A stretch of DNA of 64,000 nucleotides from Sphyrna mokarran (Eukaryota). The stretch spans positions 5,394,001 through 5,458,000 of the forward strand of contig JAGIQG010000016.1 of the NCBI GenBank assembly GCA_024679065.1, written 5' to 3'. The notes beneath the pieces are model-generated. The model did not search any database. It saw nothing but the letters and a program-made list of their open reading frames with translations, and was not told where the DNA came from. The position numbers and the translations under genes are program-made. This document shows, piece by piece, positions 1 through 64,000 of this stretch. Positions within the stretch are counted from its first letter, which is position 1; the number at the start of each line of letters is the position of its first letter.

Positions 1-12570: not shown

Positions 12571-12957
12571 ATCTCCTCACATCCCCATCTCTGACTTAAA
12601 TAGGAGATCTCCCATTCTGAAAGCTTATCCCCTGGTTCTTGTCTCCCACAGCGTTGTAAACATCCTCCCTCTCAAATCCCACACAGAACCTTTGTTTCAA
12701 TAAGATTACCCACTGCTCATTCTTCCGTGCCTCGATACGTGGACTAGATATCCAATACCCCGGGGTTTGGTGCCTGCCTCTCAGAGCTGTTCTAATCAAC
12801 TGGGAGCACTTCTTGGCTACGTCCCCGGAATGTGGGATTTCCCAATCCCACCCTGACCTGAAATTTCCACCAGGAATCAACAAATCTTTCAGTGCTCCCT
12901 GAAACTGTCCTCTCCGCCAGCGACATGCTGTGCTCTGCGGATCAGCGCTTTCAAGTG

Positions 12958-13280
12958 TGGCACGGTGCCACAGTGAGTAGCGTACACTGCTTCACAGCGC
13001 CAGGGACCCGGGTTCAATTCCGGCCTCGGGTCACTGTCTGTGTGGAGTCTGCACATTCTCCTCATGTCTGCGTGGGATTTCCTCCAGGTGCCCCGGCTCC
13101 CTCCCACTTCCCAAAGATGTGCGGGTTAGGCTGATTGGCTATGCTAAATTGACCTTAGTGTCAGGGATTAGCAGGGTAAATGCGTGGGGTTGCGACAATA
13201 GTGCCTGAGTGGGACTGTGGTCAGTGCAGACTCGATGGGCTGAATGGCCTCCTCTGTATTATAAGAACTCTATGATTTTA
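12958..13280 (+). mobile_element. HE1-type V-SINE
   Basis: Head GGCACGGTGCCACAGTGAGTAGC, B-box GGTTCAATTC, V core and tail. Confidence 0.85.
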
Positions 13281-13666
13281 TGACAGTTGCCACTACAGGT
13301 GGACGGGACTGGAAAATGTACACTTTTTATGTCCAGGGGGGTTGCGCAGTGCAGTCTAATACAGATGAAGGTGACCCCGTCCCCTCCTCCCACCCCAGGG
13401 GTGAGCACTTAAAACACTTAACCATCGGTGGGACTGGAAAATCCCACAATCTGCACAGTTATGCTAAAAGAAGCAAAGCTGAACAACCCCCCCCCCCAAC
13501 CTATTTAATACATCCACTTTTATTTTCACTGGAATTCACCCCTTCCCCCCCGAGGATTGTTCAACTCTGCAGAAAACCTTCGATTCTTTTTTTTCCCTCA
13601 TAGAAGGATTCCTTCAAAGAAAGGCAAATATCGGTTTGCGAAAATCACGTGGAGCTTGAACCTTAC

Positions 13667-13718
13667 CCGACAGGAGAAAGACAATGCAGATGGTGGGAGC
13701 CCACGCCAGTGAAGTCAT
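13667..13718 (-). CDS. First coding exon (signal peptide) of a secreted or type I membrane protein gene running leftwards; downstream exons not identified in the window
   Basis: ATG at 13718 gives MTSLAWAPTICIVFLLS+G, then a strong phase-1 donor G|GTAAGG. It lies in an island of unique sequence and has the same leader-exon architecture as the two nectin-like copies. Confidence 0.65.
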
Positions 13719-13819
13719 GTCGGGAAAGCGACCTTCCTTCTGTCCGGGAGTCAAAAACAAGAAGCTGGTTGCCCAGCGGACTGTCCATCCGACAAGTGCA
13801 ATGATCTCTGTGGCAATTC

Positions 13820-13845
13820 ATAGCAGGAAGTAGAGGAAAACCTCA
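13820..13845. promoter_or_regulatory. Candidate ETS/PU.1-type motifs ~110 bp upstream of the 13718 ATG
   Basis: AGCAGGAAGTAGAGGAAAA contains CAGGAAGT and GAGGAA; this is a motif match only. Confidence 0.35.
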
Positions 13846-13924
13846 CAAAAGTGCTGTGACATACACGCTTTTCCTCTCTCTCACTGCGTCTTTGCTTACG
13901 CTAAGATCGTGGTTTCTTCACCAG

Positions 13925-14372
13925 AAATTGCCCCTTAGTGTCCAAAGATGTGCAGGTTAGCTGGATTGGCCATGCAAAATGGCTCCATAGTGTCCAAAAA
14001 TGTGCAGGTTAGGTAGACTGATCATGCTAAACTGCCACTTAGGTTCCAAAGATATTCAGGTTAGATGGATTGACCATGCTAAATTTCCCACTCGTGTCCA
14101 AAGATGTGCAGGTTAGCTGGATTGGCCATGCAAAATTGCCCTTTAGTGTCCAAAGATATTCGAATTAAGAGGATTGGCCATATTAAATTGCCTGTTCTGT
14201 CCAAAGATGTTCAGATTAAGTGGATTGGCCATGCAAAATTGCTTGTAAAGATCCAAAGTTTTGTAGGTTAGGTAGATTGAGCATGCAAAATGCCGCTTAG
14301 TGTCCAAAGATATTCAAGTGGGATGGATTGACCGCGCTAAATTTCCCATTCGTGTCCAAAAATGTGCAAAGA
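13925..14372 (+). repeat. Tandem array of a 52-bp unit derived from the V-SINE body (~8-9 units)
   Basis: Consensus unit GTCCAAAGATGTGCAGGTTAGGTGGATTGGCCATGCTAAATTGCCCCTTAGT repeated head to tail with variants. Confidence 0.9.
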
Positions 14373-14797
14373 TGTTGCCAACTTCTTTTTTATTTACAGC
14401 TCTTGCACCTTCCTCCCCAGTGGAGGGAATGGTGGTGCATTGTACCAGCAGGGGATGTGGATAACCCACTTGTACCTCCCTGCTCCAGAAGGAAAGTGAG
14501 GCCACACTGCAGGAGCTGAGTTGGTCCGGTCTGCAACACACCAGGGATAAATATATCGTGGTGTTGTCTTGCTTGATGCTCTGTCGCCCTTACAGGGTGG
14601 GGTGGATCTGTGAAACACACAGGGTATTGCTTTTTGGGACAAAAGTTGGAATCCCACCACAGCGGATGGTTAAATTTGAATCCAGTGAAAAAGCTGGAAC
14701 AAATAATCTAATAATGGCCATGTCGCAAAACATACATCCATCTGGTTCACTAGTATCCATATAGGTAAGGAAATACATTGTCCTCGGTGTGTGGTAT

Positions 14798-15420
14798 GGT
14801 GGCACAGTGGTTTACATTGCTGCCTCACCGTGCCAGGACCAGGGTTCAATTCCAGCTGTGGCTCACTGTCTGTCTGGACATTCTCCCCATGGCTGCGTAT
14901 GTTCCCTCCGCGTGCACTGTTTTCCACCTACACTCCAAAGACGTGCAAGCTACAGTGTTGACCATGCTAAGTTGCCACTTAATAATCAAGGATGTGTACG
15001 TTAGATGGATTGGTCATGTTAAATTGCCCTTTCATGCCCAAAATGTACAGGTTAGGTGGATTGGCTGTGCTAATTTGCCACTTGGTGTCCAAAGATGTGC
15101 GGGTTAGGTGGATTGATAATGCTAAATAGCCTGGAAGACTCCAAAGGTGTGTAAGTTAGTTGGATTAGCCATAAAAATTGTCTCCTAGTGTCATAAGGTG
15201 TGCAGGTTAGGTGGAGTGGCCTTGTTGAATTGCCTTTTAGTGTCCAAAGGTGTGGAGGTTAGGTGGATTAGCAATGCTAAATTACCGGTTATGTCCAAAG
15301 GTGTTCAGGTTAAGTGGATTGGCCATGCTAAATTGCCTGAAAGGGTCCTAATGTGCGCATGTTCAGTGGATTGGCCATGCTAAATTGGCGCTTATTGTCC
15401 AAAGGTTAGGGGGATTGGTC
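14798..15420 (+). repeat. V-SINE head followed by a 52-bp tandem array (~9 units)
   Basis: SINE head at 14798-14935 runs directly into the repeated 52-bp unit. Confidence 0.85.
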
Positions 15421-15885
15421 AGTGATTCTGCGTTGCCATGTGTCGTGAAGGCCACCTTGGAGAATGTTTGCCTGAAGATCAGAGGCTGAATTCTCTGACT
15501 GCAGTCACTGAGCAGAGTCCGATAACCGCACAGATGAGGACGGCTCAACCGAGATCTTGGGTTCATGTCATACTGTCTGTAACCACCATGACTTATCTGT
15601 TCTTGCAAAATTTCACTAACTGTCCTGTCTGGAGAGAATACATACCACTTCAACTTGTGCTTGGCCCCTCTCTCTGCTTGCTTTGTCTGCACCTTTAAGA
15701 CTTGATTATCTGTCAAGTCTCGCAATCCAACCATTATTTTGTAAATTGAGTTTGTGTCGAAATACACCCTGTTTGTCAACACCACTCCCCCACTCTCCTG
15801 ATGAAGGGGCAGTGTTCTGAAAGCTTGTGCTGCCAAATTAACCTGTTGGACTTTAACCTGGTGTTGTGAGATTTTTTTACTGTGT
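15421..15885 (+). mobile_element. Penelope-like element 3' end (GIY-YIG C-terminus plus terminal repeat) with an inverted 5' segment
   Basis: Homologous to 47055-47500; 15421-15490 is in opposite orientation to 15500-15885; contains a CTGATGA...GAAA motif at ~15794-15830. Confidence 0.75.
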
Positions 15886-16388
15886 TAAAAGGTGACTCCA
15901 ACAATGCGATTAACTCTGAAATGACCTTTGGAAATGGCCGTTCATTTCCGGGGTAATTAGGGATAGGAAATCGGCATCGGCTGAGGTTAACCGCGCTGAG
16001 TTAACAAACAAAACAAGTCAGCTAAATTACTGAACGTTATTTCTGCTTAAAGCTGCCCTGAGTTTTGTCCTTCCTCATTCCTCTGTTGGGAGATATGAAT
16101 TTCTTCAGTAACACTCTTGCCTCAACACCTGTTTCCTCTTTTTTGACCACAAAACAAGTAACTGCGCTGACAAGTCTTCCCCTGGGGGAGGGTTGAATGG
16201 ATCCACTATTTCAGGAGCTCGTGGTAGGTGACAGGGGTCTACCCGAATCAATTCTACCTGGTCCATTGTCCCTGTGCTTTTCATTACGTCCAATCTCCAC
16301 GGTGTAACAGACGGGGGTGTAGGGGTCATTTTTATCAGTGAGGGCACATCTAACCTGCAACTGTGACCAAACATTCAGAATATCGAGT

Positions 16389-16690
16389 AGAATCATAGAA
16401 TCCCTACAGCGCAGAGGGAGGCCATTCAGCCCATCGAGTCTGTACCGACCACAATCCCACCCATGCCCTGTCCCCATAACTCCATGCATTCGCCCTAACT
16501 TGTCCCCCTGACACTAAGGGGCAATTAGCACGGCCAATCCATTCAACCCACAGGTGTTTGGACTGTGGGAGAAAACCCACACAGACATGGGGAGAAGGCG
16601 CAAACTCCACACAGGCATTCACCCAAGCTGGGAATCGAACCCTGGTCCCTGGCGCTGTGTGTGCTAACCACTATGACACCATGCCACCTG
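16389..16690 (-). mobile_element. HE1-type V-SINE
   Basis: Tail AGAATCATAGAATCCCTACAG; V core and head on the minus strand. Confidence 0.85.
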
Positions 16691-17339
16691 CAGGGACAGA
16701 TACATTCTCTCCTACGGAAGTTAACAAAGTTAGTTTATTATTGTCACTTTTAGGTTTACGTTAACATGGCAATGAAGTTACTATGAAAATTCCCTGGTCG
16801 CCACACTTTCGGGTACACTGAGGGAGAATTTAGCCAATGAACCTAACCAGCACGTCTTTCAGACGGTGGAAGGAAGCCAGAGCACCCGGAGGAAACCCAC
16901 GCAGACACTGGAAGAATGTACAGTGACCCAAACCGGGAATCAAGCCTGGGTCCCTGTGGGGCAGCAGTGTTAAACACTGTGCTGCTGGACCGTCCCAGGT
17001 TCGGATGTTGAGAATGGAAATTGAAAGGAATGGCAATTTTTTTTTCATTGCTTCACCAACAAAATGTCCTTTTTTTCCAATAGCAGCTGATAAAATTTCC
17101 CTCTCCCTCTGCCCATAACATACTTTAGCAATGACATTTCTATCAGTAAATTACATAACAGTTCCATGGAGAATATCTGTGGATTGGTCAAGTGGAAGAA
17201 TATTAGAAATAGGGTTGGAATTGGAGAATTGTGAAATGATACATTTGGGGGGATTGCACAATAAATGAGAGTTTTTTTAAAGTTTATTTATTAGCGTCAG
17301 GAGTGGGCTTACATTAACACTGCAATGAAGTTACGAGAG

Positions 17340-18000
17340 GAAGCGATGGTATTATTGCTGTACTATTAATCCAGCCTCTCAGCTAATGTTCTGGAGATCA
17401 GGCTGCAAAGTGGTAGAATTTCAATTCAATAAAAAAAATCTGGAATTAAGGATCCACCAATGACCATGGTGACGTGGTCGCACAGTGGTTAGCACTGCTG
17501 CATCATAGCGCCGGGGACCTGGGTTCAATTCCCGGCTTGGTTCACTGCCTGTGTGGAGTTTGCACATTCTCCCTGTGTCTGCACGGGTTTCCTCCGGGCA
17601 CTCCGTTATCCTCCCATGGTCCAAAGATGTGCATCTTTGGTTTGGCCGTGTTAAATTGCCCTTAAGTGTCAGGGGACTAGCGAAATGCATGGGTTTATAG
17701 GGAAAGAGGCTGGATGGGATTGTGGTCGGTGCAGGCACAATGGGCTGAATGGCCTCCTGCTGCATGACAGGGATTCTAAAAAATCTAACATGAAACCATT
17801 ATTGGTTGTCAGAAAAACAAATCTGGTTCACTTTAGGGAAGGAAATCTGCCGTCCTTACCCTGTCTGGCCTACGTGTGGCTTTAAAGCCACACAGCAATG
17901 TCATTGGCTCTCAACTGCCCTCTGAACAAGGGCAATTGGGGATGGGCAATAAATGCTGGCCAGCCAGTGACCCCCAGGTCCCATAAATGAATAAAAAAAT
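17340..18000 (+). mobile_element. Family B SINE interrupted by an HE1-type SINE (~17468-17780)
   Basis: The family B body breaks after TGACCATG and resumes at CATGAAACCATT (~17790). Confidence 0.75.
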
Positions 18001-18342
18001 CCTGAAAAATCCCCTAGTGACCACACTCTGGCACCTGTTCGGGTACGCTGAGGGAGAATTTAGCACGGTCAATGCATCTCACCAGCACGTCTTTCGGAAA
18101 GAAACCGGAGCACACAAAGGAAACCCATTCAGACACAGGAAGAACGTGCAAACTCCACACTGACAGGAATCGAACCTGGTTCTCTGGCACTGTGAGAACC
18201 ATTGTGTCTCTGGAGTGACACAGAATGGAGTGGAGGGAGTGAGAGACCTTGGACTGTATGCCCACAGGTCCCAAATTGCATCAGGATGAGGTGTTTGGGG
18301 AACACGGAATCCTTTCATTTATTAGCAGTGGTACAGAAGGTG

Positions 18343-18700
18343 GAGGGGATGGCCTAGTGGTATCATCGTGAGATTATTAATCCAGAAACTCAGCTAATGT
18401 TCTGTGGAGCTGGGTTCAAATCCCGCCACGGCAGATGGTAGAATTTGTATTCAATGAAAAATATCTGGAATTAAGAATCTACTGATGACCATGAAACCAT
18501 TGTCGGAAAAACCCATCTGGTTCACTAATGTCCCTTAGGGGAAGAAATCTGCCATCCTTACCCAGTCTGGCCTACATGTGACACCAGATCCACAGCAATG
18601 TGGCTGGCTTTGAATTACCCCCACTCAAGGGCAACTAGAGATGAGCAATAAACGCTGGCTGTCCAACAATGCCCGTGTCCCACAAATGAACATAAAAAAG
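18343..18700 (+). mobile_element. Family B tRNA-derived SINE, full length
   Basis: Head GATGGCCTAGTGGTA...GGTTCAAATCCC, body, LINE-shared tail and A-rich end. Confidence 0.8.
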
Positions 18701-19626
18701 AAATATAAAAGAGGAAGGCAATGCTGGAATTGTATAAAATGTTAGTTAGGCCCCAACTTGAGAACTGTATGCAGTTCTGTCATCTCATTACAGAAAGGGT
18801 ATAATTTCATTAGAGAGGGGGCAGAGGAGATTCACAAGGATGTTGCCACTCAGGAATGGGAAATTGAAGCTGGATGGAAGATCAGATAGGCTAGAGTTCT
18901 TCACAAAGGACGGTGAGGGGGTATTGGATTAAGGTGCGCAAAATTATGAGGGGGTTTTGTATAGATTGCAAGTGTTTACTGACTTCAGGCAAGAGGTCAG
19001 TGACGGGGGGAAGCAATGATTCGAAGCAATGGTTAGAAAGATTGGAGGGGAGATGAGGAAGTATTTTTCGCCCAGGAGGACTTGGATGCCTGGAACTCAA
19101 TTCCCAAAAGAGACAGAATCTTCTAAACCTTATCAAAAATATATATATCCTATAAGAAGGATGTGGAAGCGTTGGAGAGAGTGCAGAGGAGATTTACCAG
19201 GATGCTGCCTGGGATTGGAGGGTAGGTCTTATGAGGAAAGGTTGAGGGAGCTGGGGCTTTTCTCTTTGGAGCGAAGGAGGATGAGAGGCGACTTAATAGA
19301 GGTTTATAAGATGATGAGGGGGATAGTTAGAGTGGACGTGCAGAGACTATTTCCTCGGGTAATGTAGCTGTTACTAAGGGGCATAACTATAAGGTGGGAA
19401 ATATAGTTTAGATGTGTGAGATTCAGAGAGTGGTTGGGGTGTGGAATGCACTGCTTGCTGTGATAGTGGAGTTGGACACTTTAGGAACCTTCAAGCAGTT
19501 ATTGGGTAGGCACATGGAGCACACCAGAAATATAGGGAGTGGGATAGCTTGATCTTGCGATTGACAAAGCTCAGCACAACACTGAGGGCCGAAGGGCTTG
19601 TACTGTGCTATAATGTTCTATGTTTT
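18700..19626 (+). mobile_element. Two adjacent CR1 3' fragments (old 18700-19140; younger 19148-19626)
   Basis: Codons for [27 protein letters not shown]; tail GGGCCGAAGGGC...AATGTTCTATGTT. Confidence 0.85.
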
Positions 19627-21049
19627 CTGTGAAAATGTGTCTGGATTTGTATCGAACCTGCAGAGCTCTGGGCCAAATGTGGGAAAGTGGGGCTTGGCTG
19701 GAAAGCTGATATCTCAGTCAGTGCACAGATAATGGGCTTTTCTGTGTTGTAAAAGGCAGCCAGTGATTCAAAGTTGATGGAAGTAAAGTGCAAAACGTAT
19801 TTTGTATAAATTGCAGTGATGTGTCTAACAGCATTGCTGATAGCAGCTTGCAAAATGATAATGATCTAGCACTTATTAAGGTTGGCATGATTATTTTATT
19901 TCCAGCCCACTAACTTCTCTTCATCTGCTTGGTCACACACTTTAGATTGTGGGGAGCAGATTAGATTTACAGTCTGAATGCATTCAGTTCCTTCTGTCCC
20001 GACTTTACACAGTCTTGAGAACAGTACACTTGTTTAGTGCACTTTATTTCATCACCTCTCTCTCTTTGCCTCTTGTCTTACCAAATTTGGAAGTAAAGAA
20101 AGCAGCCTCTTCATTTCTTCAATGGGTGGAGGTTTGGGCAGGTTCATAGCCAACCTACGCCCTCTTTCTGGATGCCCACTGCCCCTGATTGCCAGCATTT
20201 CAACGCAGATGCACAGAGGTGACACGGTGGCAGAGTGGGTTAGCACTACTGTCTCACAGCCCCAGGGGTCTGGGTTCGATTCCCAGCTCGGGTGACTGTC
20301 TGTGTGAAATTTGCACATTCTCGGGGATAGTGGTCAGTGCAGATCCGATGGGCTGAATGGCCTCTTTCTGCACAGTAAGGTTTCTATGACAATGACTCCA
20401 TGATACTGATCGCCTGCTCCTGCCAGGAACTATTTCAGAGAAGTTGAGGAGATATTTAGTCCCAGTTTAAAAGTTTTTGAAAAAAGTTTATTTATTAATG
20501 TCACAAGCAGGCTGACATTAACACTGAAATGAAAATCTCCGAGTCTCCACCTTTTTCGCGGACACTGCGGGGGAATTTAGCACGGCCAATGCACCTAACC
20601 AGCATGTCTTTCCGACTGTGGAGAGAAACCGGAGCACCCGGAGAAAACCCACCCAAACACAGGGAAAAGGTTCAAACTCCACACAGTCAGTGACCCAAGC
20701 CAGGAATCGAACCCAGGTTCCTGGTGCTATAAAGTAGCAGTGCTAACCACTGTATCACTGTGTTACCCAAGCTCTCAAAGAGGTGTTCCCAGTGTGGGGT
20801 GCTATTAGTATTGGAGATGGGAGGTTGGGCTGGTGTTGGAGGCCACATCCCAATTCTCAGACTCCCCTTCACTGTCACCTCTGGATCGTCTCCATTGAAC
20901 CTCTCAAACTTACTCAGCAGCCTGGTCAGAGAGTCTTTAGTGACATTGACATTTTATGGCCCATTTCTCAGTCCTCAATCCACTTGGGGTCACGTGTTAC
21001 AAATAGTTAGGACCTCATTCGCTAAGTTTAAAAGATGTATCCAATTTTT

Positions 21050-21785
21050 GATTTGATTTGTTATTGTCACAAACACGTGTTAGTATCCAGTGAAAAGCAT
21101 TGTTTCTTGCTCATTATACAGACCAAGCATATCGTTCATAGAGTACGTAAGGGAGAAGGAAATGAGAGAGTGCAGAGTGTAGTGTTACAGACGTAGCAAG
21201 GGGGTAGAGAGAGGTCAACTTAATATAGGGTAGGTCCATTCAGGAGTCTGATGGCAGCAGGGAAGAAACTGTTCTTGAGTCAATTGGTGATCTCAGGTTT
21301 TTGCATCTTTCTCCCGACAGGAGAAGATGGAAGGGAGTCTGTCCGGGGTGGTGGCGTTCTTGATTATACTGACTGCTTTTCCGAGGCAGTGTGAAGTGTA
21401 GATGAAGTCAATGATGGGAGGTTGGTTTGCATGATGGACTTGGCTATGCTCATCATCCTTTGTAGTTATTTGTGTTCCTGGGCAGAGCAGGGGCCATACC
21501 AAGCTGTGATACATGGGGAGAGCACACTTTTTATGATGCATCTGTAAAAACTGGTGTGAGTTGTGACGAACATGCAAAATTTCCTTAGTCTCTTGAGAAA
21601 GTAGAGACGTTGAGAGGTTTTTTTAACTATAGTGTTGGTGTGGAGGGACTAGGACAGGTTTTTGGTGTTCTCGACACCTAGAAACTTGAAGCGCTTGGCC
21701 ATTTCCACTTCATCCCTGTTGATGTAGACAGGGGCATGTTCTACACTGCGCTTCCTGAAGTCAACAATTGTCTCCTTCCTTTTAA
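21050..21785 (-). mobile_element. Rex1/Babar-type LINE RT C-terminal fragment (duplicate at ~62720-63455, +)
   Basis: Codons for FKFLGV..T.NLS.SLH...VKK..QRLYFLKRLRKF...FYRCI, a Rex1-like RT tail. Confidence 0.7.
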
Positions 21786-22361
21786 CTCCTGTTTGATTGG
21801 TGAGTTACAGACAGACCTGACTGAGGGTAAAGCTAATTGATCTCTGCGTGAAAAGGCACAATTAAACGGGAAGCTTTGTGAAGGTTGATTTATCCCAAAC
21901 TCCAATATATATGGTGCGAATACCAGTGAGTAATGTTATACGGAGAGACTGCAGGTACTGGGATGGATCTCCCTCCCATCAGGGAAATTAGAGATGGTGA
22001 AACTCTTTCTGGTTCTTGTGGTGTTGTAGGTTGGATGGTGGTACAATGATATTGTCACTGGAGGGGCAATAGTGGGTTTTCTCTGTAATTTTTCTATGGT
22101 CAGAGCTCAAGACAACTGGAAATATGATGATATTTTTACTGTTGTGGGGGAGTGGGGGAGGTGAAGCTGGAAAGGTGGGGCTGGGTAGAGGGCCAGTGAT
22201 AAGTGATAGCGAGGGAAGGACTGACAAAGATGCCCTGGACTACAAGACAAAGGGATTGCAAATGGTTGTGGTCACAACTTGGAAGGTTATTGATAGCTGC
22301 CATTAAGAGATCAGAATGTGTCAACGGCAGAACAACAGTAAGCAGTGTGACAAGGGATTGT

Positions 22362-23265
22362 ACGGTGGTACAATGGTTAGCACTGCTACCTCACAGTGCC
22401 AGGGTCCCAGGTTCAAATCCAGCCTTGGGTCACTGTCTGTGCAGAGTCTGCATGTTCTCCATGTGCCTGCATGGGTTTCTCTGAGCATTCTGCTTCCCCT
22501 CCACACTCCAAAGATTATAGATTAGGTGGATTTGTCATGCTAAATTGCTTCTTAGTGTCCCAAAACATGTAGATTGGTGGACTTACTGTGCTAACGTGCC
22601 AGTTTGCATCCAAAGATGTCTAGGTTAGGTGGATTGACCATGCTGAGTTGCCCCTTAGTGTCCAAAGAATGGCAGGTTAGGGGGATTAGCCATACTAAAT
22701 TGTTTCTCAGAGTACAGAGATGTGCACGTTATGTGGATTGCCATGATACATTGTCCTAAGTATTCAAAGATGTGGAGGTTAGGGGATTAGCCTTGCTAAA
22801 TTCTCCCTTAGTTTCCAGAGATGTGCAGGTTAGGTGAACTGGCCATGTTAACTTGCCCTTTAGTGTCCAAAGACGTGCAGATTAGATGGATTGGCAATGC
22901 TAAATTGCCCCTTAGTGTTCAAAGATGTACAGGTTAAGTGGATTGGCCATGCTAAATTGCCCCTTAGAGTTCGAAGATGTGCAGGTTAGGTGGATTGGCC
23001 ATGCTAAATTGTCCCTTAGTGTTCAAAGATGTACAGGTTAAGTGGATTGGCCATGCTAAACTGCATTTTAGTGTTCAAAAATGTGCAGGTAAAGTGGATT
23101 GGCCATGCTAAATTGCCCCTTAGTGTCCTAAGGTGTGCAGGTTAGGTGGATTGGCCGTGCTAAATTGCTCCTTACTGTCCAAAGATGCTCAGGTTAGGTG
23201 GATTGGCCATGCTAAATTGCCCCTTAGTGTCCAAAGATGTGCAGGTTAGATGGATTGACCATGGT
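22362..23265 (+). repeat. V-SINE head with a 52-bp tandem expansion (~14 units)
   Basis: SINE head at 22362-22505, then repeated 52-bp units; paralogous to 60054-61397. Confidence 0.9.
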
Positions 23266-23499
23266 GAATGCTGAGAATTATGTTGATAGAGCGAGGTGTG
23301 GACTTGTATGAGACGCTCTCTCTCTGAGAGGCAGGGGCCAAACAGCCTTCCTCTGCAATCCAGGCATTCAATGGTTCCATGGTACTTCCCTGAGCCAGGG
23401 AATCCAGGTCTGTTCCCTTCTCTGGAGAAACCCTGGATAACGCAAACAAGGCGATTGACATAATTCACAACAGGGACAGGAAGGGCTGGGATGAGGGAG

Positions 23500-25100
23500 A
23501 TGGGTCGGACATAGTTGAGAGCCCTGTCAATCACGGTGGACGGGAATCCATGATTACAGAAGAAGGAAGACTTATCAGCTGCTCCATTTTGGAAAGGGGC
23601 ATCATTGGAATTGATGCGACAGAGGCTCAGGAACTGAGAGAATGGGATGGAGTCTCACAGGATATGAGGTGTGAAGAGATGTAGTCATGGTGGCTGGAGG
23701 GAGCTGGTGTGCTTGCAATGGATAATGGTGGACAGAGGGGAGTTATAGGACAAAAGGTAAAATTATCCGGAGTATAGAGACGCAGAGAGACCTGGGGGTG
23801 CAGGTTCACAAGTCTCTGAAGGTGTCAGTACAGGTGGAGAATGTGATAAAGAAAGCCTATGGTATGTTAGCCTTCATGGGAAGGGATATAGAATACAAGA
23901 GTAGGAGTCTGATGTTGACGGTGTATAGATCGTTGGTTAGGCCTCACTTGGAGTACTGCGTCCAGTTCTGGTCGCCGTACTACCGGAAGGATGTAGAGGC
24001 CCTGGAGAGAGTGCAGAGGAGATTTACCAGGATGCTGCCTGGTAAAGGGCAGTCTTATGAGGAAAGATTGAACACACTGGGGTTGTTTTCCCTTGAAAGA
24101 TGTCGGCTGAGAGGGGATCTATTAGAGGTATATAAGATTATGAGGGGTACAGATAGAGTAAATGGTGGTAAGCTTTTTCCACCATTAGAAATGGATAGAA
24201 CAAGGGGTCACGGCCTCAGGGTGAGGGGAGCTATGTATAAGACGAATATTAGAGGGCAGTTTTTCACACAAAGGGTAGTGGGGGTGTGGAATGCACTGCC
24301 GAGTAAGGTGGTGGGAGCAGGCACGCTAGGGTTGTTTAAGGGTCTCTTGGACAGCCACATGAGCGGTCTGCAGATAGAGGGATGTAGCAGGACTGTCTAA
24401 ATATCGGGAGCTTTGGGACGACCAAATAGTATTAGAATATCTTTTAGTTTTGTCTCAGGGATGTCTCAGTTTTTCGCATGTTTAATAATGTCTTATTTGT
24501 TTTCACAGGCAATTCGGTCCACCTTGTTGACCAACAAGGTGCATGCATTCGGCAGGCCGTGCGAGGGCTGCTCTTTGATGTTGCTTCAGGAGTGGCCTAG
24601 TGCTTCACGTCGTGAGTGTGTGCTTAAACTGGACCATCTGATGGGCAACATGACAGCTCAGAGAGTATCGCTGTTGCTGTGCAGACACATGGATTTGGGC
24701 CTGTGTCTGCGAGAGTTTGCGCGTTCTCCCCGTGGCTGCGTGGGTTTTCTCCGGGTGCTCCGGTTTCCTCCCACATCCCAAAAATGTGCTCTTAGGCTGA
24801 TTGGGTAACAAATTGTCCCTATATTTGTCCCTATGTGGGACAATAGGCATAGCCTAAAGTCATGGATATGTCATTAAGACGTTAGGACGGCGGCGCGGGC
24901 TCGTTGGGCCGAAGGGCCTGTTTCCCGTGCTGTGTTGCTCTTTGTTCTTTGTTCTTTGAAATGGAGACAGAGAGGTTAAGGAAGGGAAAGGAAGCATCAC
25001 AGATGGACCCTGTGAAGATGACAGAGGGATAGAAATTGATCATTTTTTTCCAGACCCAGAAGAGAACATGAAGCGTCAGCGATACAGTTATCGATGTTCC
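23500..25100 (-). mobile_element. Penelope-like RT/linker fragment split by a CR1 insertion (uninterrupted paralog at ~59440-59830, +)
   Basis: Codons for SIPFSQFLSLCRINSNDAPFQNGAADKSSFFCNHGFPSTVIDRAL. Confidence 0.65.
23737..24957 (+). mobile_element. CR1 LINE 3' part (second subfamily) with long V-domain-containing 3' UTR; present only in the left arm
   Basis: Intact ORF 23798-24400 (RPHLEYCVQFWSP, FFTQRVV); UTR 24401-24957 ending (TTTGTTC)n; empty site at ~59582 in the right arm. Confidence 0.93.
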
Positions 25101-25439
25101 AGCATTTTCTGTTTCTGGTTAGTTTTATTATCGAACATGTTGCAGTTGTGTACCTGTCACAACACAGAGCGAGAGGAGAACATTACAAGCCTGTCTCTTA
25201 CTGTCAGCGCCTCTCCTGTGAGATGGGGTTGCCAGCAGAAATTAAGCTGCAGGATGTGTGAATAAAGAGGAAATGCTTATCGTGCATCAACATTTGAACA
25301 TAATGACAAAGCGGCAGTGGGGAAGAAAGCAGATGAGGTTTGTTGGGATAAAATTGAGAGGTCCCATTCTCCCTGAACGTTTCTCGATTCTATTTCTTGT
25401 AGAAACACAGGCGGATGATCCCAATGCAAAATAGCAGCA

Positions 25440-25479
25440 ATGGTTTGGAATTTAATTGTAATTCTCGCACTCCTCTGTG
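25440..25479 (+). CDS. Leader exon, copy L
   Basis: MVWNLIVILALLC+G followed by phase-1 donor G|GTGAGT. Confidence 0.8.
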
Positions 25480-25619
25480 GTGAGTTTCCAGCGCACAATT
25501 TGTTATTTGGGGTAGTTTTTGTTTCTGGAAAGTCCGTGTCTCTGCTCGTTAAATTCTGCTTGAAAACATCGGAAACTTTTCATTTTAGTTGCTTCATGTC
25601 ACGTGGGCTGGAAATATCA

Positions 25620-27245
25620 GTGTGTCAGTGTGAGTTGTGTTTGTGAGTGTGTGTATGTGTATGTGTGTATGCCATGTGTCTGTGCTTGTGTGGGAGTGTC
25701 TGTGCGAGTGTGTATGTGTGAGTGCGTGTGAGTCTGTTCATGTGTGAGTATATGTGTGCGAGAGTGTGAGTGTAAGTATATGATTGTGTAAATGTGTGTG
25801 TGAGAGTGTGTGTGCATGTGTGTGTGTGTGTGTGAGTGTGTGTGTATGTCAGTGTTTGTGTGTCAGTGTGTGTGGGTGAGTGTTAGGGAGTGTGTGACTG
25901 AGTGAGTGTGTTGCCTAAGTGTGCGTGTGTGTGTGTGAGAGAGAAAGAGAGAGAGAGAGAGAGAGTGTGAGTGTGTGTATGTGATTGTTTGTGTGGATGT
26001 GTGTGAGTGTGAACATGTGTGTATGGTGTGAGTGTGTGTATATATGGCTGTGTGTGAGTGAGTGTGTGTGTGTGTTGTGTGTGTGGGTGTGTGAGTGTGT
26101 GTGGGTGTATGAGAGTGTGCGCGAAGTGTGTGTGTATGAGAGTGTGTGTGTGTCTAAATGGGTGTGTGTGTGAGAGTGTGTGAGTGCGTGTATGTGATTG
26201 TGTGTGTGAGTGTGAATGTTTGTGTATGGGTGTGAGTATGTGTGTATGTGGGTTTGTGTGAGTGAGTGTGTGCATGTGTGATAGAGTGTGTGCATATGAG
26301 TGTGTGTATATATGTGTGTGTGTGTGTGAGAGAGAGAGAGAGTGTGAATGTGTGTATGTGATTGTTTGTGTGGGTGTGTGTGAGTGTGAACGTGTGTGTA
26401 TGGGTGTGANNNNNNNNNNNNNNNNNNNNNNNNNNNNNNNNNNNNNNNNNNNNNNNNNNNNNNNNNNNNNNNNNNNNNNNNNNNNNNNNNNNNNNNNNNN
26501 NNNNNNNNNNNNNNNNNNNNNNNNNNNNNNNNNNNNNNNNNNNNNNNNNNNNNNNNNNNNNNNNNNNNNNNNNNNNNNNNNNNNNNNNNNNNNNNNNNNN
26601 NNTGAGTGTGTGTATGGTGTCCATGTGAGAGAGAGTGTGTGGGTGTGTCTGGGTATGGGTGAGAGTGACTGTGTGGGTGTGTGTGTGTCAGAGTGTGTGT
26701 GTGTGCGAATGTGTATGTGTGTNNNNNNNNNNNNNNNNNNNNNNNNNNNNNNNNNNNNNNNNNNNNNNNNNNNNNNNNNNNNNNNNNNNNNNNNNNNNNN
26801 NNNNNNNNNNNNNNNNNNNNNNNNNNNNNNNNNNNNNNNNNNNNNNNNNNNNNNNNNNNNNNNNNNNNNNNNNNNNNNNNNNNNNNNNNNNNNNNNNNNN
26901 NNNNNNNNNNNNNNNNNNNNNNNNNNNNNNNNNNNNNNNNNNNNNNNNNNNNNNNNNNNNNNNNNNNNNNNNNNNNNNNNNNNNNNNNNNNNNNNNNNNN
27001 NNNNNNNNNNNNNNNNNNNNNNNNNNNNNNNNNNNNNNNNNNNNNNNNNNNNNNNNNNNNNNNNNNNNNNNNNNNNNNNNNNNNNNNNNNNNNNNNNNNN
27101 NNNNNNNNNNNNNNNNNNNNNNNNNNNNNNNNNNNNNNNNNNNNNNNNNNNNNNNNNNNNNNNNNNNGTGAGTGTGTTTTGTGTGTATGTGTGTGTGTGT
27201 GAGTGAGTGTGTGTGGGTAAGTGAGTGAGTGAGTGTGTGTGAGAG
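25620..27245. repeat. (TG)n-rich low-complexity tract with N gaps (paralog (CA)n at 56883-57397)
   Basis: Seen directly. Confidence 0.95.
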
Positions 27246-28972
27246 TCTATATAAAATGAAGATTATCAAATATGACAGTGACAGCCCATTTGGTCCCTTG
27301 TGTTTGCTTGATGTTATTTACTGATCTTTGAGCACAAACTTTAAACCACTTAATTAATGAATCTTGGAGATTTTGTTACTCACTGGGTCCACCAGTGCCT
27401 GTGGGTTTGGAAGGTGCTGCCTCAGGAGCCTTGGTGAGTTCCTGCAGTGCATCTTGTGGACTGTACATCCAGCTCCCACTGTGTGACGGTGGTGGAGGGA
27501 GTGAGTGAGTGTGGATAGGATGCCAGTCAAATGGGGTTGCTTTGTCCTGGATGATGTGTAGTCTTGAGTGTTGTTGGAAAATTGTGCTATTGGGTGAAAA
27601 TTCTGACATGCAGTTGCAGTGGCAAAAAATAAATGTCAAGTGATGGTCGTATGTCCTTAATCACAGATTTGTTACGATGCAGAAGGAGGCCATTCAGCCC
27701 ATCGTCCTATATCAGCTCAGCCAATCAGCATCATGACTTACTGCCATCCTCCTGTCTTTCCCTGAACCCCTGCACGCTGCTTCTATTCAATAATCATCTC
27801 ATACTCTCTCAAATTCCTCAATTGATCCCACCTCCACCGCACTTTGAGGCAGAACATTCCAGAACCCAGCCGCTTGCTGTGTGAAAAAATAACATCCCAT
27901 CTGCTTCTTTTGCCAATAGCTTTAGCAATGTGATGGGACAGTTCCTGGGGTTATCCTGGAAGAGACAAGGAGGCAGTAGCTCACTGCAGGATTATTTGGG
28001 CCCCTTTCAAGTCCTCGGTCGGGGGATGGTGTTTGAAGTACCATCAAAATCGGAATAGCAGAACACCATTTTCCGGGCACTTGCTGCTTTCCCACATCCC
28101 TACAATTTTCCCCCCTGAAATTCCATTATTTGCCCCATTGGGACAGCAGGGAGGCACAGTGGTTAAGCACTGCTGTCTCACAGTGCCAGGTACTTGGGTT
28201 CAATTCTGGCCTTGGGTGATTTTCTGTGCGGAGTTTTCCCTGTGTCTGGATGGGTTTTCTCCAGGTGCTCCCGTTTCCTCCCACACTCCAAAGATGTGTG
28301 GGTTAGGTTGATTGGCCGTGCTAAATTGATCCTAGCATCGGGGAATTAGCAGGGTAAATAAGTGGAGTTATGGGGATAGGACCTGTGTGGGATTGTGGTC
28401 GGGGCAGAATTGATGGGCCAAATGGCCTCCTTCTGCACAGTAGAGATTCTAAGATTTGACATGTGCTGGATAATGAAGCGATGCCCCATCAGTTGCTGCT
28501 CTTTGCTGCAGGAGAAGGGATTGGAAATGTACTCCAGAGACTGAGAGTATATTGCCCACTTTACCCACAGACCCTTGTCTCAGTGTTGCTGCATTTGTGT
28601 TCGATTCCAAGAAACCTGTGCAGGAATCCCCAGGAGAAATTGTTCTCCGTCGCCAGTATCTGTGGCGCTGTCATCACAGTATTCTCCAGCCTCGCCTGTG
28701 GCTGGGATTCTCCAGACCCGCTGCTGCGGACAGAGAGCGCCAAATTTTTCCATTCTCGCTGCCGAGAATTCTGATCAGTAATGCCTCCACAGTTTAGCAT
28801 GTCCCTTTTACTGATGTTGCCGGAGTGATTCTGTGCAGTTGCACTTCCGAAACTGTTGAGGATTTTGCTGCTTTAATGAGAGTTTGAACCTGAATTGAAA
28901 GTGAAACAGCTCCTGGAAAGTTTGCTAATGGACTCAATGCGAGTTGTTCTTGCAGTTACTGCCAGGTTACAG

Positions 28973-29263
28973 GGGTGACACTCACTGCTTTTGCTGGGAC
29001 AGACTTGCTACTCCCCTGCCAAGGAACAGGATACATCACAACATTAATGTACCTTGCCTGGAAGAGGATTATTGAAAAGAATGATATTGTTGTGCTCAGA
29101 CCTCAGAACGAGATAAACTTCCCAAATCCACATTATTCCAGTCTTCAGAAACAATTGGATGGATCCATTCTATTAAATTCTTTGCAAATGCAGGATATTT
29201 GTGAGATCTCTTCATTGTCTCAAAGAATTAAACAAAGAAAAATCATGAATTTGACAGTAATAG
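28973..29263 (+). CDS. Ig V-set exon, copy L (damaged)
   Basis: VTLTAFAGTDLLLPC...LAWKR...GSILLNSLQMQD[----]ICEI...MNLTV has the B-strand Cys, C-strand Trp and F-strand Cys. The in-frame phase-1 acceptor is at 28972; an alternative AG at 28955 is out of frame. Confidence 0.8.
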
Positions 29264-30093
29264 ATGTGTATTTTCCCAGGAGTGATGTTGAAGCGGAGGG
29301 TAAATGTAATAATCATACGGGCAGTGTATTAGACTCTGCATCCAGGTGAGAACTGAATACCTCTGCAATCATCATTAGAATATTGCTGCACCATTCTAGT
29401 GTTTGAATCCAGCCACGTTCTAGGTCAGACTTGTATCAGAGAGTTTGTAGTGAAATGTCTTGTTAGCAGTTGCTCAGTGGTTGTGAGTGGAGTGTGGGAC
29501 GGTGGCACAGTAGTTAGCACTGTTGCCTCACAGCTTCAATTGCTGGCTAGGGTCACTGTCTGTCTGGAGTCTGCACATTCTCTTCCTGTCTGCGTGGGTT
29601 TCCTCCAGGTGCTCTGGTTTCCTCCCACAGTCTGAAAGACCTGCTGGTTAAATGCATTGGCCATGCTAAATTCTCCAAACAGATGCCGGAGTGTGGCACC
29701 TCGGGGATTTTTCACAGAAACTTCATTGCAATGTTAATTAAACCTATTTATGACCAATAATTAATTTTAGGGTTATTTTAAAATGGATTGATTAGCCTTC
29801 TCCCATTACCGGGACTGACATTCTGCAACAGAAATGTGTTAGTACGCCTTATTCCTTGCAGGAATACAAAGGAAAATGGTGAATGTGAGGCCTGTAGGAG
29901 TGTATTCCCCCCGGAATATTGAAGGTTTATCTGTAGTGATGCCTAACAATCCTGTATTGGTGTTGGGGATGTGGATGACACAAAAAATAAGTGGGAAGCT
30001 AAGTGGTTCGCACAACTGCTTCGCACCTCCAGGGACCTGAGTTTGATTGATTCCCTGCTTGGGTCACTGTCTACGTGGGTTTCACCTGGGGAG

Positions 30094-30125
<32 letters not shown>

Positions 30126-31744
30126 AAGCATGGGGGGATGCTCCTGTTTCTTTTCACAGTCCAAAGAATTGAAAATGTGCAACACTTCTTCTTGCTAATA
30201 GCTGCGGGGGGTGGCAGAGAACAAATTCACATCAGTGTCAATGATGCAACATTCATCCCACAGAGAGCAGAATCCCTGCAGAAGGAGGCCATTCAGCCCA
30301 TCTTCATTGACAACAATCCCGCTCCAGCCCCTATCCCCACAAATTTACCCCACTAATCCCTCCAACCTACACATCCCAAGGTAATGTGGGCAATATGGTG
30401 TGGCCATTTGGTCTACCGAGGGGATATAACCAGGTTAAGTGAGTGGGCAAAATAAACTTGGCTGACGGATTGCAATGTAGGGAAAATGTGGAGTTACGCG
30501 CTTTAGTAGGGAGAATAAAGACACTTAATATTATTCAAACAGAGAAAGATTGCAGGAAGCTTCAGTGCAGAGGGATCTGGGAGTCCTAGTGCATAAATCA
30601 CAAAAAGCTTGCGTGCAAGGTGAGCGGGTGATAAAGAAGGCAAACGGCATTTGTTTCAAAGGGAATAGAGTGTAAAAATAGGGAAGTCTTGCTAAAACTA
30701 TATAAGGTATTAGTTAGACCACACTAGGAATACTGAGAGCTGTTCTGGTCCCCTTATCTAAGGAAACATATACTGTCATTGGAGGTAGTTCAGATACAGT
30801 TCACTGGGTAGATCCTGGGCAGGGAGGGATTTCCTTATAAGGAGAGGTTGAGTGGATTGAACCTGTGCTCATTGGAGTTTAGAACATTGAGAGGTGACCT
30901 TACTGAGACATATAGGGGGCGATTCTCCCATTCCGACATGCTAATTTTTTTGGCCGCGGATGGGGTCGGAGGATGTGTGTGTGAGCCGATTCATGGATAC
31001 ACGCGTGCGTTCCCAACTCATGCATGTCTCCAGTAAGTATGAGCCACACAGGAAACTGGCGGGGATACTTCAGTCTATTTTTAATGCGATTCAGATGTAA
31101 TTATTAGGCCGGAGGCTGAATTTTCCAGGCCTGATAGCGTCTCCCACTCTGTCAATACAAATTCACTCCAGCAGGGTTTAGAGCAGCTGGGGAGAAGAGG
31201 GGGTCACCCGGGGCGTGGGAGTGTGTGGGGGGGGGGGGGGGGGGGGGGGGGATGTTGGTTGGCAGGGAGTGGTGCCTCCCCCCCCACCGTGTATAGGCAC
31301 CCTGGCAGGGTAAGCCTGTGCCTGCTGGCAATGCCCCAGAGAAAAAGTGCCCATGCAGACGGGGCTCCTTGGCACTGCCCGTCTGGCATTGGGTCTTGGG
31401 CTGGTCAGCAATCGAGCTGGGCAGCAAACTGCAGGCTGGCTGTTCGGGGCCACTGCGCGTGGGCAGAGTCCCAGAACTGTCAGATTCCGGTGTTTCGGAT
31501 GAGAGAGCATAATCTCAGAGTAAGAAGTCACCCGTTGAAGACACAGAAGAGGAGAAATTTCTTCACCCAGAGGGGAGTGAATCTGGGAATCTAGACAAAT
31601 TTTTAGCACTAAGGGTAAAGGATGTTTCTAGATTATAAACAATCGCATTACTTATTATTTTCCTGCTCATTTCTTTGGTTTTCCAATGTCTTCTTCCTTC
31701 TTTTCTCACTTTCCCAGTTTTTGTTTCTCTCTCTTCCAGACCAT

Positions 31745-32003
31745 AGGGCTTGTGTCTGCGGGAGTTTACGCGTTCTCCCCGTGCTTGCGTGGGTTTTCTC
31801 CGGGTGCTCCGGTTTCCTCCCACATCCCAAAGATGTGCTCTTAGGCTAAAAACTTCTCCCTAAATTATCTCAAATTTGGTTTTTAATCCATAGATCTATA
31901 AACATAGACAGGGATCGCGGGTAGAGGTGGGAACATTGGGGTGGCGGCGCGGGCTCGTTGGGCCGAAGGGCCTGTTTCCTGTGCTGTTTTGTTCCTTGTT
32001 CTT
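31745..32003 (+). mobile_element. Heavily 5'-truncated copy of the V-domain CR1 3' UTR
   Basis: Matches 9345-9600 from GGGCTTGTGTCTGCGGGAGTTT to the TTTGTTC tail; no tRNA head. Confidence 0.85.
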
Positions 32004-32119
32004 TATACATTGGGTTATTTGACATTTGAAATATTGATCTGTTTCATGTCTCCGTTCTATGTTAATGACAAGACTATTGAAACTGACATTGAATTGATTT
32101 TTTGTTAATCTCCCCCAAG

Positions 32120-32741
32120 TAATTCCCATCAACACAGCGATAACAATTCCCGCAACAGTTGACCTTTCAGAAGTGCTTGTGGCAAAATATGTTTCAGTAA
32201 AAGCGAACCCTCCAAACGGGATCAGAATTATAGACCCTACAGTGCAGAAAGAGGCCTTTCAGCCCATTGAGTCTGCACCGAACGCAATCCCAGCCTGGCC
32301 CTATCCCCATCCCCCTACATATTATACCCACTAATCTCCCTAACCTACGCATCCCTGGATACTAAGGGGCAATTTCTTAGCATGGTCAATCAACCTAACC
32401 TGCACATCTTTGGACCGTGGGAAGGGACCGGAACACCCGAGGGAACCCATGCAGGTGAATGTGCAAACTCCACACCCAGTGACCCGAGCCAGGAATCGAA
32501 CCCAGGACCCTGGAGCTGTGAAGCAGCAGTGCTAACCACTGTGCTGCCATCAGGTGGATTTCCAATCTCCGTGGAAACTATACAACAACCCAGGTCAAAA
32601 GCGGCAGTGGAACAACAACTGTCACCAGCCTGTATAAGATGGTACCCACTCATTCCACTAATGGTCAAGAAGTGACTTGTGTTGTCTCCCATCCAGCATC
32701 GCGTGGCAACATTACATTCACAAGGAAACTATCCATCCTCT
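32120..32741 (+). pseudogene. Nectin-type C-domain exon, copy L, interrupted by a SINE
   Basis: Removing 32226-32553 leaves a 294-nt open phase-1/phase-1 exon: IPINTAITIPATVDLSEVLVAKYVSVKANPPNGIRWISNLRGNYTTTQVKSGSGTTTVTSLYKMVPTHSTNGQEVTCVVSHPASRGNITFTRKLSIL, ending T|GTAAGT. This resembles the nectin domain-2 motifs VAxCxSxxGxPP..W and GTxTVxSxYxLVP. Confidence 0.85.
32226..32548 (-). mobile_element. HE1-type V-SINE inserted into a coding exon, TSD ATCAG
   Basis: ATCAG at 32221-32225 and 32549-32553; absent from the paralogous exon at ~52825. Confidence 0.92.
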
Positions 32742-33074
32742 GTAAGTCTCCTGTACAAAGTTTAATCCAATTAGAGACACACTGTAGCAAACTCCTGCTC
32801 AATTGGAACAGGATTAAATTTATCTCATTGAGTTTCCGGGTATCTGCAACAACAGGGTTTCTGAGATGTTCGGAACGAGGGGTTTTGTTTGATTTCACCA
32901 TCCGTCCATTTGTAAACCCCATCTGAATATATTAAATATGTCAAAGACTAACATATTGTTCCAGAGCACAGATTTAAGCAAATATCTGGTGGGTGTACAG
33001 TTATTAAATCACTCGTTTGCAGAAATTCAAGGTTACTTTAACTTTGGCCAATTTGGTCTCATGATAAAGGGCAG

Positions 33075-33825
33075 GTTACATTGGCGCCACACAAATGTCA
33101 AGCAATGACCATCACTAATAAAAGACCACTTATTGCCATTCAATGAGTTCCCCACTGTCAACATCCTTGGGGTTACCATTGACCAGAAACTCAACTGGAT
33201 TCACCGCATAAACACAGTGGCTACAAGACAGATCAGAGGTTGGGAATACTGCAATGGTTAACTCACCTCCTGACTCCTCAAAGCCAATCCACCATCAACA
33301 AGGCACGAGTCAGGAGTGTGATGGAACACTCCCCACTTACCTGGATGGGTGCAGCTTCCAACAACACTCAAGAAGCTTGACATCTTCCAGGACAAAGCAG
33401 CCCCGCTTGATTGGCACCACATCTACAAACATTCAATCCCTCTACCACCGACACTTAGTAGTAGCTGTGTGTACTACCTACAAAATGCATCACAACAATT
33501 CACCAAAGATCCTTAGATGGCAACTTCCAAAGGTGATCACTTCCTCCTAGAATGACAAGGGCAGCAGTTACAAGGGAACGCCGCCATCTGCAAGTTCCCC
33601 TCCAAGCCACTCACCATCTCGTAATGGAAATATATCAGCCATTCCTTCGCAGTCGCTGGATCAAGTTCCTGGAATTCCTTCCCTAACAGCATTGTGGATT
33701 AACGCACAGAACATGGATTGCAGAGATTCAAGAGGGCAGCTCACTGCCACCTTCTCAAAGGCAACTAGGGATGGGCAATAAATGCTGGCCTAACCAGCGA
33801 TGCCCATTTCCTATGAATGAATAAA
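33075..33825 (+). mobile_element. CR1/L2-group LINE 3' portion, partner of family B SINEs (paralog ~50288-51600, -; other copies ~45470-46090 and ~58250-58920)
   Basis: Codons for NILGVTIDQKLNW...KARVRSVME...LKKLDIFQDKAA; tail GGGCAACTAGGGATGGGCAATAAATGCTGGCC. Confidence 0.75.
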
Positions 33826-34126
33826 TAGAATGTTTTGCATTGGGAAAATTGCTATATCAATGCAGCAGGCTGTTCTAGTGCGGAATGGACTAGAGAGCAC
33901 AGTTATCTGAACACATTTTTCAAAAATTCATTGATGGGATGTAGGTGGATGAGTGTTTATTACCCATCCCTTACAATCCCTTCAGGAGGTGGTGTTTGTG
34001 GAAGTCACACTTTTCAGGAGACCTGTTAAACTCTTGCTTCCTTTGTTATTCAAACACGCAGGGGTCATTCAAGATCAAAAATGATCACTTTTTACTATTT
34101 AGGCATTGTATAGTTAGTAACTACTT

Positions 34127-34868
34127 TAACAGCATCAGACCCAAGAGGCGACCACAAGGAAGCAAGGTTATGATTAGAATCAGTGCAGCCAAGCAAAAGA
34201 ACCCCAGCATAGCTTCAGCACTGACTGAATACTTAGAAATTAAGCTTGCTGAACTTGCAGGCAGCGCTGAGGATAACTGGGAATGTTTCAGGAATGCTAT
34301 CCTTACATCTGCCCTGAAGATAACTTCCAGGACAGCGTTGCTGGAATCAGCCTCAAGTACAGAGTGGATGGGAAGTTCTACAACCTGCGGAGATTTTCAA
34401 GCTATTACCAAAGTGAAGGAGACCGTTCTGAGAGATTTCCTCTTTGCCAGTGACTGCGGTGGGCAGGTCATGTTATCCGTATGCCAGACAAGTGCATACC
34501 CTTTTTTGGAGAACTCTCTGCTGAAAGACGCTGGCACAGAGGGCAGGAGAAGCATTAAAAAGACTCAAGGCCTCCCCAAAGTTGCTGGACATAGACACGA
34601 CCACCTGGGATAAAACCGCCCTACCTGGCGCTACCTCATCAGCAAGGACCGTCAAGCTCACGAAGCAAGGTCCATTGCTCAAGCACAACTTAAACATGAG
34701 CTGCACAAGTCCAGAGCCACCAGCACAACACAAGTATCTACACAAGTCTGTCCAATATGTGCCAGTACAATCCGTGCCCGAATTGGCCTGATCAGTCACC
34801 TTTGGACACACCGCAGCCAAAATGGCTAATGGTATCAAAGTCCTCATCGATGACGATGGACGAACAAC
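34127..34868 (+). mobile_element. Internally deleted RTE-clade LINE, left arm only
   Basis: Codons for GISLKYRVDGKFYNLRR..AITKVKETVLRDFLFASDC, then directly GQVIRMPD and LDIDTTTWDKTAL. Decayed ~15-bp TSD at 34112-34126 and 34869-34883; empty site at ~49725. Confidence 0.75.
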
Positions 34869-34977
34869 AGTTAATTACTGTTCCCTGTTGCTGCGGCCAC
34901 TGCTACAAATGCACAAAGTTGGATTTTTTGCTACACTGAGGGCACTGACTACACGAACGCAATGATTTCTCCCATAG

Positions 34978-35070
34978 AGCCACCGATAGTGACCACGATG
35001 GTGAAAAGTGTGTTATCCTCAGATGTGTCGCAAAAGCCAATCCTCCGGCAAGAACCTATTCTTGTTAAGG
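34978..35070 (+). pseudogene. First half of third Ig domain exon, copy L
   Basis: Acceptor CCCATAG|, then xPPIVT and (frameshifted) VILRCVAKANPPARTYS, donor |GTAAGT; similar to nectin domain 3 LxCxAxANPPAxxYxW. Confidence 0.7.
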
Positions 35071-35164
35071 GTAAGTATGTGCTGAATCCTTTGAGAATTT
35101 CACTGTGTAAATTTCCAAACTTGTGGAGGCAGTGGATGGCTCAGAATTGTGATGTACGCATTAA

Positions 35165-35390
35165 ACATCACACAAATGCACAATTGTAAGGTAGTGGTTA
35201 AGGCTCACATTCCAACCATTGCAATTGTGCCTTTGTCTATATTTACCGTGTTTGTGAAACCTACCCCTCCACTCACCTGATGAAGGAGCAGCACTCTGAA
35301 AGCTCATGATAAACCTGTTGGACTTTAACCTAGCGTTGTGAGACTTCTTAATGTGTCCACCCCAGTCCAACGCAGGAATCTCCACATCAT
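35165..35390 (+). mobile_element. Penelope-like terminal repeat fragment (paralog ~49195-49415, -)
   Basis: CACCTGATGAAGGAGCAGCACTCTGAAAGCTC...AAACCTGTTGGACTTTAACCT...CCAGTCCAACGC...CTCCACATCAT. Confidence 0.75.
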
Positions 35391-38069
35391 CCTTTTTCCA
35401 TTCATTCCTGGGATATGGGCTTCGCTGGCTGGGCCAGCATTTATTGCCCATCACTAGTTGCCCCAGGGCAGTCGAGAGTCAATCACATTGTTCTGGAGTC
35501 ATATGTAGGCCATACCAGGTAAGGACAGCAGATTTCCTTCCCTAATGGACTTCAGTGACCAGATAAGATTTTCCGGTAATTGACAATGGTTTCATGGTCA
35601 TCAGTAGATTCTTAATTCCAGATTTTGTTCGGGAATTAGGGTGGGATTCAAATTTCTGTCCATAGAAAATTTGCTGAGTTTTTGGATTAATAGTCCAGCA
35701 ATAATACCACTGGACCATCACATACCCAACTTTCTGTTGCTGTTTTCAGAAACCCTTTTGACTCCTCAATTCCTACTCTTGATTTGACCCACTCATTTGT
35801 CTTAAAGTCCTTCCCAAGCCCGGCACAGTGGCACAGCGGTTAGCACTCCTGCCTCACTGTGCCAGGGACCCGGCTTGGATTCGTGCCTTAGATCACTGTC
35901 TGCATGGAGAATGCATACATTCTCCCTGTGTCTGCGTGGGTTTCCTCTGGGGGCTGCAGTTTCCTCCCACAGTCTGAAAGGCATGCTGGGTTAGCTGCAT
36001 TGACCTGAAAAGGTGCCGGACTGTGGCGACGAGGGGAATTTCATAGTAATTTCATTGCAGTGTTAATGTTAACCTTACTTGTGATACCAAAAAACAAACT
36101 TTAAGAAAAATCTTTCTTTTTCTTTTTCCAGCGATTGTCAACATTGTCTTCTTTCTTGTCTGGTTTTCTTCAGTCATCCCACAATCCAATCTCGACATTG
36201 TCCACCTGTCCCCTCCTCCTTCTTTCTCTTTTCTGTTTATTCTCATTCCCTCCCTCAATTGTTGCTGATCCTTGGCCAAAGCTTCATTTCAAAAGCTATT
36301 CTCCTACAGTTCAGACTCCAATTCTCAGCTCCTTGGAGAGCAACACTGCTTTCTAGTGACTGAACCAGACATAGCTTATCATAGAACCCATAGATTATCA
36401 TAGTTCCAAATCACAACAGCACCCAGAAATATACACCCTATTCTAGGCTTAGCCCAGAAAGCAAGTGTGCTCATGTGAGTGGGATGGCCCTTTGCTGTTG
36501 ATAGCCTTGATGGGGCGAATGGCTCCATCAAGATCTGCAATCTTGTGATTCTATGCAACTCTGTGGTTTTAATGGTTCAATAAGAAATCTCTAGCCTACA
36601 ACACAAGTGTTCATTACTTCCTGCGTTTGGAGCATTGGAATAGTTGAATCTAGAAGTGTTCATCGCCAAAGCTTTAGTCATGGTGGATTTGGTAATGCCA
36701 TTGGTTATGAATAACTTCTGGGTTCAAGCTCTCCTGCAGTAGTGAAGGAATACCGCATTGTCGGAGATGCTGTTTTTCAACTGGAAGCTTTTTTTTTGAA
36801 AAAGCCATACAACGTTTTCCCAAGAAATCTCTAAGCACAGCAGGGAATCTTGCCTTCACTTTTCAAACCAATATTTATCCCCCAAATACTATTGATTACG
36901 AAAAGAAACTTCAGATTCCCCACTAATTAACACCTTGCTCTATCTGGGATCTTGCTGTGCTCAATTTGTTTGCTCTGCTGTCCACAGTTCGATCAGACTG
37001 ATTCCTAGGGGACTGATATATGATGAGAAATTCTGTCAGTTAGGATTGTCTTTGCTGGAATGAAGGGATGTCTCGTAAAAACTTGCAAAAATCGAACAGG
37101 ACTGGACAGGGTAGATGTTCTTGATGGTGGGGCAGTCCGAGAACCAGGGGTCACCGTCTGAGGGTAGAAGGTGGAGCATTTAGGACAGAGAATAAGGAGA
37201 TATTTCTTCACCAGAGAGTGTGGTGAGTCTCTGGGACTCACCACAACAGAAAGAAGTTGAGGTCACAACATTATGGGTGGGATTTTCTGGTTGTGCTTAT
37301 CCTGAAACTGGAATATCCCACTCGAGGTCAATGACCTTTCCATGGCCTGCCCCGATTCCTGTGGGGGTGGGCAAAATTCACCCCGGTTTGCTTTCTGGAA
37401 GCAGAAATAACTCTTGGGGCTCAAGGGGTCAAATGATCTGTGGGGAAATGCTGGATCAGGCTATTGAGTTGGATGATCGGGCATGATCATAAGGAACAGC
37501 AGATCAGGTTCGAAGGGCCGAATGGCTTTCTTCTAATTCTGTTTTCTATGTTAGAAATATTGGCTGCAACGAAAGGTATCAATTTCCACGTGGGAGTTAT
37601 TTATTGAGATGATACACCATTGCAGTTTGCACATTCTCCTCGTGTCTGTGTGGGTTTCCTCCAGGTGCTCCGGTTTCCTCCCACAGACCAAAGATGTGCA
37701 GGTTATGTTGATTGGCCATGCTAAGTTGCCCCTTAGTGTCAGGGGGATAGGTAAGGTATATATGTGGGTTTACAGGGATGGGTGAGATTGTGGTCAGTGC
37801 AGAGTTGATGGGCCGAATGGCTGCCTTCTGTATTGCAGGGATTGTATGATTCTCTGATACTATGACTGGGATAGCTTAAAGTACTCCAGGATTACATAAT
37901 TCACTCCGGTCTTTCTTCGCTCTCCAGGACCTACAGAACCTCATCGTTAATGGATTTACCCAACATACTGAGTTGAGGAGGATGAATTTTCAGGTGAAAT
38001 GTTGTGTCTGCCAGTTCTAGGCCTATTTTAACTTAACTGGTCCTTTGCCCGAATAGTTCAGCTGCACAT

Positions 38070-38231
38070 CCACACCCCAGCCATCTACCCATTCACCCAC
38101 CATTTATCCATCCATCCCTCCACCCATTCACCCATCTCTCCATCCATCCATTCATCTGCCCATTCATTCCTCCGTCCATCTATCCATCCATCTGTTCATC
38201 CGTCTGTTAATCTGCCTAACCGTCCATCCAT
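38070..38231. repeat. (TCCA)n microsatellite running into an N gap
   Basis: Seen directly. Confidence 0.9.
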
Positions 38232-39134
38232 NNNNNNNNNNNNNNNNNNNNNNNNNNNNNNNNNNNNNNNNNNNNNNNNNNNNNNNNNNNNNNNNNNNNN
38301 NNNNNNNNNNNNNNNNNNNNNNNNNNNNNNNNNNNNNNNNNNNNNNNNNNNNNNNNNNNNNNNNNNNNNNNNNNNNNNNNNNNNNNNNNNNNNNNNNNNN
38401 NNNNNNNNNNNNNNNNNNNNNNNNNNNNNNNNNNNNNNNNNNNNNNNNNNNNNNNNNNNNNNNNNNNNNNNNNNNNNNNNNNNNNNNNNNNNNNNNNNNN
38501 NNNNNNNNNNNNNNNNNNNNNNNNNNNNNNNNNNNNNNNNNNNNNNNNNNNNNNNNNNNNNNNNNNNNNNNNNNNNNNNNNNNNNNNNNNNNNNNNNNNN
38601 NNNNNNNNNNNNNNNNNNNNNNNNNNNNNNNNNNNNNNNNNNNNNNNNNNNNNNNNNNNNNNNNNNNNNNNNNNNNNNNNNNNNNNNNNNNNNNNNNNNN
38701 NNNNNNNNNNNNNNNNNNNNNNNNNNNNNNNNNNNNNNNNNNNNAAATTTGTTAAATATTCATTTTAATCTCATTCACGTGTCCGAGACTGAATTCTCCG
38801 GGCTCACTCGCCTTTCCCGCCAGTAGTATATCATTCCAACAGGGTTTAATTGCAGGGATCTGGTGGCCTGATCCTGTGGGAGCAAAGAGAGGGCTATCAA
38901 GGACCTCTCAGAAAATTGGGCACCGAAGGTTTGGAGAGTGCCCCTGGGCAAATTAAATAAATATTAATAAATAAATATAAATATTTATAAATATTTATTA
39001 AATAAATTGAATGAATTAAAAAAATCTGGAACAAGAATCTAATGATGACAATGAAACCATTGCTAGTTGTAGGAAAAATCCGTCTGGTTCATTAATGTTC
39101 TTTCGGGAAAAAAATGTGCCGTCCTTACACAGAA

Positions 39135-40285
39135 TTTAGCAAGGCCTTTGACAAGGTACTGCATGGTGGGTTGTTGCATAAGGTTAAATCTCACAGGATC
39201 CAGAGTGAGGAATCTAAATGGATATAAAATTGGTTTCTTGACAGAAGCCAGAGGGTGGTTATAGAGAGCTATTTTTCAACTAGAAGCCTGTGGCCAGCGG
39301 TGTGCCTGAGGGATCAGTGCTGGACCCACTGTTATTTGTCATTTATATTAATAATTTGATGAGAATATGTGGCTAGTAAGTTTGCAGATGACGCTAAGTT
39401 TGGTGGCATGGTGGACAGTGAAAAATGTTATCTCCAATTGCAACGGGATCTTGATCAATTCGGCCAATGGGCTGACGAATGGCAGATGGAGTTTAATTTA
39501 GACAAATGCGTGGTGATGTATTTGAGTAGATTGATTCAGGGCAGGATTTACTTATTAATGGTAGGGCGTTGGGGAGAGTTACAGAACAAAGAGATGTAGG
39601 GTATATGTCCATTGCTCCTTGAAAGTGGAGTTGCAGGTGGACAGAGTGGTGAAGAAGGCATTCGGCGTGCTTGGTTTCATCGGTCAGAACATTGAATACA
39701 GGAGTTAGAATGTTGTGTTGAAGTTGTATAACATAACGGTAAGGCCACACTTGAAATACCGCGTGTAATTCAGGTCACCCTATTATAGAAAGGATATTAT
39801 TAAACTAGAAAGAGTGCAGAAAAGATTTACTACGATGCTACTGGGAATCGATGGATTGAGTTATAAGGAGAGGCTGATAAGCTGGGACTTTTATCCCTGG
39901 AGTATAGGAGGCTGAGGGGTGATCTTATAGAGGTCTATAAAATAATGAGGGGCATAGATCAGCTAGATAGTCAATATCTTTTCCCCAAGGTAGGGGAGTC
40001 TAAAACTAGAGGGCATAGTTTAAAATGAGACAGGAGAGGTATAAAAATGTCCAGAAGGATAATTATTTCACACAAAGAGTGGTGAGTGTCTGGAACAAGT
40101 TGCCCGAGGTAGTAATAGAGGCGGGTACAATTTTGTCTTTTAAAAAGCATTTAGTTACACAGGTATAGAGGGATATGGGCCAAATGCGAGCAACTGGGAT
40201 GAGCTTAGGGGTTTAAAATAAAAGAGCGGCATGGACAAGTTGGGCCGAAGGGTCTGTTTCTATGCTGTAAACCTCTGACTCTACA
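39135..40285 (+). mobile_element. CR1 LINE RT 3' fragment, degraded
   Basis: Codons for FSKAFDKV, SKFADDAK and WQMEFNLDKC; tail GGGCCGAAGGGTCTGTTTCTATGCTGTAAACCTCTGACTCTA. Confidence 0.9.
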
Positions 40286-41964
40286 CAGTCTGGTTTACAT
40301 GTGACTCCAGATCCACAGCAATGAGGTTGACTCTCAACTGCCCTCGGGCAACTAGGGATGGGCAATAAATGCTGGCCAGCCAGCGATGCCTGTGTCCCAC
40401 GAACGAATAAGCAAAAAGGCACAAGGGATGGATGTAAACAGGGGGGGAGAGAGGAATTCTGTGCAATCAATGAACAGAGGGAATCACAGCTTTACCCTTC
40501 TCTGGGTGGCAAATGAGAATAATTCATAGAATCGTGAAGTCATGCTGTTCTGAAGTATATTCCGAATCCATTAGTGTAAGATCTTTGACAGAGCTCCCGA
40601 ATTAGTTTCACTGCCCTGCTATTTCTATATAACTTTGCTCACTCTTCCTTCTGAACTATTGGTCACAGGTATGGTTCTTCACAGCAATGAAAGAGGCCAT
40701 TCGGTCTATCATATCTGTGCCAGCCATCAAGCACCTATCCATCCCCATCCCATTTTGATCTGTAACCATCGAGCATTAATCAATTCTCATGAGGCATGAC
40801 AGCTCTTGGTCCGTAAGCTTGTATTCTTTGGCATCTCAAGTGTTCATCTCAATGCTTCTCATTTCTCCAATCACGTTCTCCAGCTAACACTTCCAGCCCT
40901 TAACAACATGACGCACAAAAGATATTCCCTTGGAATCTGTGACAAACGATCTTAAATCCCAACTGGCATGGTGATATTCAGTGAAAAGCTTTGCCCTTCT
41001 CCAATTCAACATGGGCGGATCAATATTTCTTGGTGGAACGATATCCCAGCGATATTGGAGAGTATCTTTGCAGAATTTCCGCACCACTAACTTGATGAAG
41101 ATTGTCACCAACGCCTGAGCTGGATGATATTAAACACAAACACCGATTTCTATTATGAGATTCTGGTTTAAGAACCTTGTGTGTAACATGGTTCAACCTC
41201 GCAATCCTGAGGCTGAAATATTTGGTAGGAAGCTAAAATGATGCAACTAATCACAGCACGTTCAATTATCTGCTCGATTCTCTTCCTTAGAAATGAACTG
41301 TTGGCGTGGGTTCCTGCTGAGTGAATGAAATGGGACATGTGTATCATTTGAGTTTGCTGCTCTCCCTGCTGAAGAAAGACACTGTTATAAACCAACTCCC
41401 CAATTCTAACAGAGGGTACAAAAACCAGATTTGGCAGAAACTAGAAATCTGAAATCAATGAACTGAAAAAGTCACTGTCAATGGGCCTCCAATTGCCCGG
41501 TTAAAGGAGACCACAAAATAATATGATAATTTGAAAGGGGTGCAAGTCAGTCGATGTTTCGCCGGAAGGAGTATTCCTCGGCATGGACAAAGGAAAGAGG
41601 TAACAAGGTGAGACTTGCATCTTCTCCTGCGCTGGAAGGTGAGGGGGAGTGGGGACGAGGAGGGGTAGTTTCTCACCATGGATTAATGGGCTGTGTGTGG
41701 GGATCCATCACCCCCTCAGGATGCGTGAAGGAAAGGGGAGAGGGAGGTGAGCTGGCGGTGGTGGAAATGGTGGACGGCCATCTGTTGATTGGCCTGTGGG
41801 GTAGAAGGTGAGGGCAAGCTCCACCACATCACAGGCTTTGAGGAAGGAGGGAGAGAGGAGGAAGAGGGGACAGTGCGAGTGAAGAGGCAAGGAGAGGGAA
41901 GAGCCCTGATCACTCTGGTGGAGAATGGGGGGAGGGGGTCCTCAGCTGCGGGGAAAAGGAAGAC

Positions 41965-42710
41965 ATACAGACCAAAGGCATTACAGCGCAGTACTGGCCC
42001 TTCGGCCCTCGATGTTGCGCCGGCCAGTGGACCCTCTAACCTAAACTATTCCAATATCATCCATATGCCTATCCACCGAACATTTGAATGCCCCCAAAGT
42101 AGGCGAGTCCACAACTGCTGCAGGCAGGGAATTCCACGCCCTCACCACCCTCTGTGTAAAGAACCTGCCTCTGACATCCGTCCTATAACTACCACCTCTT
42201 AATTTAAAGTTATGTCCCCTCGTGTTGGTCATCACCATCCGAGAAAAAAGGCTCTCACTATCCACCCTATCCAATCCCTTGATCATCTTATACGCCTCAA
42301 TTAGTTCACCGCGTAACCTTCTTCTCTCTAATGAAAATAACCTCAGGTCCCTCAGCCTTTCCTCATAAGGCCTTCCCACCATACCATGCAACATCCTGGT
42401 AAACCTCCTCTGCACCCTTTCCAATGCTTCCACATCTTTCTTATAATGCGGCGACCAGAACTGTACTCAATACTCCAAGTGCGGCCGCACCAGAGTTTTG
42501 TACAGTTGTAACATAACCTCATGGCTCCTAAATTCAATCCCTCTGCCAATAAAAGCTAACACACCGTACGCCTTCTTAACAACTTTATCAACCTGGGTGC
42601 CAACTTTCAAAGAGCTATATACTTGTACCCCACGATCCCTCTGCTCGACAACACTATTAAGGGTCCTTCCATTAGCCCTATATTTCATATGCCTGTTATT
42701 CCTACCAAAA
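41965..42710 (-). mobile_element. CR1 LINE 3' fragment
   Basis: ORFs 42467-42688 and 42041-42433 ([24 protein letters not shown]). Confidence 0.92.
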
Positions 42711-43191
42711 GCAAGTGACAGGGAGGAAACTGAGATCAGAGTAAACAGTAAAGCTTTAAAGTTTAATTATGGGTGTCACAACATGGGCGGATCAATATTT
42801 CTTGGTGAAATAGGCTTTTGTTAACACCGCAAGGAAGCTACTGTGAAAATCACCTCATCACCACACTCCAGCACCTGAGGGAGAATTTAGCCCGACAAAT
42901 GCATCTAACCAATGCATCTTTCAGATTGTGGGAGGAAACCAGAGCACCCGGTGGAAACCTGCACAGATATGGGGAGAACATGCAGGCTCCGTATAGATAA
43001 TGGCCCAAATCAGGAATTGAACCCGGGCCCCTGCCGCTGTGAGGCAGCAGTGCTAACCACTGTGCCACTATGCTGCCCCACCTCAGAAGGTTGGAAGATG
43101 ATATGGTGGAAGTGTTGAATACCTGTGTCCAGGTGAGATACCTGTAGCTGTGCAGGTGTTAAACTTCACCTTCCATTCCCTGAGAACTTAT

Positions 43192-43293
43192 CTGCTGCTT
43201 TGCGTTTTCTCCTGACGAGGAAGACGATGAGAATCGTGGCAAGAATAACCCCCATTGCCACACTGAGGGTGATGGTTTTCCCAGTGACGTGAC
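43192..43293 (-). CDS. Transmembrane exon, copy R (donor mutated)
   Basis: Acceptor CTCACACAG|, 102-nt phase-1/phase-1 exon GHVTGKTITLSVAMGVILATILIVFLVRRKRKAA (hydrophobic helix plus basic stop-transfer), followed by ATAAGT instead of GTAAGT. Confidence 0.8.
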
Positions 43294-43324
43294 CTGTGTG
43301 AGTAGCACAAGGCGAACATAGGAA

Positions 43325-43678
43325 TAATTATTGAAACATATAAGATGATTAGAGGTTTAGATAGGGTGGACAGTGATAGCCTTTTCCTAGGATGGAGAAA
43401 GCTAGCACGAGGGGACATAGCTTTAAATTAAGGGGTGGTGGTTATAGGACGGATGTCAGAGGTAGGCTCTTTACCCAGAGGGTGGTAAGGGTATGGAATG
43501 CCCTGCCTGCTGCAGTTGTAGATGCGCCAAGTTTGGTGGCGTTTAAGAGGTTAGTAGATAAGTTTATGGACGAAAAGGGAATGGTTTAGGTTAGAGGGTC
43601 ATTTCTTTTTCCTAATTGGTCGGCGCAACATCGAAGGCCGAAGGGCCTGTTCTGCGCTGTAATGTTCTATGTTCTATA
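43325..43678 (+). mobile_element. CR1 3' end, closely related to 5905-7700
   Basis: High similarity to 7343-7700. Confidence 0.92.
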
Positions 43679-46297
43679 GAAATAATTAACACAATAGAGA
43701 TAGCCAATAAATCCCTGCTGTGCTTCATGTCAATCCCCTTGCTTCCATTATCTGAGTTTTTGCCAGGTGATGGGGACAAACCTTGTTTCCCTGCATACCT
43801 CCAGTGTAGAAGGAGGCCATTCGGCCCATTGAGTTAGCGTTGCCTCTCTGGAAGAGCACCTTACCCAGGTTCACACTCAGCTCTACCCCTGTAACCCTGC
43901 ACAGGGGTACAGGGTTACCCCTGCACAGAGCGGATCCATAGCCTACATATCTTTTGGATACTAAGTGGTAATTCAGTGAGGTCAATCCACCTAACCTGCA
44001 CATCTTTGGACTGTGGGAGGCAATTGGAGAACTGGGAGGAAACCCAGATGCAGTGAGGGGACTAATTGAGTCAGGGTTGAAGATGCCCCTCCATCCACCC
44101 TCTCTGCCAACTGGGACACTACTGTGAGCACTTCTGTAAGCAAGGACCTCCTTCCCAATCACTTTCCCAAACACAGTTCAAATATAACAAAAAAAAATTA
44201 ACATAGCTTTTACCAGTTCAAATACTTAAACACGGCAATGTATAAATCTTAATTGTTAGCTATACAGTTCCAATTTAAGCAACATCCCCACAGACATACA
44301 TTCTTTTTCAGAATTAGCTCAAAGTGCAAAGGCTTATGTAAGTGCAAGACTCCCGGCATTTTAACAACTCTGGACCAAAATACAGGAAGCCACCTTTCTT
44401 CTGACTCCCAAACAGCAGCCTCCAGAGAAAGATTCACCTTCAAACAGCAGACCTTCAGCAGATATTCTGGCAGCTCCAGACTTCAATCTCCAAAGAGAGA
44501 TAAAGGCAGAGAGCTACTCTCTCTAAAGATCCCAAGTGGCCAAAGTGATTGGTTCCCTCTGTGAGCCCAGCCTCCACCAATCATTTGAACTGATTCAAAC
44601 CCCACTCTGAAAAACCCCAGGGGAAAGCCCTAAAATAACCAAACTGCATTAACCCAAATTAAAACAAAGACTCCAGCAAAGACTCAGCACAGACAATAAT
44701 GGCCAAAAGGCCTGTTTCTGAACTGTAATTTTCTATGGTTTTACGGTTCCAGCAATTAAAATTGATTCTTAAACATCAACATGTGCTTATAGACATCGCG
44801 ACACTGGGTAATTGGAAGTGACTTCTCAAAAATTCCCTGCACAAGAAATGTGACACAAATACATCCCTTAAAGGCACAGTATCATCACACTGGATATTGA
44901 CGCTACGATCGATCACCAATTCCACTGTCAGTGGAGGATAAATAACAAGGTGATTGAAAACAAACTGAAAGGATGTTGATGACCCCAACACTGCATCTCA
45001 TAATTAAATATTGTAATATCTAACAATTCAGATTGTATCCATGAAGTAACTTACCTGAATTAAAATGTGCTCAAATTGTCACCTAATTAATGGAATCGTT
45101 CATTCTGACCAGAAGCAATTATTGGAACTGAGGAAGATGTTTTTTTGATGGAATGGTGGGTTCAAATCCCCAAGCCCCACCAGCCAGGACAGCACTATAG
45201 AATCCCGATAGTATAGAAGGAGGCCATTTGGTCCATCAAGTCTGTACTGACCTTATCCCAACCCAGGCCCTCATCCTATAAACCCACATATTTACCCAAC
45301 TAATCCCCCCACATGAAGACCAATTCACCAAACCCACACATCTTTGAACTATGGGAGGAAACCAGAGCACTCGGAGAAAACCCACACAGACACGTTAATG
45401 ACATTTTCACACGTTATTATTTTGTTGATTAGGGAACGAACGTGTTTCAATTATTATTATCGATACCCTGGCCGGTTGTTATTGACCAGAAGCTGAATTG
45501 GATGAGCTGTATAAATACAATGCCACAATCGTAGGAATCCTGTGATGAATAACTCACCTCCTGACTCCCCAAAGCACACCCATCATCTACATGGCACAAC
45601 TCAACAGTGCGATGGAATACTCTCCACTTGGGTGCAGCTCCAACGACACTCAAGAAGCTCAACACCATCCATGACAAAGCAACCCCGTTTGCTGTCCCTT
45701 CAAGAAAAAAATCACTCCCTCCACCACTGAAGCACAGTAGCAGTCGTGTGATACATCTACAAGAGGTAATACAGCAACTCAAAGATTGCTCCTTAGCAAC
45801 ATCTTCCAAAACATCACCCCTACCACCTGGAATGACAAGAGCAGCCTGGGAGTCCCAACGCCTGGAAGTTCCCCTCTGAGCAACTCACCATCCTGGCTTA
45901 GAAATATCTCGGCCGTTCCTTCACTGTGGCTGGGCCAAAATCCCGGAACTCCCTCCCTAACAACGCTGTGGGTGTACCTACACCTCAGGGACTGCAGCGG
46001 GTTCAAGGAGACAGCTCACCACCACCTTCTCAAGGGGCAATTAGAGGTGGGCTGTAAATGCCGGTTCTAACCAGCACCACCCCCAGCCCTGAAAGTAGAA
46101 ACACAGTGTTCAGGTCAGGCGGGGGTCATCAGAGCAGAGAAAGCAACAGCTAATGGAGAAACCTGGGGGCAAAGTGGGTGAAATGGTAGCTCTGAAAAAG
46201 ATGCCCCATGCTTTGAGACTGCGAATCATTGAAATAGTAAATTACATTTTTATAGCGCCTCTCACCATCTCCACCAGTATCAAAGTGGGTTCATCAT

Positions 46298-46768
46298 TCA
46301 TAAGAACATAAGAAATTGGAGCAGGAGTCGGCCATCCAGCCCGTCAAGCCTGCCCCGCCATTCAATAAGATCGTGGCTGATCTGAAGTCGATCAGTTCCT
46401 CTTTCCCGCTTTCTCCCAAAACCCTTAATTCCCTGATCTATCAGAAATCTATCTACCCGTGACTTAAGTATATTCAACAAAGTAGCCTCCACCACTTCAA
46501 TGGGCAGAGAATTCCGGAGATTCACAACCCTTTGAGTGAAGAAGTTCCTCCTCAACTCTGTTCTAAACTGCCCCCTCCCTCTTATTTTGAGGCCGTGCCC
46601 TCCAGTCCTGCTATCATTTCTAAGCGGGAAGAATCTCTCTACCTCTACCCTATCCATCCCCTTCATTATCTTGTAAGTCTCTAAAAGATCCCCCTTCAGC
46701 CTTCTAAACTCCAACGAGCACAGACCCAGTCTATTCAATCTCTCCTTGTAAGCTAACCCCCTCATCTC
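46298..46768 (-). mobile_element. CR1 3' end
   Basis: RGLAYKERLNRLGL...FFTQRVVNL; tail TTCTTATGTTCTTATG. Confidence 0.9.
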
Positions 46769-46873
46769 ATTCCAATCACCTAATTTGCTTGTTAAATAGC
46801 CTCTGTCACCAGCGCGTGCGTGAACAAAATGAAAGCAATCAGTCACCTTCTATTACAATTCATTAATAAATAC

Positions 46874-47010
46874 CTTCACTGGGGTCTTTAAAATATTATC
46901 TCAATTGTGCCTTTCCCTGCTGCCGGTTGAGTTGGACACAAGACAGCTCACGTTTCTGTTCAGCCTTTATGAATACTGTTCCTGTGTCTGTCTCCACTTC
47001 TTCTGCTATT
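46874..47010 (-). pseudogene. Third Ig domain, second half-exon, copy R
   Basis: Acceptor TTTTCCAAG| and donor GAAG|GTATTT. Fragments IAEEVETDTGTVFIK / NRNVSCLVSNSTGS / KGTIEIIF / KDPSE across frameshifts match the CxxxNxxG F-G strand motif. Confidence 0.6.
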
Positions 47011-47054
47011 CTTGGAAAACCCAACAATTTAAGAAATGCTCTGGTGATTGAATT

Positions 47055-47500
47055 AAAAAGTTTCACAATGCCAGGTTAAAATCCAACGGGTTTATTTTGG
47101 GAGCACAAGTCATGAGCTTTCGGAGCACTGCTCCTTCGTCAGATGAGTGGGATTTCAGTTCACAAACGGGACATATAAGGGCACAATCTCAATTGGTAAA
47201 ATAATGTTTGGGCTGTGAATCTTTGCAGATAGTCAAGACTTAAAGGTACAGACAACTTGAGTGGAGAGAGGGTTAAGCACAGGTTAAAGGGTAGTGTCTC
47301 CAGACAGGACAGTTAGTGAGATTTTGCAAGCTCAGGTAAGTTGTGGGATAGTGTGACATGAACCCAAAATCCCGGATGGGGCCGTCCTCATGTGTGCGGA
47401 ACTTGGCTATCAGTCTCTGCTCAGCGACTCTGCGCTGTCGTGTATCGTGAAGGCCGCCTTGGAGAATACTTACTTGAAGATCAGAGGCCGAATGCCCCTG
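47055..47500 (-). mobile_element. Penelope-like element 3' end (GIY-YIG C-terminus plus terminal repeat)
   Basis: ORF 47273-47506 GHSASDLQVSILQGGLHDTRQRRVAEQRLIAKFRTHEDG..RDFGFMSHY; hammerhead motif downstream. Confidence 0.8.
47110..47146 (-). ncRNA. Minimal hammerhead ribozyme motif in a Penelope terminus
   Basis: UCAU-CUGACGA-A-GGAGC(AGU)GCUCC-GAAA-GC-UC-AUGA: conserved core, perfect 5-bp stem II and 4-bp stem I. Related copies at 15794-15830 (+), 35273-35309 (+) and 49278-49314 (-). Confidence 0.7.
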
Positions 47501-49520
47501 TGCCACACAGCCTGGGATATATTTCGCCCTGCATTAGTCTCTCCATATTAATAAATCACCCAGCCCTTACACCAACTGGGGGAATTCCAATTGCTTCAGT
47601 TCCCCAGTGCGTCAATCACCCAACCCGGGGAACAAATTAAAATCAAAATGAAAATACTGCGGAGTTTCAGCAGATGAGAACAGTGAGTGCACGTGACTGA
47701 TAATCAGAGCTGGGGTGTGTGAAATGGTGACATGTCAATTAAAATGATTGAACAGTTTAATTAAGCTCAGATTTCATGACAGAACACGTTTGTCTGTTTG
47801 TTAAAGTTTAGGGTTTGTAGATATATTGCATGTTAACGGAAAACTGTTGAACTGAGTAAAATAACATTAGAGAGCAAAACAAAATGCTGGAAAATCTCAG
47901 CAGGTCTGGCAGCATCAGTGGTTAGCACTGCTGCCTCACAGTGCCAGGGATCTAGGTTCAATTCTAACCTGAGGTCGCTGTCTGGTTAGAGTTTGCACAT
48001 TCTCCTCGTGTCTGTGTGGGTTTCCTCCGGGTGCTTCAGTTTCCTCTCACGATCCAAAGATGTGTGGGTTAGGTGGATTGGCCGTGCTAAATTGCACCTC
48101 GTGTCAGGGAGACTAGGAAGGGTAAATGCATGGGGTTACGGGGATCAGAACTGGGTGGGATTGTGGTCAGTGCAGACTCGATGGGAAAAATGGCCTCCTT
48201 CTGCATTGTAGGCTTCTATGATCATCTATGTTTAGCCCAGTCACTAGAGAGCAGTGTTGCTCTCCACAGAGCTGAGAATTGGAGTCTGAAGTGTGAGACT
48301 GAGGGAAGGAGAGCAGCTTTTGAAATGAGGCTTTGGTAAAGGATTAACAATAATTGAGGCAGGGAATGAGGATAAACAGAAAAGAGAAAGAAGGGAGAGG
48401 GGACCATGTCGAGATTGGATTGGGGGATGACTGAGCAAGACCAGTCAAGAAAGAAGACAACGTTGACAATCAGCGGATAAAGAGAAAGAGAAGATTTTCT
48501 TAAAGTTTATTTATTACAAATAAGGCTTACATTAGCACTGCAATGAAGTTACTGTGAAATTCCCCTCGTTGCCACCTCTTCAGGTCAATGCACCTAACCC
48601 AAAACGCCTTTCAGACTGTGAGAGGAAACTGGAGCACCCAGAGGAAACCCACGCAGACACAGGGAGAACGTGCAAACTCCACACAGACAGTGACCCAAGG
48701 TGGGAATCGAAGCTGGGTCCCTGGCGCTGTGCGGCAGGAGTGCTAACCACTGTGCCACCGTGCCGGACTCGGGAAGGACAGTAAGATAAATGAGTGGGTC
48801 AGATCAAGAGTAGGGGTTGAGGAGTCAAAAGGGTTTCTGAAAAGAGCAAGAGAAAGTTGGGTAGGTGATGGCCCAATGGTATTATTGCTGGACTATTAAT
48901 CCAAAAACTCAGCAAATTTTCTGTGGACCGAAGTTCGAATCTCACCTTAATTCCATAACAAAATCTGGAATTAAGAATCTACTGATGACCATGAAACCGT
49001 TGTCAATTGCCAGGAAAACTTATCTGTTCATTAAAGTCTGTTAAGGAAGAAAATCTGCCACCCTTTACCTGGTTCTGGCTTACAGAGCCACAGCAATGTG
49101 GTTGACTCTCAACTCTCCTGGGGCAACTAGGGATGGGCAATAAATGCCGGCCCCAGCCAGCGAAGCCCCCACATCTCAGGAATGAATGAAGAAAAGATGA
49201 TGTGGAGATTCCGACGTTGGACTGGGGTGGACACGTTAAGAAGTCTCACAACGCTAGGTTAAAGTCCAACAGGTTTATCACGAGCTTTCAGAGTGCTGCT
49301 CCTTCATCAGGTGAGTGAAGGGGTAGGTTTCACAAACACAGCAGGAATAGACAAAGGCAAAATGCGCGATAATGGTTGGAATACGAGTCTTAGCCACTTG
49401 CTTACAATTGTGTATTTGTGTGACATTATATGGGTACATCACAATTCTGAGCCACCCATTACCTCCACAAGTTTGGAAATTTACACAGTGAAATTCTCAA
49501 TGGGTTGAGCAAATATTTAC

Positions 49521-49624
49521 CCTTAACAAGAATAGGTTCTTGCTGCAGAATTGGCTTCCGCAATACATCTGAGGATAACACCTTTTTTCACCATCATAGC
49601 ATGTTATGGTCACTATTTGTGGGT
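49521..49624 (-). pseudogene. Third Ig domain, first half-exon, copy R
   Basis: YPQIVTITCYDGEK, then (+1) GVILRCIAEANSAARTYS; AG/GT boundaries present. Confidence 0.7.
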
Positions 49625-50686
49625 CTATGAGAGAAATCATTGCGTTATGTGGTCAGTGCTCTCAGTGTAGCAAAAAATCCAACTTTGTACATTTGTAGAA
49701 GTGGCTGTAGCAACAGGAAGCAGTTATTAACTATACGATGCCTAAATAGTAAAAAGTGATCATTTTTGATCTTGCATGACCCCTGCGTGTTTGAATAACA
49801 AAGGAAGCCAGCACAGTTTAACAGGTTTCCTGGAAAATATGACTTCCACAAACGCTCACTCCCTCCTTCACTGAAGCACAAGATGCATTGCAGCAACTCA
49901 CCAAGGCACCTTACAAACTCACTGCCATCGAGAAGGACAAGGGCTGCAGATACTTGGGGAACAGCACCATCCGGAGATCCCCCTCCCAATCGCTCACCAT
50001 CCTCGCTTGGAAAAACGTCGGCCGTTCCTTCGCGGCCGCTGGGTCAAAATTCTGGAATTCCCTCCCTAGCAGCACTGAGGGTGAACCTACACACCAGCAA
50101 TTGCAACCGTTCACGTAGGCAGCTTATCACCACGTCCTGAGGGGACAGTAAGGGATGGGTAATAAGCGCTGATCCACTTACATTCTACAAATAAAATTTT
50201 GAAAAACGTGTTCCCATAAATCTTGTCACAAAATCCGTTCTGCACTACAATAAGCAGCTGCATTGATGTAGCAATTTTCACTTTTTTTTATTCATTCGTG
50301 GGACATGGGCATTGCTGGTTAGGCCAGCATTTATTGTCCAACCCTAGTTGTCCTTGAGAAGGTGGCAGTGAGCTGCCTTCTTGAATCGCTGCAGTCCATG
50401 TTCTATGCGTTAACCCACAATGTTGTGGAGAGGGAATTCCAGGATTTTGACCCAGTGAGGGTGAAGGAACGGCCGATATATTTCCATTACAGGAAGGTGA
50501 GTGGCTGGGAGGGGAACTTGCAGGTGGTGGCATTCCCTTGTATCTGCTGCCCTTGTCGTTCTAGGAGGAAGTGATCACGGGTTTGGAAGGTGCCGTCTAA
50601 GGATCTTTGGTGAATTGCTGTGGTGCATCTTGTAGATAGTACACACGGCTGCTACTGAGTGTCGGCGGTGAAGGGATTGAACGTTT

Positions 50687-51223
50687 TGGTTGCCCCATTC
50701 GAGGAAGGATATATTGGCCTTGGAGGGGGTGCAGAGAAGATTCACAAGGTTGATACCGGAGATGAGGGCGTTGGATTATGAGGAGAGACTGAATAGGCTA
50801 GGTTTGTACTCTTCGGAGTTTAGAAGGCTGAGAAGGGATCTTATAAAGACGTATAAGATAATGAAGGGGATGGATAGGGTAGAGGTTGAGAGACTCTTCC
50901 TGCTTAGCAAATATAGCAAGACTAGAGGGCACAGCCTCAAGACTGGGGGGGGAGGGTTCAGATCAGAGTTGCGGAGGGGGTTCTTCACGCAAAGGGTGGT
51001 GAATCTTTGGAATTCTCTGCCTGATGAGGTGGTGGAGGCTTCCTCACTGAATATGTTCAAGTCAAGAGTGGATAGGTTTTTAATTGAGAAGGGAATTAAG
51101 GGTTCCGGGGAGAAAGCGGGAAAGTGGTACTGAACCACTACAGATCAGCCATGATCTTATTGAATGGCGGGGCAGGCTCGAGGGGCTGAATGGCCGACTC
51201 CTGCTCCTATTTCTTATGTTCTT
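50687..51223 (+). mobile_element. Young CR1 3' end, right arm only, TSD ACGTTT
   Basis: Open ORF 50690-51133; ACGTTT at 50681-50686 and 51224-51229; empty site at ~33428. Confidence 0.93.
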
Positions 51224-51803
51224 ACGTTTGTAGGTGTGGTGCCAATCAAGCGGGGCTGCTTTGTCCTGGATGGTGTCGAGCTTCTTGAGTGTTGTTGGAG
51301 CTGCACCCATCCAGCCGAGTAGGGAGTATTCCATCACACTCCTGACTTATGCCTTGTAGATGGTGAATGGGTTTTGGGGAGTCAGGAAGTGAGTTAACCA
51401 CTGCAGTATTCCCAACCTCTGATCTGTCTTGTAGCCACTGTGTTTATGCGTGAGTCCAGTTGAGTTTCTGGTCAATAGTAACCCCAATAATGTTGACAGT
51501 GGGGGATTCAGTGATGGTAACACCATTGAATATCAAGAAGTGGTGGTTAGAGTACCTCTTACTGCCACTGCCTGGCATTTGTGTAGCGTGAATGTTACTC
51601 GTCACTATTTCTGAAACCAAAATTCACCAAAGTTAAAATAACCTCGAATTTCTGCAAACAAGTAATTTTAATAATTGTACACCCACCAGATATTTGCTTA
51701 AATCTGTGCTCTGGAACAATATATTAGTCTTTGACTTACTTAATATATTTACTTGGGTTTACAAATGAATGGGTGATGAAATCAAACAAAATCGCTTATT
51801 CCA

Positions 51804-52515
51804 CAGGGTGCAGAGGGACCTGGGTGTCCTTGTGCAGGAATCTCAAAGAGTTGGTTTGCAGATGCGGCAGGTAATTGAGAAAGCAAATAGAATTTTGTCT
51901 TTCGCTGCTAGAGTTTAAAAAACAGCGAGATTATGTTGCAGCTGTATAAGGTGTTGGTGGGGCCATACCTGGAGTACTGTGTACAGTTTTGGTCTCCTTA
52001 CTTGAGAAAGGATATACTGACACTGGAGGGGGTGCAGAGGAGATTCACTAGGTTGATTCCGGAGTTGGGAGGGTTGGCTTACAAGGAGAGACTGAGTAGA
52101 CTGGGGCTACACTCATTGGAATTCAGAAGAATGAGAGGAATCTTATAGAAGCATACAAGATAATGAAGGGAATCGATAAGATAGAAGCAGGGAAGTTGTT
52201 TCCACTGGCGGGTGAGACTAGCACTAGGGGGCACAGCCTCAATATAAGGGGGAGCAGATTTAGGACTGAGTTGAGGAGGAGCTTCTTCACACAAAGTGTT
52301 GTGAATCTGTAGAATTCCCTGCCCAGCTGAGGCTGCCTCATTGAATATTTTTAAGGCAAGGATAGATAAATTTTTTGAACAGTAAAGGAATTATGTGTTA
52401 GGGTGAGTGAGCGGGTAAGTGGAGCTGAGTCCATGAAGAGATCAGCCATGATTTTATTGAATGGCAGAGCAGGCTCGAGGGGCCAGAAGGACCACTCCTG
52501 CCCTTAGTTCTAATG
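51804..52515 (+). mobile_element. CR1 3' fragment, right arm only
   Basis: YLEYCVQFWSPYLRKDI; empty site at ~32872. Confidence 0.88.
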
Positions 52516-52650
52516 TTCCCAACCTCTGAGAAACCCTATCATTGCAGATACCGAGAAATTCAGTGAGATAACCTTGTTCCAATTGAGTAGAAGTTTGCTA
52601 CAGTGGGTCTATAATTGGATTGAATTATTTGTCTTTGTACAGGGACTTAC

Positions 52651-52917
52651 AGAAGATTATTAATTCCATTGTCAACGTAAGGTTGCTACGCGATGCTGGG
52701 TGGAGAAAACACAAGAGACATTTTTGACCGTCAGTGGAATGAATGGGTACCAACTTGTCCAGGCTGGTGACAATTGTTGTTCCATTGTCACTTTTATTCT
52801 GTTCCTTGGAGATTGGAAATCCACCTGATCCTGGTTGGAGGGTTCCCTTTGGCTGACACACATTTTGCCACAGGCACTTCTGAAAGACCAATTGTGTCAT
52901 TGTGTTGATGGGATTTA
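52651..52917 (-). pseudogene. Nectin-type C-domain exon, copy R (internally frameshifted)
   Basis: Splice sites CCTAG| and T|GTAAGT are intact. The ancestral frame gives EVPVAKCVSAKGNPPTRIRWISNLQG, then DNGTTIVTSLDKLVPIHSTDGQ. The exon is 27 nt shorter than in copy L. Confidence 0.8.
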
Positions 52918-54860
52918 CTAGGGGGGGATTAACCAGAAACCGGTTCAGTGTCAGTTTCAATATCTTGTCATTAAAATAGAACAGAAACATGAAACAGATG
53001 AATATGTCAATGCCCCCAAATGTTAAATAGCCCAATGGACTCCCAGATCCCTCTGCACTGCAGCTTTCTGCAGTCTTTCTCCATTTAAATAATATTAAGC
53101 ATCTTTATTCTTCCTACTAAAGTGCGTAACTCCACATTTTCCTTATATTACAATCCATCAGTTTATTTTCCCAACTCACTTAACTTGGTTGTATCCCTCT
53201 GGAGGCCAAACGGCTGAGAATCATTGGCCTCCCAGCCGTGTGATTCCCCTGGGCGGGAGGAGGAATGTTGTTTGATAATGGCAGGAAATTCTGCCACCCC
53301 CAATCTCAATGAGAACTCTCATTGGTATCATTTCCCCCTGCCCCTCTCGGGGGGGGGGGGAAATCTGCACGCAAGGGTGGGCTACCGGTGGGACTGGAAA
53401 ACCCTGCTGGAGAATTCAGCCTTTGTGCCCTCCTTGGCACTTGCCTTCCCACCTATCGATGTGTCGTGTGCAAACTTGGCATCAGTCTCTTCGCTTCCCT
53501 CATCCAAGTCATTAATATTTATTGTAAGTAACTGTGGCTCCAGCACTGATCCCAGCGACTCTCCTCGAGTTACATTGCGGACTGCGACCCTCCCAGAGTG
53601 GGAGAAGGTGGATATAATGGACTTTAATCACCTCACATTCACAACCTCCTTTTCAATGAAAGCTTCCTACATGAGCAGAGAATAATCAAGTATCACATTT
53701 GTGACCCTGTACTAAAACTGACCATGGGGGCTAACACAGACTTAGAATGAAGAATTGAAAATGTGCAACACTTCTTGTTGATAACTGCGGGGAGTGGCGG
53801 GGGGGGAACAAATTCACTTCAATATTCATCCCACATAGAATAGAATGCCTGCAGTGCAGAAGGAGGCCATTCAGCCCATTAAGTCTGCATTGACAACAAT
53901 CCCGCTCCAGCCCTTATATCCACAAATTTACTCCGCTAATCCCTCTAACCTGGACACCCCAGGATACCGTGGGCAATATAGTGTGGCCAATCAACCCCTA
54001 ACCCACACATCTTTGGACTGAGGAAAGAAACCAGAGCCCCCGGAAGGAAACCCACGTAGACAGTGACCCAAGCAGGGAATCAATCAAACTCAGGTCCCTG
54101 GAGCTGTGAAGCAGTTGTGCGAATCATTGTGCCACACTTACCTTCCCACTTATTTTTGTGTCATTCACATCCCCAATATAGGATTGTTAGGCATCACTAC
54201 AGATAAATCTTCAATATTCCAGGAGGAATACAGTCCTACACATTCACCATTTTCCTATGTATTCCAACAAGGAATAACGTGTAGTCGCACATTTCTGTTG
54301 CAGGATGTCTATCCTAGTAATGAGAGAAGCCTAATCAATCCATTTTAAAATAATCCTAAAATTAATTATTGGTCACAAAATAGGCTTACATTAACATAGC
54401 AATGAAGTTACTGTGAAAATCCCCTCGTCGCCACCTGTTTGGCACAGCGAGGGAGAATTTAGCATGTGCCAATGCGCCTAATCAGGAAACCAGAGCATCC
54501 AAAGGAAACCTACACAGACGGAGAAATTGCAGAGTCCACGCAGGCAGTGACCCAAGCTCGGAATTGAAGCTGGGTCCCTGGCGCTGTGAAGCAGCAGTGC
54601 TAACCACTGAGCCACCGTATTGTCCTCCCACTCACAACCATGCGGTAACCGCTAACCACATATTTCATTACAAACTCTCTGATGCATTTCTGAGCTCGAA
54701 TGTGGCTGGATTCAAACATGAGAACGATGCAGCAATATCCTGGTGATGTTTGCAGAAGTATTCAGTTCTCACAATGTAATACACTGCCCCATTCCTCCTC
54801 CCCAACCCGATTTTTACACTGGCCTCCACGCATCAATAATGCCCCTGGCAAAATATATAC

Positions 54861-55160
54861 CTCCAACGATCAAATTCATTGTTTTCCTTTGTATTTCTTG
54901 AGACAATGAAGAGATCTCACAAATATACATTCCCTCATCCTGCATTTGCAAAGAATTTAATAGAATGGATCCATCCAATTGTTTCTGAAGACTGGAATAA
55001 TGCGGATTTGGGAAGTTAATCCCGTTCTGAGGTCTGTGCACAACAATATCATTCTCTTCAATATCCCTCTTCCAGGCAATGTACATTAATGTTGTGATGT
55101 ATCCTGTTCCTTGGCAGGGGAGTAGCGAGTCTGTTCCAGCAAAAGCTGTGAGTGTCACCC
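54861..55160 (-). CDS. Ig V-set exon, copy R (intact)
   Basis: VTLTAFAGTDSLLPCQG...IAWKR...GSILLNSLQMQDEGMYICEISS...MNLIVG+G|GTATAT, with the canonical D-x-G-x-Y-x-C motif. Confidence 0.88.
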
Positions 55161-57398
55161 CTGTAACCTGGCAGTAACTGCAAGAACAACTCGCATTGAA
55201 TCCATTAGCAAACCTTCCAGGAGCTGTTTCACTTTCAATTCAGGTTCAAACTCTCATTAAAGCAGCAAAATCCTCAACAGTTTCAGAAGTGCAACTGCAC
55301 AGAATCACTCCGGCAACATCAGTAAAAGGGACATGCTAAACTGTGGAGGCATCACTGACCAGAATTCCCGGCAGCAAGAATGGAAAATCTGGCGCTCTCT
55401 GTCCGCGGCAGCGGGTCTGGAGTATCCCAGCTGCGGGCGAGGCTGGAGAATACAGTGATGAGAGTATACCAGCGATGGAGAACAATTTCTCCCGGGGATT
55501 CCTGCACAGGTTTTTTGGAATCAAACACAAGTGCGGCCAAACTGAGACAAGAGTCTGTGAGTAAAGTGGGCAATATACTCTCAGTCTCTGGAGTACATTT
55601 CCAATCCCTTCTCCGATAGCAAAGAGCAGCAACTGATGGGGCATCGCTTCATTATCCAGCACATGTCAAATCTTAGAATCTCTACTGTGCAGAAGGAGGC
55701 CATTCAGCCCATCAATTCTGCCCCGACCACAATCCCACCCAAGTCCTATCCCCATAACTCCACTTATTTACCCTGCTAATTCCCCGATACTAGGGTCAAT
55801 TTAGCACGGCCAATCAACCTAACCCACACATCTTTGGAGTGTGGGAGGAAACGGGAGCACTTGGAGGAAACCCATCCAGACACGGGGAAAACTCCGCACA
55901 GAAAATCACCCAAGGCCAGAATTGAACCCAAGTACCTGGCACTGTGAGACAGCAGTGCTTAACCACTGTGCCTCCCTGCTGTCCCAATGGGGCAAATAAT
56001 GGAATTTCAGGGGGGAAAATTGTAGGGATGTGGGAAAGCAGCAAGTGCCCGGAAAATGGTGTTCTGCTATTCCGATTTTGATGGTACTTCAAACACCATC
56101 CCCCGACCGAGGACGTGAAAGGGGCCCAAATAATCCTGCAGTGAGCTACTGCCTCCTTGTCTCTTCCAGGATAACCCCAGGAACTGTCCCATCACATTGC
56201 TAAAGCTATTGGCAAAAGAAGCAGATGGGATGTTATTTTTTCACACAGCAAGCAGCTTGGTTCTGGAATGTTCTGCCTCAAAGTGTGGTGGAGGCAGGTT
56301 CAATTGAGGAATTTCAGAGAGTATGAGATGATTATTGAATAGAAGCAGCGTGCAGGGGTTCAGGGAAAGACAGGAGGATGGCAGTAAGTCATGATGCTTA
56401 TTTGTTGAGCTGATACAGGACGATGGGCTGAATGGCCTCCTTCTACACTGTAATAATTCTGTGATTAAGGACATATGACCTTCATTTGAAATTTATTTTT
56501 TTGCCACTGCAACTGCGGGTTAGGATTTTCACCCAATAGCAGAATTTCCCAACAACACTCAAGACTACACATCATCCAGGACAAATTAACCCCACTTGAT
56601 TGGCATCCTATCCACACTCACTCACTCCCTCCACCACCGTCACACAGTGGGAGCTGGATGTACAGTCCACAAGATGCACTGCAGGAACTCACCAAGGTTC
56701 CTTAAGCAGCACCTTCCAAACCCACAGGCACTGGTGGACCCAGTGAGTAACAAAATCTCCAAGATTCATTAATTAAGGGGTTTAAAGTTTGTGCTCAAAG
56801 ATCAGTAAATAATGTCAAGCAAACACAAGGGACCAAATGGGCTGTCACTGTCATATTTGATAATCTTCATTTTATATAGACTCTCACACACACTCACTCA
56901 CTCACTCACACACACTCACACAAAACACACTCACACACACAAAACAAAAACACACACACACACACACATGCACTCACTCACACACATNNNNNNNNNNNNN
57001 NNNNNNNNNNNNNNNNNNNNNNNNNNNNNNNNNNNNNNNNNNNNNNNNNNNNNNNNNNNNNNNNNNNNNNNNNNNNNNNNNNNNNNNNNNNNNNNNNNNN
57101 NNNNNNNNNNNNNNNNNNNNNNNNNNNNNNNNNNNNNNNNNNNNNNNNNNNNNNNNNNNNNNNNNNNNNNNNNNNNNNNNNNNNNNNNNNNNNNNNNNNN
57201 NNNNNNNNNNNNNNNNNNNNNNNNNNNNNNNNNNNNNNNNNNNNNNNNNNNNNNNNNNNNNNNNNNNNNNNNNNNNNNNNNNNNNNNNNNNNNNNNNNNN
57301 NNNNNNNNNNNNNNCACACGTGCTCACACACTTACAAATAGACATACATACACACACACAAACACACATACACACACCTACCCACGCACACACACATT

Positions 57399-57953
57399 GG
57401 GCCCAATTTTACTACATTGATTCTGTGTTGGGTGGACTTAGAACTGGGAATATTTCTGTACCATCTCTTAGATCAAATCTCAGGCGCCTCCATTCTGCCT
57501 GAAGAAATAGCAGCGATTGTGAATCGTGCTGTAGAAACCTGTGGGTGGAGTTATCGGCCCTGAAACACTGCAGCTCCAATCGGAGCAAAAACATCCCCTG
57601 ACACATCACTCCCGGGCTGGATAACACCTCTCCCCGAACCCACACAGATATTGTTCCACGCTCACAACATAACTGACCCCCCTATCCCCCTACCCTCCCG
57701 TGACCCAGACCGGCCATGACCCCCCCTGACCTCCTCCCCTCACCCGGGGGGCCTTCGGAACCCGCCTCCGTCTCCTCCACCGGGGAATCACCTGACCCAC
57801 CTCGGGGATGGTCTCGATGGTGACCATTTTCAGCCATTGGCGAAGAGGGAACCGGGTGCGAAGGAGGGCGCGGATTGTGCTGCTCACCTTGCGCCCGACT
57901 TTACCAGGCTTCAGCGCCCGAAAACAGGCGCAACCGGATGGTAAAATCAGACC
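57399..57953. mobile_element. Possible GC-rich non-autonomous DNA transposon (MITE-like)
   Basis: Imperfect terminal inverted repeats GGCCCAATTTTAC / GTAAAATCAGACC inside a CA-repeat tract. Confidence 0.4.
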
Positions 57954-59062
57954 ACCCTTCCTCATGCACGCCCGCGTAATAAAACACATGCACTCACGCA
58001 CACTCACAGACACAATATATATGAATCTACTTGTGCACTCATAAATATCATCGATCGCAATGTTCGGTGATAATTGCATAATATTCAGTACCATCCATCA
58101 CTGCTCAGGTATCGTTATGTGCAGCAAAAGCAACGTTCATGGTTTAACCAGCAAGAGAAAAGTAAGATTGGTATCACACAAGATCCCCACACTGGGCATC
58201 TCCACCTAGAGAGATTCCAACTATTTCCCCTTGAAATTCAACTCAATCGCATTGCTGGATCCCGAACTGTTAACATCCTGGGAATTGTTATTGGCCAGAA
58301 ACTCAACTTAAGCAGTTATATAGATACACGAGGAGGTTAAAGACAGGGAATTCTGAACGACTAACTCTTCCGAACCTGCCCTGCGCCTACAAAGCACCAG
58401 TAAAGGATGGAATGGAATTCTGTCTACTTGCCTTGAATGAGTGAATGAATAAGAAGTTCGACACCATCCAGGACAAAACACTCGCTTGATCGGCATCCCA
58501 ACCACAAACGTTCGATCCCTCCACCACCACGGAGTCATGTGCGTTATCTACAAGATGGGCTGCAACAAATCACTGATGTTCCAGCAACTTCCAAACTCAC
58601 GGCTGCTATCACCTGGAAGAAGTCTCCCAACACCAGGTTTAAGTCCCGGTTTAAACCTGGTGTTGTGAGACTTCTTACTGCGTTCACTCCAGTCCAACAC
58701 CGGCATCTCTACATCATAACCATCTAGAAGGACACGGGAAGCAGATTCCTAGGAAGACCATCACTTGGCAGTCCCCCTCCGAGTCACTCACCATCCGGGC
58801 TTGGAAATATATTGGCTACTCTTCACTGCAGCTGGATCGAGATCCGGGAACAGCGCGATGGGCGCTCCTACATCTCAGGGATGGCAGCGGTTCAATAATA
58901 ATTACAGATGGGAAATAAACACTGATATTTCCAGCCCACGTGACATGAAGCAACTAAAATGAAAAGTTTCTGATGTTTTCAAGCAGAATTTAACGAGCAG
59001 AGACACGGACTTTCCAGAAACAAAAACTACCCCAAATAACAAATTGTGCGCTGGAAACTCAC

Positions 59063-59102
59063 CACAGAGGAGTGCGAGAATTACAATTAAATTCCAAACC
59101 AT
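59063..59102 (-). CDS. Leader exon, copy R
   Basis: Identical to copy L: MVWNLIVILALLC+G|GTGAGT. Confidence 0.8.
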
Positions 59103-60053
59103 TGCTGCTATTTTGCATTGGGATCATCCGCCTGTGTTTCTACAAGAAATAGAATCGAGAAACGTTCGGGGAGAATGGGACCTCACAATGTTATCCCAAC
59201 AAACCTCATCTGCTTTCTTCCCCACTGCCGCTTTGTCATTATGTTCAAATATTGATGCACGATAAGCATTTTCTCTTTATTCACACATCCTGCAGCTTAA
59301 TTTCTGCTGGCAACCCCATCTCACAGGAGAGGCGCTGACAGTAAGAGACAGGCTTGTAATGTTCTCCTCTCGCTCTGTGTTGTGACAGGTACACAACTGC
59401 AACATGTTCGATAATAAAACTAACCAGAAACAGAAAATGCTGGAACATTGATAACTGTATCGGTGACACTTCATGTTCTCTTCTGGGTCTGGAAAAAAAT
59501 GATCAATTTCTATCCCTCTGTCATCTTCACAGGGTCCATCTGTGATGCTTCCTTTCCCTTCCTTGACCTCTCTGTCTCCATTTCTGTCCACCATTATCCA
59601 TTGCAAGCACACCAGCTCCCCCCAGCCACCATAACTACATCTCTTCACACCTCATATCCCGTGAGACTCCATCCCATTCCCTCAGTTCCTGAGCCTCTGT
59701 CGCATCAATTCCAATGATGCCCCTTTCCAAAATGGAGCAGCTGATAAGTCTTCCTTCTTCTGTAATCATGGCTTCCCGTCCACCGTGATTGACAGGGCTC
59801 TCAACTATGTCCGACCCATCTCCCACATCCCAGCCCTTCCTGTCCCTGTTGTGAATTATGTCAATCGCCTTGTTTGCATTATCCGGGGTTTTTCCAGAGA
59901 AGGGGACAGACCTGGATTCTCTGGCTCAGGGAAGTACCATGGAACCATTGAATGCCTGGAGTGCAGAGGAAGGTTGTTCAACCCCTGCCTCTCAGAGAGA
60001 ACGTCTCATACAAGCCCATACCTCGCTCTATCAATATAATCCTCAGCATCCAC

Positions 60054-61397
60054 CATGGTCAATCCACCTAACCTGAACAGCTTGGGACACTGAGGGGCAA
60101 TTTAGCATGGCCAATCTACCTAACCTGAACATCTTGGGACACTAAGGGGCAATTTAGTATGACTAATCCACATAACCTGAACATCTTAGGACACTGAGGG
60201 GCAATTTAGCATGGCCAATCCATCTAACCTGAACATCTTGGGGCACTAAGGGGCAATTTAGCATGGCCAATCCATCTAACTTGAACATCTTAGGACACTG
60301 AGGGGCAATTTAGCATGGCCAATCCATCTAACCTGAACATCTTGGGACACTAAGGGGCAATTTAGTATAACTAATCCACATAACCTGTACATCTTTGTAC
60401 ACTAAGCAACCATTTACCATGGCTAATCTCCCTAACCTACACATCTTTGAACACTAACGGGCAATTTATTGAGGCTGTTCAACCTAACCTGCGCATTCTT
60501 GGACACTAAGGGGCAAGCTGGCATGGTCAATCCACCTAACCTGAACAGCTTGGGACACTGAGGGGCAATTTAGCATGGCCAATCTACCTAACCTGAACAT
60601 CTTGGGACACTAAGGGGCAATTTAGTATGACTAATCCACATAACCTGAACATCTTAGGATACTGAGGGGCAATTTAGCATGGCCAATCCATCTAACCTGA
60701 ACATCTTGGGGCACTAAGGGGCAATTTAGCATGGCCAATCCATCTAACTTGAACATCTTAGGACACTGAGGGGCAATTTAGCATGGCCAATCCATCTAAC
60801 CTGAACATCTTGGGACACTAAGGGGCAATTTAGTATAACTAATCCACATAACCTGTACATCTTTGTACACTAAGCAACCATTTACCATGGCTAATCTCCC
60901 TAACCTACACATCTTTGAACACTAACGGGCAATTTATTGAGGCTGTTCAACCTAACCTGCGCATTCTTGGACACTAAGGGGCAAGCTGGCATGGCCAATC
61001 CACCTAACCTGCACATCTCTGGAAAATAAGGAACAATTTAACATGGCTGATCCCCTTAACCTGCACATCGTTGAATACTAAGAAGCAATGTAGCATGGCC
61101 AAACCACATAACCTACACATTAGCATGGCCAATCCACCTAAGCTAGACATCTTCAAACACAAAGTGGCAAGTTAGCATGGCCAATTCACCGAACCTACAT
61201 GTCTTGGGAATTAAGGAGCAATTTAACATGATCAATCCACCTAACCTACATACCTTTGGAGTGTGGGAGGAAACTGGAGTGCCCGGAGGAAATCCACGCA
61301 GACACATGCAGACTCCTCACAGACAGTGACCTGAGGCTGGATTTGAACCTGGGACCTTGGCACTGTGAGGTAGCAGTGCTAATCACTGTACCACTAT
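60054..61397 (-). repeat. V-SINE with a 52-bp tandem expansion (~23 units) including a 468-bp higher-order duplication
   Basis: 60054-60521 is repeated at 60522-60989; SINE head at ~61260-61397. Confidence 0.9.
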
Positions 61398-61403
61398 ACA
61401 GTC

Positions 61404-62132
61404 ACCGGGCTTAGGGTGAGGGGGGTAAGGTATAATTTGGATGCTAGAGGGAGTTTTTTCACACAGAGGGTGGTGGGGGTATGGAACGCACTGCCAAGTA
61501 AAGTGGTGGAGGCAGACACTCTGGAGTTATTTAAGAAATACTTAGATGGGCACATGAACAGAATGGGAATGAAGGGATATAGAAAACTGATTTAAAATAG
61601 GGATCATGAGCCTTGGGAGTTCCCTGGGAAGTGTGTAAATTGTCGATGATATTGATGTATTTGTTTTATCCTACAGGTACTTCGGTCCGCCTTGTTGTCT
61701 AACAAGGGGCATACACGCGATGGGTCGTGAGAGGGCTGCTCTTGGATTTTTTTGAGATTATCCTAGTGCTTCACGTCGTTAGTGTACGCTTGACCTAATC
61801 CATTTGATGGGCAACACGACAGCTCAGTGACTATCGCTGTGCTGTGCAGGTACATGGATTTGGGCCTGTGTCTGTGGGAGTTTGCGCATTCTCCCCATGC
61901 TTGCGTGGGTTTTCTCTGGGTGCTCCGGTTTCCTCCCACATCTCAAAGATGTGCTCTTAGGCTGATTGGCAGAACAAATTCTGCCTAAATTGTCTCAAAT
62001 TTGGTTCTAATGGATAGATCTATAAACATAGACAGGGATCACAGGTAGAGGTGGGAACATTGAGGTAGCGGCGCAGGCTCGTTGAGCCAAAGGGCCTGTT
62101 TCCTGTGCTGTTTTATTCTTTGTTCTTTGTTC
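61404..62132 (+). mobile_element. CR1 3' end with long V-domain UTR, right arm only
   Basis: Same subfamily as 2175-5120 and 9025-9600; empty site at ~22360 in the left arm. Confidence 0.92.
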
Positions 62133-64000
62133 AATCCTTTGTCACACTGCTTACTGTTGTTCTGCCAGTGACACATTCTGATCTCTTATTGGCAGCTATC
62201 AATACCCTTCCAAGCGGCGACCATGATCATTTGCAACCCCTTTGTCTTGTAGTCCAGGGCATCTTTGTCAGTCCTTCCCTCGCTTTCACTTATCACTGGC
62301 CCTCTACCCAGCCCCACCTTTCCAGCTCCTCCTCCCCCATTCCCCCACAACAGTAAAAAACATCATCATATTTCCAATTGTCTTGAGCTCTGACCATAGA
62401 ACCATGGAAAAATTACAGAGAAAATCCACTTTACTGTCCCTCCAGTGACAATACCATTGTACCACCATCCAACCCACAACACCACGAGGACCCAGAAAGA
62501 GTTTCACCATCTCTAATTTCCCTGATGGGAGGGAGATCCATCTCAGTACCTGCAGTCTCTCCGTATAACATTACTCACTGGTATTCGCACCATATATATT
62601 GGAGTTTGGGATAAATCAACCATCACAAAGCTTCCCGTTTAATTGTGCCTTTTCACGCAGAGATCAATTAGCTTTACCCTCAGTAGGGTTTGTCTGTAAC
62701 TCACCAATCAAACAGGAGTTAAAAGGAAGGAGATAGTTGTTGACTTCAGGAAGTGCAGTGTAGAACATGCCCCTGTCTACATCAACAGGGATGAAGTGGA
62801 AATGGCCAAGCGCTTCAAGTTTCTAGGTGTCAAGACCACCAAAAACCTGTCCTAGTCCCTCCACACCAACACTATAGTTAAGAAAACCCACCAACGTCTC
62901 TACTTTCTCAAGAGACTAAGGAAATTTTGCATGTTCGTCACAACTCACACCAGTTTTTACAGATGCATCATAAAAAGTGTGCTCTCCCCATGTATCACAG
63001 CTTGGTATGGCCCCTGCTCTGCCCAGGAACACAAATAACTACAAAGGATGATGAGCATAGCCCAGTCCATCATGCAAACCAACCTCCCATCATTGGCTTC
63101 ATCTACACTTCACACTGCCTCGGAAAAGCAGTCAGTATAATCAAGAACGCCACCACCCCGGACAGCTTCCCTTCCATCTTCTCCTGTTGGGAGAAAGATG
63201 CAAAAACCTGAGATCACCAATTGACTCAAGAACAGTTTCTTCCCTGCTGCCATCAGACTCCTGAATGGACCTACCCTATATTAAGTTGACCTCTCTCTAC
63301 CCCCTTGCTACATCTGTAACACTACACTCTGCACTCTCTCATTTCCTTCTCCCTTACGTACTCTATGAACGATATGCTTGGTCTGTATAATGTGCAAGAA
63401 ACAATGCTTTTCACTGGATATTAACACGTGTTTGTGACAATAACAAATCAAATCAAAAATTGGATACATCTTTTAAACTTAGCGAATGAGGTCCTAACTA
63501 TTTGTAACACGTGACCCCAAGTGGATTGAGGACTGAGAAATGGGCCATAAAATGTCAATGTCACTAAAGACTCTCTGACCAGGCTGCTGAGTAAGTTTGA
63601 GAGGTTCAATGGAGACGATCCAGAGGTGACAGTGAAGGGGAGTCTGAGAATTGGGATGTGGCCTCCAACACCAGCCCAACCTCCCATCTCCAATACTAAT
63701 AGCACCCCACACTGCGAACACCTCTTTGAGAGCTTGGGTAACACAGTGATACAGTGGTTAGCACTGCTACTTTATAGCACCAGGAACCTGGGTTCGATTC
63801 CTGGCTTGGGTCACTGACTGTGTGGAGTTTGAACCTTTTCCCTGTGTTTGGGTGGGTTTTCTCCGGGTTCTCCGGTTTCTCTCCACAGTTGGAAAGACAT
63901 GCTGGTTAGGTGCATTGGCCGTGCTAAATTCCCCCGCAGTGTCCGCGAAAAAGGTGGAGACTCGGAGATTTTCATTTCAGTGTTAATGTCAGCCTGCTTG

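What the first reader, a model, noticed from the sequence alone, without database searches (positions are those of the whole stretch)
20504..64000. Inverted, convergent pair of nectin/PVR-like receptor genes with a sharp identity step at the end of the V exon
Seen: from the outer edge through the promoter, leader, intron 1 and V exon, the arms differ only by scattered substitutions and a few indels or insertions. At about 29223 / 54898 similarity drops abruptly (SQRIKQRKIMNLTVI versus SQEIQRKTMNLIVG) and stays visibly lower through the C exons to 36390 / 48210. Established: homogenisation of the 5' ligand-binding part between inverted paralogs by gene conversion is typical of paired immune receptors such as Siglec-11/16 and Siglec-5/14. 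Inference: an older duplicate had its 5' part overwritten, pointing to a birth-and-death, possibly paired-receptor, nectin-like family in sharks.
Basis: partly seen in the sequence, partly recalled or inferred. Interest (0 to 1): 0.7.

Follow-up and report, generated by a model that had tools for sequence, protein, structure and literature searches.

The report
Dead shark nectin-like receptor gene pair
Two broken, mirror-image copies of a shark cell-surface receptor gene have had their front halves copied onto each other, and their intact relatives in other sharks come as look-alike "on" and "off" receptors, a pairing typical of immune defence genes.

Summary
The inverted pair and the identity step are real: 3.4% versus 13.1% mismatch, break at 29223/54898. 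Shared SINE mutations show that the outer block has a more recent common ancestor. Its 0-11% patchwork points to repeated gene conversion.

The two copies are not paired receptors, because both are pseudogenes. They share a frameshift at the V-exon start (stop at codon 21) and a stop in C2, and each has private lesions. The left copy has no detectable TM or tail exons. Both carry activating-class leaders. Coordinate 20504 only mirrors the window end.

The family does look paired. Shark relatives have nectin ectodomains with either ITAM+YxN or ITIM+ITSM tails. In 5 of 13 shark species both classes were found, 88-100% identical in the ectodomain and 19-37% in the tail. A third, inhibitory-class leader exon lies head-to-head at 13718. 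Seven literature searches found no description of this family.

Verdict: ordinary neutral conversion between dead copies, inside a probable CEACAM1/CEACAM3-like paired-receptor family of sharks.

The parts
20504..29223 (+). Left arm, homogenised outer block (upstream flank, leader, intron 1, most of V exon); outer limit not seen
   Evidence: 169 of 4951 mismatches, patchy 0-11%
54898..64000 (-). Right arm, homogenised outer block; cut by the window end
29224..36389 (+). Left arm, diverged inner block
   Evidence: 551 of 4209 mismatches; 21% in 29224-29655
48211..54897 (-). Right arm, diverged inner block
25440..25479 (+). Left leader exon (activating-class signal peptide, phase 1 donor intact)
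28956..29263 (+). Left V exon: shared frameshift near the start (stop at 28976-28978), shared 15-nt net loss in the D strand, private 12-nt deletion in the DxGxYxC motif, donor GT replaced by AT
32120..32741 (+). Left C1 (C2-set_2) exon, split by a ~325-bp SINE with a 5-bp target-site duplication; first Cys codon is Tyr
34978..35070 (+). Left first half of C2 exon: 10-nt deletion; stop at 35066 shared with the right copy; last family exon found in this copy
59063..59102 (-). Right leader exon (identical to left)
54861..55177 (-). Right V exon: same shared frameshift and D-strand loss; V-set Pfam 3.6e-10; best PDB hit nectin-1
52651..52917 (-). Right C1 exon: two frameshifting deletions (net 27 nt); the stretch between them, including the first Cys, is out of frame
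49521..49624 (-). Right first half of C2 exon: +1 frameshift; shared stop at 49525
46874..47010 (-). Right second half of C2 exon, three frameshifts
43192..43293 (-). Right TM exon (activating class), 4 codons short, donor GT replaced by AT
41270..41313 (-). Right first cytoplasmic exon (ITAM class); the Tyr of the YxN motif is His, donor reads AT; the ITAM-coding exons were not found
13667..13718 (-). Third family leader exon, inhibitory (ITIM) class, intact ATG and phase 1 donor, head-to-head with the left copy 11.7 kb away; no V exon found in 1-13666
23737..24957 (+). Retroelement fragment present only in the left arm, inside the homogenised block
61404..62128 (.). Retroelement fragment present only in the right arm, 93% identical to the copy at 2190-2914
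57400..58918 (.). Right intron 1 sequence with no counterpart in the assembled left intron (which has N gaps)

Best explanation
The window holds two pseudogenes of the activating (ITAM-tail) class of a shark nectin-like receptor family.

1. An inverted duplication copied the 5' part of one gene, from upstream through the first half of C2. The gene was probably already damaged, since both copies carry the same stop there (stop shown; order of events inferred). The left copy either never received or later lost C2b, TM and tail.
2. Both copies then decayed without clear constraint to about 13% divergence (shown).
3. Opposite orientation lets the arms pair in a hairpin loop. Several intrachromosomal non-allelic gene-conversion tracts of different ages re-homogenised upstream flank, leader, intron 1 and V exon; the tract nearest the step ends about 40 nt before the end of the V exon. 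A more recent common ancestry of this block is shown. Conversion by multiple tracts is inferred from the patchwork; donor direction is unknown.
4. The conversion spread inactivating V-exon lesions rather than preserving a ligand-binding site, so here it is a neutral by-product of geometry.

In other sharks the intact family most likely works as paired receptors: an inhibitory ITIM+ITSM member and an activating member with its own cytoplasmic ITAM and a GRB2-type YxN motif, whose ectodomains are kept alike by the same conversion process. The sequence pattern is shown; signalling, ligand and expression are inferred by analogy with CEACAM1/CEACAM3.
For: Step and recent ancestry:
- Step statistics.
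- Two SINEs in the outer block carry 37 shared versus 7 private derived changes, and two in the inner block 7 versus 47 (Fisher p=5e-13). The step therefore reflects ancestry, not mutation rate.
- Patchwork of 0-11% and an identical run of 293 columns (permutation p=0.004).

Decay:
- Leader plus V stops at codon 21 in both copies.
- Frameshifts, stops and three GT-to-AT donors; a SINE inside left C1.
- Inner exons are more, not less, diverged than introns (67/399 vs 484/3810).
- pN/pS is 0.68 (119 codons) and 0.53 (85 codons), neither different from 1.
- C1 end branches are 0.22 and 0.28 versus 0.06-0.12 in Mustelus.
- The two copies are sisters in the V tree (100/99) and the C1 tree (89/86), so no third donor is needed among the known sequences.

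Family:
- Of 29 named proteins, 10 have ITAM/YxN tails, 9 have ITIM+ITSM tails by regex and 10 are unclassed. One unclassed protein, P0164, was relabelled ITIM by hand.
- The tail tree splits by class (100/100, 1 change, 0 of 500 shuffles as low).
- In 5 of 13 shark species both classes occur, with V 88-96%, C1 99-100%, C2 88-98% and tails 19-37% identical.
- Opposite orientation as the route to intrachromosomal conversion is stated in PMC5112662 (passages).
Against: - The outer end of the homogenised block is outside the window, so one long template-switch event followed by smaller tracts is not excluded.
- Reads are unavailable, and the assembly has N gaps in both first introns.
- pN/pS point estimates are below 1 and the tests are weak, so a period of function after duplication is not excluded.
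- A stop-free right-copy product (leader, V via a cryptic acceptor at V nt 18, TM) exists on paper.
- The C1 sister grouping is not starred (89/86).
- The inner block is overdispersed as well, so patchiness alone is not specific to conversion.
- 8 of 13 shark species did not show both tail classes among the hits.
- Family proteins are automatic gene models. Some opposite-class pairs are named as 'isoforms' (Stegostoma, Carcharodon), and P0011 and P0163 show no TM segment.
Confidence: 0.72

Rival explanations
1. One long replication-based event (break-induced template switch between the inverted paralogs at the end of the V exon) copied one arm's whole 5' flank over the other in a single step; later small tracts or rate noise made the patches.
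For: The step is sharp (interval 29196-29243), follows a 29-bp identical run, and the block is at least 8.7 kb, against about 3 kb in SIGLEC11/16 (PMC5701461).
Against: Segments from 0 to 11% mismatch, some near the inner level, argue for several ages. Dispersion is higher outside than inside.
Confidence: 0.17
2. Assembly artefact: the near-identical block is the second haplotype of one gene's 5' end, mis-joined to the other gene's 3' end.
For: Gapped scaffold with N runs in both first introns; identical runs of 150-293 bp in the outer block could bridge short-read contigs. No reads were available.
Against: 3.4% mismatch plus kb-sized private inserts is high for alleles. PMC9826928 places three pelagic sharks at the bottom of a fish heterozygosity list (passages and Discussion; no figures seen; 'usually under 1%' is recalled). 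The step lies inside contigs, about 2 kb from the nearest gaps, with homology continuing on both sides and only 29 identical bases at the break.
Confidence: 0.06
3. One reading: the two copies are a functional paired receptor couple whose ligand-binding V exon is kept alike by selected conversion.
For: The homogenised block ends at the V exon; the family has paired tails elsewhere; a cryptic acceptor could restore the V frame.
Against: Shared stop at codon 21; loss of the D-strand Arg and the FP motif in both copies; loss of DxGxYxC and the V donor in the left copy. Same-class leaders. No left TM or tail. The exon is no more conserved than its flanks (11/308 vs 158/4643).
Confidence: 0.04
4. 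No exchange: the outer block simply mutates more slowly or is under purifying selection.
For: It contains the promoter and V exon.
Against: Outer SINEs have collected as many derived changes from their family majority as inner ones, but shared (37 shared vs 7 private; inner 7 vs 47). Most of the block is intron, flank and repeats.
Confidence: 0.01

Closest known systems
CEACAM1/CEACAM3-type paired receptors (mammals; Xenopus ceacam pairs, PMC5112662; reptiles, PMC13278318)
   Same: Inhibitory ITIM/ITSM member versus activating member with its own cytoplasmic ITAM and YxN motif; ectodomains more alike within a species than tails; opposite orientation allowing intrachromosomal conversion (passages; here).
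   Different: The ectodomain is nectin-type: profile E 7e-68 to nectin-1 versus 1.4e-11 to CEACAM6, one domain only. In the intact shark pairs C1 is the most homogenised domain (99-100%) and V less so (88-96%), whereas in some X. tropicalis pairs conversion is confined to the N exon. The two window copies are same-class pseudogenes.
SIGLEC11/SIGLEC16 (PMC5701461)
   Same: Inverted neighbours with a 5' block covering upstream region and V exon homogenised by repeated conversion; a pseudogene allele acted as donor (passages).
   Different: Siglecs are head-to-head about 9 kb apart, the block is about 3 kb, the recipient stays functional and activation needs an ITAM adaptor. Here the pair is tail-to-tail, the block is at least 8.7 kb, both copies are dead and the family's ITAM is in its own tail. 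The head-to-head neighbour here is the third leader at 13718.
Nectins 1-4 and PVR/CD155 (Necl-5)
   Same: V-C1(C2-set_2)-C2 ectodomain; best PDB matches nectin-1, PVR, nectin-3, nectin-2.
   Different: No shark family member ends in the afadin-binding C-terminal motif (motif recalled; C-termini; only the frog protein P0169 has it). Tails carry ITAM or ITIM+ITSM. PVR has an ITIM isoform (recalled), but I recall no ITAM-bearing nectin or PVR.
CD96, CD226, CD200R, TIGIT (nectin-binding or paired receptors)
   Same: Opposing signalling in one ligand system (recalled).
   Different: Far weaker ectodomain match: CD200R1 6e-12, CD96 7e-9, CD226 3e-8, against 7e-68 for nectin-1. TIGIT is not among the 60 rows shown.

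Membership tests
Nectin/PVR-type ectodomain | V-set, C2-set_2 (C1) and third Ig domain in order | tested here: met
   Pfam V-set and C2-set_2 on window exons and relatives; exon order; family profile vs nectin-1 E 7e-68
Nectin/PVR-type ectodomain | V-domain interface motifs (Q before Trp, AX6G-like, F/Y-P; motifs recalled) | tested here: inconclusive
   F/Y-P found in 21 of 23 relatives in which the script located a V domain (6 of 29 had none located); absent in both window copies; A/V-X6-G in 15 of 23
Classical nectins 1-4 | C-terminal afadin-binding motif (recalled) | tested here: not met
   Absent from the C-termini of all 26 shark and 2 ray proteins, present in the frog protein
Functional gene (window copies) | Open frame from leader through TM using canonical splice sites | tested here: not met
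   Stop at codon 21 in both; further lesions
Paired receptors (the two window copies) | Opposite signalling class | tested here: not met
   Both leaders activating class; right tail ITAM class; left has no tail found
Paired receptors (shark family) | Similar ectodomains with ITIM/ITSM versus ITAM tails in one species (definition in PMC5112662) | tested here: met
   5 of 13 shark species; ectodomain 88-100%, tail 19-37%; tail tree splits by class 100/100
Paired receptors (shark family) | Separate, linked genes rather than splice variants | tested here: inconclusive
Paired receptors (shark family) | Shared ligand, co-expression on leukocytes, opposite signalling | not testable with these tools
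   Needs expression data and reporter assays
Non-allelic gene conversion between inverted repeats | Block with more recent common ancestry inside continuous older homology | tested here: met
Non-allelic gene conversion between inverted repeats | Both tract ends and non-reciprocal direction shown against an outgroup | not testable with these tools
   Outer end lies beyond the window; no orthologous shark DNA in the available collections
CEACAM family | CEACAM-type ectodomain as best match | tested here: not met
   CEACAM6 E 1.4e-11 on one domain versus nectin-1 7e-68

The most novel reading that the evidence does not exclude
Sharks have an ancient, apparently undescribed paired immune-receptor system built on a nectin/PVR ectodomain. 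One gene has an ITIM+ITSM tail and a linked gene has an ITAM+YxN tail. Both are present in galeomorph and squalomorph sharks, and their ectodomains are re-homogenised in each lineage. The activating member may be a decoy for pathogens that use the inhibitory member, as nectins and PVR are virus receptors in mammals (recalled). This window would be the graveyard end of that cluster: two dead activating copies beside the head-to-head start of the inhibitory partner at 13718.
Probability: 0.6. Interest if true: 0.75.

Novelty: new variant of a known kind. Interest (0 to 1): 0.55.

Why it matters
The locus itself is ordinary: conversion between inverted pseudogenes. It shows that a V-exon-bounded identity step can arise without a function being preserved. 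The family matters more. One survey (PMC4016189, passages) found no Fc receptor or C2-only LRC homologs in sharks, so the activating and inhibitory receptors of shark leukocytes are poorly known. A nectin-based ITAM/ITIM pair conserved across shark orders gives named, testable candidates. It would also extend the CEACAM1/CEACAM3 decoy design to a second scaffold and to cartilaginous fish.

Tried and rejected
- Left-copy C2b, TM or tail exons: searched by blastn with the right exons, tblastn with the C-terminal parts of the family proteins over 35001-48300, and a family HMM on six frames. None was found; the gap at 38232-38744 is unseen.
- ITAM-coding tail exons of the right copy: best scores 32 of 79 and 24 of 50, none between 36390 and 41270 on the minus strand.
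- V exon for the third leader in 1-13666: none.
- Donor direction: not resolved. SINE private changes are 3 left versus 4 right in the outer block.
- Target-site duplications for private inserts: the automatic search gave only 4-7 base words that I do not trust. Only the 5-bp duplication of the C1 SINE was confirmed.
- Purifying selection tests were non-significant and low in power (the inner value had a frame slip and is superseded). One search's splice read-out had off-by-one leader coordinates and is superseded; its column statistics stand apart from a one-base offset in the leader mask.
- Rfam: 0 matches.
- A short conversion tract as the source of the shared C2 stop: not supported, since the identical run there is about 27 bases and the longest inner run is unremarkable (p=0.10).
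- Absolute dating was not attempted.
- Cluster membership look-up could not be made.
- No structure or complex prediction was run: the sequence match to nectin-1 is already decisive, and no binding claim is made.
- Trees left out P0005, P0166, P0023, P0167, P0046, P0169 (fused, redundant, partial or outgroup models) and the unnamed P0016 and P0032.
Full report
OBSERVATION. Self-comparison shows collinear inverted homology between 20504-36389 (+) and 64000-48211 (-), interrupted by private inserts and N gaps. The left limit 20504 is the mirror of the window end, so the true outer edge is not seen. Eleven collinear blocks gave 9160 ungapped columns (the 52-bp arrays, GT microsatellites, gaps and private inserts are not in them). 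The best change point is left 29224 / right 54897: 169 of 4951 columns differ outside (3.4%, K2P 0.035) and 551 of 4209 inside (13.1%, K2P 0.146). 2LLR is 303, against at most 18 in 500 column shuffles and 98 in 500 block shuffles. The outer block is not uniform: segments run from 0 to 11%, with dispersion index 3.0-3.8; the inner block is overdispersed too, 2.3-2.8. The first 390 columns after the step are 21% different.

IS THE STEP ANCESTRY OR RATE? I polarised SINEs that sit at matching places in both arms against the majority base of other window copies. The two outer SINEs carry 37 shared and 7 private derived changes, the two inner SINEs 7 shared and 47 private (Fisher p=5e-13). An inner LINE piece gave only 5 informative sites and was left out. 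The outer block therefore has a more recent common ancestor, on average about a quarter of the age of the duplication (ratio of K2P values; inference). One inner SINE has no shared change, so it inserted shortly before the duplication (inference).

WHAT THE GENES ARE. The right V exon is a V-set domain (Pfam 3.6e-10) whose seven best PDB matches are nectin-1 (best 3.7e-8). Its nearest proteins are two Mustelus asterias nectin-like models at 68-69% (2 of 86 candidates). With these as guides, the right copy has leader 59102-59063, V 55177-54861, C1 52917-52651, C2a 49624-49521, C2b 47010-46874, TM 43293-43192 and a first tail exon from 41313. The left copy has leader 25440-25479, V 28956-29263, C1 32120-32741 and C2a 34978-35070, and nothing further was found. 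The 513-N gap at 38232-38744 is unseen.

BOTH ARE PSEUDOGENES. Leader spliced to V at the main acceptor stops at codon 21 in both copies. The right V exon is 22 nt shorter than the Mustelus protein predicts: about 7 at the start and 15 in the D strand, which removes the conserved Arg (my length arithmetic). These losses are shared and lie in the homogenised block. A stop replaces the codon after the family's invariant Trp at the end of C2a in both copies (35066, 49525), and the Trp codon itself reads Cys. This lesion lies in the diverged block, which suggests damage before the duplication (inference). Left-only lesions: a 12-nt loss in the DxGxYxC motif, a V donor reading AT, a SINE with a 5-bp target duplication inside C1, Cys to Tyr in C1, and a 10-nt loss in C2a. 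Right-only lesions: two frameshifting deletions in C1, +1 in C2a, three frameshifts in C2b, TM and tail donors reading AT, and Tyr to His in the YxN motif. Inner exons differ at 67 of 399 columns versus 484 of 3810 in introns; outer exons at 11 of 308 versus 158 of 4643. pN/pS is 0.68 and 0.53, not different from 1 at this power. C1 end branches are 0.22 and 0.28 against 0.06-0.12 for Mustelus. Against this reading: a cryptic acceptor at V nt 18 restores the V frame, and on paper the right copy could give leader-V-TM or leader-V-C1-TM without an internal stop. That needs a cryptic site, exon skipping and a damaged V domain.

THE FAMILY. A profile of six relatives found 29 proteins at E<=1e-45 among 6577 candidates: 25 from 13 shark species, 2 from a ray, 1 from a frog and 1 unnamed. 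The profile matches nectin-1 at 7e-68, PVR 4e-59, CD200R1 6e-12, CEACAM6 1.4e-11, CD96 7e-9 and CD226 3e-8. Of 29 named proteins (28 plus P0003), 10 have an ITAM and/or YxN tail (9 with a full ITAM), 9 have ITIM+ITSM and 10 are unclassed, mostly partial. I relabelled P0164 as ITIM by hand, because its first motif starts with Thr. Motif definitions follow PMC5112662. The tail tree of 19 classed rows plus the right window copy splits by class (100/100, one change, 0 of 500 shuffles as low), and the window tail falls in the ITAM class. The split is partly circular, because the class motifs lie in the aligned tail. Ectodomain trees group by lineage instead. Both classes were found in 5 of 13 shark species (S. 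torazame, Stegostoma, Cetorhinus, Carcharodon, Pristiophorus), with V 88-96%, C1 99-100%, C2 88-98% and TM+tail 19-37% identity, where both models hold the domain. The other 8 showed one class or none. The database shows one representative per 90% cluster, so close partners can be hidden. These are automatic models, some named as isoforms, and two ITIM models show no TM segment.

A THIRD GENE. A leader exon at 13718-13667 (minus) has an intact ATG and a phase 1 donor. It scores 32-61 against 9 of 10 ITIM-class N-termini (the tenth model lacks a leader, 15) and 12-23 against the 10 ITAM-class ones. The window pair's leader scores 62 against the Mustelus ITAM leaders and 10-27 against ITIM ones, with overlap for other ITAM leaders (11-34). 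It lies head-to-head with the left copy, 11.7 kb away. No V exon was found in 1-13666, so it is either a gene with a long first intron or an orphan leader.

MECHANISM. Shown: inverted partial duplicate, decay of both copies, more recent ancestry of the outer block. Inferred: hairpin pairing of oppositely oriented copies and several conversion tracts of different ages, the route described for ceacam pairs (PMC5112662, passages). The donor is unknown. Because the homogenised V exon is frameshifted in both copies, conversion here preserves no function. A single long template switch (0.17) and a mis-joined haplotype (0.06) remain as rivals; the step lies within contigs about 2 kb from gaps, after only 29 identical bases. 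For intact relatives, the likely function is CEACAM1/CEACAM3-like: an inhibitory receptor signalling through SHP phosphatases and an activating look-alike signalling through Syk and GRB2 (inference from motifs; pathway knowledge recalled).

COMPARISON AND NOVELTY. It works like CEACAM1/CEACAM3 at family level and resembles SIGLEC11/16 in geometry, but those genes are head-to-head with a block of about 3 kb (PMC5701461, passages). It is not a classical nectin (no afadin-binding C-terminus, motif recalled) and not a CEACAM. The two window copies fail the paired-receptor test. Seven searches for a prior description returned 4, 1, 0, 0, 1, 9 and 1 papers, none on this family by title and abstract start. 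I read passages of two of them (PMC6795676; PMC4016189) and found no such family. I also saw passages of PMC13278318, and passages and the Discussion of PMC9826928; its heterozygosity figure and all supplements were not seen. The library lacks most subscription journals, so absence from print is not established.

VERDICT. Observation right in essence. Interpretation half right: conversion and birth-and-death yes, a functional pair no. The value lies in the family, a probable nectin-based ITAM/ITIM paired-receptor system of sharks, and in the inhibitory-class leader next door. Interest 0.55.

Noticed in passing
13667-13718 (-): Third family leader exon of the inhibitory class, head-to-head with the left copy; its other exons are not in the window.
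   Followed up: partly
13925-14368, 14958-15406, 22507-23263, 60054-61114: Tandem arrays of a 52-bp unit that also occurs within the window's common SINE. The right-arm array holds a 334-bp exact repeat at offset 468, a recent internal duplication or assembly echo that the left array lacks.
   Followed up: partly
41007-41035 and 42779-42807: Exact 29-bp direct repeat flanking about 1.7 kb of SINE and LINE pieces inside the right gene's intron between TM and tail exons; possibly a long target-site duplication.
   Followed up: no
3207-5198 (-) and 6610-7605 (+): LINE reverse transcriptase and endonuclease fragments (Pfam RVT_1, Exo_endo_phos_2), in opposite orientations around the gap at 5621-5872.
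   Followed up: no
2177-2914, 9014-9601, 31746-32004, 61404-62142: Copies of one relatively young retroelement 3' end, 85-93% identical to each other; useful as time markers for the conversion tracts.
   Followed up: partly
29263, 43192, 41270: Three different splice donors of the two copies all read AT in place of GT; probably independent transitions, unexplained.
   Followed up: no
52651-52917 (-): The right C1 exon keeps an open frame end to end because its frameshifts compensate, although the stretch between them is out of the Ig frame; no Pfam match for that frame.
   Followed up: partly
proteins P0155/P0156, P0008/P0011, P0158/P0159, P0164/P0165: In intact shark pairs C1 is the most homogenised domain (99-100%) and V is less so, the reverse of the window pair; consistent with diversifying pressure on V.
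   Followed up: no
protein P0005: The 688-aa Heptranchias model is nearly twice the family length and may be two neighbouring genes fused by annotation; it ends in an inhibitory-type tail.
   Followed up: no

Follow-up and report, generated by a model that had tools for sequence, protein, structure and literature searches.

The window considered here is the whole 64,000-nt stretch of Sphyrna mokarran DNA that was analysed, taken from a genome of 2.77 Gb in which tRNA-headed V-SINEs and CR1-like LINEs are abundant. On its forward strand, positions 23734-24400 hold the 3' end of a CR1 ORF2 belonging to a 5'-truncated copy of subfamily s1. The open reading frame itself runs from 23726 to 24400, with a TAA stop codon at 24398-24400, and alignment to the full-length relative L116 (~4.66 kb) begins at about 23734. 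This C-terminal piece returned no Pfam match; in L116 the ORF2 frame is open over 991 codons and lies above the Pfam cut-off for both Exo_endo_phos (3e-14) and RVT_1 (6e-30), that is, for an APE endonuclease and a reverse transcriptase. The ORF1 of L252 matches Lipase_GDSL_2 with an E value of 4e-7 and 31.1 bits, below the cut-off of 32.9. The host element is taken to be a CR1 on the basis of its ORF1 type and tail type. Like the canonical vertebrate CR1 of the shark HER1 type, which has an esterase ORF1 and an APE-RT ORF2, it combines a sub-threshold GDSL/SGNH-like match in ORF1 with an endonuclease and a reverse transcriptase in ORF2, a stem-loop tail with short repeats and heavy 5' truncation. 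It differs by its 3' UTR, which is ~460-640 nt long instead of ~100 nt and comprises a splice-acceptor-like signal, a long stem and the front end of a V-SINE, and by the A-runs in which its youngest subfamily, s3, ends.

The same cassette is carried by three s2 copies, which alignment of the window copies places at 9130-9602 and 61649-62132 on the forward strand and at 2183-2672 on the reverse strand, the last in an element that runs on to ~5117. An earlier note on this sequence had described a conserved multi-hairpin RNA module at 24509-24712, shared by subfamilies that cannot be aligned just past the stop codon. The region past the stop does differ in both length and sequence, and the four window copies are collinear over ~200 nt, with 152 of the 205 alignment columns invariant. 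This stretch is nevertheless a composite of three parts and not a single module. Its proposed limits have to be moved on both sides: conservation begins ~25 nt upstream of 24509, at an acceptor-like signal that the note had missed, and the V-domain beyond the 3' limit is more conserved than the 5' domain (3/88 vs 24/125 differences between s1 and s2).

Exact matching of a 22-mer of the module yields at least 33,956 genomic copies (reversed control, 0). A sample of 800 kb, made of 80 hand-chosen 10-kb stretches, contained 19 module matches and one weak match on the head of a free V-SINE; the 19 have scattered start points or extend into the LINE, and no independent short copy starting at the head was present among them. 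The carriers are four subfamilies of one autonomous CR1 clade, s1 to s4, of which s4 is an older one and s3 the youngest (40/40 scored copies are 99-100% identical). In a tree of 98 CR1 ORF2 ends, all taken from the S. mokarran genome, the 10 module-bearing rows fall without exception in one clade (support 100/99), and short-UTR families that lack the cassette make up 56 of the rows. Downstream sequence was inspected for 22 non-module relatives; their UTRs are short or absent, and none contains a V-domain. Since the module is confined to one clade and these other UTRs are devoid of a V-domain, a single capture is the simplest reading, and the cassette is of single origin within the sampled CR1s. 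An exact 24-mer search of viral contigs for a viral origin gave 0 matches. Two patterns searched in metagenome contigs for other species gave 0 matches each.

Several other observations were made on the same elements and in the same window. At the ORF1/ORF2 junction, ORF1 ends on the heptamer T TTA AAC and a stop codon, followed by G-runs (L116, minus strand, near position 4470 of that locus; L252, L262-L264, L214, L152). The -1 frame is the one in which ORF2 is open, and it lacks an in-frame ATG at the junction. The heptamer, which we take to be a slippery sequence of the coronavirus type, is conserved in s1, s2, s3 and two other CR1 copies, and the G-runs are a possible G-quadruplex stimulator. 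This arrangement suggests that a -1 frameshift may yield ORF2 fused to ORF1; a literature search listed nothing specific on it. The 5' UTR contains a TATAAAA box, ~150 nt in from the 5' end and thus downstream of the apparent element start (L112, L114, L252, L254, L258), and it is kept between s2 and s3. The window also contains an inverted segmental duplication (20600-32900 vs 52600-63900) with Ig-domain-like exons, those at 28894-29349 and 32522-32926 on the forward strand being mirrored by 54814-55239 and 52625-53104 on the reverse strand. Tandem arrays of a ~52-nt unit derived from the V-SINE post-V segment occupy 13940-15340, 22600-23270 and 60050-61150.

The splice-acceptor-like signal

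The stop codon is followed by a T-rich, dispensable spacer (24401-24480, forward strand) that is missing from s3 and deleted in most s1 copies. Next to it, at 24481-24508 on the same strand, lies the acceptor-like signal, composed of a branch-like T(T/C)RAY, a polypyrimidine tract and CAG, with 24509 as the exon-side G; the conserved block starts exactly after the AG (24508|24509). The distance from stop to acceptor is 21 nt in the s1 consensus, 81 nt in s2, 19 nt in s3 and, judged by eye, roughly 170 nt in s4; it is 119 nt in the window copy, whose module lies 108 nt past the stop codon, against 21 nt in most s1 copies. Compared with s4 and the long s1 copies, the spacer shrinks in s2, short s1 and s3, while the last ~20 nt before the AG stay, and the acceptor is kept in s1-s4 although the sequence farther upstream diverges. 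Ranked by pyrimidine content, it comes first of the 206 YAG sites of an s2 element and tied second of the 196 of an s3 element, and it is intact in 16,755 exact s2 copies. At the level of sequence, the branch point, pyrimidine tract and YAG|G of a 3' splice site are all present in this candidate acceptor.

It may be asked whether the acceptor is used. Splicing would then run from a donor in the 5' UTR or just past the ORF1 stop to this acceptor, and the product, a subgenomic RNA that is either ORF1-only or non-coding and has the folded cassette as its terminal exon, would tune the ORF1p/ORF2p ratio or the activity of the element. This reading, considered unlikely, draws on the exact start of the conserved block at the AG, on the survival of the acceptor in four subfamilies, and on a donor-like AG(A/G)|GTAA found ~59 nt past the ORF1 stop in s1, s2 and s3 amid divergent surroundings. 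It also has precedents among LINEs: zebrafish L2 RNA is spliced, and L1 RNA reportedly is too, leaving spliced retrocopies (SpIREs). The donor-like sequence is, however, one of 14 conserved donor-like columns, none of which is distinctive. Moreover, a spliced RNA would bear the tail and be copied in trans. Spliced retrocopies were sought as module starts preceded by purines, which gave 30 copies in s2, beside the 16,755 intact ones, 7 in s3 and 6 in s1, using junction patterns that reach 8/22 (s2), 12/29 (s3) and 8/29 (s1) of the donor-like sites of at least 6 bits. Within this partial donor coverage, a GT donor of the element is found at the junction in none of the 43 purine-junction copies. 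All are read as 5' truncations or small deletions, and the 30 s2 copies are close, by rough arithmetic, to what ordinary truncation would give. The element resembles the L1 that gives rise to SpIREs in its internal splice signals and departs from it in the absence of spliced products among these 43 candidates; within the reach of this search, it is an unspliced RNA that is retrotransposed.

Other candidates were set aside. At locus L025, the junction of ORF2 and module falls on a CAG common to both and not on a GT donor. A 5'-truncated s2 copy at 31746-32012 starts a few bases past a long host pyrimidine tract and CAG; its upstream flank is absent from the other 39 scored matches. A coding exon downstream of the acceptor was likewise rejected, the frames being interrupted by stop codons, and differently so in s1, s2 and s3.

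Predicted fold of the module and probable selection on pairing

The 5' domain (24516-24635, forward strand) is predicted to fold into P1, a 6-bp closing helix (24516-21 with 24630-35), and P3 (24540-24624), an imperfect stem of ~35 bp in which several G.U pairs are unchanged in 10/10 aligned copies. The side hairpin P2 (24522-24539, forward strand) is broken or deleted in the youngest subfamily, s3, and can therefore be regarded as dispensable. Two more hairpins, P4 (24653-24680) and P5 (24681-24710), lie farther 3', where they refold the remnant of a SINE head described below.

Some of the helices proposed by the earlier note were confirmed: s1, s2 and s3 all retain the GGTCC/GGACC closing helix, the ACAGC/GCTGT pairing and the GCAGAC/GTCTGC hairpin. 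The hairpin built on CCTTGTT was not confirmed: it is broken in s3, where 3 of its 7 pairs are lost, and deleted in an s3 variant (2 of the 3 s3 copies in the 800-kb sample). Two others were discarded. CGGC-ag-GCCG needs both a T>C variant present in 5/36 s1 copies and a 2-nt loop, and in the alignment-consensus structure CGGC pairs across the long stem instead; CCAT..ATGG appears in neither alignment-consensus structure and is broken in s3 and s4 copies.

The fold is better than that of shuffled sequences. The window copy reaches -81.4 kcal/mol (z -2.14; 4/200 shuffles as good), and the consensus z values are -3.0 for s1, -4.2 for s2 and -2.3 for s3. The first 125 nt, that is the 5' domain, give -4.9, -4.0 and -3.9 in the same order, and the last 75 nt -1.9, -2.5 and -1.0. 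The sense strand folds better than the antisense (-3.0/-4.2 vs -1.8/-2.9). The statement that no known RNA family is involved agrees with Rfam, which has 0 matches in the window at the gathering threshold and, at E up to 10, only chance matches (2, 0 and 1 in three scans) and no ribozyme family. It holds for the ~120-nt 5' domain, for which no source and no Rfam match were found, and fails for the last ~70 nt, which are very probably a B-box-deleted tRNA head of a V-SINE. Likenesses to an IRES, SRP, 7SK, 5S or Y RNA, a snoRNA, telomerase CR4/5 or a pri-miRNA were considered and have no Rfam support.

Catalysis, one of the functions that had been envisaged, fares poorly under the same scans. 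A self-cleaving ribozyme that trims the transcript is highly improbable: a loose HDV-like descriptor has 4 matches in s1 and 0 in s2 and s3, there is no hammerhead core and no twister motif, Rfam adds no ribozyme family, and cleavage at this place would part the ORFs from the tail.

Selection on pairing was assessed in several ways, all of which rest on three to four related lineages of one genome. When the structure derived from s1 and s2 is applied to s3, 59 of 69 pairs are kept, against 51.2 +/- 2.7 in 1000 matched simulations (P 0.002); taken separately, the 5' domain gives P 0.06 and the 3' half 0.047. The s3 5' domain folds at -47.1 kcal/mol vs -37.0 in simulations (5/300 as low), and the energy test on the whole s3 module gives P 0.09. 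Among 159 distinct full copies, pairs are broken by 3 of the 25 non-CpG substitutions that at least 4 copies share, where 9.4 are predicted by a base-matched null (P 0.002), and by 89 of 162 private ones. In a 10-row alignment, 8 of 64 pairs are changed on both sides (5/500 shuffles), a count that does not amount to independent covariation because the 10 rows represent three lineages. One change in P5 preserves its pair, from A-U to U.G in s3. Signs of such selection are seen in the long stem and in two small hairpins. Selection quite probably acts on RNA pairing, and the proposal of a structured cis-element under selection is upheld by the pair-retention and shared-versus-private tests.

A probably captured V-SINE segment

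A probable remnant of a tRNA-derived V-SINE head of the HE1 type occupies 24642-24711 on the forward strand; its A-box region is decayed and an 18-nt B-box segment is gone at ~24693/24694. The free V-SINE of the window is presumably HE1. The head consensus used for comparison was built from 47 free V-SINE copies of the same genome. Over 50 ungapped positions, the window remnant (s1) shares 30 with this consensus, with 0/1000 shuffles as good; s2 shares 27 (5/1000) and s3 26 (9/1000). A profile of the module also matches the free HE1 head (E 1.3e-4). Other tests speak against the match: an HMM of the HE1 head leaves s1 and s3 undetected and gives s2 3.2 bits (16/1000 shuffles as high), and gapped local alignments to the head are non-significant, with 184 to 1490 of 2000 shuffles as high. 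Aligned end to end, head, V-domain and post-V segment come in this order, with a single gap of 18 nt that covers the B box and is clean in s1 and s2. At 24711-24822 (forward strand), V-domain and post-V segment are collinear with the HE1 consensus, and a V-domain of about 80 bp is recognised by comparison with the free V-SINE consensus of this genome. The A and B boxes needed by Pol III are no longer intact, the B-box segment being missing. It is with good confidence, then, that the 3' part of the module is derived from a V-SINE.

The HE1 V-SINE of sharks and rays, a member of the V-SINE superfamily (Ogiwara 1999/2002), is listed as a pair with the HER1 LINE in PMC3747384. The cassette is collinear with it over the probable head remnant, the V-domain and the post-V segment; in the cassette, however, the B box is deleted, the A box is decayed, the whole lies inside an autonomous Pol II element and the tail is of the host LINE's type. 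A neutrally diverging spacer (24823-24887, forward strand), in which s1 and s2 differ at the four-fold rate, separates the V-SINE part from the CR1 tail stem-loop and TTCTTTG repeats (24888-24958, forward strand). The stem-loop itself (24888-24933) folds at about -27.6 kcal/mol in s1-s3, with differences at 0-1 of 45 sites between subfamilies, and this type of tail is shared with the short-UTR CR1 relatives, which have no module. Since the tail resembles that of these sister LINEs and not that of HE1, the cassette probably came in upstream of a tail that the LINE already had; for the same reason, a 3' transduction that stops at the tail of the SINE itself is disfavoured. TTCTTTG repeats end 25/26 s1 and 27/28 s2 copies, and A-runs end 19/23 s3 copies (L187-L211). 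Within the CR1 group, a survey of these elements restricts poly-A tails to Zenon (PMC13343379).

The reverse direction, in which the LINE UTR would be the source of the V-domain of shark SINEs, is very remote. The homology of the heads is modest, and LINE origins of SINE bodies have been proposed in a section of Kojima 2018 (PMC5786205); the LINE nevertheless keeps probable remnants of a tRNA head with its B-box gap, the clade with the module branches from within CR1s that lack it, and V-SINEs range from cnidarians and molluscs to fish according to parts of PMC4824008 and PMC5804259. A parallel to such a capture is MER6, a MITE carrying a headless V-SINE (PMC6887750, in part). There too, a mobile element took up and spread a V-SINE fragment without a working promoter. 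MER6 is, however, a non-autonomous DNA transposon, whereas the present carrier is an autonomous retroelement in which reduced V divergence was measured between active subfamilies.

Among s1-s3, 8/88 V sites are variable vs 129/280 four-fold ORF2 sites. The spacer, counted with the post-V stretch, differs between s1 and s2 at 36/99 sites vs 16/46 four-fold sites, which is the neutral distance. Differences unique to s2 affect 88/280 four-fold ORF2 sites, 18/123 sites of the 5' domain (P 3.5e-4), 5/74 of the 3' half or head remnant (P 1e-5) and 3/88 of the V-domain (P <1e-5). On the long branch that separates s2 from s1 and s3, the 3' half and the V-domain have thus diverged less than neutral sites. 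On the s3 branch, no sequence constraint was detected: the 3' half (6/74) and V (5/88) do not differ significantly from four-fold sites (23/280). The s3 5' domain has 18/123 changes vs 23/280 four-fold (0.146 vs 0.082 per site), in the faster direction (P 0.07). The combination of a fast 5' domain with a kept fold in s3 (L187-L211) was noted as a possible escape from sequence-specific silencing.

These rates bear on whether the cassette does anything for its host. It could be a passenger, moved between subfamilies by exchange of 3' UTR patches, its fold being a by-product of its tRNA and SINE ancestry. The lack of sequence constraint on the s3 branch, the dispensability of P2 and the existence of sister families without the cassette all fit this improbable reading. 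Yet s4 and s1 share ancestral module states, judged by eye, as the ORF2 tree predicts, and pair retention exceeds two different nulls. A dispensable cassette should also have been trimmed as the upstream spacer was. Finally, the spacer between V and tail stands at the neutral distance, so that patch exchange would require two extra breakpoints. Alternatively, the V-domain and head remnant might work at the DNA level, as an enhancer or factor site for transcription of the element, leaving only the 5' stem to act as RNA. V is the most conserved sequence of the cassette and regulatory roles have been proposed for SINE conserved domains (in parts of PMC4824008 and PMC6887750); the pair-preserving change in P5 falls inside the head remnant, however, and this division of labour is hardly probable either.

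Proposed role of the cassette

Recognition by the reverse transcriptase had been suggested as a function of the module. The tail stem-loop at 24888-24933 is the better candidate and the likely ORF2p recognition site: recognition of a terminal stem-loop by the reverse transcriptase has been shown for zebrafish LINEs (PMC4176376, in the part considered), and the sister families share this tail without having a module. With catalysis unlikely, docking of the reverse transcriptase more plausibly placed elsewhere and the retrotransposed RNA unspliced at the junctions searched, the favoured reading is that of a cassette captured once between stop codon and tail and kept because it acts in cis in the handling of the full-length LINE RNA, which stays unspliced, a reading to which a probability of roughly 0.45 is given. 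Several observations weigh against it, among them the lack of sequence constraint on the s3 branch, the P values of 0.06 and 0.09 in the 5'-domain pair test and the whole-module energy test, the success of short-UTR CR1 families without the cassette and, in the L1 precedent, the finding that the 3' UTR and the CTE are non-essential (PMC3045867).

In the scenario of a handling signal, capture would have happened through a template switch or through recombination, the donor being a transcript or locus of the host in which a V-SINE lay behind the end of an intron. Loss of the B box would have silenced a competing Pol III promoter. The orphan acceptor and the folded cassette could together make the 3' end of the RNA resemble a terminal exon, and the cassette may constitute a protein-binding platform for 3'-end formation, stability or nuclear export, in the manner of the retroviral CTE and RTE; ORF2p would still dock on the terminal stem-loop. 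That the acceptor and cassette aid one of these three steps is possible, although somewhat short of an even chance. L1 is described in the consulted part of PMC3045867 as having an export element at the border of ORF2 and 3' UTR. Export elements of the CTE/RTE type promote the export of unspliced RNA and bind NXF1 or RBM15. The CTE, the RTE and the L1-NXF1 element are, like the cassette, structured RNAs placed just 3' of pol or ORF2 in an unspliced retroelement RNA, but no sequence or Rfam similarity to it was found and the likeness is one of functional analogy only.

Among the papers listed by a literature search, none reports a V-domain or an acceptor in a CR1 3' UTR; the family may already be present, unremarked, in repeat libraries such as Repbase and Dfam or in the supplements of PMC5786205 and PMC13343379. 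The structure of the 3' UTR is not treated in the part consulted of a CR1 survey of 2026 (PMC13343379), and papers from 2016 and 2018 state that no SINE conserved domain had until then been found in a LINE.

The broader interpretation, which is offered tentatively and with appreciable doubt, is that a LINE adopted the conserved domain of a SINE and keeps it under selection without its Pol III promoter. V would then be a portable helper of retrotransposition acting at the RNA level, set within a retrovirus-like processing or export cassette together with an orphan acceptor and a new long stem, which s3 remodels while keeping the fold. Central domains of SINEs, V among them, have been conserved over hundreds of millions of years for reasons that are still sought. 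Here, V resides in an autonomous LINE and has diverged at about one tenth of the neutral rate on the long s2 branch; with sister families that lack V and subfamilies carrying natural deletions, its role is testable by deletion in reporter and retrotransposition assays. For the host, tens of thousands of acceptor-bearing insertions could serve as exon traps in its genes.
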